Counted from the stretch's first letter, positions 1-64,000 are shown. The stretch is DNA of 64,000 bases from Opitutales bacterium (GCA_965226885.1 CBDDEL010000013.1:98480-162479), one strand, 5' to 3'. The notes: generated by a model not told the origin, from the letters alone. Translations and numbers: made by a program.

Positions 1-2
1 GT

Positions 3-296
3 GCGCAACTGGCTCTCCAATTGGTGCGAAAGCAGGGGAAATATACCCAGGTCGGTCTTTTTGGGCAGCCAATTACCCTGGATTTCGAGCAGATCGCGTT
101 CAAGGAACTCGTCGTGACCGGTTCTCTGGGGCAGAAACCTACGGCATGGAAAAGGTCCCTTCAACTTCTCACTTCCGGGAAAATCGATGTCCACTCCCTT
201 ATTTCCCACACCTATCCACTGAGCCAATGGCAGGAAGCATTCAAAACCTTTGAAAACCGCGAAGGGGTTAAGCTCTTTTTCGACGTGTCCGCCTGA
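3..296 (+). CDS. Zn-dependent alcohol/sugar dehydrogenase (MDR family), C-terminal part; 5' end outside window
   Basis: Open frame from the window edge; C-terminal MDR-like text (GLFGQPITLDFEQIAFKELVVTGS...SLISHTYPLSQWQEAF). Confidence 0.75.
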   Translation, partial: AQLALQLVRKQGKYTQVGLFGQPITLDFEQIAFKELVVTGSLGQKPTAWKRSLQLLTSGKIDVHSLISHTYPLSQWQEAFKTFENREGVKLFFDVSA

Positions 297-472
297 ATTT
301 TCGCAAGCGGCGGCTCCATTTTTCAATCCCTGATTACACGGGTAAACACAGATAATTATTAAAGGCTATTTGTTAAAATTTGCTTAAAAATTTCTTTAAA
401 GTTAAAAAAATAGCAGAAATATATTGCAAAAGAAAATATTTTGAGTATTTATCGATCAATTGAGATCGAAAA

Positions 473-1003
473 ATGACTTATAAAATGTATGATTTCACGG
501 TCCTGCGGGAGATGCGCAAGAAGGAGGGCCTTACCATTGGCGACGTGTCTCAAACCTCGGGAGTATCCTCGGCGGTCATTTCTAAACTGGAGCGCAATCA
601 GACCAAGGCGGAGCTGGAAACGCTATATAAACTGGGGAGGGTGTTCGGCATAAGCGCCACCGATTTAATTTCCCTGGCCGAATCCCGGCTGTCGCATTGC
701 AAACAATCCGTGTCCTACCAGTCGGGTGGGTATCATTTTCAAAAAATAGAATATGCCAATTTGCGCTGTTTTTTGGCCGAGGCTCCGAAAGGAACTAAGT
801 TGTCCAAACCGGAAATTCACCGCGACGATTATGAATTTTGCTGGGTTCTGGAGGGGAGCATTGACATTAAACTACCCCACGAATCGGTAAACTTAAAGGC
901 TGGGCAGAGCGTGCAATTCGACGCCATTCAGGAACACACTTATGAAGCTCTCGAAGATTCAAAAATACTGATTATCCACCTGAAAAAAGAGAATCGTTTT
1001 TAA
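473..1003 (+). CDS. XRE-family HTH transcriptional regulator with C-terminal cupin domain
   Basis: N-terminal HTH (LREMRKKEGLTIGDVSQTSGVSSAVISKLERNQ) plus cupin (H..YEFCWVLEG...FDAIQEHTY). Confidence 0.85.
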   Translation: MTYKMYDFTVLREMRKKEGLTIGDVSQTSGVSSAVISKLERNQTKAELETLYKLGRVFGISATDLISLAESRLSHCKQSVSYQSGGYHFQKIEYANLRCFLAEAPKGTKLSKPEIHRDDYEFCWVLEGSIDIKLPHESVNLKAGQSVQFDAIQEHTYEALEDSKILIIHLKKENRF

Positions 1004-1497
1004 CCCTTTACCCTGGAAATTATGAATATCGATGATCAATTGAAAGCCGAGGATTTGACTGGTAATCTGGATGCCCTTTGGTCTCTTTCGGCGGAAAAAA
1101 TCCGGCTTGTGGAAAAGGATTACGACATTAATTCAGGTTCGCCCGTATTCACTGTCGAAGGGCGTTACTCGACACGGGGTTGGACTGAGTGGACGCAGGG
1201 GTTTCAAGTGGGATCCAGCATCTTGCAATTCGATGCCACGGGCGATGAAGAATTTCTGCAACTGGGCAAAAAACAGACTGTGGAATGGATGGCGCCCCAT
1301 GTCAGCCATACCGGCGTTCACGATCACGGATTTAACAACGTGAGCACTTACGGCAACCTGCTTCGGTTGCTGAAGGAAGGAAAAATTCCGGCAGACGAAT
1401 CTGAAAAGAACTTTTACGAGCTGGCCTTGAAGGTTTCCGGTGCAGTGCAAGCCTCCCGATGGACTACCATTGCGGGCGGTGGTTTCATTCATTCATT

Positions 1498-2299
1498 GGT
1501 AGTGTATAAAAAAAGAATGTTATTTGGTATTTTTAGCTGTACAAATAGCGTTAGGCAGTTTATTCTTAGTGCATGGTTACTAAAATTATTAATTGTCGGC
1601 ACTGTGGAAGTGAAAATATCATTAAATTTGGCAAGACGCCCAACCATAAACAGCGCTACCGCTGCCATGATTGTGGTAAACAAAGCCGCGAAAACCCCAC
1701 AGTGAAATACACCGAAGAGCAAAAAGAAATGATCCTTCGAGTCTATCAGGAACGCAGCAGTCTACGCGGTTTACAGCGCGCCTTCGGGGTGAGTCCCAAC
1801 ACCGTTTTGAGTTGGTTAAAAAAAACGACAATCGCTGCGACCGCTCAAAAGCACGATTCTTGCGGCCCGCCGCCATGATGTCATTGAACTGGACGAACTG
1901 TGGTCTTTTGTGGGGCGCAAGAGCGATGCCCAATGGGTTTGGATCGCTCTTTGCCGACGCACCCGTCAAATCCTCTCCTATGCCATTGGGCCTCGGGATT
2001 GGTATCGTTGCCGGGAACTTTACGAGCGTCTGCCACGGGCCTACAAAAGATGTGCCACCTACAGCGACTTTTGGAGCACTTATGATGAAGTCTTTCCTCA
2101 TAACCGATCCGTGGGAAAAGAAACCGGTGAAACGGCCCATGTGGAACGATGGAACAATACCCTGCGCCAACGACTGGGTCGTTTCACACGCAAAACCCTC
2201 TCCTTTTCCAAGCTTAAGAGTATGCATGGAACCTGTCTGAGACTTTTCATTCATCAATATAATCAAGAATTAGCCACCATTCCTACTTAATACACTACC
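1498..2299 (+). mobile_element. IS1-family insertion sequence, 802 bp
   Basis: Terminal inverted repeats start GGTAGTGTAT (1498) and end ATACACTACC (2299); 8-bp direct repeat CATTCATT at 1490-1497 and 2300-2307. Confidence 0.95.
1573..2290 (+). CDS. insAB: IS1 transposase InsAB, expressed by a programmed -1 frameshift
   Basis: InsA Zn-finger (CRHCGS...RYRCHDC) and HTH; A8C slippery run at 1818-1826; the -1 frame gives ELDELWSFVGRK...SDFW...HVERWNNTLR (InsB DDE). Confidence 0.9.
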
Positions 2300-3254
2300 C
2301 ATTCATTTAACGGACCCCACTCGCTTTTTGTGGATACCATTCGAACTTGCCGGGCGCTTTTGGTGAGTCATCGGCTCGGGCATGTCCTGATGGGTGAAAA
2401 TGATACCAAAATTAATTTGCTCGCGCGCGCCTTGCAACCCTTGCAACATTCCCGGGCAACCGCCGAATATTCCGTTTATTATGGACAGGGGCGGGATAGC
2501 TACGATGTGTGGGGGCGCACGGCGCATGAGAGCGTTTTCAATGTAACCGACGGCAATTATCGCTGCCCGAATGCACAGCAAGGGTATAGCGGATTCACCA
2601 CCTGGACGCGAGGTTTGGCTTGGGCCATGCTCGGTTTCGCCGAAGAACTGGAGTTCCTGGAAATTCTCAATGGGGAGGAATTGGAGGCCTTCGGAGGGAG
2701 ATCTCAAATCGAGGCCTTCATGCTGAAAGCCGCTCAGGCAACCTGTGATTTTTATATCGAGAATACCGCCACGGATGGAATTCCCTATTGGGATACGGGG
2801 GCGCCTAATCTGCATCGGTTGGGGGATTATCTCAATGTGCCTGCCGAACCGTTTAATTCCTGGGAACCGGTGGATAGCTCGGCGGCGGCGATGGGCGCCC
2901 AGGGTCTATTGAGACTGGGCCGTTATTTAACGAATAAGGGCGAAACGGATGATGGAACCCGTTATTGGCAGGCCGGCTTGACCGTTGCTAAAGCCTTATT
3001 TTCCGAACATTATTTGAGCAGCGACAGCGCGCACCAAGGTTTGATACTTCATTCGATTTATCACCAGCCCAATGGATGGGACCATGTACCCGAAGGTCAA
3101 AAAATAGCTTTTGGAGAATCGAGCATGTGGGACGATTATCATGCCCGCGAGCTGGCCCTCTACCTTATACGCGTTGTAAAAGGGGAACCGTATTACACTT
3201 TTTTCGGCGGTGTGGAATGAATTGTTCTAACCTGACGATTGATACTAATATTTT

Positions 3255-4088
3255 ATGACTGCACAACCATTGACCGATCTTTCACGCTGCTGCGTCCATA
3301 CCATCACGACAAAGCCTTGGAGTTTGCGGGAGGCCGCCCAAAACTTTGCCCGTGCGAGAATTCCTGGAATAACGGTTTGGAGTGATAATTTGAACGACAT
3401 CACCCCGAAGGAGGCCAAATCCATGCTTGATGACTACGGCTTGAAAGTTGTTTCCTATTGCCGGGGCGGTTTTTTCCCTCACTTGAAGAGGGAAGGGCGG
3501 CAGACTGCCCTGGATGACAACCGGCGCAGGTTAGATGAGGCAAGCGTTATCGGAGCGCCTCTCCTGGTATTGGTTTGCGGCGCGGCGCGCAGTCAATCTC
3601 TAACCATGTCTCGTGAGCAAATTCGCGATGGCATGGAAACCCTCCTGCCCCATGCCGAAGCCTGTGGAGTAAGGCTGGCCATCGAGCCCTTGCACCCCAT
3701 GTATGCGGATGACCGGTCGGCCATCAACACCCTGAGACAGGCCAACGACATGGCCGAAAGCTTTGCTTCGCCTTGGGTGGGGGTGGCCATCGATGTTTAT
3801 CACCTGTGGTGGGATCCCGATTTGCGAAGGGAGATTCAGCGGTGTGGAAAAAACGGCAACATAGCGAGTTTTCACGTTAGCGATTGGAAAACCCCGACCG
3901 AGGACCTTCTTTTCGACCGCGGTCTTATGGGTGAAGGATGCATTGACATCCGAGAAATACGAGGCTGGGTGGACAACGCGGGGTTTGACGGTTTTATCGA
4001 GGTGGAAATATTTTCAAAAAAATACTGGAAAATGGACCAGCCGCAGTTTCTTGATGAAATTGTGAAAACTTATCTTAATCACGTATAA
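3255..4088 (+). CDS. Sugar phosphate isomerase/epimerase (xylose-isomerase-like TIM barrel)
   Basis: Motifs LAIEPLHP, DVYH, FHVSDW, EVEIFS. Confidence 0.85.
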   Translation: MTAQPLTDLSRCCVHTITTKPWSLREAAQNFARARIPGITVWSDNLNDITPKEAKSMLDDYGLKVVSYCRGGFFPHLKREGRQTALDDNRRRLDEASVIGAPLLVLVCGAARSQSLTMSREQIRDGMETLLPHAEACGVRLAIEPLHPMYADDRSAINTLRQANDMAESFASPWVGVAIDVYHLWWDPDLRREIQRCGKNGNIASFHVSDWKTPTEDLLFDRGLMGEGCIDIREIRGWVDNAGFDGFIEVEIFSKKYWKMDQPQFLDEIVKTYLNHV

Positions 4089-4099
4089 TATTGCCGTAT

Positions 4100-5251
4100 A
4101 TGAAAGTGCATAAAATTGGAATTATCATGAATGGCGTCACGGGACGCATGGGAACCAACCAGCATCTCATGCGTTCGATCGTCGAAATTATCAAGCAGGG
4201 CGGTGTGGCCGTAAGCGACAACGAAACCATCATGCCGGATCCCATCCTGGCCGGTCGCAATCCGGACAAACTAAAAAAACCTTGCGCTCAATCCGGTGTC
4301 GAAAAATGGACCACTGATGTTAATGAAGCGTTGGCCGATCCGGATTATTCCATTTATTTCGATGCCCAGACAACGGGCCGTCGCGCCGATGCCGTTCGCC
4401 GGGCGGTGAAGGAGAGGAAGCATGTTTATTGCGAAAAACCGATCGCCATAGATACGCAGACGGCAATGGAGCTTTACCGCCTCTGCCGCGAAGCCGGGGT
4501 GAAAAATGGGGTTGTGCAGGACAAACTCTGGCTTCCCGGTTTGAGAAAATTAAAGCGCCTCATTGAAATTGGATTTTTCGGAAAAATTCTATCCGTTCGA
4601 GGTGAGTTCGGATACTGGGTTTTCGAGGGCCATACCATTGAGGCTCAGCGGCCTTCCTGGAATTACCGCAAAGAGGACGATGGCGGCATAATCATGGATA
4701 TGCTCTGCCACTGGAGATACGTTCTCGATCAGGTTTTTGGGCCGGTTAAAGCGGTTTCCTGTCTGGGCGCCACCCATATTCCCGAACGCATTGATGGAAA
4801 CGGAAAACCCTACCTTTGCACGGCCGACGATGCGGCCTACGCCACATTCGAACTGGAAGACGGCATCATCGCGCATTTCAACTCGTCCTGGGTAACGCGG
4901 GTTCGCCGCGATGATTTACTAACGCTCCATGTCGATGGAACGCATGGCTCCGCCGTGGCAGGCTTGAGGCAGTGCCGGATTCAGCATTACGGCAACACGC
5001 CCAAACCGGTTTGGAATCCGGACATCGATCAACCGATAAATTTCTTGGACGGTTGGTCGCTGCTGCCCGATCAGGAAGAATACGACAATGCTTTTAAGGC
5101 CCAATGGGAGCTATTCCTGCGGCATGTCGTTTTGGATGAACCTTTTCAGTGGGATCTTTTGGAAGGTGTTAAAGGTGTGCAATTGGCGGAAAAAGGATTG
5201 GAGAGTTGGGAAAAACGCCAATGGGTGAACATCCCCGAATTGGAAGTTTAG
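4100..5251 (+). CDS. Gfo/Idh/MocA-family oxidoreductase
   Basis: N-terminal Rossmann fold (IGIIMNGVTGRMG), HVYCEKP, GGIIMDMLCHW. Confidence 0.9.
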   Translation: MKVHKIGIIMNGVTGRMGTNQHLMRSIVEIIKQGGVAVSDNETIMPDPILAGRNPDKLKKPCAQSGVEKWTTDVNEALADPDYSIYFDAQTTGRRADAVRRAVKERKHVYCEKPIAIDTQTAMELYRLCREAGVKNGVVQDKLWLPGLRKLKRLIEIGFFGKILSVRGEFGYWVFEGHTIEAQRPSWNYRKEDDGGIIMDMLCHWRYVLDQVFGPVKAVSCLGATHIPERIDGNGKPYLCTADDAAYATFELEDGIIAHFNSSWVTRVRRDDLLTLHVDGTHGSAVAGLRQCRIQHYGNTPKPVWNPDIDQPINFLDGWSLLPDQEEYDNAFKAQWELFLRHVVLDEPFQWDLLEGVKGVQLAEKGLESWEKRQWVNIPELEV

Positions 5252-5266
5252 CTTATTTGTAAATTC

Positions 5267-6055
5267 ATGGATACCTCATCGAATAATAATCGAGTAGCGT
5301 TAATAACGGGAGGTAGCCGAGGTATCGGACTCGGCTGCGCCATTTGCCTGGCGAAAGAAGGTTTCGGTATTGCAATTAACGGAGTGCGGGAGGAATCGGC
5401 GGTTGCAGATTCGCTGTCTGCATTAAGATCTCTGGGAGCCGATGCGATCTATTGCCGCGGCGATATTGGCTCAACCGGTGATCGTGAATCTATTGTGGAT
5501 AAAGTGAAAGCCCATTTTGGGCGACTGAATGTTCTCGTGAACAATGCGGGCGTTGCCCCCAAAGAGCGCAAAGACATTCTGGAGACGAGTGAAGCGGGTT
5601 TTGAATTTGTTTTAAAAACGAATCTCCAGGGGACGTTCTTTCTCACCCAAGCAATCGCCAATTGGATGATTGCCCAGAAACTGGAAGACCCTGCGTTTGA
5701 AGGCTGCATCATCACAAACTCTTCCATCTCCGCCACCGTGGCATCGGTCAATCGGGGGGAATATTGCATCGCCAAGGCGGGTCTGAGTATGACAAGCCAA
5801 CTGTTTGCGGTTCGATTGGGGGAATATGGAATTCCCGTTTTCGAAATACGCCCTGGAATAACGAAAACCGACATGACCAGCGGAGTTGCCGGAAAATACG
5901 ATAAGCTGCTGGAAGAGGGATTGTGCGTGCAGGCCCGCTGGGGTTATCCGGAAGACGTCGGGAAAGCGGTTGCGGCGCTGGCCCGGGGAGATTTTCCCTA
6001 CTCCACCGGTCAGGTCATCATGATTGATGGCGGCCTCACCATTCCGCGTCTTTAA
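5267..6055 (+). CDS. SDR-family oxidoreductase (3-ketoacyl-ACP reductase-like)
   Basis: TGGSRGIG, NNAG, YCIAK (YxxxK), TGQVIMIDGG. Confidence 0.9.
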   Translation: MDTSSNNNRVALITGGSRGIGLGCAICLAKEGFGIAINGVREESAVADSLSALRSLGADAIYCRGDIGSTGDRESIVDKVKAHFGRLNVLVNNAGVAPKERKDILETSEAGFEFVLKTNLQGTFFLTQAIANWMIAQKLEDPAFEGCIITNSSISATVASVNRGEYCIAKAGLSMTSQLFAVRLGEYGIPVFEIRPGITKTDMTSGVAGKYDKLLEEGLCVQARWGYPEDVGKAVAALARGDFPYSTGQVIMIDGGLTIPRL

Positions 6056-6086
6056 TGGTGATGGCAATGGAGTGGCTAGTAGCCGA

Positions 6087-7391
6087 CTAAAACAGCTCTT
6101 TCACTACCTGGGCCATGGCTTCGCCGATCTTTTCCAGGTCTTCCTGGCTGTGGCGGGCCGATATCGAGGTGCGGATGAGGTCTTTGCCCGGGGCTACTCC
6201 GGGGGTGACCGCCATCACCGTGAAGACTCCTTTTTCCATCAGCGATTTCCAGAAGCGAAAGGTGAGCGCTTTGCTGCCCAGCACGATGGGCACCGCGGGC
6301 GATTCGCTGCCCCAGGTGTCCAGCCCTAGCCCGTTCAGTATTTTGATGTATTGGCGGGTGTTTTCCCACAGCCGCTGGAGGTGCTCCGGCTCCGTTTGGA
6401 GGATTTCCAGGGAGGCTTGCGCGCAGGCCGCCTGGCAGGGGCTGATGGCCGCGCTGAATACGGTCTGTTTGGAATTGGTGCGCAAATAATCGATCACTTC
6501 CTTTGAGCCGGCCACGAAGCCTCCCGTGCTGGAGAGCGCTTTGGACATGCTCCCGGCGATCACATCAATCGAACCGGTCACCCCCAGGTGGTCGGCCGTG
6601 CCCCGCCCTTCGCGTCCCAAAACGCCCAGCCCGTGGGCGTCGTCCATTACGATGAAGCAGTTTTTCCCTTTCGTGATTTTGAGAAATGCGGGTATCTGCG
6701 CGATGTGCCCTTCCATCGAGTAAACTCCCTCGATGACGAGCAGCTTGGGCCCTTGCGGCGGCTCCAGCGATAAAATGTCCTGCAAATCGGCTGGGTTGTT
6801 GTGGCTGAAGCGTTCCACCCGGGCTCCCGACACGCAGATGCCCGACCACAGCGAGGAGTGGGCGTTGCGGTCCACCAGGATGAGATCCCCCTTGCAGGCG
6901 AAGGTGGCCACCCCGGACATGCACGAGAGGTAGCCGGCGGCGCTCACATGACAAGCCTCCTTGCCCAGAAAATCGGCCAGCATCTCCTCCAGGGCCAGGT
7001 GGTAGCGGCGGCTGCCGTTGGCCAGGCGGGCCCCGGTGGTGCTGCTACCCCAGGTTTCGAGGGCGCGTTTACCCGCCTCGATGACCTTGGGATGATGGCT
7101 CAAACCCAGGTAATCGTTGCTACTGAGCATGATCAGTTCCTGCCCGTTGACGTGGACGTGGGAACCGTTTTGCCCCTCAATAGTGTGGTAGTAAGGATTG
7201 TATTTGAGACGCAAGCGGGTGGCCTCATCCTCCCGGCAACGCCGGCGGATGGAGTTGCCGGTCCTCCTTACCGTAAAAGTCGATAGTTTCTCCAGCCTTG
7301 ATTGGCTGGAGCGATATACCGGTTCAGCAAATTTCCTCGACTGTTGGGCAATTTTTAAATGCCCATGACTTTTTTTGTTTGATGGATTCAT
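6087..7391 (-). CDS. PLP-dependent alpha-oxoamine synthase (serine palmitoyltransferase/AONS family)
   Basis: SNDYLGL, EGVYSMEG, DDAHGLG, GSMSKAL (PLP Lys); start codon uncertain. Confidence 0.8.
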   Translation of the reverse strand: MNPSNKKSHGHLKIAQQSRKFAEPVYRSSQSRLEKLSTFTVRRTGNSIRRRCREDEATRLRLKYNPYYHTIEGQNGSHVHVNGQELIMLSSNDYLGLSHHPKVIEAGKRALETWGSSTTGARLANGSRRYHLALEEMLADFLGKEACHVSAAGYLSCMSGVATFACKGDLILVDRNAHSSLWSGICVSGARVERFSHNNPADLQDILSLEPPQGPKLLVIEGVYSMEGHIAQIPAFLKITKGKNCFIVMDDAHGLGVLGREGRGTADHLGVTGSIDVIAGSMSKALSSTGGFVAGSKEVIDYLRTNSKQTVFSAAISPCQAACAQASLEILQTEPEHLQRLWENTRQYIKILNGLGLDTWGSESPAVPIVLGSKALTFRFWKSLMEKGVFTVMAVTPGVAPGKDLIRTSISARHSQEDLEKIGEAMAQVVKELF

Positions 7392-7716
7392 TTTCGAGTA
7401 AAGTATAACTGTAGCGTCTATCCGATTGCCAGAGATCGGAATTGGAACCAAGCATGGAATTTACTTGGCCGGTGACAAGATTTAACTGACTTAAAACTTT
7501 TGCCGTTGGAATTGCAGGTATTTACTGAAGATTTTGCTCAACTGGATAATTAGAATTGCTTTCAGCCTGATGGCTTCGACTTTCCCCATTTCCCTCATTG
7601 TTACCGCTTTAGACAGCGCCTGGAAGATTTGGAACTTGCAAAAAACCCCGAAATTTAAAAAATACAATGAGGTTTGACGCTATTACCCTATAATTACGGT
7701 CAATAATAGAAGAAAT

Positions 7717-8820
7717 ATGAAAAAAGCAATCCTATTCCTGGCTTTGGCCTGCTTCTTTGGCCAGGGCAGGGCGGAGGATATGAGTTTCCCCATCCAGTCC
7801 AGGGAGATAATCTCCCCGGTATACGCCATTGATCGTATTTACAAATCGATGCAGGGCCCGCAGAGCACACGCGAGGTTACTCTGGGCCATAAAATCGAGA
7901 CTCCGGAGTTACTGTGGATTACGGGCTACCGGGCCCATATGGTCGGACCCGATGGACGCACCCCCCAATCGCAGGAATTTATGTGTCACAGCAATCTCGA
8001 TATCGACATGAGCCAACATCGAAAGTTGTTTCATTGGAAGAAAAATTCCAGCAATAGGCTCTTCACACTCTCCCAAGGTCAATTCGAAATAGAATTTCCC
8101 AGGGGGTTTGGCATTCCCATTATGTCTAACGAAGTTTTTTCCCTGACCACCCAGGTGCTTAACCTCAATGTCGAAAAGGCAAACTTGAATGTGCGGCACA
8201 AGGTGACAATTGATTACGCGAAGGACAAGGATTTGCAGGAGCCGATGAAACCTTTGTTCATGAAAGCCGCCAATGGGCTGGTGCTGGTTGAGGGTGAGGA
8301 CGGATACTACAACGAAGCGCAGCCCAAGGTTGAATTGCATGGGCCCGGCTGCCTGGTCGGCGAGGGTGTGACCGGCCGTTACCGCCTGGATAAATTCGGC
8401 CGCAAATTTAGCGGACACTGGATCGTCAAGCCGGGCCGTGAAATCAATAGAACCCTAGTAACGAACTGGATGAATCTGCCTTTTGATACACGGGTTCATT
8501 ATATAGCCATCCACCTCCATCCGTTTGCGGAATCCCTGGGAATCCCTGGAATTGAAGGATTTAACTGCCGGCCAAACGATTTTTAAGAGCCAAGTGCGAT
8601 CCAGCAGCGACAAAAGTGGCATTGATGAGGTGGAATACTATTCCAGCGCCGAAGGCATTCCCGTCTGAAGGCATTCCCGTCTATAAGGAAGGACCATGAA
8701 TACGAATTGACCAGCCATTATCACAATACGACGGATAAAAATCAGGATTCCATGGCGGTAATGTTTCTCTACTTGCTGGATAAAGAATACCAGGACATCC
8801 AATTATCCAGCGGCATTTAA
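7717..8820 (+). pseudogene. Secreted protein resembling Cu type II (PHM/DBH-like) monooxygenase C-terminal domain; 3' end broken by three tandem duplications
   Basis: Signal peptide; HLHPF motif; removing duplications of 10, 16 and 4 bp restores ...AESLELKDLTAGQ...EGIPVYKDHEYELTSHYHNTT...DSMAVMFLY...* (358 codons). Confidence 0.7.
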
Positions 8821-8827
8821 AACAAGT

Positions 8828-9187
8828 ATGGAGAAAGTAAACTTAAGGGAAAAATTTGGTCTCTTCGAAAAACTGTGGACTCCCAAGATCGTGGGTGAAT
8901 TGAACGGTCAGTATGTCAAATTGGCCAAAGTTCAGGGAGAAATGGTTTGGCATAGTCATGAAAATGAGGACGAGTTGTTTCTGGTTGTCCAAGGCGCCCT
9001 CACGCTCCACTTGCGCGATCAAAAAATCTGTCTGAACGAGGGGGAGTTTTTCATCGTGCCGCGTGGAGTCGAACACAAACCCGAGGCCGATGAGGAAACC
9101 CAAATTGTCCTCTTCGAGCCAAAATCAACTGCTCACACAGGCAATGTGAAATCGGAACTGACGGTGGAACGCCAGGTGTGGATTTGA
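8828..9187 (+). CDS. Cupin domain protein
   Basis: WHSHENEDELFLV...GEFFIVPRGVEHKP. Confidence 0.85.
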   Translation: MEKVNLREKFGLFEKLWTPKIVGELNGQYVKLAKVQGEMVWHSHENEDELFLVVQGALTLHLRDQKICLNEGEFFIVPRGVEHKPEADEETQIVLFEPKSTAHTGNVKSELTVERQVWI

Positions 9188-9209
9188 GATAGGTTCTAGA
9201 AAGGCCTAG

Positions 9210-9722
9210 ATGAAACTGATTGAACCAATTCCATATCAATCCATGCCTGTGGCGATTATAGCCGTTTGCCTGCTTTTTCTGAACACGAGCTGCCGTCAAA
9301 CGGATGAATTGAATTTGGCCGCAGAAAAAGCGGTTCTAATGCAGACGGATCGCGATTTTTCCAGAAAATCGGTTGAGGAAGGAGCGGCCGAAGCATTCCG
9401 AGCCTACCTGGCAGAGGATGCCATGACAATGCCGGCAGGCTCAAGCCCCGTTTTTGGCCGTGAATCCATCTACGAGGGAATGAAACCGGACCAAGACAAA
9501 TATGTCCTGTCCTGGGAACCCCAGGATGGCAAAGCGGCCCAATCCGGCGATTTTGGCTACACCTGGGGAAAATATACCATTACTACCAAAGGGAAAGACG
9601 GCGAGCCGGTGAAAAGCCATGGTAAATACCTCAATGTTTGGATAAAGCAGGCCGATGGCTCCTGGAAGGTTTTGGTGGATATGGGCAATAAAAGCCCTTC
9701 GCCGGAAAGCGGGGAGAAATAA
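9210..9722 (+). CDS. DUF4440/NTF2-like (SnoaL-like) putative lipoprotein
   Basis: Signal with Cys (LNTSC); SGDFGYTWGKY...GKYLNVWIKQADGSWKV..DMG. Confidence 0.75.
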   Translation: MKLIEPIPYQSMPVAIIAVCLLFLNTSCRQTDELNLAAEKAVLMQTDRDFSRKSVEEGAAEAFRAYLAEDAMTMPAGSSPVFGRESIYEGMKPDQDKYVLSWEPQDGKAAQSGDFGYTWGKYTITTKGKDGEPVKSHGKYLNVWIKQADGSWKVLVDMGNKSPSPESGEK

Positions 9723-9741
9723 GGATTGTACCTTTTTAAGC

Positions 9742-10230
9742 TCAGGACCGCCGGGAGGGTCTCTGCACCAATTCGATGATGACGCCGCCGATTTTATCCG
9801 TATCCAGATAGGCAAACCCGCTGTTGGGGGTGCGGCCTTCCATGAGCACGGTCAAACCCATTGAGCGGTAGCGTTTGAGACGCTCGTCCAAATCGTCAAC
9901 ATCAAAACACAGGTGGTGAAGACCCTCGGCGCTGCGCTCCAGAAATTCCTGGTATAGGGACGGCCCCCGGACCGGCTGGATGAGTTCCAGCTCCAATGAA
10001 CCGAGGGCGGCAAACCCCAACAGGAAATCGGTCTCGACGCGTTCTCCACGCAATTCGATATAGTCAAAAACCAGGTTGAAATCCACCCCTGAGCGCGTGA
10101 ACGGGCCCATTCCGAGGGTGTTCTCATAATACTCGATGGTGCGCTCCAGGTCTTTCACTATAATGCCGATCTGGCTCATTTCGGGAAGGTCGAGAGTCCG
10201 TTTCATTTCCGGTGAGGGTTCTGAAATCAT
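9742..10230 (-). CDS. VOC/glyoxalase family protein (methylmalonyl-CoA epimerase-like)
   Basis: QIGIIVKDL, LELELIQP, GLHHLCF, IIELVQ. Confidence 0.8.
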   Translation of the reverse strand: MISEPSPEMKRTLDLPEMSQIGIIVKDLERTIEYYENTLGMGPFTRSGVDFNLVFDYIELRGERVETDFLLGFAALGSLELELIQPVRGPSLYQEFLERSAEGLHHLCFDVDDLDERLKRYRSMGLTVLMEGRTPNSGFAYLDTDKIGGVIIELVQRPSRRS

Positions 10231-10262
10231 GCTGAATGAATTTTTAATTTATTGATATTCAG

Positions 10263-10541
10263 TCACTTAATAGTGAAACCGGCAAACCGTGGAGAACGCC
10301 TTTGCGTTTTTGCCTCCACCTTGCGGATAAATGGTTGTAAACGGCTTTCAACTTCATCCTTGAAACCCGTCACCTCGGTTTCGACGCCTTCGGCCTCGAG
10401 CAGGACGCGTCCATCGGACAAATTGACAACATAGCCGGAAACCTCGAATTCCCGGGCCACTTGCCAGGCGCAATACCGAAAACCCACCCCTTGCACACGC
10501 CCGGAAAAGCAAACTTCGGTATGAAACACTAAATCATTCAT
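10263..10541 (-). CDS. acyP: Acylphosphatase
   Basis: GRVQGVGFR signature and YVVNLSDGRV. Confidence 0.9.
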   Translation of the reverse strand: MNDLVFHTEVCFSGRVQGVGFRYCAWQVAREFEVSGYVVNLSDGRVLLEAEGVETEVTGFKDEVESRLQPFIRKVEAKTQRRSPRFAGFTIK

Positions 10542-10726
10542 AAACAATTATGCCACAGATTGCAAAAAGTCCCCCCGCAAGCGAGCCAATTTTCGCTCTC
10601 TTCAACGAGTTAAGTGAACCCGTCTAAATTTCGGTTCCGAAACGAAGATAGGGATTGCTTTTTGCCAGCCCGGCAACAGATTAATGGCCAGAGGGAAAAA
10701 ATCGTTCTTTAAATTCCATAGGCATA

Positions 10727-11443
10727 ATGAGCAATTTTGATTACGAAGGGAGTCCGGAGGGAGATTGGGAGGAACGTGGCGAACTGGTCTGGAACGAGTT
10801 CGACTGGCAGCAGTACCTCAAGCGCGCCAAGGAAGAGATCGGCCGTTTTATAGCCTTTTATACCCAATTGACAGACCGCCCGGACCGGCTTGATCTCATT
10901 GCCCACAAAATGGGCTGGGATCACGACGACTGGTCGATCAAGGACTCGGAATGGGATGAATTGGATCGAGGCAGGCTTCATGCCAATGTAGAGGATGCGC
11001 CCGCGGATGCGGAGGGAGATGATACCGACACCGATCCCTACACCCTCCACCGCCACCCTGTATTCATCGTCACTCGGGGTCTTTATTATTACCTGAAACG
11101 GAGTTGGGAATTGGCCATGATCCGCAACCCTTCCGTTTTTTCATCCGATATTTCCTGGAGATACGGCAACAGCCTGCATGAGGGGGAAATGAACTCCGTA
11201 TTGGCCCTGCAAGCCCTCGACATGGGGGATTTCGCCCTCGCCGTTTGCCACCTCAAATCCGCCCTCGGAGCCATCAACCAATCGTTCCGCATCCTACAAA
11301 AACTGCCCGGCGGCAGTTCGGTCAAGCTCCGCACCATGTGCCGCCAATCCCGCATCCGGCTTTTCGACCAAAGGGAAGTCTGCCTCCGCATCATGAGAGA
11401 CTGCCGGGACGAAATCCGCCGCCGCTACCGGGAAGAGGAGTAA
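10727..11443 (+). CDS. Hypothetical protein (acidic N-terminus, helical C-terminus)
   Basis: 238-aa ORF with ATG; no motif recognised. Confidence 0.6.
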   Translation: MSNFDYEGSPEGDWEERGELVWNEFDWQQYLKRAKEEIGRFIAFYTQLTDRPDRLDLIAHKMGWDHDDWSIKDSEWDELDRGRLHANVEDAPADAEGDDTDTDPYTLHRHPVFIVTRGLYYYLKRSWELAMIRNPSVFSSDISWRYGNSLHEGEMNSVLALQALDMGDFALAVCHLKSALGAINQSFRILQKLPGGSSVKLRTMCRQSRIRLFDQREVCLRIMRDCRDEIRRRYREEE

Positions 11444-11499
11444 GCTAATAGTTTAGCCGAAACTATCGATTGTTAGCGACTGAGAGTTGCTTTTCTAGG

Positions 11500-12234
11500 C
11501 TAGGTTTCGATGAGGAGTTGGCCGTGTAATTGCGGGGGGTCGAGGTAGAGGAGTTTTGTGCTCTTGAAACCGTTGCTGTGGGCCAGTTGCTCCATGCTTT
11601 GGAGGCTTTCGGGGTGGTCGTGGGCGAAGATGTGCTCGCGAAAGAGGGCCTGGTTGGCGGGCGGCACCAGAGTCCAGGAGGCTTCGCAGTTTTCCCACCA
11701 GCGTTGGAGGAATGCCTTGCGGGTTTCATTTTCCCGCCGGTAGGGATCGAGGATGAGCATTATGCCGCCGTTGTTGAGGAGGGCACGGCAGCGGCCCAAT
11801 AACTCGCCTTTGCCTTCGTTGGTGAGGTGGTGCATGGAGAATCCGGCCAGGACAATGTCCCAGCGGCGTTTCTCGGTTTTGATGATTTCAAAAGAATCTC
11901 CGCGGGTGAATTCCTGCTCACAATGAACATCCGCCATGTTGCGCCGGGCTTTTTGCAGGGCCGCTGCGGAAAGATCGCTGCCGCTGTAAAAGGCTAGGGG
12001 GGTGCCCCGGACCGCTTTGGCCGTGCTGGAGGCGTCTCCGCAGCCGAGTTCGAGCATCTTGTAGGAAGCGGTGAAATGTTTCTTCAGTTGTCGATGCACG
12101 GCGGCATAGTTTTCGCGGTGGAACATGTAATTGTTCTCGATGATACAGCCATAGGCGTCCCATTCTTCGAAAAATTCCCGGACCGTGCGTGTTTGGCCGC
12201 AGCCGCGGCCGTCCTTGCGGATTCCTGAATTCAT
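11500..12234 (-). CDS. Class I SAM-dependent methyltransferase
   Basis: MLELGCGDA, GSDLS, DIVLAGFSMHHL; start uncertain. Confidence 0.8.
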   Translation of the reverse strand: MNSGIRKDGRGCGQTRTVREFFEEWDAYGCIIENNYMFHRENYAAVHRQLKKHFTASYKMLELGCGDASSTAKAVRGTPLAFYSGSDLSAAALQKARRNMADVHCEQEFTRGDSFEIIKTEKRRWDIVLAGFSMHHLTNEGKGELLGRCRALLNNGGIMLILDPYRRENETRKAFLQRWWENCEASWTLVPPANQALFREHIFAHDHPESLQSMEQLAHSNGFKSTKLLYLDPPQLHGQLLIET

Positions 12235-12275
12235 GGCTTGTAGCGGGGCCGTTTTTCCGCCCGCAAAGAGGTGGG

Positions 12276-13139
12276 TCAAGGTGTTTCCGGTGCGGCGTAT
12301 TGCGGCTTGACGGGCTGGATGCCAAGCTCAGCCGCCGCCCGCATGGACGAGGCCAGTTCGTTGACGAGCGGGAATTGCACACCCATGGCAAAGAGTTCCT
12401 GCAATTCCTGGGCGGAATCGGTCCCGTAAAAATTTACCCTGATGCCGTGTAGCCGCAATTTTTCCACATCTTCGGCCAAATCGGGGCGGAAGGGTTTCCT
12501 CAACTGGATAAAATCGGCTTTCGCGGCTATGGTTTCGTTTACATAGTCCCTGGGGTTATCCCGGCGGTCCATGCTGCATATCAAGATTTCCGGAGATACC
12601 GCGCGGGCGGCCGTGGCGGCCTCGCTCTTGCAGGCAAGAAATGCCTGCCCCTGACGATTCGTTTGCAATAGTATCCGGGCCACCGCCTGGCCGACATCAG
12701 CGCCGCCTTTAATGTGCACGTTGAGCCAGATATTGTTGGGCATTATGGCAAGGGTTTCCTGCAACGTGGGAATCCGCACTCCCGTAAACAAGGGGGACTT
12801 CCAACTGCCGGCATCCAGTTGGCGGATTTCCTCAAATGTCATTTCAACGACCAGGCCAGTCCCATTGGTAGTGCGGTCAACCTCAGGATCGTGAATGATC
12901 ACAGGCACTTCATCTTTGGTGAAATAGACGTCGAACTCGATCATGTGGACCCCCAGCCGGATGGCTTCGCGGAATGCCGGAAGCGTGTTTTCGGGATGGG
13001 TGTCCATAACCCCGCGGTGGGCGCAAAGCCCCTTTTCGGGAAGTGGGGGAGGGGGAGAAGAATTGGCCATCATTTTTGCGGGCCATAGGTGAAATGACAT
13101 CGATACGGCAAAGAATATTAGACTGATTTTTTTAACCAT
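12276..13139 (-). CDS. Glycerophosphodiester phosphodiesterase family protein
   Basis: CAHRG, PENTLPAF, IEFDV, IIHD, RIPTLQE. Confidence 0.88.
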   Translation of the reverse strand: MVKKISLIFFAVSMSFHLWPAKMMANSSPPPPLPEKGLCAHRGVMDTHPENTLPAFREAIRLGVHMIEFDVYFTKDEVPVIIHDPEVDRTTNGTGLVVEMTFEEIRQLDAGSWKSPLFTGVRIPTLQETLAIMPNNIWLNVHIKGGADVGQAVARILLQTNRQGQAFLACKSEAATAARAVSPEILICSMDRRDNPRDYVNETIAAKADFIQLRKPFRPDLAEDVEKLRLHGIRVNFYGTDSAQELQELFAMGVQFPLVNELASSMRAAAELGIQPVKPQYAAPETP

Positions 13140-13148
13140 AGGTTTGAT

Positions 13149-14285
13149 TTACCCGCCATGTTTTAAGGTTTTCAGGAAAAAATCGACAGCTAATTGAGTT
13201 GAAAGCTCGTGGGCAATGCCGGAAGGTTTTAGAAATTCCACCCGGTCCGCAGCGTCCATCTCAAAATATTTCTCTTTTATATGGTGGAAAGCCTGTTCGG
13301 CATCCTGCCAAAAAAAGGTATCGCGAGTCCCATTGACGAACATCTGTGGCCGGGGAGCCACTTGGGCTGCAATATCCGCCAAATCCCCGACAAGCAAAAT
13401 CCCTTCAATATTATTGCAGGTATGGTGGTTGGCCCGCGTCCCGAAGGTGGTCCTGAAACTGCCCAAATATCCTTGCACAAAGCTGGCCGCAATCCTCCTG
13501 TCTAGGGCCGATACGAAGAGGCTGAGCGCTCCGCCGGTAGAAACTCCCCCTACGCCGATCTTATCTTTTTCGACAAAGGGCTGTTGGAAAACATGCTCAA
13601 ACAAATAGAGGGCGTCCGTAGTGATTTCGCCATACCAGGAGCCGCCGGTGAGCCTGGCTACGGCGTCGATCCGCATATGATCGCCCAAATAGGAAAGCTC
13701 GCCCATGCCGCGGTTTTCCATGGCATAGACGACGAAACCGCTTTGCGCCAATTCGAATGCGCCGGCATGCTGGTAGGAGCTTTTGTCAAACACCAACTGT
13801 CCGGCGTTGCCGTGTCCCGAGTACATGACAATTGCCAGATACTTACCATTCTCCTCAAACCCGGGAGGAAAAATCGCATAAAAAATGATTTCAACCCCAT
13901 CGTAGGCGGTAAAAGTGTTTTTCTCAATAGTGGAACCGGATTGCGTTAACCGGTCGTTTTTTTTTGATAAGATTTTTTCGGGAGGATTTTCCGGATCGAC
14001 CCGTACACCCAGCACTTCGGCCAGCCTGTCCCGAAATGCCGCCCCATCGCTCAAGGGGCGTTCTTTTGCGTATTCCTCCAGGCGATTCAAGACCCCCGAA
14101 TTTTCCGGCGGGAAAAGGTCCACCACTTCCGGCTCATGGAGCAGGTTTTTCAAATCGCGCTTCCAATAGTGGAAGACTTCCTGCGGGGAATTATCCCAAT
14201 ACACCTGATAGGAAGTAAAAGCCACCAGGATGGCTAGAACACCATATAGAATGGCCAATTGCCTGCTGCGGTTTTTATCCGGCAT
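13149..14285 (-). CDS. Membrane-anchored alpha/beta hydrolase (dienelactone hydrolase/esterase-like)
   Basis: N-terminal hydrophobic helix; GVSTGG nucleophile elbow; downstream Asp (RDTF) and His (AHEL). Confidence 0.75.
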   Translation of the reverse strand: MPDKNRSRQLAILYGVLAILVAFTSYQVYWDNSPQEVFHYWKRDLKNLLHEPEVVDLFPPENSGVLNRLEEYAKERPLSDGAAFRDRLAEVLGVRVDPENPPEKILSKKNDRLTQSGSTIEKNTFTAYDGVEIIFYAIFPPGFEENGKYLAIVMYSGHGNAGQLVFDKSSYQHAGAFELAQSGFVVYAMENRGMGELSYLGDHMRIDAVARLTGGSWYGEITTDALYLFEHVFQQPFVEKDKIGVGGVSTGGALSLFVSALDRRIAASFVQGYLGSFRTTFGTRANHHTCNNIEGILLVGDLADIAAQVAPRPQMFVNGTRDTFFWQDAEQAFHHIKEKYFEMDAADRVEFLKPSGIAHELSTQLAVDFFLKTLKHGG

Positions 14286-14431
14286 ATGCTTGATTGCAGG
14301 CGGGTAGGCGGTAGTTTTACAAGCCCTTGCCTCGCAGTGCCTGTTCTCTTGAAAAGAAGAAGGCTGTCTGCGCAATATCACGCAAACAGGCTTATCTTCA
14401 TTTCAATAAAGGATCAAGGATCGGATTAAGA

Positions 14432-14728
14432 CTAATACCTTCTTTTTTTAAAGTCGTCCCTGTTGTCCCTCCTGGGTGGGCGATCTTCCCTTGGCTTAGC
14501 CTGGTTGACCTTCAGGGGGCGTCCCTCGACAGTTTCCCCATCTAAAGCCTTGATGGCATTTTGGGCTTCTTTCCAATCATCCATGGAAACAAATCCGAAC
14601 CCTTTTGAGCGTCCGGAGTAGCGATCCATAACAATTTTGACATTATCTACTTTTCCATACTCGGCGAACTTTGTATTCAAAGTTTGCTCTTCAATGTCGT
14701 ATGGAAGATTTCCTACGTATATATCCAT
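14432..14728 (-). CDS. RRM-domain RNA-binding protein
   Basis: RNP2 IYVGNL and RNP1 KGFGFVSM. Confidence 0.92.
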   Translation of the reverse strand: MDIYVGNLPYDIEEQTLNTKFAEYGKVDNVKIVMDRYSGRSKGFGFVSMDDWKEAQNAIKALDGETVEGRPLKVNQAKPREDRPPRRDNRDDFKKRRY

Positions 14729-15061
14729 TTTCTTATATCTATCGTTTGTACGCCATTATGAAAAAAACAGTCCAGTAAAATGGCGTATATTCCTGAATCT
14801 GCGATTGAACATTCATTTTCTTATCTTATTTAGTCCAAATTGGTTTTTGAGGGCCTTATTGCGTTTGATGAAATCGGGTTTCGGGAGAGACATCCTTTTA
14901 CCGGAAGGCTGGCAATCATAATTTACCCGAATCGGAAGATTTTACAAGCGTTCGAGGAATTGAGACGGCGCTCAGGTCCGGGCACATTTCAAATCCGGCC
15001 CCATAATGGGCTTGATCTTCGATGAGGCACTGAATCAATTAAGCGTATAATCCACTCCCGT

Positions 15062-16582
15062 TTAGAGAGCTACGCAAATAGCCTTTGTTTGAGTGTAATT
15101 GTCGAGGACTTGCTTGCCCATTTCCCTTCCCCAGCCCGATTGTTTGTAGCCGCCAAAGGGGAGGGCGGAGTCGAATATGTTGTAGCAATTGATCCAGACC
15201 GTTCCGGCTTTTAAAAGTTCAGCCGTGCGGTGGGCCTTGGCAATATCCTTGGTCCAGACGGCGGCGGCCAATCCGTATTCGGAGTCGTTGGCACTTTGGA
15301 GGATATTCTCAGGGTTATTAAATGGTTCCGCTACCACCACGGGGCCGAAAATTTCCTCCCGCACGATTTTCATGTCGGGTTTCGATTTGGTGATTACGGT
15401 GGGGGCCACGAAATAGCCGCTCTCGCCAACCCGTTTACCACCGGCATTCATACAGGCCCCATCGCTGTAGCCAGAATCGAGAAACCCGGTTACGCGCTCC
15501 AGTTGTTCTACGGATACGAGGGGACCCATCTCTGTATCGGGGTTTAAACCGGGCCCAATCTTGATTTTATCGGCCCGGGCGCTGACTCCGGCAACGACTT
15601 CTTCATAGATATCCTCCTCGACAAAGAGGCGCGAACCAGCGCAGCAGCATTGGCCGTGATTGAAAAATATGGCATTGGCCGCCCCGTCGATGGCGGTTTC
15701 CAGGTCTGGAACATCCTTGAACATCACATTGGGCGATTTGCCGCCCAGTTCGAGGGTCAATTTTTTGAGGTTACCGGCGGCCGCATGGAGGATCAATTTA
15801 CCAACCTCAGTGGATCCGGTAAAGGCGACTTTATCGACATCGTTATGGGCGGCCAGGGCTGCCCCGGCCGTTTCCCCATAACCGGGCACTATGCTGACCA
15901 CCCCGTCGGGTAAACCAGCTTCGCTCAGAAGTTCGCCCAAACGAATCGCACTGAGAGGTGTTTGTTCCGCCGGTTTGAGGATAGCACAATTGCCGGTAGC
16001 GAGGGCCGGGCCCAATTTCCAGGCCGCCATGAGCAGTGGAAAGTTCCACGGAATGATCTGGCCGACGACGCCCACCGGTTCGCGCTTGGTATAGGCGTGA
16101 AAACGCGCTCCGGGCGCATAAATCACGGAAATCGGTATGGTGGTGCCTTCAATTTTTGTGGCCCAACCGGCCATATAATGAAAAAGATCGGCGCTGAGTG
16201 GGACATCGGCCGCCCGTGCCACCGTGATCGGTTTGCCGTTGTCGAGGGACTCCAGTTCGGCAAATTCTTCCAGGTGTTCAAGAATAAGATCTCCAATGCG
16301 CCAAATAATGCGGCCACGCTCGGACGGGGTCATCGACCTCCAGCTACTGTTCTCAAAAGTATCGCGGGCAATTTTGACGGCTCTGTTGATGTCCTCCTTA
16401 TCCCCTTCGGCTACCTGGGCGATGACTTCGCCGGTTGCCGGATTGTATACGGGGAATGTTTTGCCGGAGGCGGAGTCGACCCATTGGCCGTTGAGAAGCA
16501 TTTTCTTAGGCGCAGAAAGAAAATCCTGGGTCCATTTACTGATTTCAACGGATTCAAATGCGGCTGGGGCTGTAGCTACCAT
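15062..16582 (-). CDS. NAD-dependent aldehyde dehydrogenase
   Basis: IPWNFP, FTGSTEVG, LELGGKSP, GQCCCAG, EEIFGPV, PFGGYKQSG. Confidence 0.95.
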   Translation of the reverse strand: MVATAPAAFESVEISKWTQDFLSAPKKMLLNGQWVDSASGKTFPVYNPATGEVIAQVAEGDKEDINRAVKIARDTFENSSWRSMTPSERGRIIWRIGDLILEHLEEFAELESLDNGKPITVARAADVPLSADLFHYMAGWATKIEGTTIPISVIYAPGARFHAYTKREPVGVVGQIIPWNFPLLMAAWKLGPALATGNCAILKPAEQTPLSAIRLGELLSEAGLPDGVVSIVPGYGETAGAALAAHNDVDKVAFTGSTEVGKLILHAAAGNLKKLTLELGGKSPNVMFKDVPDLETAIDGAANAIFFNHGQCCCAGSRLFVEEDIYEEVVAGVSARADKIKIGPGLNPDTEMGPLVSVEQLERVTGFLDSGYSDGACMNAGGKRVGESGYFVAPTVITKSKPDMKIVREEIFGPVVVAEPFNNPENILQSANDSEYGLAAAVWTKDIAKAHRTAELLKAGTVWINCYNIFDSALPFGGYKQSGWGREMGKQVLDNYTQTKAICVAL

Positions 16583-16860
16583 AATTAATTATTTCCTTAA
16601 ATTCTTGGGGTTATATGAAAAATGCGACGGCAGGAAACAATTCCCCGTCCCGTAAGAGAACTAAATCGGGAAAAAATTGCCGGTCAAATACAAAGTATTG
16701 CGCTTGTTTGCCATTATATAGATGTAAAACTTGGGAATGTAAACGAAAAGCGGCTGTTAATTTAGCCGCCTGAACCTATTGAGAGGTCAACTTGACAGCC
16801 CGGTTCCCTTCCCCTTCAATATATATTTTTCAATTAATCGCTTGAGCCAGGGGAAATATC

Positions 16861-16910
16861 CTGACCACAAAAGGGAATGCGCTTACTGACCACAAAAGGG
16901 AATGCGCTTA
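16861..16910. repeat. Perfect 25-bp tandem duplication upstream of the SDR gene
   Basis: CTGACCACAAAAGGGAATGCGCTTA x2. Confidence 0.95.
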
Positions 16911-16953
16911 ATTCCCTAACCAAAAATCTTTTTAATAATCTATCCATCTATCT

Positions 16954-17712
16954 ATGAAAGTAGCATTCATTACAGGCGGCGCCACCGGCATTGGCCGGGC
17001 CACGGCGGATAAATTCGTCCGCGAGGGAATCAAGGTCGGTATGTTCGACAACAATGAGACGGACGGCCTGCAAGCACAGTCCGAACACGGTGAGGAGAAC
17101 CTGGTTTTCCTGCAAGGGGACGTAACCAAACGCAGCGATGTCGCGGAGGCTATTGCCAGCACGGTCGAGCGTTTCGGCAAGCTGGACATCATTTTTACCT
17201 GCGCTGGCATTCACCGCTCCAATACGGTGCTGGATGTGGATGAGGAAACCTGGGACCTGGTTATGAATATCAACCTCAAAGGCACTCTCTACACCCTCAT
17301 GGAGGGGGCGCCCCGGTTGGTTGAAAATGGCGGCGGGTCCATTATCTTGATGGCCTCAGACCAGAGCTTGATAGGTAAAACTAACAGCCTCGTCTACGGC
17401 GCCACCAAAGGGGCTATCGGGCAGATGACAAAAAGCATTTCCCTCGATCTGGGGCCCAAAAATATTCGAGTCAACGCCGTTTGCCCCGGTAGCATCCGCA
17501 CCCCTTTGTCGATGGATGTATTTGACCGCTATTCCAAGAAATTGAACGCTCCGGTGGAGGAACTCTGGGCAAATGAAGCGGCTAAATATGCGTTGCGGCG
17601 GATCGGCGAACCGGAAGAAGTGGCCGATCTCGTCTATTTTCTCGCTTCCGACCAATCGAGCTTCGTCACGGGTAGCTTGTACTCTATCGATGGCGGCCTC
17701 ACTGCCGGTTAA
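16954..17712 (+). CDS. SDR-family oxidoreductase
   Basis: TGGATGIG, YGATK (YxxxK), NAVCPG, GSLYSIDGG. Confidence 0.9.
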   Translation: MKVAFITGGATGIGRATADKFVREGIKVGMFDNNETDGLQAQSEHGEENLVFLQGDVTKRSDVAEAIASTVERFGKLDIIFTCAGIHRSNTVLDVDEETWDLVMNINLKGTLYTLMEGAPRLVENGGGSIILMASDQSLIGKTNSLVYGATKGAIGQMTKSISLDLGPKNIRVNAVCPGSIRTPLSMDVFDRYSKKLNAPVEELWANEAAKYALRRIGEPEEVADLVYFLASDQSSFVTGSLYSIDGGLTAG

Positions 17713-17731
17713 AACCAAAGATTATTAACTC

Positions 17732-19528
17732 ATGAATCGTTTCTCGGTCCCCCCGCTCCACACCTTAACTCGTGAACTGGCCGATGTGGCCTCAGGTCGG
17801 CGGCCGCCAGAACTGGTTGTGAGGGGCGGGCGCGTTTTGTCCACCTACACGGAGAGAATGCTGCCCAACCGGGAGATCTGGATTCATCGGGGCCGCATTG
17901 CCGCGGTCAAGCCAGCGGGGACCTGCCCCCATGATGGAGGCTCCCAATTTTACGATGCCAGCGGCGGAATTCTTGCTCCGGGCCTGGTCGATCCCCATAT
18001 CCATATCGAAAGCAGCATGATGACCGCCTGCGCCTATGCCGAAGGTGCTCTCCTTAATGGCACTACCACGATTTTTTGCGACAGCCATGAAATCGGCAAC
18101 GTCTGTGACCGGGAGGGCGTCGAGTGGATGCTGGAAGACGCCCGCGAGGCGCCCCTCAATATTTTTTTGACCATTCCCAGCACCATCCCGGCCACCAACG
18201 ACACCCTCGAAACGGCTGGGGGCGACCTCACCGCGGAAAAGGTGGGCGCTATCTTCGACGCCTGGCCGGAGGCAGCCGCCCTGGGGGAAAAAATGGACTT
18301 TGTGCCGGTTTGCCTGGGCGATGAGCGCAGCCACGCCATCATTGCCGAAGCCCTCAAGCGGGGCCGTCCGGTGAGTGGGCATATCTATGGGCGGGAGTTT
18401 GTGGCCGCTTATGCCGCCAGTGGGGTGACGGATACCCATGAGGCTATCGACCGGGATATCGCGGACGATTTCCTGGAGGCCGGAATTTGGATTTTTCTCC
18501 GCGGCGGTCCTCCCACTACGCCTTGGCACAGTCTTCCCGAAGCCATCAAGACGATTACTGAGCTTGGGGCCAGCCACAAAAGAGTCTGTGTCTGCACGGA
18601 CGACCGGGATGCCGACGACCTCTTCCTTTTCGGCCTCGATTGGGTCACCCGCCAGGCCATGGCCAACGGCTTGAGCCCTGTGCAAGCCTGGAGCATGGGG
18701 TCGCTCCACCCCGCAACCCGCTACGCTATGGACGGAGAGTTCGGCGCTCTGGGCCATAGCCGGCGAGCGGATATCGTCCTTTTGAACGATTCTCTGGAAG
18801 TGCAAAATACCTGGTATGGCGGGGAGTTGGTGGTTGAAAACAAAAAAATCACGGGGGTTCTGGATGAGCAATTGTCCCATCGCCGGTATCGCTACCCGGC
18901 CAAGGCTTATGAAACGGTTCATTTCGAGGACGGCATAAAACTCACGCCCGACCTGCCGGATGCGCCCTGCACCCTTAATTATATCGGCATCGAACCGCCG
19001 GGAATCATCACCATACATCGTCAACTGGTTCTGGAATCAGCCCCGGATAGTTGGGAGGTCCTTTTGAGCCAGCACCAGCTATGTTTCCTGACCGTGGTTG
19101 AGCGCCATGGGAAAACCGGCGAGGTCGCTCACGGGCTCGTCCAGAATATGGGGCTGGAGGCCGGCGCCGTAGCCAGCAGTGTGGGCCACGACGCCCACAA
19201 TATCGTGGCGGCGGGCAAAAATGCACAGGATATGAGCCTAGCCATCCAGACCATCAAGGAAAATAACGGCGGCGTGGCGGTGGTTGTGAATGGCAAAGTA
19301 GAAGCCCTTGTGGCGCTTCCGGTAGCCGGACTCCTGTCGGACAAAAGAGCCACCGAGGTGGCCGCCGAAACCAGCGCCTTGAAAAAAGCCTGGCTGGAAG
19401 CTGGATGCACTTTGCCTTATATGGGTTTCAACCTCCTGCCGCTATCGGTCATTCCCGAAATCCGGCTCACCAACAAGGGCCTCATCACGGTTCCGGCCAT
19501 GGAAAAAATTCCTTTAGTGGTTGGTTAA
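17732..19528 (+). CDS. ade: Adenine deaminase-family amidohydrolase
   Basis: [48 protein letters not shown]. Confidence 0.8.
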
Positions 19529-19745
19529 TTCAGTCAATTAATGAAGGAATGAAGGCAGAATTTCTACTTGCATTGCTCACTGAAATTCATTCAAATATGG
19601 GGGATTTCGATAATCCAGTGTCATTACCCCCAATCCACTTCATCCTGTAATTTGCTAATTAAATTCCCGGAATCGTATTTGCCTGTGATCGGGTGGGAAA
19701 TCAAAAACAAACCAACTAAGCTTCAAAACAAAAAACAGAAACGTT

Positions 19746-22211
19746 ATGAACTCGAATAAAAATACACTCAAATTCCGATTACTGTCGCTCTTAGGGGCAT
19801 TTTTGGTGATTGGATTGTCCCCTGCGTTCACTCAGGAAGAAGAAATTGAAGAACTTGAGGAGTTCTTTGTCAGCGATGTTCCCATCGAGGAAAGCATTCT
19901 TCCCACCACTCGCCCCTTCAGTTCCGTTTACGGCACCGGGCGCAGCATCATGGAAACCCCTCGAAACGTGACCATCATTTCACGTGAACAGCTCGACGCC
20001 ATCGCCATTTACGATGTGCGCGATTTCGTAAAATTAACCGCCAGCAGCTTTACCAAGACCAATTTCGGAGCGCCTTCCAATCCGAGCATTCGCACCCAGA
20101 CGGCAGATACCTTCGTCAATGGCATGCGGCGTGGTTTGACCAGCAACGGCAACGGATTGCAGGTAAATTTCAACGCGGTGGAATCGATCAACATCGTCAA
20201 AGGCGGACCGACGGCCATCTATGGCGCCTCCCAATATACCGGAGGTTATTCCGACCAGATTACGAAAAAGCCGTATTTCGATGCCCCCCGCGGCTCGGCC
20301 TCATTCACCATCGGGATGTACGACCAATATCGCTGGACGATTGATTATGGCAGGCCCATTAGCGATGAATTAGCTATACGTTTCAGCTATTCCGGCGAGG
20401 AAACGGGAAGTTATTATGAGTTCGGCAAGAAGGAATCTCAGGCCCTCTATGGCGCTTTGACCTGGAAACCGAGTGACAGGTACCGACTGGAATTCAATTT
20501 CGAGTACTTTCAGTCCAGTTATACTGAGAACTGGGGCATCAACCGAATTACCCAGGACCTAATCGACAATGGGATGTATCTGCCGGGGCAGATTTCACCG
20601 ACGGGAGTCCTTGTAGATGGTTTTGACGAGATGGACAGAAACCAGGACGGGGTGGTGAATTTATTCGATGTCCGCGGCTCAGACAACTTTATCAATTTTG
20701 GCGCTCCAGTTAAGATCAGCCGAACAAAACGTTTGCTGGCCCCAGGCGACGATTCATTCGGCCGCCAGTTCACGGCCCAGGCGATTCAAACATGGGAATT
20801 TAGCGACCGGTTTTCGATCTCCAATAATACGGCCTACAACTGGATCGACCGGGATACCTTCAGTTCCTATGGCTACAGTGAAGTGCTCATCGACAACGTC
20901 TCGATCGACAACCGGACTGAAGTTCGCCTCAATGTTGCCGATTCGGATAGTTTTACTGCGAACGTCAATTTCGGACTTCATTTCCGTTGGCAGAATGTTC
21001 TGGCCATGAATCTCTATTTCATCGAACCGGCCAATGTGCATGATCTCACGGTGCGCCCTTCAACGGTGGACGAAGCTCTTGCCGGCGGGTCGATTACGAG
21101 GCGGATTCCTCAGGAAGCTTTCGGCTTCATTGAGGTAGCCATCGCCGGGGAGAGACCACGAGGCATTCTTGCAGCTCGTTATGCCAATCCTGGGTTTAAT
21201 GGGGATACCGGCGATTCGCAGGCAACCCGCTTGGGGCCGTTCTTTCAACTCGATATGCAATTTGGTGAAAAGTTGAACTTTTTTGGCGGTTATCGCCGCG
21301 ATTACATGGATGTCAAATACAAGGAACCGTTCTCAGGTTTTGCAGGCGGGGCTTTCGCATTCGAGGCCGAGACCAAACAGCAGATGGAAAACTACAATGT
21401 GAGTCTCCTCTACCGGTTAAATAATAGGATGTCCACCTATTTCACCTACAACTTCAGTGAATCGGCCGCGGCCGGCACCGGTGGAGGATTTGTCCCCAGC
21501 GATCATGGCGGGATTGGTTTCGACGATTCCGACTTCCACAAGGAAAATTTTCTCTATGAAGCCGGCTTTAAGTTCAGTTTCAAGGAGGACACCCTGTTTA
21601 TTTCAACAGCCGCTTTTTATCAGGAGTTCGCCAACCCTTCCGTTAATGCTCTGGGCCAGTCAGTGGGCACTTTTGACAGAACCCGCCTGAGGGGTTTTGA
21701 AATCGAGGCCAATTACCAGCCCAAAAAGAGCTTCTACATGACCATGGGTTATAGCTATATCGATGCCACAATAGCGGCGGGAGCGTTTAGCGTCGCTCCC
21801 CGCTCGGTCGATCTTCAGCCAATTACGGATTCGTTCGGCATAACCTTGCAGCGAATTGAACTTAACGGCGCCCCGGACCACCTCTTTAATATGCTGGCTC
21901 ACTTCCAGTTTGATAATGGGATGTTCGTTAACACCGGTTTAGTCGTAACGTCGGAATTCAATACAGGATTTCATGGGGCATGCCTCGAGTTCGCGGCCGG
22001 GCCAGTCACTTGTATTTCCCCAGTGGTGCCTTGGCAGTACACCCTCGACATGGCTATTGGTTATGCAACGGATCGGTGGAAAGTAAAACTGGACTTGTTT
22101 AACCTGACGGACCAGAAAAACTGGTCGCCGCCGCACCGTGTCTACGGCACTGAATCTTTGCTGGCGGAACTTCCCATCCGGGCAGAATTGACTTTCAAGT
22201 ACATGTGGTAG
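19746..22211 (+). CDS. TonB-dependent outer-membrane receptor
   Basis: Signal peptide; plug motifs (ETPRNVTIISREQL, NAVESINIVKGGPTAIYG); beta-barrel pattern; C-terminal aromatic residue (FKYMW). Confidence 0.9.
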   Translation: MNSNKNTLKFRLLSLLGAFLVIGLSPAFTQEEEIEELEEFFVSDVPIEESILPTTRPFSSVYGTGRSIMETPRNVTIISREQLDAIAIYDVRDFVKLTASSFTKTNFGAPSNPSIRTQTADTFVNGMRRGLTSNGNGLQVNFNAVESINIVKGGPTAIYGASQYTGGYSDQITKKPYFDAPRGSASFTIGMYDQYRWTIDYGRPISDELAIRFSYSGEETGSYYEFGKKESQALYGALTWKPSDRYRLEFNFEYFQSSYTENWGINRITQDLIDNGMYLPGQISPTGVLVDGFDEMDRNQDGVVNLFDVRGSDNFINFGAPVKISRTKRLLAPGDDSFGRQFTAQAIQTWEFSDRFSISNNTAYNWIDRDTFSSYGYSEVLIDNVSIDNRTEVRLNVADSDSFTANVNFGLHFRWQNVLAMNLYFIEPANVHDLTVRPSTVDEALAGGSITRRIPQEAFGFIEVAIAGERPRGILAARYANPGFNGDTGDSQATRLGPFFQLDMQFGEKLNFFGGYRRDYMDVKYKEPFSGFAGGAFAFEAETKQQMENYNVSLLYRLNNRMSTYFTYNFSESAAAGTGGGFVPSDHGGIGFDDSDFHKENFLYEAGFKFSFKEDTLFISTAAFYQEFANPSVNALGQSVGTFDRTRLRGFEIEANYQPKKSFYMTMGYSYIDATIAAGAFSVAPRSVDLQPITDSFGITLQRIELNGAPDHLFNMLAHFQFDNGMFVNTGLVVTSEFNTGFHGACLEFAAGPVTCISPVVPWQYTLDMAIGYATDRWKVKLDLFNLTDQKNWSPPHRVYGTESLLAELPIRAELTFKYMW

Positions 22212-22256
22212 TTAGGATTTAAAGCCTGCATTTAAAAAAACTTAACCTTTGATAAG

Positions 22257-22290
22257 AAAATCCCCACATTGAATTGCGGGGATTTTTTTT
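22257..22290 (+). terminator. Rho-independent terminator after the TonB-dependent receptor
   Basis: AAAATCCCCACA-loop-TGCGGGGATTTT stem (one mismatch) followed by a T-run. Confidence 0.75.
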
Positions 22291-22425
22291 GGAGTATTTG
22301 AAAAGCCGTCGCAAGCGACGGAAAATAATCAAGTTCATTGCAACTGAGCAAAAGCCTGGCCAGAATTGATCATGCCATTATATCTTATTTAAGCGATTAA
22401 GAGTATTTTCAAACGGTTTTGATTC

Positions 22426-24018
22426 ATGAAACGATTTGTCAAAGGGGACCTGGATGGATTTTTTGCCCTGGGGCTGGACAACATGATTATGTTCCTGCTC
22501 ATGAGCAACCTGTGCTTGGGGTTCCTCGGGTTTTCCATCGATTTGTTTTATGGCCGCATATTGCCGGCCATGGCGGTCGGACTGATTATTGGAAATGTGT
22601 TTTATGCCCGCCAGGCCCTGCAATTGGCAAAAAAGGAGAACCGGGACGATGTCTGCGCCATTCCCTACGGCACGAACCTGGTAACCGTCATTGTTTACAG
22701 TTTTCTGGTAATGTATCCGGCCCAGCAAAAGGCACTGGCGGAAGGATTGAACAAGGAGGCTGCCGATGTCATCGCCTGGCACGCCGGGCTCATCGCCTGC
22801 CTGGGTTCCGGTTTGATCGAGTTTTTTGGGGCCTTCGTGGTGGAGCGCATCCGCAAGGTGACCCCGAGGGCGGCCCTTCTGGCTGCCTTGGCCGGAATCG
22901 GGATCGCCTTTATCGGGATGGATTACGTCTTTCGCACCTACGCCTATCCGTTGATCGGGTTTACCACCCTGGGACTCACTCTGCTTGTTTATTTTGGGAA
23001 AGTTAAGTTTAAGCTGGGGCTGCCGGGAGGGTTTGTGGTTGTCGCCACCGGCACTATTATTGCCTGGGTCATGCATTATACGGGAGGGGCCGACCTGGTA
23101 CCGGTTGGGTCCCTCGATTTCAGTCAAATCGGACTTCGCTTACCCATCCCGCCGATTTGGGACATCATAGCGTCGTTCAGTTATCTGGTCGAATACCTGC
23201 CCATAATCGTGCCCATGGGTTTTATCAACCTTGTCCTTTCCTTGCAAAATATTGAATCCGCAGCTGCAGCGGGCGATTCCTTCGAGAGTAAACCAGCCCT
23301 CGCCTTCAACGGTTTGGGGACCATCGGGGCGGCTCTTTGCGGGGCGCCTTTTCCGACCTCCATTTACATCGGCCATCCCGGGTGGAAGGCGATCGGGGCG
23401 CGGGCCGGTTACTCGACCCTCAACGCCATCGTCTGGTCGGCTGTCTGTTTTTCCGGAACGCTCAGTTTTATCGTCTATTTCATCCCTATCGAGGCGGGTA
23501 TGGCCATCCTCATCTGGATCGGGGTGATGATGGGGGCGCAGGCCTTTCAAGCGACCCCCAGGCATCATGCGCCAGCGGTTATCATTGGAATGATACCGGT
23601 CCTGGCAGCCTACATGGCTCTGGGGATAAAGCACGCCTTGTTCGTTGGCGGCGCGATTTCCGGAAAACCACTTTTTAACGCACAAACGACCGATGCCTTC
23701 GTCGGCCTGAGGCAATTTTACGCCGACGGCGCATTCGCCCTGGAGCAAGGCTGGGTCTATACCTCGATTGTTCTTTCCGCCGCCACCATCTGTATTATCG
23801 AAAGAAAATTCCGTCATGCTTCGTGCTGGTTTTTAATAGGGGCAGTATTGTCCGCCATCGGCTTCATGCACACCTATGAATTCATGCCCACGGATGTGGT
23901 CGGGCGCCTCACCCTGTCACTGCCCAAATGGACGTGGGGCTACCTGGTTCTGGCCGCCATCATGTTCATCGCTCCCTGGATCACGCTGCCCAAAGACGAT
24001 TCGGAACCGCCGGTGTGA
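22426..24018 (+). CDS. Nucleobase (NCS2/AzgA-like) permease
   Basis: GDLDGFFALGLDN start, multiple TM helices, PFPTSIYIGHPGWKAIGARAGYS; adjacent to adenine deaminase. Confidence 0.75.
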   Translation: MKRFVKGDLDGFFALGLDNMIMFLLMSNLCLGFLGFSIDLFYGRILPAMAVGLIIGNVFYARQALQLAKKENRDDVCAIPYGTNLVTVIVYSFLVMYPAQQKALAEGLNKEAADVIAWHAGLIACLGSGLIEFFGAFVVERIRKVTPRAALLAALAGIGIAFIGMDYVFRTYAYPLIGFTTLGLTLLVYFGKVKFKLGLPGGFVVVATGTIIAWVMHYTGGADLVPVGSLDFSQIGLRLPIPPIWDIIASFSYLVEYLPIIVPMGFINLVLSLQNIESAAAAGDSFESKPALAFNGLGTIGAALCGAPFPTSIYIGHPGWKAIGARAGYSTLNAIVWSAVCFSGTLSFIVYFIPIEAGMAILIWIGVMMGAQAFQATPRHHAPAVIIGMIPVLAAYMALGIKHALFVGGAISGKPLFNAQTTDAFVGLRQFYADGAFALEQGWVYTSIVLSAATICIIERKFRHASCWFLIGAVLSAIGFMHTYEFMPTDVVGRLTLSLPKWTWGYLVLAAIMFIAPWITLPKDDSEPPV

Positions 24019-24045
24019 TTTTCAAATGCCGGCCTGACCGGCCTG

Positions 24046-24787
24046 CTAATTGTGCGGGATTATCTCGGTGGGATGAATCAGGATCTCCTCAATGGCGGCT
24101 TGCCTGGGCAAGTTGAGAACCAGAGAAACACATTCGGCGATATCCTCGGGCTGCAACATCTGTGAACGGGCCTCGGCCGTCGGCGGATGGGGCCGCTTGT
24201 CCAGCAGTGGGGTATTAATATCTCCGGGGAAAATGCCGCAGGCGCGGATTCCGTTGCGACGCTCCTCCTTGTTGATAGTTTCGGTGAGACCAGCCAGGCC
24301 GAATTTTGATGCTGAATAAGCGGCGCCGGCTTTTTCCGAAACCCATTTACCGGCAACTGAATTGATGTTGACAATGGTTCCTTCTCGCTGGTTTCGCATG
24401 GTCGGCAACACCGCCTGGATACAGTTAAAAGCTCCTTCCAGATTGGTTTTCAGGACGAGCTGAAAGTCCTCCAATGTGACCGTTTTCAAAGAGCGTTTGG
24501 CAATAGCGTTTGGCAATGTTCAAGCCGGCCGAGTTGACGAGGGCACCCAGGCCGCCAAATTTTGCCAAGACACCTGCGGCCATGGCGAAAATCGCTTTGG
24601 AATCGGTAATATCGCAAGGACATACCCTACAGTCTTCCGGCTGGTTTTGACACAAATCGGCCGTCCCCTGCAATGTATGTTCGCTTCGTCCCACGAGGGC
24701 GATTTGCCAGCCTGACCGGGCAAGCTTGATGGCGATCGGCCGGGCCACACCGCTGCCCGCTCCAGTTATGACTATAGTTTTATTCAT
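24046..24787 (-). pseudogene. SDR oxidoreductase frameshifted by a 13-bp tandem duplication
   Basis: ITGAGSG in the 5' ORF and YSASK in the 3' ORF; AGCGTTTGGCAAT x2 at 24492-24517; removing one copy gives 243 codons. Confidence 0.85.
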
Positions 24788-24949
24788 TGCTTATCGATTC
24801 ATCAGGCAACCGGGATCGGTTTCAGAATTTTCCACAAAAAACAAATGGTTCAGGCCTGACAATCGAATTTTTCGCCGAAGTTTTTTCAATCTTATCCAAG
24901 TCTCCAACCAAAGGCTTGTTTTTCGATTCCACTGGTCTAAAATCAGGGA

Positions 24950-26301
24950 ATGGCTTTGGAAATAGAAATCCCAACCGGTGAGAGAGCGAAACCGTTTTCG
25001 GAAATACCCTTTTTTGAACCTCAGGGAGGCGCAAATTCCGATTGCAGCGCCGGGTATTTCAAGGGGCCGACCTCCTTTTTCACAGACACTTACCGCCAGA
25101 TGGGCCCCATTTTTCGCTGCCGCCTTTATGGGCAGGAAAGGGTAGCCATGGGTGGCGTGGAAGCCAATCGATTCACCTGGGGCGACAAAACGCTGTGGAA
25201 TTACTATAAATCCAACCGGATTTTCCGCGAGCAATTTAGCAGGCGCTACCTCAACCAGCTACAGGGTTCGGAATACACCAAAAAACGCCGCCGGATTAAT
25301 CAGGGGTTCAAGCCTAGCATGCTCATGAGCCACTGTGGGAGCATGCCGATGTTATTTTCGAGGAAATTGAAAACCTGGCCGGACGGGAGGTTAATCTGCG
25401 GCTGTTCTGCATGAAATTGATTATTTGCATGACCAGCCGGGTGCTTCTGCAACAAAGGCTACCGGAGGGAATGGACGAGACAATGGCCATCAGCAACAAA
25501 GAGATGCTACGTGCCAGCAGTCTGGGGAAATGGCGGCGTCTGTGGTACTGGTATCCGCCAAAACGGTACCGGCGAAGGAAAATATTCAAGTATCTCAACC
25601 AGGTGATCGATGAGCGGGAGAAAAATCCGGTGGAGAGGGACGACATCATGTCCTTGATCCTCAAAGCCCATCCCAAGGAGGAGCCGCCCCTGCCGCGTTA
25701 TGAACTGGTGCACGATTTATCGCAATTATTCATGGGCGGCTCGACGACCACGGCGGTCCTCATCCTATGGGGCCTTCTGCACACCTACCTGGACAAGGAT
25801 TGGCTGGAAGAACTGCGCGAGGAACTCACGCAGTGGGATGCGGGTAGCTTCGCCGGTATGAGCGATTTTCCCAAGCTTCGCGCGACCTGCCTGGAAATCG
25901 AGCGATTGAGGCCCTCCGTCCCCATTTTCCTGCGCATAGCGGCCCGCGATTTCGATTTCGGGGGTTATAATGTGCCGAAAGATACGCCCGTTCTCCATTT
26001 GCACACGCTTTGTCATTTTCTGAAGGAGTTTTACGAGCAACCGCGCAAATTCAACCCGCGTCGCTTTCTCGAAAACCCGCAATTGCCGGAGAGGGACGTG
26101 CACGGGACCTATGGCGGGGGCGAGCACCGCTGCGTGGGCCAGAACCTGGCCAGGATACTGCCCGCCGTGACCCTGGGCGCCCTGGTCTCGCGTTACGACC
26201 TGCAATTTACCACCGGCATCCCCACGATGGCCGAGCGGTTCGATGTGGGGCCGGTCCCGATCGAAGACCCCATCAAAGCCAAATGGGTGCCCAGAAGTTG
26301 A
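24950..26301 (+). pseudogene. Cytochrome P450 with a 1-bp deletion (real or sequencing error)
   Basis: ExxR (EIERLRP), heme motif YGGGEHRCVG; adding one G near 25345 (ATG GCC GAT) joins the two ORFs into 451 codons. Confidence 0.8.
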
Positions 26302-26394
26302 GTTGAGGAGATTTTATGCAAATAAAAAGTGCGCGGAAGCCTCTTTGAAACCGTCCGGTGACGGAAAGAAATAGAGTGCCGGGCGGTTGTCTTA

Positions 26395-27525
26395 TACCAA
26401 ATCTCATTAGGTATGATAATAAGTTATTTGGCAGAAGCGTTTGCTTGAATGTGCTGCCAGCCTCCGCCAACTAAAGAGAGGACTTTTTCAGTGTCCTCCC
26501 ACCAGTCTTTGAGATGGGTTGCGACGACTTCTTCGAGTCGCTCAATGCTCGGCCACAGTTTGTTGGCCGTTTGATCCTGTATCATATCCCAAAGTCTTTC
26601 AATCGGGTTGAGTTCAGGACTATACGGCGGCAAATTCACGATATGTATGCCCGGGGGGACGTTGGGGTGCTCCGAGTCGTGCGGATGGAAGCCTGCCCCG
26701 TCCCATACAACCACATGTTCCTCCTCAGGATATTGCTTTTTGATCTGTTGGAGGAAAGCCTCCGTCCACTGTAGATTCGTGCTAGGGGTTTGGATGCATA
26801 CCATCTCGCCGTTGACCACGTCGAGGGCTCCGTAACAGTAGCTCCACTGGTATCTTGTCTGATATTTTTTGTGCGGCCGAAGCCCTCTTTGCGTCCAGCA
26901 CCGGCGGTACACCGGAAGCAAACCAAAACGGCTTTCATCGGCAAACCACACCCGAACCCGATTGCCTCGGGTGAGGGAAAGCTCCTGGAGGATCTTAAAA
27001 AAGTCTCGCTTGAACGCTTCCGCTTTTGCCGAGTCCCGTTTCTCATGCACGGGGCGAGGGACTCGAAGCACCCCGGCGCATTTTTTTAGCCATCGCCACA
27101 CCGTCTTGTAGGCGAAGGAGCGCCCGAAATGTCGCTCCAGCTCTTGCCCCGCCTGAACGGCTGTGTTCCAGCGCGCGACCTTCAAACCATTGAGCAAGAA
27201 GGCCTCCACCTCTTTGTCGCAACGGCTTTTGATCCCGCCTTTGTAGGCGCGTGTAAGCACCGCCCCGAGCCCTGCAGCACGATATTTGTCAAACCAACGC
27301 TGGATCGTCGCTTTGCCTCGGCCCACGATGGCTCCAATTTCATCAATGCTGTGGTGCGGCTGGAAGCCCATTTTTAATGCCACCAAACGCTCTTTACGCC
27401 AGCTGACAGCCTCTTTGTTGAGCAATTTCTTGATACGTTCACGGTCTTCATCGGTTCCCATATATCTTCTCATTCCGCCTTTATAGCTGTTTTTTAATCT
27501 TTATCAATCCTTTTGCGATTTGGTA
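26395..27525 (-). mobile_element. IS630-family insertion sequence, 1131 bp
   Basis: Imperfect terminal inverted repeats TACCAAATC...GATTTGGTA; flanking TTA direct repeat at 26392-26394 and 27526-27528. Confidence 0.85.
26424..27473 (-). CDS. IS630-family transposase
   Basis: N-terminal HTH domains; DESRFG, WDGAGFH, LPPYSPELNPIERLW. Confidence 0.92.
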   Translation of the reverse strand: MRRYMGTDEDRERIKKLLNKEAVSWRKERLVALKMGFQPHHSIDEIGAIVGRGKATIQRWFDKYRAAGLGAVLTRAYKGGIKSRCDKEVEAFLLNGLKVARWNTAVQAGQELERHFGRSFAYKTVWRWLKKCAGVLRVPRPVHEKRDSAKAEAFKRDFFKILQELSLTRGNRVRVWFADESRFGLLPVYRRCWTQRGLRPHKKYQTRYQWSYCYGALDVVNGEMVCIQTPSTNLQWTEAFLQQIKKQYPEEEHVVVWDGAGFHPHDSEHPNVPPGIHIVNLPPYSPELNPIERLWDMIQDQTANKLWPSIERLEEVVATHLKDWWEDTEKVLSLVGGGWQHIQANASAK

Positions 27526-27975
27526 TTATTCCGTGGTGGTTTCCCTTTGCCCCTGCAAGGCCGCTTCGAGGGCATGCCAAGCCAAGGTGGCGCATTTAAT
27601 ACGGGCGGGGAAAAGGCGCACCCCGGAGAGAGAAGCGAGGTCTCCGAAATCGAGAAAATCAATCTCCTTCTCCACTTCTTCGGCCAGCATATCCAGAAAG
27701 CGTTTGAACTCGGCCTTCGCCTCGGCCTGGGTTTTGCCTTTGAGATCGACCGTCATGAGCGAAGCCGAGGCTTTGGATATGGCGCAGCCCTGGCCCTGAA
27801 AACTGATGTCCTCGATCTTGTCGCCATCGAGCTTTAAAAACACCTTTATCTCGTCGCCGCAAATGGGGTTGTAGCCATCCGCGGAACAGGTCGGCTCTTC
27901 CAGGGCGCGATAATTGCGCGGTCGCCTGTTGTGGTCCAGGATGATCTCCTGATAAAGATCGAAAAGCTCATTCAT
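27526..27975 (-). CDS. sufU: SUF system NifU-family Fe-S assembly protein SufU
   Basis: LYQEIILDH, NPICGD, GCAISKASAS, RIKCATL. Confidence 0.93.
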   Translation of the reverse strand: MNELFDLYQEIILDHNRRPRNYRALEEPTCSADGYNPICGDEIKVFLKLDGDKIEDISFQGQGCAISKASASLMTVDLKGKTQAEAKAEFKRFLDMLAEEVEKEIDFLDFGDLASLSGVRLFPARIKCATLAWHALEAALQGQRETTTE

Positions 27976-29240
27976 CTTTTAAAAAATCGAACTATTTTGC
28001 GAAGGGATTCGGCCACTTTATCGACTTCCTCCCTGGTGTTGTAAATGCTGAAGGAGGCGCGGGCCGTTCCAGACAGACCGAGGCGGTTCATGAGGGGCTG
28101 GGCGCAATGATGCCCGGCCCGTATAGCGATGCCGTCCTGGTCCAGAAATGTGCTGATGTCGTGAGGATGCACATCGTTCAGGACAAAGGAGAGGACTGCG
28201 GCTTTTTGCGGGGCCGTGCCAATGATGCGCAGGCCGTCGATGCCGCTGAATTGCTCGGTGGCGTAGTGGAGGATTGCCTGCTCGTAGGCGGCGATTTTAT
28301 CAAGCCCGATTTCCTCCATGAAATCGAGGGCCGCCGATAGACCGATGCTCCCGGCGATGTGGGGGGTTCCCGCCTCGAATCGTCCCGGGTATTCGAGGTA
28401 GCGGGTTTTCTCGAAGGTAACCGATTGAATCATGCCGCCGCCGCCTTGGTAGGGTGGCATTTCGCGCAGCCATTTATCTTTTCCGTAGAGAACGCCGATC
28501 CCGGTCGGGGCAAATACTTTGTGGCCCGAAAACACGAAAAAATCGCAATCGAGGGCCTGTACATCGACTTTCATGTGGGGGGCCGACTGGGCGCCGTCCA
28601 CCACTACCGGGATGCCTTTTTGGCGCGCTTCCCGGCACATCTCGGCAATGGGAACCACCGTGCCGATGGCATTGGAAACATGGGACAAGGCCACGATGCG
28701 CGTTCGCTCGTTGAGGAATTTCCGGTGGGCTTCGAGATCGAGCACGCCGCGGTCATCCATGGGGATAACCTTGATGACGGCGCCCACGGCTTCCGCCACC
28801 AATTGCCAGGGAACAATGTTGGAATGGTGCTCGAGGGTGGAAATGAGAATTTCGTCTCCGGAGCGGATGCGCTGCCGCCCGAAGGTTTGCGCCACCAGGT
28901 TGATGCCCTCGGTGGTGCCCCGCACAAAAATGACCTGCCGTTCACTGGGAGCATTGATAAATCTGGCCACCCGGCAGCGCGCTTCCTCATAAGCCTCCGT
29001 GGCCTGCTCGCTGAGATAATGTATGCCCCGATGAATGTTGGCGTTTTGATCCGTGTAATATTCGTTTAAAACATCGATCACCGATTGGGGCTTCTGAGTT
29101 GTGGCGGCATTGTCCAGGTAGATGAAAGGATTCCCCCGGATACGTTTAGCGAGTATGGGAAACCGAGCCCGCAACTCATTCACATCGAAGCTGGTATCAA
29201 TCCGATTCCCACCCAGGGCGGTCTGGCTGCTTTCAGTCAT
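27972..29240 (-). CDS. sufS: Cysteine desulfurase SufS
   Basis: YLDNAATTQKP, EHHSNIVPW, FSGHK, RAGHHCAQP. Confidence 0.95.
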   Translation of the reverse strand: MTESSQTALGGNRIDTSFDVNELRARFPILAKRIRGNPFIYLDNAATTQKPQSVIDVLNEYYTDQNANIHRGIHYLSEQATEAYEEARCRVARFINAPSERQVIFVRGTTEGINLVAQTFGRQRIRSGDEILISTLEHHSNIVPWQLVAEAVGAVIKVIPMDDRGVLDLEAHRKFLNERTRIVALSHVSNAIGTVVPIAEMCREARQKGIPVVVDGAQSAPHMKVDVQALDCDFFVFSGHKVFAPTGIGVLYGKDKWLREMPPYQGGGGMIQSVTFEKTRYLEYPGRFEAGTPHIAGSIGLSAALDFMEEIGLDKIAAYEQAILHYATEQFSGIDGLRIIGTAPQKAAVLSFVLNDVHPHDISTFLDQDGIAIRAGHHCAQPLMNRLGLSGTARASFSIYNTREEVDKVAESLRKIVRFFKR

Positions 29241-29455
29241 TTACTACGACAATTATGAGTTAAAAAATTCAGAAATCAAATTTACCACAGCAAACGGCAG
29301 CCGTCACCTTAATTTTTTGCCCCCTCAACAAGAGGTTCTGGGTCGGGTTTTTGCCTATTGAGTAGTGTGTTATAGTATTGCGTGGAATCCCCAGGTTCAA
29401 AAAATATCTTGATCTCACAAAATATTAATTATGACTGTTGACCCCTTTATATTCA

Positions 29456-29923
29456 CTACTTGACGACGTCCTGAGTGCTTCGTTCAAAAGTTTTCGCTGT
29501 TCCATCTCCGTCTTGAGGAGCGTATAAAAACACTATAGGATTTTTCCTTCTGTCTGCAATCAAAATGGAGCCAGAGCCGTCACTCAACGAGGATAACGTT
29601 ACAACCGGTACCGATTTTGTATTAAACAACTCTATCGCTCCATCGTATAATTTCGTTGAGCCAATATCCAAAATCATTGTGTTATTTTTATTAAAAACAC
29701 GAATTCTACCATTTTCCCCGTCATCAACTGAATGGGAAATTGTTGTTCCTCCTCCCGAATTCAATATGTCCAATCGTTTCGTTCGTAGTTGACTATAAGT
29801 TAAGAAAAACGGGGCAAGCGCAACCCAAGCGCAGATAATAATTGCAAAAACGATAGCACTTCGTTTAAGTGCAGAATATTCTGACCGTAATTCAGCTATT
29901 TTTTTTGAATCGCTATTGCTCAT
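29456..29923 (-). CDS. Hypothetical membrane-anchored protein (low GC)
   Basis: ATG at 29923; short coiled segment, one TM helix, beta-rich C-terminus; the longer track ORF starts inside the IS5 end. Confidence 0.55.
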   Translation of the reverse strand: MSNSDSKKIAELRSEYSALKRSAIVFAIIICAWVALAPFFLTYSQLRTKRLDILNSGGGTTISHSVDDGENGRIRVFNKNNTMILDIGSTKLYDGAIELFNTKSVPVVTLSSLSDGSGSILIADRRKNPIVFLYAPQDGDGTAKTFERSTQDVVK

Positions 29924-29958
29924 CGGATTTCCTTTGTTTGAAATTTGTTTGTTAATTA

Positions 29959-31786
29959 GAGGCTGTCCCAAAAGGGTGATTTTTGCGAGGGCTTTTGATA
30001 GGCGCTCATTTTAGAGGTATTTGCATTTGGGAGAGTATCAACTTTGCTCTCCTATGACGTTAGGATACTGGTTTTGGGGTCCGGTTGCCTGGTTTTCTTT
30101 GTATGAGCCGACAGTACGGCTGTGAAAAAGTATTGTCCTTGCTTTTCCGCTCTCTAGGCCGCCGCTTTGGTTTTTAGTTCGTCTTGCTGGGCCAGCATCT
30201 TGGCTACTTTCCATAGGTTGTGCGAGAGTACCGACCAGGCTACGCTGATCGAGCGGTTGGCAAAGCCTTTGCTGCGCAACCGCCCGGCCTGCCAGCGATT
30301 CTTCAATACCCCGATCCGCCCTTCGGTGCTGGCCCGGCGCTTTTGCAATTGTCTGAACAGTGGTTCCTCCATCCGTTTTTTCAACTGCTTCGGATCGCGT
30401 GGACAGAGCGCGTCGTAGATTCCCTCCTGGGCTAACTGCCGGCGGGCCCGCTGGGAGGCAAATCCCCGGTCCGCGCACATGGCCGCTATGGGTTCTTCCA
30501 GGTTGAAGCGGTTCTGTCTTTGCAAACTCTCTTGCATTTGTTCATTTTCGCTTGGAGTTCGGCTGCCGTAGAGTTTCCAGTCCAGCAGGTACCCTTCAAC
30601 GCTTTCTCCCAAAAACAGGGTGTTGCCGAACTCGACCTCTTGGCCCGCTTTACCTCGCACAATCACCTGCACATCGAGTTCGTAAACACTCAAGACTTTC
30701 TCTGCGTTTTTCACCTGCCGGCCGCCAATGATCCGCTCGTGCGCCTGTTTGATGACCACCGGGATTTGCTCGCTCATGCGCTCCATCCGGGCGAGGATCT
30801 GTTGGACCTGTTTTTCGCTGTAATCGCTTTGCTCCCAGCAGGCTTGCAATAATTCCCGGTGACTGCGGGCATGCTCCCCGATCCGTTTGAGCAGCTTTTT
30901 CATCTGCCTCAAGATACCCTTGCGCTGCCGCGCGCTGTCCTTTCGCCGCCGGCTGTGGGTCATCTGTATGCACAGCCGATTCATCTGCCGAGCCAAGGGC
31001 TCCGGTTCGATCGGCATGCGATGGCGCACACCGGCCTTCTCGCGGATCAGCCGGATCGCTTTGAGCAACGTGCCGGCTACATCCTTGAGTAATACCCAGT
31101 CCGTCGGCCAATGAATGTTAGCCTCCAAACAGGTGCCGTCGATCAGGCAAATGGTGGTGTCAATCGGCTTGTCCAATCCCACCTGCCGGGCCAGAAGGGC
31201 ATCGCCCACCACCTCAGTCAAGGTCCGGTGCAAGGCCCTCAACTGCTCTTCGCTGAAAAACTTCGAGGCCCGCTCCAGGGTGCTTTTGGAGATGCCCCTG
31301 ATGCCATCGATCTGCCGGACACGGCAAAAGTCGGCCAACAGATCGCTGCTGCCCAGAGCCCGCGACAAATGCCGAAACGAAATCCCTCCGAGCAGACGGC
31401 CCAGCGTATCCATGCGCAGTGCCTTGATGGCAAAACTGGCCCGCTGCCGCCGGGCCTTTAGACCCATTGGCGGCCACCCCTCCAAGGCCAGCTCAATGGC
31501 CTGCGATTCCACCTCCGAGTCGATCAGCAGCCGATCGATTCGATCAATGGTGGCGCGGAAGTTATCGTAATCGAGGCACCGGTCGACCACAGTTAAAGCT
31601 GGACGCAGGAGGCATTGGATGGCTATATTTTTCATAGAAAGGGCATAGAAAGGGCTATATTGATTTTCGCTAACTCAATTATAGAACCCTTTTTTGGCCG
31701 GATCGAGCAAAAACTTGCTCTTTCCGGCTCTTTTTATCAACGTCATCCAGTTGACTATAAAATCTTTATATTTTTGGGACAGCCTC
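29959..31786 (-). mobile_element. IS5-family insertion sequence, copy A (complete)
   Basis: Perfect terminal inverted repeat GAGGCTGTCCCAAAA at both ends, flanked by TA at 29957-29958 and 31787-31788. Confidence 0.9.
30154..31635 (-). CDS. IS5-family DDE transposase
   Basis: DGTCLEANIHWPTD, RGKAGQEVEFG, ADRGF, RRASTEGRIG; on the minus strand (CAT at 31633-31635, CTA at 30154-30156) although the ORF track labels it +. Confidence 0.88.
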   Translation of the reverse strand: MKNIAIQCLLRPALTVVDRCLDYDNFRATIDRIDRLLIDSEVESQAIELALEGWPPMGLKARRQRASFAIKALRMDTLGRLLGGISFRHLSRALGSSDLLADFCRVRQIDGIRGISKSTLERASKFFSEEQLRALHRTLTEVVGDALLARQVGLDKPIDTTICLIDGTCLEANIHWPTDWVLLKDVAGTLLKAIRLIREKAGVRHRMPIEPEPLARQMNRLCIQMTHSRRRKDSARQRKGILRQMKKLLKRIGEHARSHRELLQACWEQSDYSEKQVQQILARMERMSEQIPVVIKQAHERIIGGRQVKNAEKVLSVYELDVQVIVRGKAGQEVEFGNTLFLGESVEGYLLDWKLYGSRTPSENEQMQESLQRQNRFNLEEPIAAMCADRGFASQRARRQLAQEGIYDALCPRDPKQLKKRMEEPLFRQLQKRRASTEGRIGVLKNRWQAGRLRSKGFANRSISVAWSVLSHNLWKVAKMLAQQDELKTKAAA

Positions 31787-31949
31787 TAGGATAGCAATGC
31801 TCCGGGATCGGATAATCCCAGTAAAAGCATTATTTTACTTTTTTCTGGATTTCCCGGAAAAATCGGTTTTTACTCTTTTACTCTTTTTGCTGTATTAAAG
31901 AAAAAACCAAATTTTTTCGGGGGAGTTGCTGGCGACGGGAGCCCTCTTT

Positions 31950-32153
31950 TTATTTGTAAATTGCTGGTTCCTCCAATCTTTTCATGGCGTCTATAAGCGC
32001 GGTTCTGCGGTATAGGCGGCGCTTCCCCAGCTTGATTTCTGGGATCAGCTTTCGGTTCACGTAGTTTATGAAACCCTTCGGGGAAACGCCGATGAATTTC
32101 GCGGCTTGTGGTCTCCCCATGATTTCTGGGACGGTTTGTATTTCAGCGTTCAT
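31950..32153 (-). CDS. Excisionase-like helix-turn-helix protein
   Basis: 67 aa, IMGRPQAAKFIGVS...LIPEIKLGKRRLYRR pattern; near an integrase. Confidence 0.75.
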   Translation of the reverse strand: MNAEIQTVPEIMGRPQAAKFIGVSPKGFINYVNRKLIPEIKLGKRRLYRRTALIDAMKRLEEPAIYK

Positions 32154-32457
32154 TATCAACTGTATTTTGTCCTTTCTGTTCAGGTTCTTATTTGCTTATT
32201 CTGGGAGCAGCTACAAAATCCTACTCATAGTTTAGTCATAATGCTGGGCCCCAGTAAACCACCGCCAAGAAGGAACTTTGAGGATTTGCTTTCTTTTTAT
32301 AATTACGGATAATTACGGCTAAAAACGTTAGCAATGGAGGACGATAACTATCTTATTATTAAAGTATTATGACATCTATCCCTTCTTTCGTGCAAAAGTG
32401 CAAAAGCGGGAGGTCCAACCCATTCACAAAATCGGGCATTTTTTTACAAACAATGTC

Positions 32458-32930
32458 TTATTGGCAATTTGTGAATTCCCCCAGAACGAAATCCTTCAAG
32501 TCCATCTGCGGCGGCATTTTGGGACCGATGCCGATGCGGTAGCGGACAAAATCCTCCTCAAAGTAATCTAATACGTCCTCCAGGCCATTATTGTCTCCTG
32601 CCCCGCCGCCCACGGAAATTTTTACTCTCCCCAGATCGATCTGAATTTCGTCGCACGCCACCACCAAATCCACAGCGCAAATTTTATAATACCGGCAAAC
32701 CGCTCCCAGGGGGCCGCCGTTGTCGTTCATATAGGTTGTGGGAACGACCAGGAGAACGCCTCTACCCTCGACTTCACAGCGGGCGACCCGGGCCTTCCAG
32801 CGCGATTCCTCCTTGAACTCCGCCCTCAACCGGTCAGCGCCGAAGCCTCCACCGCCGCACGTCCAATATTATGACGAGTGTGGCGGTATTTCAAACCGGG
32901 ATTTCCCAAACCCGCGATGAGTGATATCAG
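32458..32930 (-). pseudogene. pth: Degenerate peptidyl-tRNA hydrolase (frameshifted, motifs eroded, probably truncated)
   Basis: GLGNPG..Y.HTRHNIG, then a frameshift near 32843 into TTYMN...CDEI...GDNNG (for GGHNG)...RIGIGP; start uncertain. Confidence 0.8.
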
Positions 32931-32985
32931 ATAATTGGGACACCCCCTAGAAAACTAGCAAATCTGTCGCCATGCCTATGTTCCA

Positions 32986-34290
32986 CTACCCAACAACCTT
33001 GGGAAACGCCACTAGCTTGCCGTCGATGCTCGCTGGGGTAATGGCAAAATATCTTTCGCCGTCCTTTTTGGTAGCGAGGGAGCGGTAGTGGTCAAAAAGA
33101 ACTTGATCATCTCCTCGATGGCCCAGGAGAGCCGCCGTCCTTTGGGCATCCTGGGTTTTTGCGAACATATACGAACCGAATGAATGCCTCATCGAGTTCG
33201 TATGAGTCCCCTTCCAATCGGGGAAGCCCGCTAACACGCCCAGGACTTTGAATTTTTTCAATGCACCCGGAGGTGCAATTTTACCGGCTTTTCTTTCGAC
33301 CAGGCGAAGCCATTGAAGGCAATTTTCTTCCAGGTCGATATTCCTGAGCCGCCTTTTCTTGGCAATGGTGTGCGGGATGGTGGCTAATGTGTGCGGGATG
33401 GTGGCTAATTTCCTATCAAGGCTGATATGCCTCCAATCCAATTGGTTCAATTCACTTGAACGTATTCCGGCGAACAGGCCCAGGGCAACGTATGGTAGGA
33501 GTCCAAGGCCGGAAGGCTTTTCATTGCCCTTGTAATGCGTCTTGTGGGCCGTTCTGATAAGCCTTTGGGCTTCCTGTATGGTGAGAACGCAGGGTGGAAT
33601 CCAATCCTCCTTTGGGATGGGGATTTTGTTTACGGGGTTGAGTGAAAGATACCCCTGGCCGATGGCATAATTAAAAAATGTGGACACACTGAGCCGGTAG
33701 TTTTTGCGACTCCTGGCGGAAAGCAATTGCATCCCCTTGAGCCAACCCTTGATCTCCTTTTGGGATATGTCCTTTACTTGGCTGTGCCCGAATGTGTTGG
33801 CAAATATGCCGAGCCGTGATCTAAGGTCTCTGAGGGAGCGTTCCCGCAGGTTCATGGTGGCTTTTTCCTCAAGGAATTGGGTGAGTAGGTCTTGAACCGT
33901 GATCTCCCCGGCTGGCGGTTTCAGATGCTTTACTGCGAATCTGGCCGCGCTGATAAGGCTGATCTCAGTTCCCTGTAGGATGTTGATGGCTTGTAAAGCT
34001 TCCTCCCTTTGGGGTGAGGTGAGGGCAAAGTGCCGTTCCCCGTATTGTTGTTTGCCGCTGAATTCCTGCTCCGCAAATTTGAAAGCGGCTTCTTTGGTGG
34101 GAAATTGCCGAAGTATCCTTTTTGTGCCTGAAACCCGCCTTGGAATGCAAACACGGTAGGAGCCGTTGTAATCCTTCCCAAGTGTCCGGTTGATAATCTC
34201 CCCAATAGTTATCTTACTTCCTTTGGGAAACTCCCAAACCTTCAGATTGGGATGTTTTTTCCTGTTATCATTCCTTGCCGTCATAGGCAT
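32986..34290 (-). CDS. Tyrosine recombinase/phage-type integrase
   Basis: GLFAGIRSSEL, NSMRHSF, LGH, DHY; directly downstream of the tRNA 3' end; carries an in-frame LATIPHT x2 duplication. Confidence 0.9.
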   Translation of the reverse strand: MPMTARNDNRKKHPNLKVWEFPKGSKITIGEIINRTLGKDYNGSYRVCIPRRVSGTKRILRQFPTKEAAFKFAEQEFSGKQQYGERHFALTSPQREEALQAINILQGTEISLISAARFAVKHLKPPAGEITVQDLLTQFLEEKATMNLRERSLRDLRSRLGIFANTFGHSQVKDISQKEIKGWLKGMQLLSARSRKNYRLSVSTFFNYAIGQGYLSLNPVNKIPIPKEDWIPPCVLTIQEAQRLIRTAHKTHYKGNEKPSGLGLLPYVALGLFAGIRSSELNQLDWRHISLDRKLATIPHTLATIPHTIAKKRRLRNIDLEENCLQWLRLVERKAGKIAPPGALKKFKVLGVLAGFPDWKGTHTNSMRHSFGSYMFAKTQDAQRTAALLGHRGDDQVLFDHYRSLATKKDGERYFAITPASIDGKLVAFPKVVG

Positions 34291-34414
34291 TACTATGCCC
34301 TAAGATACCAGAAAAGCAAGGATTATTTAAAGGAATTGTAAGGAGATTAAATATAAGAATAAGGAAATATATACATAACATATTGGATATAAATAATTTA
34401 ACAGCTCTATAAAA

Positions 34415-34492
34415 TGGGGTGGCTGACGGGATTTGAACCCGCGACCCCCGGGACCACAACCCGGTACTCTAACCAACTGAGCTACAACCACC
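34415..34492 (-). tRNA. tRNA-His (GTG)
   Basis: Cloverleaf G(-1)GTGGTTG...CAGCCAC C CCA, D-arm AGCTCAGTTGGTTAGAGT, anticodon loop TTGTGGT, T-loop GGTTCAAATCC. Confidence 0.95.
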
Positions 34493-34707
34493 ATTTGCTG
34501 CCTGCATTTCTATGCCTCGAGTCGTATGGTCGAGGAATAGTGTGAGGGGAATGTAATCAAGCGTTTCCCGGCCGGTTGTCAATACCTTCTCTGGATTTCA
34601 TGATTAATGCGAATGGTGGTGGGTTTCCGCTTGCCGGTGGTTTTTATAGTGTTGAAATTGAAACGGAATCAGGTCCATTGAAATTTTTAATTTCATTTAA
34701 TTTCATT

Positions 34708-35466
34708 ATGTGCGGAAGATACACTTTAACGGCAAAGCGGGAGGAGCTGGCGCGAAAATTTTTGCTCAAGCCTGTCCGGCAGGAGGTTTTGCAGGATTTT
34801 AAGCCCCGCTTCAATATCGCGCCGAGCCAGCAGGTGGTGGCCATTTTGGAGGATGGCGAAAGTGACATTGAACGGGTGGCATGCCGGCGCAGGTGGGGGC
34901 TTGTGCCGTTTTGGGCCAAGGATTTGAATAGTGGCTACAAAATGTTCAATGCCCGCAGTGAAACGGCGGCTGAAAAACCGGCTTTTCGGAATGCGGTCAA
35001 AAACCGGCGGTGTATTTTACCGGCCAGCGGTTTCTTCGAATGGCAGCGTGGAGATGGGCAAAAACCAAAAACGCCTTACTTTTTCTATCCCATTGACGGA
35101 GAGCCTCTTGCCATGGCCGGATTGTGGGAAACTTGGAAGGATCCGGGGTCGGGCCCCGAAGGCAAGACTGTCAAGTCCTGCTGCATTTTGACGACCGGAC
35201 CCAATTCAGTGATGGCGCCGATTCACGACCGCATGCCGGTTTTTTTGGAAGAAAAGGATTTCGATTGCTGGTTAGACAGGAAAATGACCACACCGGAAAA
35301 GCTGAAGCCATTGTTCAAATCGTGCCGGGAGGATTTGTTGGGGCGCCGCCCGATTTCCACATTGGTCAACAGCGCCAAAAACGACGGTCCGGAAATTCTG
35401 GCGGAAATCGATCCGAAGACCGGCTATTTTGTTGAAGAACCCGACTTTGGAGATTTGTTCAAATAA
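34708..35466 (+). CDS. SOS response-associated peptidase (SRAP/YedK/HMCES family)
   Basis: MCGRY N-terminus (Cys2), RFNIAPSQ, WGLVPFW, FNARSET, GFFEW, HDRMPV. Confidence 0.93.
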   Translation: MCGRYTLTAKREELARKFLLKPVRQEVLQDFKPRFNIAPSQQVVAILEDGESDIERVACRRRWGLVPFWAKDLNSGYKMFNARSETAAEKPAFRNAVKNRRCILPASGFFEWQRGDGQKPKTPYFFYPIDGEPLAMAGLWETWKDPGSGPEGKTVKSCCILTTGPNSVMAPIHDRMPVFLEEKDFDCWLDRKMTTPEKLKPLFKSCREDLLGRRPISTLVNSAKNDGPEILAEIDPKTGYFVEEPDFGDLFK

Positions 35467-35566
35467 ATCTGATTCAGGTCGCAAACAGCAGACTTGAAAT
35501 TCTTTTGATTAGTTTGATAGCCTCAGTGCCTTGTGCCTTAATAAATTTTGGAACCACCCTATTGCC

Positions 35567-35785
35567 ATGCCTATCTACGAGTATCAGTGTGAGGATTGCG
35601 GCCATACCTTTGAAAAATTGGTGCGCTCTTCAACCAATTCCCAATGTCCGCAATGCCAAAGCAAAAACCTGGAAAAGATGTTTTCCACCTTTGCCGCCGG
35701 CGCCAGCTCGAGCGGCGGAGCTTCGGAATCCATGCCCGAATGCCGAACCTGTGGCATTCCTGGGGGACCATGCGGATTAAATTAA
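35567..35785 (+). CDS. FmdB-family zinc-ribbon protein
   Basis: MPIYEYQCEDCGHTFE...CPQC. Confidence 0.88.
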   Translation: MPIYEYQCEDCGHTFEKLVRSSTNSQCPQCQSKNLEKMFSTFAAGASSSGGASESMPECRTCGIPGGPCGLN

Positions 35786-36765
35786 ACCTCTTGCCAGGGA
35801 ATTTGGCCGGAATCCTAAGAGGCTTGGCTTTTATTGGTTTGCTGGCGGGCCCAGTATCTTCCCTGATTGGCAAGGAACCTTCTTCACCGGTCAAAGAAAC
35901 AGCGGCAGCGGCCGCGGCCCATACCGCGAATAAAAATTCTGGTCAGGCCGAAGAAAACATTTCGTTTTCCGAGAAAAAACTCCTCGCCGTTGTTGCAAAA
36001 CAGGAAGAGCTTTTGGCCCGATACTCCGTCAAAAAGGAGTTGAGCCAATACGATATGGAAGATTTGCGATTTCGAGCCCGAAACCTGACTCAAGAATACG
36101 AATCCATCATAGCCGAATCCCCCGAGGACTTGATGCCCTACCTCCTCTATGGTAAATTTCTTAACCGGATCGGCCAGCAGGAGCACGCCGTGCGAATGTT
36201 TCTCAAAGCGGACGAGATTGATCGCGGCGTGGCCGTGGTGAAACAGCAAATTGGTAATTACCTGGCCGAGATGGGGAAGTTCGAGGAGGCTCTCGGTTTT
36301 TTTATCCAGGCCATTTTGCTTAGCCCGGAAACGGCCCTATACCATTACCAGATGGCTGAACTGTTGAGTGTTTACAAGGAGAGTTTCATTGAGGAAAGAG
36401 TCTATTTCCGGGATGTTTTGGAATATGAAATGATGAAGTCTTTTTCCCAGGCGGTGCAGCTAGATCCCAAAAACCAGGATTTCAAAATGCGCTACGCCGA
36501 GAGCATCTATGACCTGGAAAAACCCGATTGGGAACTGGCCTTGAGTTTGTGGGAGGAATTGCAGGAATCGGCCAGGACTTCTTTGATGAGGGAAGCGGCC
36601 AGCCTTCATCGGGCCAAAGTCATCTCCAAGCTGGATCGCACCGAGGAGGCCAAGTCTCTGGCCGAGGCCGTCACCGATCCGGCATTAATCAACAGCCGCG
36701 ACGAGCTTTTGGCGGAAATACAGGCAATGGCTAAAGATAAACCTGAGGAAGTTGTTGTAAAATAG
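35770..36765 (+). CDS. Exported TPR-repeat protein
   Basis: Hydrophobic signal; TPR-like helices (YGKFLNRIGQQEHA, IGNYLAEMGKFEEALGFF). Confidence 0.7.
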   Translation: MRIKLNLLPGNLAGILRGLAFIGLLAGPVSSLIGKEPSSPVKETAAAAAAHTANKNSGQAEENISFSEKKLLAVVAKQEELLARYSVKKELSQYDMEDLRFRARNLTQEYESIIAESPEDLMPYLLYGKFLNRIGQQEHAVRMFLKADEIDRGVAVVKQQIGNYLAEMGKFEEALGFFIQAILLSPETALYHYQMAELLSVYKESFIEERVYFRDVLEYEMMKSFSQAVQLDPKNQDFKMRYAESIYDLEKPDWELALSLWEELQESARTSLMREAASLHRAKVISKLDRTEEAKSLAEAVTDPALINSRDELLAEIQAMAKDKPEEVVVK

Positions 36766-36767
36766 CG

Positions 36768-37685
36768 ATGAGACGAATCGGAATAATCGAAAACGAAAAA
36801 GAAGCCCGCAAATTCGGGGATTATCTTTTCACGCTGGGTTACGAAAACCGGGTGGACGACTTCGACCACGGCTGGGCGGTCTGGATTGAGGACGAAGACA
36901 AGATCGAGGCGGCTGGTGTGGAAATCCGGGAGTTCATTAAAGATCCTGACAATCCCAAATTCAGCGGGGCAGAAGAGTCGGCTTCAAAAATACGCAAAAA
37001 AGTCCATCGGGAAGAAAAGCGGTGGCGGGGCATGCAAAAGGACCTGCGGGCGACATTCCACCAGATGGCCGGGATGCCACCGAAAGTGACTATGGCTATG
37101 ATAATCATCAGCCTGGCGGTGGCTTTGCTGACAAAACTCGGTCAAGACAAAGCGGGCTCGGTTATGGCGTTGTTTTCCATCGCAACTTATGTTTTCGACG
37201 GTTTTTACATCAAATGGGAAGGCTTGAGCCAACTGGCCAGCGGCCAGATCTGGCGGTTGTTTACGCCCATGTTTATACACTTCGGAATGATACACCTCCT
37301 TTTTAATATGCTCTGGCTGCACGATTTGGGGCGAATGATCGAGAGCCGTAAGGGGCATAAGTTTTTCATCTGGATGGTTCTGGCCGTAGCGGGTTTTTCC
37401 AATTTAGCCCAATATTTCACTAGCGGCCCAAATTTCGGAGGAATGTCCGGGGTGGTATACGGTTTGCTGGGATATGTCTGGATGAAAATGAAATTCCAGC
37501 CCGAGGAAGGTCTCTTCATCAGTTCGACCATTTTGTGGTTTATGATGGGTTGGCTGGTGCTTTGTTTTACCGGGGCGCTGGGCGCGGTTGCAAATACCGT
37601 CCACACCGTTGGCTTAGTGGTGGGACTCATTTTTGGCTACTTCCCAACGGCCCGTCAAAAGTGGCGGCGCGCCCGGCGCGGATAG
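36768..37685 (+). CDS. Rhomboid intramembrane serine protease (GlpG-like)
   Basis: WRLFTPMFIHFG..HLLFN, GGMSGVVYG (Ser), VHTVG (His). Confidence 0.9.
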   Translation: MRRIGIIENEKEARKFGDYLFTLGYENRVDDFDHGWAVWIEDEDKIEAAGVEIREFIKDPDNPKFSGAEESASKIRKKVHREEKRWRGMQKDLRATFHQMAGMPPKVTMAMIIISLAVALLTKLGQDKAGSVMALFSIATYVFDGFYIKWEGLSQLASGQIWRLFTPMFIHFGMIHLLFNMLWLHDLGRMIESRKGHKFFIWMVLAVAGFSNLAQYFTSGPNFGGMSGVVYGLLGYVWMKMKFQPEEGLFISSTILWFMMGWLVLCFTGALGAVANTVHTVGLVVGLIFGYFPTARQKWRRARRG

Positions 37686-37702
37686 TTCTTACCTTGCCTT
37701 GA

Positions 37703-38137
37703 CTAACCGGAAAAGGATTCAGGTAAAATGAAAGTTCGTCTGGCCAGGCTGGAAAATAGAACTTCCGTCCGGTAATATCGGCTCAAGATGGAGTCCTGCC
37801 AGTTCAACAAATCGGAATTTTCTTCGGCAAACGTTTCCCAATCCATATTTCTATCGGGAGATGATTCCATCCGCTCTTCAACCAAAAATATGAAAGCCCA
37901 GGTGATGGTTTCGTGGTAGAGGTTCTCTTTGCCGTTGGCTCGGGCGAAGTTTTCTATGCCCCGCGAATACCGCGTCAGCGTCTCGGGAACGGTATAATTT
38001 TGCAAATACAGCCAGGACAGCCAGGCCAAACGGATATGGTCCCGATGGCGAAAATTCTCCGGGGCAAGCGTAGCATCCTCGAAGGCTCGAATGAATGCCT
38101 CGTCTTCATCCACGATAGTATTTGTTGCGCAAATCAT
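37703..38137 (-). CDS. Conserved hypothetical protein (H-rich: FRHRDHIR, YHETIT)
   Basis: 144-aa ORF; in-frame 9-bp duplication at 38008-38025 (LAWLSWLY). Confidence 0.65.
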   Translation of the reverse strand: MICATNTIVDEDEAFIRAFEDATLAPENFRHRDHIRLAWLSWLYLQNYTVPETLTRYSRGIENFARANGKENLYHETITWAFIFLVEERMESSPDRNMDWETFAEENSDLLNWQDSILSRYYRTEVLFSSLARRTFILPESFSG

Positions 38138-38185
38138 AGAAATACCTCCCTCCGTGGTTAAAAAATGAATTCAATTCGAGCAAGT

Positions 38186-38458
38186 TCACGACTCCTTTTC
38201 CAGAAGGCGGTGGCTAGCCTCCGAGCCGAGGTCCAGGCCGTAGATGCGCTTGAGGTCCGCGATTAGCTTCTGGGATTCATCGCCAAAAGGGCATTTCCCC
38301 TCGAAAACGTGCAAAATGATGCCCTCCAGCAGATCACCCAAGGTCATGTCATAATATTCCGCCAAAGCTTTTAGTACCTTCAGAATCCGTTTTTCAACGC
38401 GAATCCCGGTCTGCACACGTTCAACAATGAATTTCTCTTTTTTATCCGATTTTTTCAC
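38186..38458 (-). CDS. Small hypothetical protein, possibly ribbon-helix-helix DNA-binding
   Basis: VERVQTGIRVEKRILKVLKALAEYYDMTLGDLLEGI: beta-strand followed by two helices. Confidence 0.6.
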   Translation of the reverse strand: MKKSDKKEKFIVERVQTGIRVEKRILKVLKALAEYYDMTLGDLLEGIILHVFEGKCPFGDESQKLIADLKRIYGLDLGSEASHRLLEKES

Positions 38459-38669
38459 AGCGATTTTATTGTTATTCAGTTATTAAAAGAGTATAAATAT
38501 ACATAAATACATATATATTTAATAATGTCAAGCACGCGATGAAAAAAATATTCTCACAGAGAAACAGCGGCACAAAGATGAAAAGGGGGAATCTAAATGG
38601 ATCCTTTTCCAAACCGCAGATATCTCTATTTTCTGCTTACCTAGGAAATGTAGCTATATAGAACCAAAC

Positions 38670-39494
38670 TCACGGGCTGTTGCCCCAGCGGAGTTTGGTT
38701 CTTACGAGGGTAAAGTGGGTGTAGCCTTTTTCCTGGATGAGGGGGAAGGTTTTTTTGGAGATGGTGATGGCGAGGGGAAATTCGCTCGAGGGGCAGTTCC
38801 AGGCTTTTCCGTCGATGCTCACTTCTACCCGGCTCTGGCTTTCGTGCAGGCGGATTTGCAGGCGGGTGTCGTGATCGAAGATGACGCTGCGGTTGCTCAG
38901 GGTATGGGGGCAGATGGGCGTCATGGCGATGACTTTGGCCGCCGGGTGGACGAGGGGGCCGCCGGCGGAGAGGTTGTAGGCCGTCGATCCGGTCGGGGTG
39001 GCGAAAATAAGGCCGTCGCCAAAATAGTCGTTCACAACCTTTCCATCGGACAACACTTCCAGTTCCACCAGGCCGGGAGCGGCGCTTTTGATGACGATGT
39101 CGTTGAGGGCGATGGCAGCCCGGCCGCGTGAGTTGCGGCACTCCAGCATGGTGCGGGAGAATACGCGGTAATTTCCCTTGAGCAGCGAGGTGAACCGGGT
39201 TGGGGCTTCCTCTGCCGAGCAGGTGGCCAGGAATCCCAGTTTGCCCAGGTTGACGCCGATGACGGGAACCTGGTGGGCGACGGCTTGCTCGACAACCCCC
39301 AGGAGCGTGCCGTCCCCGCCGATAACGCAGCAGGCTCCGGCCCCGCGCAGGAAGTTCCGGGGCAGGGGAAAGCGGGTGGTGAGCCGCGTGGCGACCCCCG
39401 CCTGGCGGGCCAGGGTTTTGAGGGAGTTGGCCAGCTCCGGCGCGCCGGGTTTGCCTTTGTTAACGACAAAGACGATGGACTGAATCGGTTTCAC
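38670..39494 (-). CDS. nadK: NAD(+) kinase
   Basis: GGDGT, GVNLGKLGFL, NDIV, GDGLIFATPTGSTAYNLSAGGP; GTG start chosen, uncertain. Confidence 0.92.
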   Translation of the reverse strand: MKPIQSIVFVVNKGKPGAPELANSLKTLARQAGVATRLTTRFPLPRNFLRGAGACCVIGGDGTLLGVVEQAVAHQVPVIGVNLGKLGFLATCSAEEAPTRFTSLLKGNYRVFSRTMLECRNSRGRAAIALNDIVIKSAAPGLVELEVLSDGKVVNDYFGDGLIFATPTGSTAYNLSAGGPLVHPAAKVIAMTPICPHTLSNRSVIFDHDTRLQIRLHESQSRVEVSIDGKAWNCPSSEFPLAITISKKTFPLIQEKGYTHFTLVRTKLRWGNSP

Positions 39495-39582
39495 GGCACT
39501 TTTATTAATTATTAAAAAATAGGCTCCAGGCCAAATGATTTTCTTAATTATTTCCCGTTTGGCAACTTTCAATATCCTGGCT

Positions 39583-40362
39583 TTAAGCGGCGGGGGTGGC
39601 CTTTTCTTTTTTCAGGGCCAGGAAAAACTCGATATTGCCACCGGCTCCGGTAATTAGGGATTCGGTGTGGGCCATTTCACGGCAATTGGGCAATTGTTGG
39701 GCGGCGAAATCCCGAATTTCCCGCAGCACACGCTCCCGAATTACAGGATCGCGGATAATGCCGCCCCCTTTGTCCGCTTCCTTTTTTTGGGCCTCGAATT
39801 GCGGTTTTACCAAAGCGATTAAATGGCCGCCCTCAGTCAAAAGAGGCCAGATGGCCGGAAGAACTTTACGCAGGGAAATAAAGGAAAGGTCGATCACGAT
39901 TAGGTCGTAATGCGGTCGGGGAAGGTTTTTCGCCTCGAGATAACGGGCGTTAACTTTTTCCAGCGAAGTTACTCGGGGATCCCGGCGAAGTTTATCGTGC
40001 AACTGGCCGCGGCCGACATCGACACAAACCGCGGTGGCGGCGCCCCGCTGTAGGAGGCAATCGGTAAATCCGCCGGTGGAAGCACCCACGTCGAGCACCG
40101 CCCGGCCTTTTACATCGAGTGGATATTGCTCGAGAAATCCTTCCAGTTTCTCACCGCCACGCCCGACAAAACGGGGTTGCTGGCGAAATGTCAGGGCGAT
40201 GTCTGCGGGCACCGATTTGCCCGGCTTGTCGAGGATGCCGTGGGCCTCGCGGACATTCCCCGCCATGATGAACGCGCGGGACTGCGAGCGGGTGGGGCAG
40301 ACACCCCGCTCCACCAGCAGCTCATCGAGCCGCAATTTCTTTTTTTTCTCCCGGGCTGCCAT
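39583..40362 (-). CDS. tlyA: TlyA-family rRNA 2'-O-methyltransferase
   Basis: S4-like [44 protein letters not shown]. Confidence 0.92.
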
Positions 40363-40484
40363 AAAAACTTCGATTTCTCAATCCTCTCAGATTTCCGAAA
40401 TTAGCCGGAAGTAGGAAAAATAACACAAAATAAAGAAAAAATTAAATAATTATTGAAAATCAAGGCATTTATACTTGACCACTG

Positions 40485-40519
40485 TGGGGCAAAATGTCAG
40501 AAAATGTCAAATAATGGTG
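40485..40519 (+). promoter_or_regulatory. Possible MraZ-binding array upstream of the dcw operon
   Basis: Pentamers TGGGG/TGTCA/TGTCA/TGGTG at exact 10-bp spacing (40485, 40495, 40505, 40515), after TTGACC at 40475. Confidence 0.4.
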
Positions 40520-40550
40520 TATTCTCAATGGTGTATTCTCGATAAATAAA

Positions 40551-41000
40551 ATGAGCCATTGCGACACAGAGCCTTTCTACGTCGGCAACTACCGGCATCG
40601 GCTCGATGCCAAAAATCGAGTCACAATTCCTTCCAAATGGAGGTTTCGGGGTGACGATGCCGATATTTACTTGGCCTGGGCGCATCCAGACGGTTACGTG
40701 GCTGTATATCCGCCCCGGAAGGTGGAAGAATTTCGCCAGAAAATAAGAAATATCAGCGAAAGCGATCCGCGGGGCCAGAGAATATTGCGCCAGCTTTTCG
40801 GCCGTGCCCAACAATTCGGCTGCGACCGGCAGGGCAGAGTCAAGATACCCGACGACCTGGTGGAGAGAACCAGGCTGACTAAAGATGTGGCCCTGGTCGG
40901 CCTGGGGGAGACTTTTAACCTGTGGAGCGCCCAGCGTTACGAAGAAATGGAAAAGGAGGACTTCGATCTGCTGGCAGCCATGAGGGATTTTGGAATTTGA
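40551..41000 (+). CDS. mraZ: Division/cell wall cluster transcriptional repressor MraZ
   Basis: Two DxxGR-like repeats (DAKNRVTIP, DRQGRVKIP); first gene of the dcw cluster. Confidence 0.9.
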   Translation: MSHCDTEPFYVGNYRHRLDAKNRVTIPSKWRFRGDDADIYLAWAHPDGYVAVYPPRKVEEFRQKIRNISESDPRGQRILRQLFGRAQQFGCDRQGRVKIPDDLVERTRLTKDVALVGLGETFNLWSAQRYEEMEKEDFDLLAAMRDFGI

Positions 41001-41019
41001 TTTTATTCAGCCCCCTAAA

Positions 41020-41076
41020 CTAAACCACAATATCCGTGCTAAACCACAATATCCGTGCTAAACCACAATATCCGTG
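41020..41076. repeat. Perfect 19-bp tandem triplication between mraZ and rsmH
   Basis: CTAAACCACAATATCCGTG x3. Confidence 0.95.
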
Positions 41077-41079
41077 CCT

Positions 41080-41286
41080 ATGAAGTTGAACGATAAATTA
41101 AGAGCTAACGGGATACTTTACTCAGGCGATGTGCGTCATTATTCGGAGTGGAATTTAGGCAGTCCTAAATTCCACGACGGCAAACCGGAGCAATCTTACG
41201 ATTCGGCTCAATTCCTTCAAAAAACAACCAACAACCCCCTGTCCGTCTGCTGGAATACCTTTCTCAATGTCTTTCGTTCACATTGA
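41080..41286 (+). CDS. Small hypothetical ORF between mraZ and rsmH
   Basis: 68-aa ATG ORF co-oriented within the operon. Confidence 0.35.
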   Translation: MKLNDKLRANGILYSGDVRHYSEWNLGSPKFHDGKPEQSYDSAQFLQKTTNNPLSVCWNTFLNVFRSH

Positions 41287-41305
41287 TTTCCTCCATCCTA
41301 TCGCC

Positions 41306-42646
<1,341 letters not shown>

Positions 42647-42650
<4 letters not shown>

Positions 42651-44443
42651 ACAAAGCCTTCATATCCGCTTGGCGGCTCGGCCTGGTTGTCATGGTTGTC
42701 ATGGCGGCCTTTGGCGGGATTTTCGGTCGTCTGTATTACCTGCATGTCTGGGAAAGCAAGGAATTGCAGAAAATCGCTGAAAACAACCGGCGAAAGCTGG
42801 AAATAAAGCACTCCCGGAGGGGGAACATTGTCGACATCCGGGGAAATCTATTGGCTTCCACCCGAACCGTGGTGGAGGTGGGTTTGGATCCACAGGCGGT
42901 TGAGCTGGAGGATGAGCCCAAGCTTCCCTTGCTGGCCTTTTATACGGGAATGCCGCTGGAGCAATTGCGGGAGCGATTCAATAAAAAAACCGTTTCATCG
43001 GACAATGAGTATGGGCGCCAGGTTCGCTTGATTCGCTGGAGCAAGATAGCGGACGCAGTTTCCGAGGACACCTATAAAAAGATTCTGGCCTTGCAGATGG
43101 CTGGAGTTTACGGCAATCGAAAATACGAACGCGTCTATCCGGGGCGTGAATTAGCTGCCCACCTCATGGGATTCCTCAACAAGGAAGGCCAATCCGTAGG
43201 CGGGGTGGAGGCTTATCTCGATTTTTACCTGCGGGGTCAGGATGGCTGGTGGGAAACGGAAATGGACGGCCACAGGCAGGAAATGGCGCGGTTCCGGGCC
43301 CGGGAAGTCGAAGCGGTGGATGGCCTCAACGTGGAAATGACTATTGATATAGTCGTGCAGAACATCATCGAAATGGAGATTGCCAACCTGGTTCGAGAAT
43401 TTAACCCCCAATCGGCCACCATCCTGGTCAGCGAACCGGCCACCGGATTCATTCTCGGTTTGGCCAATTATCCCTCTTTCGATCCCAACGCCTTCTGGCT
43501 TTATCCTGTTGATAGCCATCGCAACCGGGCCGCCACCGATATTCTGGAACCCGGTTCCACCTTCAAGATTGTGGCCTCCAGCGCCGCCCTCAATGAAAAT
43601 CTGGTGACTCCTGAAAGTTTGTTTGATTGCGGGCGATCCAAGGCCGACTACCGAGGCCGTTTGATCAGCTTGCCGGAGGATTCCATTCCGCATGGAGTAA
43701 TGACTGTCCATGACATAGTTTCCAAGTCGAGCAATCGGGGAGCGGCTCAACTGGGCATGCTTCTGGGCGCGGAAAAACTTTATAATTATGCGCGCGCTTT
43801 CGGCTTTGGTGAAAAAAGCGGATTCAATCTCAGTCCCGAAACCAACGGCATGCTGCATGAAGTTTCCCTCTGGGACAGGCTCACCATCAGCCGTCTTCCC
43901 ATGGGCCACGCGGTCGGGGCAACGCCCCTGCAAATCCATTTCGCCATGTCAGTCATGGCTAACGGCGGAGTCCTCATGACCCCACGGGTGGCCCGGCGGG
44001 TTCTCGACCAAGAAGGACGTACCGTGGTCAGTTTTCCCCCTCGGGCCAAACGCCGGGTGGTGCGCGCGAGCACGGCCCGCACCATGGCCGGTTTTTTAAC
44101 CGACGCGGTCGGAATCGGAGGCACCGCTCCCCGCGCCGCCATTGCCGGTTATGAGGTCGCCGGAAAGACCGGGACAACGCAAAAAGTGATCGATGGAGAA
44201 TATTCGCACAGCCACCATGTGGCAACATTCAGCGGTTTTTTTCCAGCTTCCCGTCCGCAATTGGTTATCACTGTGATTGTTGACGATCCCGAGTTACCCG
44301 GCACCGCTTACGGCGGGCGGGTGGCTGCGCCCGTATTCAAAAACGTGGCCAAACAGCTCATTCCCTACCTGGCCATTCAACCGCCATCTCCAATTGGAGA
44401 AACCCTCGCCTTCAAGGAAAAGACCCATGCCCGAAGTTTTTAG
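42647..44443 (+). CDS. ftsI: Penicillin-binding protein FtsI/PBP3
   Basis: RRGNIVD, EPGSTFK (SxxK), SSN (SxN), GKTGT. Confidence 0.93.
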
Positions 44444-46016
44444 CGATTTAACTTTTTCCTCCTCTCCATCAGGCCTTCTTATGGCCGACCAGCAGGAAAA
44501 TAACTCTGGTAACTTGATTTCATCCCAATCGATGAAGCCGACTCTTGAAAAACTGTTTCATGGCATCCCCATTAAGGCTCAATGGGGCGATGGCGGCTGC
44601 CTGGTGAAAAGCATCGCCACGGATAGCCGCCGGGTCGTTCCTGGAGCCCTATTCTTCGCCCTCCCGGGTCTCAAAACGGATGGCAACAGTTTTATCCAGG
44701 AGGCCATCGAAAGAGGGGCCGGGGCCATTGTTTCAACCCATCCATCCACCCGTCGGGAGGAGTTTTGTTTCATACAGGTTGATGATATCGGCGGGGTTCT
44801 GGCCCGAATTGCGGGCAGGTTTTTTCAACATCCCGAACGCCATCTTGAGATGGCTGGGATAACCGGCACCAACGGCAAAACTACCGTAACCCATCTGGTC
44901 CACTATTTTTTAACCGTCGCCGGACTGCCTTCGGGAATGCTGGGCACGTTGAAATATGATTTGGGCGGTCGGACCTTGCCGGCCGGGCGGACAACCCCCG
45001 AATCGCCCGAAATTTACTCCATGCTGGCGAAAATGCGCAATTATGGGTGCCGCCGGGCTGTCATGGAAGTGAGCTCACACGGTCTTCATCAACGGCGGGT
45101 GGAAGGGCTTCCCTACAAGATCGCCGCCTTTTTAAACCTGACCCAGGACCATATCAATTACCACTCCACCATGGAGGCCTATTTTGAGGTCAAAGCGGGG
45201 CTATTTACTGGTCGGACCGGCCATATTCCGCAAATTGCCGTAGTCAATGTCAATGATCCCTTCGGGCGGCGGCTGGCGAAAAAAATTCCCACTGGTAGCC
45301 AGTTGATCACTTTCGGGGAGAGCCCCCGGGCCGATTATTGCGCCGTCAACCTGAATTTGAAAGCGGATGGAACCGCATTTAATCTAGAATGGGAAAACGA
45401 AACCATGCCGGTGGTTTCCCCGTTGTTGGGCCGCTATAATGTAAGCAATCTATTGGCCGCACTTGCCATTGGCCGCCACCTCGGTTGCGACCTTCCAAAA
45501 ATGATCGAGTGTTTGCGGGATTTCGGCGGGGTTCCCGGCCGCATGGAAAAGGTAGACGCCGGGCAGCCTTTCAATGTGCTGGTTGATTACGCCCACACCG
45601 ACGATGCTTTGAAAAACGCCTTCGATATGCTGCGCCCTATTACGGCAAGAAGATTGCTGGCTGTTTTTGGTTGCGGTGGCGATCGCGACAGAAAGAAACG
45701 ACCGCTCATGACGCAGGCGGTGATGGATCGTTGCGATTTTTGCTGGGCAACCTCTGACAATCCCCGCAGCGAATCCCCCGAAGCCATTTTCGAGGACATG
45801 AAGCCTGGCGTTATTGACCCCAGCGGCATCGAATTCGTGGAAGGGCGCAGGCGCGCCATCAGCCTGGCTCTGGACAATTGTAACCCCGGAGACTGTTTGC
45901 TGATCGCTGGCAAAGGCCACGAAACCTGCCAGGAAATCGCCGGATCGGTGCTGCCTTTCGACGACCGCCTGGTGGCCCTTGAACTTTTACAAAATAAAAG
46001 ACTGATACAATCCTGA
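44427..46016 (+). CDS. murE: UDP-MurNAc-tripeptide synthetase MurE (meso-DAP type)
   Basis: GITGTNGKTT, MEVSSH, DYAHT, DNPR motif; start uncertain (44427 or 44532). Confidence 0.93.
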   Translation: MPEVFSDLTFSSSPSGLLMADQQENNSGNLISSQSMKPTLEKLFHGIPIKAQWGDGGCLVKSIATDSRRVVPGALFFALPGLKTDGNSFIQEAIERGAGAIVSTHPSTRREEFCFIQVDDIGGVLARIAGRFFQHPERHLEMAGITGTNGKTTVTHLVHYFLTVAGLPSGMLGTLKYDLGGRTLPAGRTTPESPEIYSMLAKMRNYGCRRAVMEVSSHGLHQRRVEGLPYKIAAFLNLTQDHINYHSTMEAYFEVKAGLFTGRTGHIPQIAVVNVNDPFGRRLAKKIPTGSQLITFGESPRADYCAVNLNLKADGTAFNLEWENETMPVVSPLLGRYNVSNLLAALAIGRHLGCDLPKMIECLRDFGGVPGRMEKVDAGQPFNVLVDYAHTDDALKNAFDMLRPITARRLLAVFGCGGDRDRKKRPLMTQAVMDRCDFCWATSDNPRSESPEAIFEDMKPGVIDPSGIEFVEGRRRAISLALDNCNPGDCLLIAGKGHETCQEIAGSVLPFDDRLVALELLQNKRLIQS

Positions 46017-46029
46017 ACCCAATCGAGCC

Positions 46030-47451
46030 ATGCCTGAATACGATTCGAGACAATTAAGCGAGTGGGCCCAGTCCAAATGGAGGGGCAAAGTCTCTCGGAC
46101 CATCACCGGATTTTCCATTGACACCCGCAACCTGCAGCCGGGCGAATTGTTTGTTGCCCTTAAAACGCCGCGCAGGGACGGGCACGATTTTCTTGAATAC
46201 GCCACACAGCGCGGGGCATCGGGGGCGATTGTTTCCAGAATCAACACCAGCATACGGCTGCCGCAGTTGCTGGTGGACGATCCCCTCGATGCCTTGCAAT
46301 CTATCGCCGCCAAATGGCGGCAGCAATTCGATGGACCGGTCATCGGTGTCACCGGCACGGTGGGCAAAACTTCCACCGTGGAGCTGCTCGCTCTTCTGCT
46401 GGGAGAGGACGGAGTGCACCGCACGGAAGGCAATTTTAACAACCAGATCGGAGTGCCCTTGTCCCTGCTTGCGATTTTTCCGGACAGGCATCGTTGCGCC
46501 GTGGTGGAAGCCGGTTCCAGCGCTCCCGGAGAACTGGAGGTTCTGGCCAAAATCATTGATGCCACGGCCAGCCTCATAACCGGTATTACCCCCACCCATC
46601 TTGAGGGTTTCGGTACGGTCGAGCAGATTGCGCGCGAAAAGTCCTATCTCGGCTGTTATACGCGGCCGGACGGAACCGTTATTTTCCCTCATTATTGCAC
46701 CCAATATTCCAGTTTCGATAATTTTCCCGCTACATCTATTATCCTGGCGCCTGAAAATACATCGGGGCCGATCAATCTGCCCGCTTCCCAAGTGGTTTTC
46801 TGGAATGAAAATCGGGGCAGCCGGTCGGCCCGGGGCTGCCGCTTGACACTCAAGAAATTCCCCGAAGGAGAAAAGCATTTCGAATTGCCCCCGGTCAGTC
46901 CGGGGATGGTCTGCAATGCCGCTCTGGCCATTGTTATGGCGGAACAAATGGGGGTCGGCGACGAGAGCATTCAGGAAAGGCTCAACCGTTGGCGGCCGGC
47001 CCGCCTGCGCGGTGAAATCATCCAGTATGGAAAGACCCTCTATTACGTCGATTGTTACAACGCCAGCCCCGCTTCCATGGTCGATGCCTTCGCCTCCTTC
47101 GAACTCAATATGCCGCCCGAATTGGCGCGTCGCTATGTGCTCGGCTGCATGGCGGAATTGGGCGAGCAATCCCCCAATTTGCATATCGAGGTCGGCGAAC
47201 AGCTGAAATTGCGCCCGCAGGACAAAGTCATGATTTGCGGAACGGACGCATCCAGCTTACGCCAGGGTCTACTATACGCCGGCAACAGTGAGGATCAGGT
47301 TGTCATACTGGAATCTCCAGAAGACGCCCACGAAGAATTGGCCGGTTTCGACGGCGCCGTGCTTCTTAAGGGGAGCCGCACTTATCAACTGGAAAACCTC
47401 CTACCCGGCACGGAACTTAATCTGGAGATTGAAAATAGAGAAGCATGTTGA
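46030..47451 (+). CDS. murF: UDP-MurNAc-pentapeptide ligase MurF
   Basis: FSIDTR, GVTGTVGKTS, GNFNNQIGVP, DCYNASP, LLKGSR. Confidence 0.92.
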   Translation: MPEYDSRQLSEWAQSKWRGKVSRTITGFSIDTRNLQPGELFVALKTPRRDGHDFLEYATQRGASGAIVSRINTSIRLPQLLVDDPLDALQSIAAKWRQQFDGPVIGVTGTVGKTSTVELLALLLGEDGVHRTEGNFNNQIGVPLSLLAIFPDRHRCAVVEAGSSAPGELEVLAKIIDATASLITGITPTHLEGFGTVEQIAREKSYLGCYTRPDGTVIFPHYCTQYSSFDNFPATSIILAPENTSGPINLPASQVVFWNENRGSRSARGCRLTLKKFPEGEKHFELPPVSPGMVCNAALAIVMAEQMGVGDESIQERLNRWRPARLRGEIIQYGKTLYYVDCYNASPASMVDAFASFELNMPPELARRYVLGCMAELGEQSPNLHIEVGEQLKLRPQDKVMICGTDASSLRQGLLYAGNSEDQVVILESPEDAHEELAGFDGAVLLKGSRTYQLENLLPGTELNLEIENREAC

Positions 47452-48545
47452 GCTATCTGGCAGAGCTGGAAGAATGGTTCGGACCGTTTCGTCTTTTTAG
47501 TTATATCACATTGCGCAGTGTTTTGGCCGCGGGAACCGCCCTCCTACTCGGCTTTGCCCTGGCTCCCTGGCTGCTGAGGAAATTGCGTGCCTTCAATATT
47601 TCCCAAATTCTTCGGGAAACCTCAGAAGTGGGTGATCTCGCTGCCCTTCACGCCGGAAAAGAAGGCACCCCGACCATGGGTGGGTTTCTCATATTCGGGT
47701 CTATTATGGTCAGCTCATTTCTTTGGGCCCGGCCCAATATCTACGTCCTCACGGCGCTCTTTGCCTACACTGCTCTAACCATTCTTGGATTTGCCGACGA
47801 TTACCTCAAAATTACACGCAAAAGCAGCGGCGGTCTTTCCAGCAGGGCCAAACTGTTCTGGCAGATGGCAGTCACTTTTGCCGTCCTCGCAGCCTTGCTC
47901 TTAAACGGCCAGTCCAACCTTCTAATGACGGAATTGTGGGTTCCCTTTGTCAAGGATCCCTTGATTCAGACGATGCCCCTCTGGTTCCTCGCGATTTTTC
48001 TTTTTCTCATCCTGGCTGGTTCCAGCAATGCCATCAACCTGACCGACGGGATCGACGGGCTGGCCATCGGATGCACCGTTACTGTGGCCCTGGTATACGG
48101 CATCATGGCTTATGCGGCGGGCCATTTAATCATTTCCGATTACCTGCTTATCAGCAATGTGCCCGGGTCGGGAGAACTGGCCGTCATCTGCGCTGCCATG
48201 GTCGGCGCCAGTCTGGCCTTTTTATGGTACAACGCCTACCCGGCCGAGGTCTTTATGGGCGACACTGGCTCGCTCGGCCTGGGCGGGTTGATTGGAATCA
48301 TCGCATTTATGATTCACCAACCCCTCACCCTGATCATCGTGGGTGGTATTTTTGTCATGGAGGCCCTGTCAGTAATCGTTCAGGTCGTGTCATACAAGAC
48401 CCGTGGCAAGAGGGTCTTCCGCATGGCACCCATTCATCATCATTTTGAACTTAAAGGCTGGGCCGAAGCCAAAGTGGTAATAAGATTTTGGATATTGTCT
48501 TTGATTTTTGCCATTAGTGGTTTAGCAACATTAAAACTTCGTTGA
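47445..48545 (+). CDS. mraY: Phospho-MurNAc-pentapeptide transferase MraY
   Basis: GTPTMGG, NLTDGIDGL, FMGDTGSL, MAPIHHHFE. Confidence 0.96.
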   Translation: MLSYLAELEEWFGPFRLFSYITLRSVLAAGTALLLGFALAPWLLRKLRAFNISQILRETSEVGDLAALHAGKEGTPTMGGFLIFGSIMVSSFLWARPNIYVLTALFAYTALTILGFADDYLKITRKSSGGLSSRAKLFWQMAVTFAVLAALLLNGQSNLLMTELWVPFVKDPLIQTMPLWFLAIFLFLILAGSSNAINLTDGIDGLAIGCTVTVALVYGIMAYAAGHLIISDYLLISNVPGSGELAVICAAMVGASLAFLWYNAYPAEVFMGDTGSLGLGGLIGIIAFMIHQPLTLIIVGGIFVMEALSVIVQVVSYKTRGKRVFRMAPIHHHFELKGWAEAKVVIRFWILSLIFAISGLATLKLR

Positions 48546-49858
48546 ATCAAACTCACACATTGAAAACAGTTGCGCATAAATTCCTCGCAACCATAAGGCA
48601 GCCAGTGGCCGTATTGGGCGCCGGAGTGAGTGGAAAAGCTACCCAAGGCCTTCTGCGGCGATTGGGGTTGCCCTCCGTATTGTATGACCAACGCCCGGTC
48701 GAGGGAGCGAGGGGTGATTTTGGCCATGAACAGACCCGGAGCCATCGCCTGATTATTTACAGCCCCGGTTTTGCGCCCGACCACCCGTGGCTGCAAATGG
48801 CCCGGTCCGCTGGTTGTCTCTGTTTAGGCGAAATCGATTTCGCCTCACTGTTTTTCCACGGAGAGGTCATTGCCATAACGGGAACCAACGGTAAGACAAC
48901 CTTGACCGAATTTCTGGCGGAGGCCTATCATAAAAACGGCCGCCGGGCCTTTGCGGTGGGCAATAACGGTCGCCCGCTGGCAACTGTGGCGGGGAGGAAA
49001 AATACCGAAAACAAACTGGCCGTATGCGAAGTAAGTTCGTTCCAGTCGGAGACTTTGCGTCATTTTCGCTGCAACGCTCTTCTGTGGTCCAATTTTCAGG
49101 AAGATCATCTCGACCGCCATTCATCCCTGGAAGGTTATTTCAAGGCCAAGTGGAACCTGGTCAATCGAATCGTGCGGGAAGATTCAGTTTTTGTGGCGGG
49201 GGAGAGCGTTTTTTCCGCCGCAAGGCGCTATGGATTTGAGTTGCCGCCGAGTGCTTCCATGGTTGAGGAAAAAGGAGAATCCTCCTGGCCCTTGCCGGTT
49301 GCATCCGCCTTCGCAGCCCCGCCCCAAGCCGCTAATTTAAGATTGGCCCGGCGATTCTGGAAACTTAAAGGACATCCGGAAAATGTTCTCAAGAATAGCA
49401 CCGCTTCTTTTCCTGCCCGAAGGCACCGCTTAAACCACGTTTGCAAAATCCGCGGCGTATCTTTCTGGAATGATTCCAAGGCCACTAATTTTGCCTCCGC
49501 CCAGGCGGCTCTGGAATCATTTTCCGGTCCTGTCCATTGGATCGGCGGGGGCTGGAACGGCGGCGGCGCTTTGATTGCATTTGCACGCCATATGGCTCGG
49601 AAAACAAGAACTGCCTATCTCATCGGCGACACCGCGCAAACCATCGCTGGGGAATTCAGCCGGGTATGTTCTGCGGCCCGCGTCTGCCGTAACCTGAAAG
49701 AAGCTGTGGCCGAAGCCATGCGGGCCGCCCGGCCGGGAGAATCTATCCTGTTCAGCCCTGGCTTTTCCAGCTTCGACATGTTCAAAAATTATGCCCATCG
49801 AGGAAAATGCTTTGAAAAAACCGTTTTGGGTTTGAAGAAAATTCACCCAGGTTTTTAA
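48542..49858 (+). CDS. murD: UDP-MurNAc-L-Ala:D-Glu ligase MurD
   Basis: LGAGVSG, ITGTNGKTT, EVSSFQ, EDHLDRH, NDSKATN, SFDMFKNYAHRG. Confidence 0.92.
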   Translation: MNQTHTLKTVAHKFLATIRQPVAVLGAGVSGKATQGLLRRLGLPSVLYDQRPVEGARGDFGHEQTRSHRLIIYSPGFAPDHPWLQMARSAGCLCLGEIDFASLFFHGEVIAITGTNGKTTLTEFLAEAYHKNGRRAFAVGNNGRPLATVAGRKNTENKLAVCEVSSFQSETLRHFRCNALLWSNFQEDHLDRHSSLEGYFKAKWNLVNRIVREDSVFVAGESVFSAARRYGFELPPSASMVEEKGESSWPLPVASAFAAPPQAANLRLARRFWKLKGHPENVLKNSTASFPARRHRLNHVCKIRGVSFWNDSKATNFASAQAALESFSGPVHWIGGGWNGGGALIAFARHMARKTRTAYLIGDTAQTIAGEFSRVCSAARVCRNLKEAVAEAMRAARPGESILFSPGFSSFDMFKNYAHRGKCFEKTVLGLKKIHPGF

Positions 49859-49886
49859 TTTCTCTATCACCTCCATCCGCACACCA

Positions 49887-50813
49887 ATGAAATTAATAAA
49901 AATCTTTGCCCTGGTCTTGAGCCTGCACCTACTCGCCATCTGTTTTCTCTTTGTTTTGCCCGGTTGCGCCACAACCGACAAGGAGTCTGCCGAGGCTGCC
50001 TCCAACGAAACTTCCACCCTTGGAACCGAAAGCGGCGATAGGGCCGCTCCACCCGCCGGAAGGGAGCTTCATCCGGATTTTAATGCCGGTTTGACCGATG
50101 CCGCTGAACCCACTGCCAGCCCACCCGCCGGAAGATACCCGCCCACCAGGCCCAGTTGGGATTTCCAGAGCGATACGACTGATGAACCTCCTCAGGAAAT
50201 TCTCAAACCGGCCCCAAAAACGCCGGAACCCGCTTATTCATCCAAACAAGAAGATGAGAAGGGTATCTTGATGCACTCAGTTCAATCCGGCGATACGTTG
50301 AGCCGAATTGCCCGAAAATACGGAACCACGGTGGCGGAACTGAAAAGAGCCAACGCTCTGGAAAGCGACCTCATTCGGATAGGCGATACCCTCATAATAT
50401 TGGGAGGCTCAGCCCCTCAGCGAAAAGGGCCGCCGCCCGCGGCCGCTCCTGCGAAAAAGAAATCGACCGCATTGGGTGAAGCTGTCCACATTGTGGTTTC
50501 GGGAGATACTCCCAGTGCAATAGCGCGCCAATACGGCATGAGCGCGAGAGACCTCATGGAAATTAACCATATTTCCGACCCGACAAAACTGCAGATTGGC
50601 CAAAGGCTCCTTGTCCACAAAACCGGGGGAGCGCCCGCCACCACTCCTCGATCCGCTTCGGCCATTCGTTATGATGCGGTGGAGGACAGTTCAACTCCTA
50701 TTCCGGCTGACACTATGGACGAGCCTGAGCGCTCCCTTTTCGATGAGGAGGAAGACATCCCCGTCATCCCTCTGGACAACGATGAAGGCGTGGGGCAAGG
50801 CTCCACCGATTAA
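49887..50813 (+). CDS. Exported protein (putative lipoprotein) with two LysM domains
   Basis: Signal ending LPGC; HSVQSGDTLSRIARKYG and HIVVSGDTPSAIARQYG. Confidence 0.88.
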   Translation: MKLIKIFALVLSLHLLAICFLFVLPGCATTDKESAEAASNETSTLGTESGDRAAPPAGRELHPDFNAGLTDAAEPTASPPAGRYPPTRPSWDFQSDTTDEPPQEILKPAPKTPEPAYSSKQEDEKGILMHSVQSGDTLSRIARKYGTTVAELKRANALESDLIRIGDTLIILGGSAPQRKGPPPAAAPAKKKSTALGEAVHIVVSGDTPSAIARQYGMSARDLMEINHISDPTKLQIGQRLLVHKTGGAPATTPRSASAIRYDAVEDSSTPIPADTMDEPERSLFDEEEDIPVIPLDNDEGVGQGSTD

Positions 50814-50878
50814 CCTCAATATTTTATTGGCCGGAGCCCCTCATTTACCATCTGTAAAAATTAACATTCTAAATAAAC

Positions 50879-52021
50879 ATGCAGGCTGGGCCAAGTTCAG
50901 GATGGTATTTAATTAAGCGCGATGGGCCCATCTTTTTAATTCTTCTGGCCGTGGCCGGCCTGACCCATCTCGGTTTTATCATTCTATTCAGCGCTACCCA
51001 GGCTCACCTGGGCGGATTGAGCGCCATCGTCGGGAAGCAGGCTCTTTGGCTTATAATAGCCCTTCTGGCGGGAGGAACAACCGCGTTTCTGAATTTGGAA
51101 AACCTGCGCCCACTGGCCTGGCATCTGGCCGCATTGGTGGGCGCGCTTCTTTTGCTCGTGCTTTTGCCCGGAGTTGGCGTAATGGTTAACGGGGCCAGGC
51201 GCTGGCTCGATCTGGGTCCCATCAATATGCAGGTTTCCGATCTTGCCAAAATTGCCATGATTTTTCTACTGGCCCATTATTTGGCCGCCAATCAGCGTTG
51301 CCTGGGTTCTTTTGCCAAGGGTTTTTTCATTCCCATGGCCATTGTCGGAACGGTTTTTCTGCTCGTTATGCTGGAGCCCGATTTCGGGACCGCTTTTCTT
51401 CTGGGTCTGGTTGGGTTCACCATGCTATTCCTGGCCGGCGTCCGTTTGGCTTATCTTTTGCCGTCCCTCGGCCTGGGAGTTCTTTTCTTTGCTCTGGCCA
51501 TAATGTTCGATCCCGTGCGGATGAAGAGAATTACCTCTTTTCTCGATGTTGAGGCCCATAAAAGCGACGGCGCTTACCAGCTTTGGCAGGGCATCCTGGC
51601 CTTTGGGGCGGGCGGTCTCAATGGGGTCGGTTTGGGTAACGGCCGCCAGCAGAATTCCTTTCTTCCAGAAGCTCACACCGATTTTATTTTTCCCATCATC
51701 GGGGAGGAGCTCGGCCTCTTATTTTCGGCAGGAGTGGTCGCTTTGTTTCTTTTGATTTTCCTCTGCGGCCTGTGGAATCTTCGCAGAGCGCCCAATTTAT
51801 TCCAATTTCTTTTAGCGGCCGGAGCCGTTATTATGATAACCTCTCAGGCACTCATCAATATCGGGGTGACCACCGGCTGTCTGCCGACCAAAGGAATGTC
51901 CCTGCCCTTTATCAGTTACGGCGGCTCCGGGTTGGTAGCGATGTTCATCCTGGTGGGGATTCTGATCAATTGCCTGCGAACCTGGGGCCAATCCCCATTA
52001 CCTAAACCGGTAACGCTATGA
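50879..52021 (+). CDS. ftsW: SEDS protein FtsW
   Basis: NGARRWL, EPDFGT, LPEAHTDFIF, PTKGMSLPFISYGGS. Confidence 0.94.
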   Translation: MQAGPSSGWYLIKRDGPIFLILLAVAGLTHLGFIILFSATQAHLGGLSAIVGKQALWLIIALLAGGTTAFLNLENLRPLAWHLAALVGALLLLVLLPGVGVMVNGARRWLDLGPINMQVSDLAKIAMIFLLAHYLAANQRCLGSFAKGFFIPMAIVGTVFLLVMLEPDFGTAFLLGLVGFTMLFLAGVRLAYLLPSLGLGVLFFALAIMFDPVRMKRITSFLDVEAHKSDGAYQLWQGILAFGAGGLNGVGLGNGRQQNSFLPEAHTDFIFPIIGEELGLLFSAGVVALFLLIFLCGLWNLRRAPNLFQFLLAAGAVIMITSQALINIGVTTGCLPTKGMSLPFISYGGSGLVAMFILVGILINCLRTWGQSPLPKPVTL

Positions 52022-53154
52022 GCAAATTCGTCATCGCCTGCGGGGGCACGGGAGGGCATTTATCGCCGGGCATATCGGTGGCCGAGCAATTATTGGACAG
52101 AGGTCACCATTGCTGGCTGATTATCAGCAAAAAACAAGTCGATGCACGATTGATCCTTAATTACGGGCACCTTAATTCTATCCGTGCGCCCGGTTCCGGT
52201 TTTTCCCTGCGGCCCATGCTCTTCGTAAATTTCGCAATTCAACAATTCAAGTTGCTCATTTTCTCCTTCCGCTTCCTGCGCTCCATAAAACCCGATGCCA
52301 TCATCGCATTTGGAGGCTTCATGACCACTGGATTCACAATTTCCGGCTTTATTCTGGGCTGTCCCATTGCCCTGCATGAGGCCAACCGCAAACCCGGAAA
52401 AGCCGTTCGCTATCTGCGCGGCCTGGCCGATCGCCTTTATTTGCCTGAGGGTGTCCTCGTCACCGGCCTGCCGCCGGACGCTATCAAGCATTTCGGCCTG
52501 CCATTGCGCAAGGATATCAATCCGATATCGAAAAAAGAGGCCCGAAAAAGCCTTAATGTTGAAATTGCCGGGCGGTTGCTGGTGGTGTTTGGGGGAAGCC
52601 AGGGAGCCCAAATTCTCAACGAGTGGGTGATGGAGCGGGCGGAGAGCCTGGCGGCCGAAGGTGTCAATATTTATTGCGTTACCGGATTGGGCAAAGGCGT
52701 GCAAAGCGTTTCCGAGTATCAGCTTCCGGATGGGCGCGTCATCAAGACTTATTTCATTCCTTTTTCCGATTGCATGAGCGCGGTTCTCTCCAGCGCCGAC
52801 CTGGTTGTTTCCAGGGCCGGCGCCGGTTCCATTGCCGAACTCGAGCATTGCCGGGCCCCCTCCATACTGGTGCCGTTCCCTTATGCGGCGGACAACCATC
52901 AGTTGGCTAACGCCCGGTTTTTGGAGCAGCACGGCGGGTGCGTCGTCCTCGAGCAAAGCCGCCTCGCAACCTTGCAGGAGGAAGTTCTCGAACTCATTTA
53001 CAATGACTGGCTGCTGGCGAAATTCCGGCAGAACCTGGAGCGTATTGAGAGGGGTGTCTGCTCGAAAAAAATTGCCCAAGATTTGGAAAACCTGGCTGTC
53101 AACCTGCTCGGGCCGCAAAGACCAAGGCGCCCCAAAATGCAAATGCCCGCATGA
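52018..53154 (+). CDS. murG: MurG glycosyltransferase
   Basis: GGTGGHLSPG, HEAN, GGSQGA, SRAGAGS, ADNHQ..NA. Confidence 0.95.
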   Translation: MSKFVIACGGTGGHLSPGISVAEQLLDRGHHCWLIISKKQVDARLILNYGHLNSIRAPGSGFSLRPMLFVNFAIQQFKLLIFSFRFLRSIKPDAIIAFGGFMTTGFTISGFILGCPIALHEANRKPGKAVRYLRGLADRLYLPEGVLVTGLPPDAIKHFGLPLRKDINPISKKEARKSLNVEIAGRLLVVFGGSQGAQILNEWVMERAESLAAEGVNIYCVTGLGKGVQSVSEYQLPDGRVIKTYFIPFSDCMSAVLSSADLVVSRAGAGSIAELEHCRAPSILVPFPYAADNHQLANARFLEQHGGCVVLEQSRLATLQEEVLELIYNDWLLAKFRQNLERIERGVCSKKIAQDLENLAVNLLGPQRPRRPKMQMPA

Positions 53155-55487
53155 AAACGAACGAAAATAACATTTTTATGCTTGGAGTTGGCGGTATGGG
53201 AATGACCCCGCTGGCGATTTACCTACGGCAGATGGGTTGCCCGGTTTGCGGTTTCGATGACCATTTGCGTCCACCCGTTGGCGCCCTGCTGCGGAGTGCC
53301 GGGGTGGAGTGGATCGATTGCCCCGTTCTGCCCGAAAATACGGACAAGGTCGTTTACTCATCCGCCATTTCTGCCCAACACCCGTTATTGATAGATGCCT
53401 CCCGGCGCGGACTCCCCATGCTCCGGCGCGGAGAAATGATGGCCGAGGTTCTCGCTCCAAAGAAAGTTGTCGCGGTGGTGGGAAGTCACGGAAAAACCAC
53501 CGCCGCGGCCCTCCTGGCGCACTCCCTTTTGCGCAACCGATTCCCCTTCGGCTATATAGTGGGCGCACTTTTTGAGGGGGACGATTTGCTCCCCGCTCGT
53601 TATTCCAAAAGCGAATGGGTGGTCGCCGAAATCGATGAAAGCGACGGCACCATAGACCTTTTTCAGCCCGAAATTACGCTCGTTCTCAACCTGGACTGGG
53701 ACCATGCGGACTTTTACACCAGCCTCCGCCAATTGGAGGAGACGTTTAAAGCGCTTGTGCAACGAACGAGGAAAGCCCTGTTTCTGCCCGCCAATTGCGA
53801 GAAATTGAATCGTTTATCCGCAAATGTGAGCATCGAGAAAATCCGCTTGGGCCCCGGCGGTGATTATCATTTCAATTTCATGGAAACGGGCAGCGGCTTT
53901 TTAAAATTGGGGCTGGGCGGGCGTTTCTCCGGGCAATCGGAATTGCTTCCGTTGGAAGCCTCTTTTAATGCGGAAAATGCTCTGGCCGCTCTCGCCGTCG
54001 GTCACTACCTGACTGCAGGATCCCTGCAACCGGGCAGCCTGGAAAATTTCCCCGGAATCCGCAGGCGGCAGAAAAAGCTCTACGACTCCCAGAGATGTGT
54101 CGTTTTTGAAGATTACGCCCACCATCCGCGGGAAATAGAAGCCATGATTCGGTTTGCCCATGATGTTTATTCGGATCGCAAACTTTGCATTGTATTTCAG
54201 CCGCATCGTTTTTCGCGGACGCTGCGCCTCAAAAAGGAACTGGCTCGTTCCCTTGAAGGAGCTGATGAACTCTTTCTCATGGATGTTTATGCGGCCAGTG
54301 AAGCTCCTCTGGTAGGAGGTTCCAGCGAGGACCTCATCGAATGTTTTGCCGAGGCCGAGGATTTATCCCCTCGGAAAATTTCCTCCTATTCCCGTTTGTC
54401 CTCTATTTTGAAGAAAGAAATAGAAGAGCCATCCGTAATTCTTTTTCTGGGAGCTGGAAACATCGACCAATGGGCCGGCGCCTTTGTCAGGGAACTCCTT
54501 GAAGCTAAAGAACCCAAACTTGCGGAATTTACGCCCGACCCAATTCATAATAGCAATAGTAATTCCTGGTGGGAAAAATTGCGTTTGGTTGTCGATCCCG
54601 AGACCTCGCTATCGACCGGAGTCTCGCTTGCCGATAAAACGACCCTGCGGGTGGGCGGACCCGCTTTCTTTTACGCCGAACCTGCCGGTGTGGAAGATTT
54701 GAGTTTGCTCCTTAAAAGCGCCGCCATTCGATCTCTACCCGTTTATTTTTTGGGGCGAGGCTCAAACCTGCTCGTGCCCGACGACGGATTCGAGGGCCTT
54801 GTTATTCGGCTCAACCATCCTTCCTGGCGGACCATCGAACTGCTGGAGGGGGGCCGGCTGTGGGTGGGCGGCGGCGCCCGCTTGAAACAAATTTGCGGAG
54901 AAGCTTGCCGCCTCGGTTTGGCCGGGCTTGAGTTTCTGGAGGGAATTCCCGGATCCCTCGGTGGTTCCTTGCGGATGAACGCCGGGGCCATGGGCGGCTG
55001 GATTTTCGATGTCGTGGAGGAAGTCCAGTTCATGACCCTGGATGGCGTTTTGAAAACCCTCCCACGGGAGGAATTTCAGGTGGGTTACAGGGAATGTCGC
55101 GAACTTCTCCAAACGGTGGCTGTCGGGGCCATTTTGCGCACCCGTAACAATGCCTCTAGCGGCTCCATCAGGGCGACCTTGGAAGAGTTTTCACGGAAGC
55201 GGAAAAGCTCTCAGCCGAGGGAACCGAGCGTGGGCTGCATTTTTAAAAATCCAGAGGATTCCTATGCCGGAAGAATCATCGATGAACTCGGTTTGAAAGG
55301 TCTTCGCGTGGGAGAGGCGGAAGTGTCTCAAGTGCACGGAAATTTTATCATCAATCGGGGCGGCGCCACTTGTCTGGACGTGGTCAGCCTGATTCGCAAT
55401 ATCCGCCGGGAAGTGCAAAGGCGAACCGGCATCGAACTACAGCCCGAGGTCCTCCTCATGGGTAAAAGCTGGGAACAGATTTTATGA
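53151..55487 (+). CDS. murC/murB: Fused MurC-MurB (UDP-MurNAc:L-Ala ligase / UDP-GlcNAc-enolpyruvate reductase)
   Basis: One 778-aa frame: GVGGMGM, GSHGKTT, DYAHHP (MurC), then LRVGGPA, GRGSNLL, MNAGA, GCIFKNP, HGNFIIN (MurB). Confidence 0.92.
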   Translation: MKTNENNIFMLGVGGMGMTPLAIYLRQMGCPVCGFDDHLRPPVGALLRSAGVEWIDCPVLPENTDKVVYSSAISAQHPLLIDASRRGLPMLRRGEMMAEVLAPKKVVAVVGSHGKTTAAALLAHSLLRNRFPFGYIVGALFEGDDLLPARYSKSEWVVAEIDESDGTIDLFQPEITLVLNLDWDHADFYTSLRQLEETFKALVQRTRKALFLPANCEKLNRLSANVSIEKIRLGPGGDYHFNFMETGSGFLKLGLGGRFSGQSELLPLEASFNAENALAALAVGHYLTAGSLQPGSLENFPGIRRRQKKLYDSQRCVVFEDYAHHPREIEAMIRFAHDVYSDRKLCIVFQPHRFSRTLRLKKELARSLEGADELFLMDVYAASEAPLVGGSSEDLIECFAEAEDLSPRKISSYSRLSSILKKEIEEPSVILFLGAGNIDQWAGAFVRELLEAKEPKLAEFTPDPIHNSNSNSWWEKLRLVVDPETSLSTGVSLADKTTLRVGGPAFFYAEPAGVEDLSLLLKSAAIRSLPVYFLGRGSNLLVPDDGFEGLVIRLNHPSWRTIELLEGGRLWVGGGARLKQICGEACRLGLAGLEFLEGIPGSLGGSLRMNAGAMGGWIFDVVEEVQFMTLDGVLKTLPREEFQVGYRECRELLQTVAVGAILRTRNNASSGSIRATLEEFSRKRKSSQPREPSVGCIFKNPEDSYAGRIIDELGLKGLRVGEAEVSQVHGNFIINRGGATCLDVVSLIRNIRREVQRRTGIELQPEVLLMGKSWEQIL

Positions 55488-55488
55488 A

Positions 55489-56427
55489 ATGAACGAGGAT
55501 GTGCGCATAGCCGTTATTTTTGGCGGGCCCTCCGAAGAGCGCGAGGTTTCACTGGCCACCGGCCAAGCTGTGGCGGATGCTTTACGACATAATTTTGAAG
55601 TCGATCTCTTTGCAATTGAAGACGACGCGTTACCGGTTGGACTCGATCCGGAACGGCATGTCGTTTTCCCTGCCTTGCACGGCCGGTTTGGGGAAGACGG
55701 CGGCATCCAGCAGTTGATGGAAGAGGCCGGTATCGCTTATGCCGGCACGGGCCCTGAAGGAAGCCGCCTATGTTTTGCCAAAGAAGAAACCAAGGCAAAA
55801 GTTGATGCCGCTGGTGTGCGGGTTGCGCCCGGTGTGTCCTTCACGGTTCCCGGTCCGGTTCCGGCGGCTGAGCGAATTTTGCAGCTGGGTCCTCCCTTCG
55901 TTCTCAAACCCGACCGGCAGGGAAGCAGCATCGATTTGCTCATGATCGACGGAGCGGACGAATTACATGGCATGTTCAGCCGCCTTCAACCCGGCCGATG
56001 GCTTTTGGAAAAGAAAATCGAGGGCCGGGAAATAACGGTTGGCATGCTCCGCAGAAAATCCCTCGGATTGGTCGAAATCCGGCCCCATGAGGGTTCTTAC
56101 GATTATAGGCACAAATACACCAAGGGCCTTACCGAATATAATTTTCCGGCCCGGGTGGAGACAGCCGTCGAAATGGAAATCCGCCGGGCGGCAGAAATAG
56201 CTTACGCCGTTTGTGGTTGCCGCGATTTTGCCAGAATCGATTTTATGCTGAATGAGAAAAAAGAGAGTTATTTCCTTGAGATCAACACATTGCCCGGTCT
56301 CACTGCCACAAGCTTGCTTCCCATGAGCGCCTCCTGCGCCGGTTACGATTTTGTCCAACTGGCCCGTGAACTGGTGCTCCCTGCGCGGAAGCGCCATCTG
56401 TCCGCCACAGCCACCGTCAAATCGTGA
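55489..56427 (+). CDS. ddl: D-alanine--D-alanine ligase
   Basis: GGPSEEREVSL, LHGRFGEDG, QGSS, EINTLPG. Confidence 0.94.
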   Translation: MNEDVRIAVIFGGPSEEREVSLATGQAVADALRHNFEVDLFAIEDDALPVGLDPERHVVFPALHGRFGEDGGIQQLMEEAGIAYAGTGPEGSRLCFAKEETKAKVDAAGVRVAPGVSFTVPGPVPAAERILQLGPPFVLKPDRQGSSIDLLMIDGADELHGMFSRLQPGRWLLEKKIEGREITVGMLRRKSLGLVEIRPHEGSYDYRHKYTKGLTEYNFPARVETAVEMEIRRAAEIAYAVCGCRDFARIDFMLNEKKESYFLEINTLPGLTATSLLPMSASCAGYDFVQLARELVLPARKRHLSATATVKS

Positions 56428-57371
56428 AAAAGTATTCCTCCAAATCCAACCATTCTTCCGCCGCCTCGCGTACCTGGCGTACCATTGAGCAAAAAGGCGG
56501 TCGCAAAGCCGTGACTGATTTGGTCCGCAAGCGCAGACGCCGGGTTTATCTGAAAGCGCCGGCCGCATTTTTAGTGGTTATTCTTTTCATTTCGTCCTTG
56601 GCCACGGGAGTTTATTTTTTCCAGACTCATCGCGACGCGTTCAGGTTTTCGGGTCCTTCCGAACCCCTCAAATTAATTCATTTCGAAACTGACGGGGTGC
56701 TCACCCGGGATTGGTTCGCCGCTGCCGTGCCTATCGCCAGGGGGGCTAAATTAATGGACCTGGACATCCATCGGATCAAGGAAGACATGGAAAATTTCGG
56801 GCAGATAAAAGAAACCACCGTATCCCGCAAATTTCCCCATGAATTGCATATAAGCGCTAGGGAAAGAGTTCCCGTATTGCGCGCCCGTGTTTCCACGGAA
56901 AGAGGAAGCAAACCCCAGGAAAGACTTATCTCTCGAGAGGGAGTGGTTTATCAAGGTATGGAATACCCGAGATCCCGGCTGGCTCATTTGCCTTATCTCG
57001 GAGGGGTTCGTTTTTCCCGCGGGCCAGAGGGCATAGAACCGGTTGGGAATATACGGGAACTGATTCGTCTTCTCACTTTAACCCGCACTCGTTTTCCGGA
57101 GATTTACGATGACTGGAAAGTGGCTTCCCTGCAACAACCGGGCAATGCCCTCGGAGTGGACCAGGCATTGATAACCATTAAAAGCCGAAACGTTAAGGAG
57201 GTTGTCTTTACACCGCCTGACTTTGAGTGGCAGTTAGGACAGCTTGAGCAAATTATTGAACATTCCAGCCAGCGAGGTATTCGCGTCATTAAAAGAATCG
57301 ATCTCTCCCTGGGAGATCAGGTGGTGGTTCAGGATTTTCCGGACCTGCGGCGAAAAAGGTTCCGCAATTGA
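56424..57371 (+). CDS. ftsQ: Cell division protein FtsQ/DivIB-like
   Basis: Position; basic N-terminus, single TM, POTRA-like segment (VSRKFPHELHISARERVP). Confidence 0.7.
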   Translation: MKKYSSKSNHSSAASRTWRTIEQKGGRKAVTDLVRKRRRRVYLKAPAAFLVVILFISSLATGVYFFQTHRDAFRFSGPSEPLKLIHFETDGVLTRDWFAAAVPIARGAKLMDLDIHRIKEDMENFGQIKETTVSRKFPHELHISARERVPVLRARVSTERGSKPQERLISREGVVYQGMEYPRSRLAHLPYLGGVRFSRGPEGIEPVGNIRELIRLLTLTRTRFPEIYDDWKVASLQQPGNALGVDQALITIKSRNVKEVVFTPPDFEWQLGQLEQIIEHSSQRGIRVIKRIDLSLGDQVVVQDFPDLRRKRFRN

Positions 57372-57397
57372 AGGATGCTTATTAAATTTAAAAACTT

Positions 57398-58606
57398 ATG
57401 GCTTATAACAAAGTAATCGCCGCGGTAGAGATTGGAACTTCCAAAGTGGTTGTGCTGGCCGGGGAAATCATCGGCGGCCGCAGCCTGAACATTATCGGGA
57501 TGGGTCAATCGACCGCCAGGGGGGTGAAAAAAGGTGAGATTGTCGATTTTCGGGCTGCCAGCGATTGCACTTGCGCCGCTATCATTTCTGCCGAAAAAAA
57601 TGCCGGAGTAACGATTGAAGGCGTTTATCTGGCCCAAAGCGGCCGTCATCTGGAAGGTTTTTTTGACAAGGGGGAAATTTCCGTTAGTTCGCATGATGGC
57701 CAGGTGCGGAAATCCGATATCGACCATGTTGTGGAAAACGCCAAACGTAAAGAAGTGCCTGCCGGGCGTGTTTATATCCACCATATCAGGAACGGTTTTT
57801 TTCTTGATGGACGACCGGTGGACGACCCCTATCAAATGAAAGGGGACAGGCTTGAGGTGGGCTACTGGCATGTGCATGGAGACGAAAGGAAGGTAACCGA
57901 CAACATCCACGTTATCAACGGGTTCGGTCTGCGGGTCGAGGATATGATTGTTTCCGGCATTGCCTCAGGTTCCATGGTCGTGGAAGAGGCGGAAAAAACC
58001 AATGGTGCGCTCCTGCTGGACATTGGTTGCGGAACCACCGATTACGTTCTCTATCGTAACGGCGTTATTCAACGCACGGGCGTTATTTGTGTCGGCGGCG
58101 CTCATCTGACAAACGATTTATCGCTTGGTTTGCGCGTAAATCCCAAACATGCCGAAAACCTCAAACGTGAGTTCGGCAACGCCACCCTCGAACTGGAAGA
58201 CCCGGCGGAAAAAGTCTGGCTCATCGGCGACCTCACGATAGGAGACCGGGCCATTCCGAGGAAGGCCATCTGCCAGATTTTGAATGCCCGCATGGAGGAA
58301 TTGTTCAATATTTTGAAAAAAGAGCTTGGTTCCTCTATCACCAGTCATGAACTACCAGGAGGCATAGTATTAACCGGTGGCGTTTCCCGTTTGTCCAATT
58401 TAGCCGATCTCGCCTCGAAGATATTTGAATTGCCGGCCCGCATCGGGGAAAATCCAAGCTGGGTGCGTGAAGATTTGCGTGATCCGGAATACAGCTGTGT
58501 GCTCGGGCTGCTTTATTACGGTCTGACGGCCGAACGTTCGGAAGAGGAGGGTAAACCGAAGGCCGGCATCCTCGGTAAAATGACCCGGTTGTTTAATATA
58601 TCCTGA
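57398..58606 (+). CDS. ftsA: Cell division protein FtsA
   Basis: VEIGTSKV, GVKKGEIVD, DIGCGTTD, VLTGG. Confidence 0.93.
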   Translation: MAYNKVIAAVEIGTSKVVVLAGEIIGGRSLNIIGMGQSTARGVKKGEIVDFRAASDCTCAAIISAEKNAGVTIEGVYLAQSGRHLEGFFDKGEISVSSHDGQVRKSDIDHVVENAKRKEVPAGRVYIHHIRNGFFLDGRPVDDPYQMKGDRLEVGYWHVHGDERKVTDNIHVINGFGLRVEDMIVSGIASGSMVVEEAEKTNGALLLDIGCGTTDYVLYRNGVIQRTGVICVGGAHLTNDLSLGLRVNPKHAENLKREFGNATLELEDPAEKVWLIGDLTIGDRAIPRKAICQILNARMEELFNILKKELGSSITSHELPGGIVLTGGVSRLSNLADLASKIFELPARIGENPSWVREDLRDPEYSCVLGLLYYGLTAERSEEEGKPKAGILGKMTRLFNIS

Positions 58607-58629
58607 AATTCCTGACCGAAATATTAAAA

Positions 58630-59916
58630 ATGACGCTTGAAAATCTCTCCATAGCCGAAAATTCGGAGGAAAATATAAGGATCAAAATCATCGGGGTGGG
58701 CGGAGCCGGCAATAATGCCGTGGACCGACTCAAGCTGGATAATTTGAGCAATGTCAACCTCGCCGTGGTCAATACCGACGGGCAGGTATTGGCCCAATCA
58801 CCACTGGCAGAAAAACTACTCATCGGTGGTAAGGTCACCCGTGGCCTGGGTGCTGGAGGCGAGGCCGATCTGGGCCGACAGGCGGCTTTGGAGGATCGCG
58901 AAAGTCTGCGTAGGATTGTTGATGGAGTGGACCTTGTTTTCCTTCTAGGCGGTCTGGGCGGCGGCACCGGTAGCGGGGCGTTGCCCTTGCTTGCTGAAAC
59001 TGCGGTCGAGCAAGGCGCTCTCGTCATCTCTTTTATCACCATGCCTTTCACTCTGGAAGGAGAACGGCGCCTGCGTCAGGCTGAAGAAAGCCTCACGGCT
59101 TTGCGTAATAATTGTCATGCCGTCATAGACCTGCCTAACGATATATTACTTCAGCAAGTCGAGGAAGACGCCACTGTTCTGGAAGCGTTTGCCATTGCCG
59201 ATGAGTGGATCAACCGCGGAGTGCGATCCATTTGGGATCTCATCCATAAAACAGGGCTGATCAATATCGACTTTGCCACACTTCGCAAATCCTTCCATCT
59301 TCGCGGTGGAAAAACTCTCTTCGGCTTGGGCCGGGGGGAAGGCGGTGATTATGTCAATAAAGCGATTAACGATCTCATGCTTTGTCCGTTACTGCATACA
59401 CCCGGTTATGCCCGGCGGACCGACAATCTTATTGTCAACCTAACCGGTGGCGCCGATCTGACCCTAACCAAAATCAACGAAGTTATAGCTGTCATGGTCG
59501 AAAAATTCGGCAGCAAAGAAAACACCGTTATCGGGGCCGTTATTGATGAAAGTCTGCAAAACACCCTCGATATCTGCGTCATCGGAATGACCGATGTGGA
59601 AAATAATCGTGGTTTCATGAAAACCTCAACTTCTACCTCGACGGTAACGGCAAAATCCGCATTTGAAAAAAGAAGCCCCGCCGTGATTGGTCAGCCTGCC
59701 GTCAACGCTCTTGATGCGCAGGGCAGGCCGAAGAAAATCCACCAGTCAAAACTCAAACCGCGGAAAAGTAAAAAAGGCAAAGGACAGCCCGAGTTCGAAT
59801 TTACACGAACGGAAGAGCAGAGAGGCTATTTCGAAACAACCGAACGCAATCTCTACGATGGCGAAGACCTTGATGTACCTACCTATCTGAGACACGGCAT
59901 CAAGATTATTCTTTAA
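58630..59916 (+). CDS. ftsZ: Cell division protein FtsZ
   Basis: GVGGAGNN, GGGTGSG tubulin signature, C-terminal DLDVPTYLR peptide; T7 loop reads NIDFAT. Confidence 0.95.
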   Translation: MTLENLSIAENSEENIRIKIIGVGGAGNNAVDRLKLDNLSNVNLAVVNTDGQVLAQSPLAEKLLIGGKVTRGLGAGGEADLGRQAALEDRESLRRIVDGVDLVFLLGGLGGGTGSGALPLLAETAVEQGALVISFITMPFTLEGERRLRQAEESLTALRNNCHAVIDLPNDILLQQVEEDATVLEAFAIADEWINRGVRSIWDLIHKTGLINIDFATLRKSFHLRGGKTLFGLGRGEGGDYVNKAINDLMLCPLLHTPGYARRTDNLIVNLTGGADLTLTKINEVIAVMVEKFGSKENTVIGAVIDESLQNTLDICVIGMTDVENNRGFMKTSTSTSTVTAKSAFEKRSPAVIGQPAVNALDAQGRPKKIHQSKLKPRKSKKGKGQPEFEFTRTEEQRGYFETTERNLYDGEDLDVPTYLRHGIKIIL

Positions 59917-60308
59917 TCTGTTCCAACTGTTTGAACCAATCCTCTTTATCCTAACGTATAAATTAACTCGGTCACATTGCCAGCACCGGGAAAAAGAAGG
60001 AAGAAGATAACGCAGGTCCTTCAAAAAAGAATCAGCCCAATCAGGCTCAGGCTGCATAAAATCAATAAAACGGTCAAGGCCCGCCTCTCCTGCTCTGTCA
60101 ATCTCGAGGGCATAAATTTGAAGATTAATAAGGGGTTTACCTATTATCTTAAAAAATAGCTAATTTAAGAGTGTTCTGACAATGAAATTCTCCTGAATTA
60201 ATTTCAGTGTCGCGATTTAATTTTCAAATGCAAATGCAAATCAATATATTTTAATTATTAAAACGCTTGCTTATCTTCATAACAGATATTTTATTATGAA
60301 TTTTAAAA

Positions 60309-60728
60309 ATGCAAAACTATCAAGATTACCAGAAGTACCTGCAAAGGGGAAAATCCGGCGCCACAACTGCCAATGAGCAAGCAATGAGCAAGCTTGGTGT
60401 CGCTATTTTGCCGCCGAAAAATATACCGGGAGCGGTTGTATTGTGGAATGGGGGTGTTGGATGGGCTCGCTAACGAGCTCCACCTGTGAAGGATTACCGG
60501 AAAACCCTAGGATAGGTAATGATCGTTTTTATTATGTCTATGATCTTTTTGAATGAATAAAATTTTTTGATATTATGGCTAAAGACGGCCCTCATAGTGG
60601 AAAATTCAAACCGGGAGATTGTTTCTATTCCTATTTCTGCGACTTAATGAGTTTACACAAAGATTACCTCAATATAATAAAAAGCGATCTTAATAAAGAA
60701 AAATGGCATGGAGCCAGAATCGAGTTAG
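60309..60728 (+). pseudogene. Class I SAM-dependent methyltransferase remnant (absent from the ORF track)
   Basis: Removing the 11-bp duplication at 60371-60392 gives ...YTGSGCIVEWGCWMGS...YDLFE*IKFF...KWHGARIEL, with a TGA at 60554 and truncation by IS1380 at 60729. Confidence 0.65.
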
Positions 60729-61474
60729 CCCGGATATTTCATGAAGGGTAAAGTTTGGCTCGTTATTGCTATTGGAGATGGATTTCTTTGTATTTTGAGC
60801 AGATCGTCTTGATTTTTAGGTGTTTTTCAGGGTGTAGAGACACTGCCCCCTTTCCCCCATTGGTTCGGTAGTGCCGGGGGCAGCACCAATGCACCCTTTA
60901 GGTTGGCACCAATCGGCGGGCCGCATGGTTGAAAAGACTGGCCCAAGGATAACTCTCACTTAGGTGAAAGTGAATCGTTCGGGTGTTGCGCACGATGACC
61001 GCTCCGATCTTGATTAATTTGAGCCGCAGGGTGTGGCATTGGGCCCGCGCCCACTTCGTCCCTTTTAAGGCTAACCGGCGCATGGCTTCCATCAAGGTGT
61101 AGGCCAGCGCCGACAAGAGCAATCGCCACTGATTGGCCCACCATTGATGGGCGCTGGTGCGCTCGCTGAACAATTGCATCTGTTCCTTGATGCGGTTCTC
61201 CATTTCACCGCGGCCACAGTATACCTTGTCGTAAAGCTCCTGGGGATCGCCCGGCAGGTTCGTCACCACGAAGCGCGGGTTGGACCCCTGTGCGGTGTGT
61301 TCGGCTTTATGGATGACCAACCGCAGCCATCGCCACGAATCGGCAGCATAGACGAAGTCCTGGAATAACCGTTGTTTTTTACCCCTTAGTTCGAACCATT
61401 CTTTGGCCTGCTTTTGCAACTGCTGGGCGTCTTGCTGCAAGCGTGCATTGCGAGCCATCCCCACGATGTAACTA
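60729..61474 (-). mobile_element. IS1380-family element copy A (3' portion), interrupted by IS5 copy B
   Basis: Starts with inverted repeat CCCGGATATTTC; the encoded 188 aa match the C-terminus of copy B; ends at the IS5 terminus. Confidence 0.88.
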
Positions 61475-61620
61475 GAGGCTGTCCCAAAAATATAAAGATT
61501 TTATAGTCAACTGGATGACGTTGGATGACGTTGATAAAAAGAGCCGGAAAGAGCAAGTTTTTGCTCGATCCGGCCAAAAAAGGGTTCTATAATTGAGTTA
61601 GCGAAAATCAATATAGCTAG

Positions 61621-63188
61621 CCCGGATATTTCGTAAAAAAAGTATCGTTGATATGCTTAACTGCTGATATACAGCAGGATAGATCAATAATTAAAGCAAT
61701 ATCAGCGATGACAAAGGGTAAACAATTAAAGCTACAGTTGACAAGGGTAAAAGGCCGCCGTGTGCGGGTTGATTTCAAGGGCGGAGAGGTTACTTCGGAT
61801 GCCGGACTGCTTTTGATCCGGGAAGTGGATCGGCAGTTGGGCTTGACCGAACGAGCGGCCCGACAGTTAGTGGACAGACGGCAGAAGGGCAAAGTACGCC
61901 ATGAGGTATTGGGGATGCTGCGGCAGCGCGTTTACGGGCTGGTGGCGGGCTATGAGGATTTGAACGACTTTGATACCCTGCGCCACGATCCATTGTTAGC
62001 AAACGGTAACGGGGCGCATTGAAACGTTGGCCAGCGCGCCGACTTTGTGTCGTTTTGAAAACGGGCAGGATCGGCGGGCGGCCTTTGCGGTAAACGAGCT
62101 GTTGGTCGAACAGTTCATGGGCTCCTTTGCCGAGGAACCCGAAGAGATCATCCTGGACTTTGACGCCACCGACAATCCGGTGCACGGGCTCCAGGAGGGA
62201 CGTTTTTTCCACGGTTATTATGATCATTACTGTTTTCTGCCGCTATATGTTTTTTGCGGTGATCAGCTGCTGGTGGCCTACCTGCGGCCGAGCAAGATCG
62301 ATGCCAGCAAGCATGCCGGGGCCATCCTCAAATTGCTGGTTAAACGGATTCGCCAAAGCTGGCCCCGTACGCGGATTATTTGGCGCGCCGACAGTGGATT
62401 TTGTCGAGACCGGATACTCTCTTGGTGCGACCGCAACGAAGTTAGTTACATCGTGGGGATGGCTCGCAATGCACGCTTGCAGCAAGACGCCCAGCAGTTG
62501 CAAAAGCAGGCCAAAGAATGGTTCGAACTAAGGGGTAAAAAACAACGGTTATTCCAGGACTTCGTCTATGCTGCCGATTCGTGGCGATGGCTGCGGTTGG
62601 TCATCCATAAAGCCGAACACACCGCACAGGGGTCCAACCCGCGCTTCGTGGTGACGAACCTGCCGGGCGATCCCCAGGAGCTTTACGACAAGGTATACTG
62701 TGGCCGCGGTGAAATGGAGAACCGAATCAAGGAACAGATGCAATTGTTCAGCGAGCGCACCAGCGCCCATCAATGGTGGGCCAATCAGTGGCGATTGCTC
62801 TTGTCGGCGCTGGCCTACACCTTGATGGAAGCCATGCGCCGGTTAGCCTTAAAAGGGACGAAGTGGGCGCGGGCCCAATGCCACACCCTGCGGCTCAAAT
62901 TAATCAAGATCGGAGCGGTCATCGTGCGCAACACCCGAACGATTCACTTTCACCTAAGTGAGAGTTATCCTTGGGCCAGTCTTTTCAACCATGCGGCCCG
63001 CCGATTGGTGCCAACCTAAAGGGTGCATTGGTGCTGCCCCCGGCACTACCGAACCAATGGGGGAAAGGGGGCAGTGTCTCTACACCCTGAAAAACACCTA
63101 AAAATCAAGACGATCTGCTCAAAATACAAAGAAATCCATCTCCAATAGCAATAACGAGCCAAACTTTACCCTTCATGAAATATCCGGG
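61621..63188 (+). mobile_element. IS1380-family element copy B, 1568 bp
   Basis: Inverted repeats CCCGGATATTTC / GAAATATCCGGG flanked by CTAG at 61617-61620 and 63189-63192. Confidence 0.9.
61708..63019 (+). pseudogene. IS1380-family transposase with a +1 frameshift near 61998
   Basis: DFKGGEVTSDAGLLL, LDFDATD..HG.QEG, RADSGF, RGEMENRIKE; removing one base restores DPLLQTVTGRIETLASAPTL. Confidence 0.85.
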
Positions 63189-63200
63189 CTAGCCCTTTCT

Positions 63201-64000
63201 ATGAAAAATATAGCCATCCAATGCCTCCTGCGTCCAGCTTTAACTGTGGTCGACCGGTGCCTCGATTACGATAACTTCCGCGCCACCATTGATCGAATCG
63301 ATCGGCTGCTGATCGACTCGGAGGTGGAATCGCAGGCCATTGAGCTGGCCTTGGAGGGGTGGCCGCCAATGGGTCTAAAGGCCCGGCGGCAGCGGGCCAG
63401 TTTTGCCATCAAGGCACTGCGCATGGATACGCTGGGCCGTCTGCTCGGAGGGATTTCGTTTCGGCATTTGTCGCGGGCTCTGGGCAGCAGCGATCTGTTG
63501 GCCGACTTTTGCCGTGTCCGGCAGATCGATGGCATCAGGGGCATCTCCAAAAGCACCCTGGAGCGGGCCTCGAAGTTTTTCAGCGAAGAGCAGTTGAGGG
63601 CCTTGCACCGGACCTTGACTGAGGTGGTGGGCGATGCCCTTCTGGCCCGGCAGGTGGGATTGGACAAGCCGATTGACACCACCATTTGCCTGATCGACGG
63701 CACCTGTTTGGAGGCTAACATTCATTGGCCGACGGACTGGGTATTACTCAAGGATGTAGCCGGCACGTTGCTCAAAGCGATCCGGCTGATCCGCGAGAAG
63801 GCCGGTGTGCGCCATCGCATGCCGATCGAACCGGAGCCCTTGGCTCGGCAGATGAATCGGCTGTGCATACAGATGACCCACAGCCGGCGGCGAAAGGACA
63901 GCGCGCGGCAGCGCAAGGGTATCTTGAGGCAGATGAAAAAGCTGCTCAAACGGATCGGGGAGCATGCCCGCAGTCACCGGGAATTATTGCAAGCCTGCTG
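63201..64000 (+). CDS. IS5-family transposase copy B, 5' part (truncated by window end)
   Basis: ATG AAA AAT ATA GCC... matches the start of copy A. Confidence 0.88.
   Translation, partial: MKNIAIQCLLRPALTVVDRCLDYDNFRATIDRIDRLLIDSEVESQAIELALEGWPPMGLKARRQRASFAIKALRMDTLGRLLGGISFRHLSRALGSSDLLADFCRVRQIDGIRGISKSTLERASKFFSEEQLRALHRTLTEVVGDALLARQVGLDKPIDTTICLIDGTCLEANIHWPTDWVLLKDVAGTLLKAIRLIREKAGVRHRMPIEPEPLARQMNRLCIQMTHSRRRKDSARQRKGILRQMKKLLKRIGEHARSHRELLQAC

Follow-up and report, generated by a model that had tools for sequence, protein, structure and literature searches.

The question raised by this locus, a 64-kb stretch of DNA from an uncultured marine Opitutales bacterium (the window), is whether its many short tandem repeats record a mutational process of their own and, if so, of what kind. 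Repeats were located by an exhaustive scan and by TRF. All 12 perfect tandem repeats listed in the earlier note were recovered with exact coordinates and unit lengths, and the scan added three more with units of at least 9 bp (9 bp at 2430, 14 bp at 40513, and 9 bp at 42684), for n=15 in the window, all of them perfect head-to-tail tandems. Simulations of the window under Markov models of order 1, 3, and 5 gave means of 0.36–0.54 repeats of this size, with none of the 200 runs exceeding 3; 15 observed versus 0.4–0.5 expected corresponds to a Poisson P of ~4e-17 and bears out the excess that had been claimed. The ten additional repeats of 4–8 bp listed earlier all exist, but taken together, repeats of this length show no enrichment (292 observed versus 282–319 simulated), and pooled 7–8 bp tandems number 11 against ~5 expected, six of the 11 being 8 bp. 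Four of those ten (8685, 14409, 35526, and 60225) are strain-polymorphic and are therefore real events.

Unit lengths range from 4 to 25 bp with a median near 11, and no unit longer than 25 bp was found when the window was scanned up to 200 bp. Copy number is two everywhere except at 41020 (three copies) and 60225 (2.8 copies). Contingency-locus SSR/VNTR arrays, in which one unit recurs many times with phase-variable copy number at or ahead of surface or regulatory genes, were considered and rejected, the units being unrelated, the sites heterogeneous, and nearly all repeats two-copy; no Neisseria-type uptake sequence occurs in the 64-kb window. The duplications and the mobile elements and genes around them are given below, with reference to S2, a second strain at 0.24% divergence compared with the window over ~49.5 kb, and S3, an independent assembly whose comparisons cover the window beyond positions 1–26.7 kb.

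1498..2299, MITE-like element, ~800 bp
2430..2447, 9 bp x2 perfect, CCTTGCAAC, in frame in an unannotated ORF, 0 bp microhomology
8529..8549, 10 bp x2, frameshifts and truncates the ORF at 7717–8586
8651..8682, 16 bp x2, window-only (single copy in S2), 0 bp microhomology
8685..8693, 4 bp x2 (AAGG), window-only versus S2
14409..14422, 7 bp x2 (AAGGATC), window-only, non-coding
16861..16910, 25 bp x2, intergenic between divergent genes for an aldehyde dehydrogenase and an SDR, 0 bp microhomology, window-only
24492..24517, 13 bp x2, frameshifts an SDR gene (gene intact in S2, 242 aa)
29956..31788, minus strand, ISa, ISNCY/IS5-like, ~1.83 kb, terminal inverted repeat TAGAGGCTGTCCCAAAA
31633..31655, 11 bp x2, spans the ISa transposase start codon
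32299..32318, 10 bp x2, non-coding, within the integrase island
33368..33409, 21 bp x2, in frame (7 aa) in a tyrosine integrase gene, also in Logan contig L004
34686..34707, 10 bp x2, ahead of the SRAP gene, shared by the window, S3, and L004 (one copy in S2)
35526..35539, 7 bp x2 (GTGCCTT), non-coding, limited to the window, S3, and L004 (one copy in S2)
38008..38025, 9 bp x2, in frame within a hypothetical ORF of 144 aa, one copy in S2
40513..40540, 14 bp x2, just upstream of mraZ, single copy in S2
40551..59916, plus strand, dcw cluster from mraZ to ftsZ, 0 frameshifting duplications
41020..41077, 19 bp x3, between mraZ and rsmH, three copies in the window, two in S3, one in S2
42684..42704, 9 bp x2 plus a 3-bp extension, in frame at the 5' end of ftsI, common to all three strains
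60225..60241, 6 bp x2.8 (CAAATG), one copy more in the window than in S2
60371..60393, 11 bp x2, downstream of ftsZ, shared by the window and S3 (one copy in S2)
61472-61617 and 63189-64000+, fragments of ISa copy 2 flanking ISb
61512..61533, 10 bp x2, in the left-end fragment of ISa copy 2
61618..63191, plus strand, ISb, IS1380-family, inserted into ISa copy 2

Several of these sites can be read against a relative. At 8529, S2 carries a single copy and its reading frame runs on past the site. The SDR gene is intact in S2, so the duplication at 24492 is a derived insertion that created a pseudogene. The start of the ISa transposase is occupied by a 7-bp version of the duplication in S3 and by two different 21-bp duplications in the S2 copy, while the 61512 duplication is missing in the homologous stretch of ISa copy 1 (31654–31789). 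The repeat at 42684, common to all three strains, is for that reason either older or a chance repeat. Three events (8529, 8651, and 8685) are clustered in a stretch of 165 bp, their units totaling 30 bp.

Comparison of the window with S2 disclosed 112 SNPs and ~22 differences in the presence or absence of a duplication across ~49.5 kb. These differences divide into 14–15 that are window-only and 7 that are S2-only, so both lineages are affected, each strain gaining its duplications independently. Duplications stand to SNPs as ~0.2 overall and ~1 in non-coding DNA, a relative measure for window versus S2; in the 3.9 kb of aligned non-coding DNA, ~10 duplications stand against 10 SNPs. Among between-strain indels of at least 4 bp, ~22 of ~26 are tandem duplications, compared with 3–4 non-tandem indels of at least 5 bp. 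A sister species showed one polymorphic 21-bp duplication among 20 SNPs.

Related genomes lack this density. In 80 dcw-centered Opitutales loci (1.30 Mb), the baseline is 2.8 per 64 kb, mostly 9-mers, versus 15 in the window; 200 kb of E. coli K-12, with prophage and IS regions counted in, gives ~1 per 64 kb. Being dcw-centered, the Opitutales controls are rich in coding sequence. When duplications are counted per SNP, another Opitutales species represented by the same type of assembly has 1 duplication per 103 SNPs (Fisher P=2.6e-5 versus window/S2), and E. coli has 0 per 359 SNPs (P=9e-14 versus window/S2).

An artefact of sequencing or assembly in long-read metagenomes might be suspected, since the strain contigs carry assembler-style names (ctg..l, ctg.._6x_l) and some have low coverage (3x, 6x). 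The same duplications, however, are present in the window and S3, which are assemblies under different ENA accessions that differ by SNPs, and no excess is seen in other Opitutales contigs assembled in the same ways. Logan contig L004, built separately as a k-mer assembly of public run ERR14231557, whose reads may also underlie the assembly of the window itself, agrees with the window at 100% identity across 5.9 kb and matches four duplications exactly. The strong pattern of selection, with enrichment in non-coding DNA and in-frame lengths in coding sequence, likewise argues against an artefact, an explanation that we find hardly credible. The duplications are heritable, recent mutations.

That pattern is evident in both location and frame. 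The non-coding 13% of the window holds 11 of 18 events, a 10-fold enrichment, and all four duplications in intact coding sequences are multiples of 3, whereas the two that cause frameshifts both lie in genes intact in S2. In the 11.3 kb of dcw coding sequence, 0 duplication polymorphisms were found versus 23 SNPs. The suggestion that dcw coding sequence is free of such repeats is nearly right: no frameshifting duplication is present, but one in-frame 9-bp repeat is found in ftsI (42684). The accompanying proposal of purifying selection on real mutations agrees with each of these observations, and the duplications are filtered by purifying selection.

Selection could also be asked to explain the excess itself. 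If mutational input were normal and this IS-rich, pseudogene-accumulating lineage had relaxed selection or a small effective population size, that would be in keeping with the IS expansion and with the fresh pseudogenes (SDR and the 7717 ORF), which suggest weak selection. Relaxation cannot, however, lift the non-coding duplication-to-SNP ratio to ~1, nor can it shift the spectrum of microhomology or invert the usual bias toward deletion (in Burkholderia pseudogenes, insertion:deletion is ~0.76 with few events >15 nt), and we judge it distinctly unlikely as the explanation. Positive selection for regulatory duplications in promoters or 5' UTRs, akin to the tuning seen in phase variation, would account for clusters upstream of mraZ, in the divergent promoter, and at the ISa transposase start (4–5 independent events). 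Many events, though, lie in pseudogenes, 3' regions, and IS debris with no plausible regulatory role, and selection of this kind explains where duplications are retained rather than their origin or their lack of microhomology; we regard it as quite improbable.

The junctions bear more directly on origin. For 33 events, drawn from ~100 kb of a single species complex, the match run beyond a whole number of units is 0, 1, 2, or at least 3 bp in 18, 10, 3, and 2 cases, respectively, where chance predicts 18.6, 9.3, 3.5, and 1.7 (chi-square P=0.98), so the description of these duplications as microhomology-free is well founded. The published norm for bacterial tandem duplications is ~25–30% without microhomology and ~50% with more than 3 bp. 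Ordinary slippage or microhomology-mediated duplication (Okazaki-flap or slipped-strand mispairing), here made visible by a tolerant genome, accounts for most tandem duplications in bacteria generally; a 21-bp duplication in the S2 ISa copy with 9 bp of microhomology fits it, and the copy-number changes at 41020 and 60225 are slippage on existing repeats. As a general explanation it is nevertheless unlikely: more than 3 bp of microhomology is found in 1 of 33 events where published figures predict ~50% (binomial P=4e-9), the overall distribution is at chance level, and normalization to SNPs, which takes away the influence of tolerance, gives a non-coding ratio of ~1:1 versus 0 in E. coli.

Other features of the junctions were also evaluated. 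Direct repeats spaced by 1–5 bp, as junction filler would produce, were not in excess (3 observed versus 1.7 expected), and those spaced by 6–20 bp showed a mild excess (13 versus 4.8) and may be decayed older duplications. No boundary-base motif was found at the duplication boundaries, and 60-nt pre-duplication windows showed no hairpin or quasi-palindrome bias relative to random non-coding windows (folding energy P=0.62). Cleavage by type IA topoisomerases typically leaves cytosine at −4; this base is depleted at the boundaries (3 of 30), a count of low power that depends on an assumed nick geometry. Despite the 4–5 independent events at the ISa 5' end and the 8529/8651/8685 cluster, clustering is by estimate not clearly beyond chance given the constraint on location.

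Footprints of transposition, either an IS or MITE insertion later excised to leave its target-site duplication or an aborted transposition, had been offered as one source. The genome is IS-rich and also harbors an active MITE-like family that makes 8-bp target duplications: a sister-species copy 99% identical to the element in the window (L093, 14654–15455) has termini GGTAGTGT...ACACTACC and a target duplication of 8 bp. In the other ISa copy, ISb sits at the spot matching the 31633 duplication, within 0–1 bp of the boundary of that 11-bp unit. Separately, the 2430 duplication lies ~130 bp from the MITE-like element. IS target-site duplications are also short direct repeats that arise by fill-in of a staggered cut, but their length is fixed per element (~4–6 bp for ISa, ~4 bp for ISb), whereas the units here span 4–25 bp continuously and show no association with IS occupancy. 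Tandems of 7–8 bp, pooled, are at most ~2-fold over expectation. No IS-end remnants were found at the junctions, and comparable sites in S2 and S3 have a single or different copy number and never an element, S2 being a plain single copy without an IS at every comparable site. These observations make footprints highly improbable, and the proposal is not supported.

Taken together, a real, lineage-specific, homology-free duplication process very probably operates in this lineage. We are evenly divided on the fuller reading, in which this process is genuine and ongoing and generates 4–25 bp head-to-tail duplications de novo by fill-in at nicks or staggered breaks; the fill-in mechanism itself is put forward tentatively. 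A duplication would start with two nearby single-strand breaks on opposite strands, or alternatively with a type IA topoisomerase that is trapped or religates wrongly, or with some other source of nicks. The breaks would be processed by fill-in or strand-displacement synthesis and the ends then joined exactly, as a result of which the sequence between the nicks would be copied twice. The upper limit of ~25 bp could reflect the length of duplex able to melt between two nicks. Once formed, a duplication would change copy number by ordinary slippage, as at 41020 (1, 2, or 3 copies) and 60225. Exact, filler-free junctions, sizes capped near 25 bp, and the lack of microhomology are consistent with fill-in at staggered nicks; if breaks are staggered, 3' overhangs should in addition give rise to deletions in the same size range, likewise free of homology, but few such deletions turned up.

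Bacterial NHEJ (Ku/LigD) fills in 5' overhangs; its junctions are expected to show frequent non-templated additions or small losses, whereas those here are exact and 1–5 bp spacers are at 3 versus 1.7. Likenesses to paired nicks and NHEJ fill-in do exist, in that a unit length equal to the nick stagger is predicted, junctions are exact and homology-free, and size is bounded by duplex stability, but those systems involve engineered nicks or 4-nt overhangs. The same fill-in model was proposed for the E. coli topA R168C mutator and for paired nicks in plants (a 2016 PNAS study, as cited in PMC6954433). With respect to candidate genes, a tblastn search with E. coli TopA gave no match in the window and all 98 loci, Ku/LigD was not found in ~100 kb of sequence from this lineage, gyrase and polA are absent from the window and related loci covered, and Pfam and NCBIfam annotation revealed no DNA-repair genes among the window ORFs. 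Exact-protein look-ups gave no match, probably owing to ORF starts that differ from those of the called genes.

The nearest known parallel is the E. coli topA R168C mutator, in which head-to-tail duplications of 2–19 bp arise de novo, independent of repeats and in hotspots, at 5e-4 per genome per generation versus 1–2e-3 for point mutations, by a mechanism that its authors state "remains unknown" (PMC6954433; Nucleic Acids Res 2020). The present events match its hallmarks of head-to-tail tandems, independence from repeats and microhomology, and a short length range (4–25 bp here), and they too appear de novo in non-repeated sequence. The ratio of duplications to point mutations, 0.25–0.5 there and 0.2 overall or ~1 in non-coding DNA here, may likewise be within a few-fold of one, and the E. 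coli hotspots might be likened to the ISa 5' end, where clustering is not clearly beyond chance. The two differ in that topA R168C is a laboratory mutant with a defined substitution, while the present case is a natural lineage plus a sister species, with no cytosine at −4 signature at the boundaries.

A second comparison is with microhomology-mediated tandem duplication (MTD), which is known from S. pombe and has also been reported in a range of bacteria (PMC8639346; bioRxiv 10.64898/2026.02.28.708716). Both produce short, reversible tandem duplications that seed repeats and later change in copy number (41020, 60225), but MTD arms are typically 3–4 bp or more, whereas matches here are at chance level with 1 of 33 above 3 bp. 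Membership in MTD was rejected, as arms are expected in most events and at least 3 bp is found in only 2 of 33. Non-microhomology tandem duplications are a recognized minority class in bacteria (bioRxiv 10.64898/2026.02.28.708716), whereas that class dominates this lineage. To speak of an unrecognized process, as the earlier note did, is thus an overstatement: given the topA R168C precedent, whose signature is published (PMC6954433), and the recognized non-microhomology class (bioRxiv 10.64898/2026.02.28.708716), the process is not wholly unrecognized. What appears to be new is a natural lineage dominated by repeat-independent duplication; the mutator type that it resembles has hitherto been known only from topoisomerase I mutants of E. 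coli in the laboratory.

The de novo origin of tandem repeats from non-repeated DNA is an acknowledged open question, and this lineage offers a comparative handle on it, as the topoisomerases, polymerases, nucleases, and ligases of the clade can be set against those of neighboring Opitutales without the signature. It departs from the deletion bias that bacteria are generally taken to have, with duplications that quickly create pseudogenes (SDR, ORF 7717) and remodel promoters (mraZ). In S2, a duplication fuses the TlyA and NadK genes. For annotators and variant callers, frameshifts in these long-read MAGs are real mutations and not sequencing errors. It is possible, although we hold this at less than even confidence, that this species and its sister form a natural clade with a heritable, constitutive mutator state in which duplication is as frequent as substitution in unconstrained DNA, caused by an altered type IA topoisomerase or an undescribed nick-processing or end-joining pathway. 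If so, the usual bacterial deletion bias would be reversed in this clade, and new tandem repeats would be seeded continually.

An exhaustive scan of the window for perfect tandem repeats with units of at least 9 bp recovered 15, comprising the 12 listed in an earlier note made from the sequence alone, each exact in coordinate and unit (that at 41020 present in three copies, as also found by TRF), and three more at 2430, 40513, and 42684; events are named here by their start coordinates. Sequences simulated from the window's own Markov order-1, -3, and -5 statistics contained a mean of 0.36–0.54 such repeats and never more than three, giving a Poisson P of ~4e-17 for the observed count. The excess that the note extended to units of 4–8 bp was not borne out, as this class is not enriched (292 observed versus 282–319 simulated) and only its 7–8 bp units are raised, mildly (11 versus ~5 simulated). 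All ten short repeats that it listed are present, and four are polymorphic between strains and therefore represent real events. Across the whole window, exact 9–10 bp direct repeats with a 6–20 bp spacer were ~2.7-fold above expectation (13 versus 4.8), many with copy-to-copy distances of 15–26 bp; these are possibly tandem duplications of greater age whose copies have diverged.

FtsZ places the organism in an uncultured family-level branch of the Opitutales (Verrucomicrobiota), with 58% identity to Ruficoccus and Cerasicoccus and 80–90% to a handful of MAGs, three of them from Oslofjord subsea-tunnel biofilms. Comparison sequences were obtained via exact-protein look-ups: S3 (ENA ERZ21829562), ~99.95% identical to the window where gap-free alignment was possible; L004, a contig of run ERR14231557 assembled separately from k-mers (Logan) and 100% identical to window 32795–38701; and a second strain, S2 (ENA ERZ28669063), with an SNP divergence of 0.24%. 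None of the contigs obtained is identical to the window as a whole. The S3 contig ctg254103l (L001/L003) differs from the window by scattered SNPs and a few indels, and its TPR gene, unsplit in the window (35644–36765), is split by 1–2 bp frameshifts. A small island at 32986–35466 carries a tyrosine integrase, an HTH_17 gene, a peptidyl-tRNA hydrolase fragment, and an SRAP (YedK-like) gene; together with the ISa/IS630 block (26.4–34.4 kb) it is arranged differently in S2. Within the cell-division and wall (dcw) cluster, MurC and MurB are encoded as one fusion protein of 778 aa (53151–55487), and a gene for a LysM-domain protein lies between murD and ftsW (49887–50813); both features are also found in the sister species and in one more distant Opitutales species.

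Outside IS elements, ~49.5 kb of the window could be aligned with S2; this comparison yielded 112 SNPs and ~22 tandem-duplication events of presence/absence or copy number. Fourteen to fifteen occur in the window lineage only (8529, 8651, 8685, 14409, 16861, 24492, 34686, 35526, 38008, 40513, 41020 in two steps, 60225, and 60371) and seven in S2 only (units of 5, 20, 24, 23, 11, 13, and 10 bp); the duplications are recent and have arisen in both lineages. Aligned non-coding DNA in the first 34 kb (3.9 kb) holds 10 SNPs and ~10 duplications, and the S2 loci equal the window in perfect tandems per kb. The sister species (CBDDCJ01) has an FtsZ 90% identical to that of the window; between two of its strains we counted 20 SNPs and a single 21-bp duplication, which is in frame. 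Non-tandem indels of at least 5 bp between the window and S2 number only three to four:

Non-tandem indels between strains
10993: 12 bp
36710: 18 bp
40439: 17 bp
37845: ~7 bp

Two of these four, with microhomology of 4–7 bp (GGATGCG, TGGC), resemble deletions of the ordinary microhomology type; the indel at 40439 has none. In S2 the tlyA-like (S4/FtsJ) gene has a 20-bp duplication at its stop codon, which coincides with a single 570-aa TlyA-NAD kinase fusion ORF (L002 11901–13613); the window encodes the two as separate genes of 259 and 274–300 aa (38670–40362).

Several observations indicate that the duplications are mutations filtered by selection, as the earlier note had proposed. Eight (33368, 34686, 35526, 38008, 40513, 42684, 60371, and 61512) are common to the window and S3, which differ by SNPs, and L004 reproduces four of these. 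Non-coding DNA makes up 13% of the window and holds 11 of 18 events, a ~10-fold enrichment, and all four duplications within intact ORFs have units that are multiples of three; overall, unit lengths show no such bias (9/28). The two frameshifting duplications (8529 and 24492) lie in genes that are intact in S2. For dcw coding sequence the comparison with S2 covered 11.3 kb and gave 23 SNPs and no duplication difference. An artefact would ignore reading frames. Three window-specific duplications cluster within 165 bp (8529–8693) in the 3' portion of a single gene; the units (10 + 16 + 4 = 30 bp) sum to a multiple of three, yet a shifted-frame stop at 8586 already truncates the ORF.

The same measures were taken in control sequences:

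Tandem repeats and duplication indels in controls
80 Opitutales dcw-centred loci, 1.30 Mb: 2.8 perfect tandems (at least 9 bp) per 64 kb, mostly 9-mers
E. coli K-12, including prophage and IS regions, 200 kb: 3 perfect tandems
E. coli K-12 versus strain DP051, 41.9 kb: 359 SNPs, 0 duplication indels
Another Opitutales species in the same ENA assembly style (26x and 3x coverage), 14.7 kb: 103 SNPs, one 5-bp duplication

Fisher tests separated the lineage from the Opitutales control (P = 2.6e-5) and from E. coli (P = 9e-14). Because the controls show low duplication-to-SNP counts and tandem densities, the excess is a property of this lineage and not general to bacteria, long-read assemblies, or IS-rich DNA.

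Units range from 4 to 25 bp with a median near 11, and a scan extended to 200 bp found none above 25 bp. Microhomology was scored as the match run beyond n times the unit. Among 33 events, runs of 0, 1, 2, and at least 3 bp numbered 18, 10, 3, and 2, against 18.6, 9.3, 3.5, and 1.7 expected by chance. The window's excess of microhomology-free tandem duplications is confirmed, and more strongly than the sequence alone could reveal. Slippage or microhomology-mediated duplication fails its defining test. Across bacteria, by contrast, variable tandem duplications are reported in a 2026 preprint mostly to carry microhomology (about half with more than 3 bp, ~25–30% with none; bioRxiv 10.64898/2026.02.28.708716), the reverse of this lineage. 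Direct repeats with a 1–5 bp spacer were not in excess, so the junctions are exact and free of filler; the boundaries share no motif (C at -4 in 3/30), and the hairpin tendency of the sites is that of random non-coding DNA. Relaxed selection alone would leave both the SNP-normalised ratio and the microhomology spectrum unchanged, and bacterial pseudogenes are reported to have deletion-biased, mostly sub-15-nt indel spectra, with which this explanation conflicts.

The earlier note's other suggestion, footprints of aborted or excised transposition, was evaluated against the mobile elements present:

Mobile elements
ISa, 29956–31788: ISNCY/IS5-like, second copy split by ISb, target duplication ~4–6 bp
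ISb, 61618–63191: IS1380-like, target duplication ~4 bp
MITE-like family, ~800 bp: window 1498–2299, L086 764–1559, L093 14654–15455, L098 15486–16300

Members of the MITE-like family end in the inverted repeats GGTAGTGT...ACACTACC and duplicate 8 bp of target (AAGAATAC, CAAAATTT). The window copy is 99% identical to one in the sister species, though FtsZ is only 90% identical, which suggests recent transfer or activity. The duplication units do not cluster at 4–6, ~4, or 8 bp, and comparable sites in other strains are free of elements, so that an IS or MITE footprint origin was rejected. What stands of the note's reading is a real, microhomology-free, selection-filtered process, given the chance-level flanks and the non-coding and in-frame bias. 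In every ISa copy the start codon and 5' UTR of the transposase are altered differently (window 31600–31660; L003 ~4885–4895; L005 14740–14830), by a duplication of 11 bp in the window and of 7 bp in S3, and by two different 21-bp duplications in S2. In the second window copy, which also holds the 10-bp duplication 61512, ISb is inserted within 0–1 bp of the 11-bp duplication boundary (61600–61620, 63185–63200). We take this site to be a local hotspot, or to reflect tolerance of or selection on transposase expression, rather than to be evidence of footprints. Through the 11-bp duplication, a short upstream ORF arises that overlaps the real start codon.

Among documented phenomena, the nearest is the topA R168C mutator of E. 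coli, which forms head-to-tail duplications of 2–19 bp in hotspots, independently of existing repeats, at ~5e-4 per genome per generation against 1–2e-3 for point mutations (PMC6954433). That study used galK/DOG and AZT forward-mutation assays and describes substitutions at two TopA residues, R168 and R35. Neither topA nor other repair genes occur in the window or in the sequences compared with it. The duplications of the present lineage are of the same kind, likewise need no existing repeat, and span a similar range of sizes; judged by their ratio to SNPs, their relative rate also seems to match. This precedent makes the earlier note's term "unrecognised process" an overstatement. The authors of that study weigh a direct role of the enzyme, through stable cleavage complexes or single-strand breaks, against indirect torsional strain, refer to tandem duplications that arise in plants when neighbouring nicks are repaired, and state that it is unknown how repeats form de novo (PMC6954433). 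Because the signature matches this mutator, we favor a nick or staggered break followed by fill-in, in essence the note's first suggestion; an end-joining or nick fill-in origin is plausible, and the ~25-bp ceiling might be set by the length of duplex able to separate between two nicks. A natural lineage whose repeat-independent duplications rival base substitution appears to be new.
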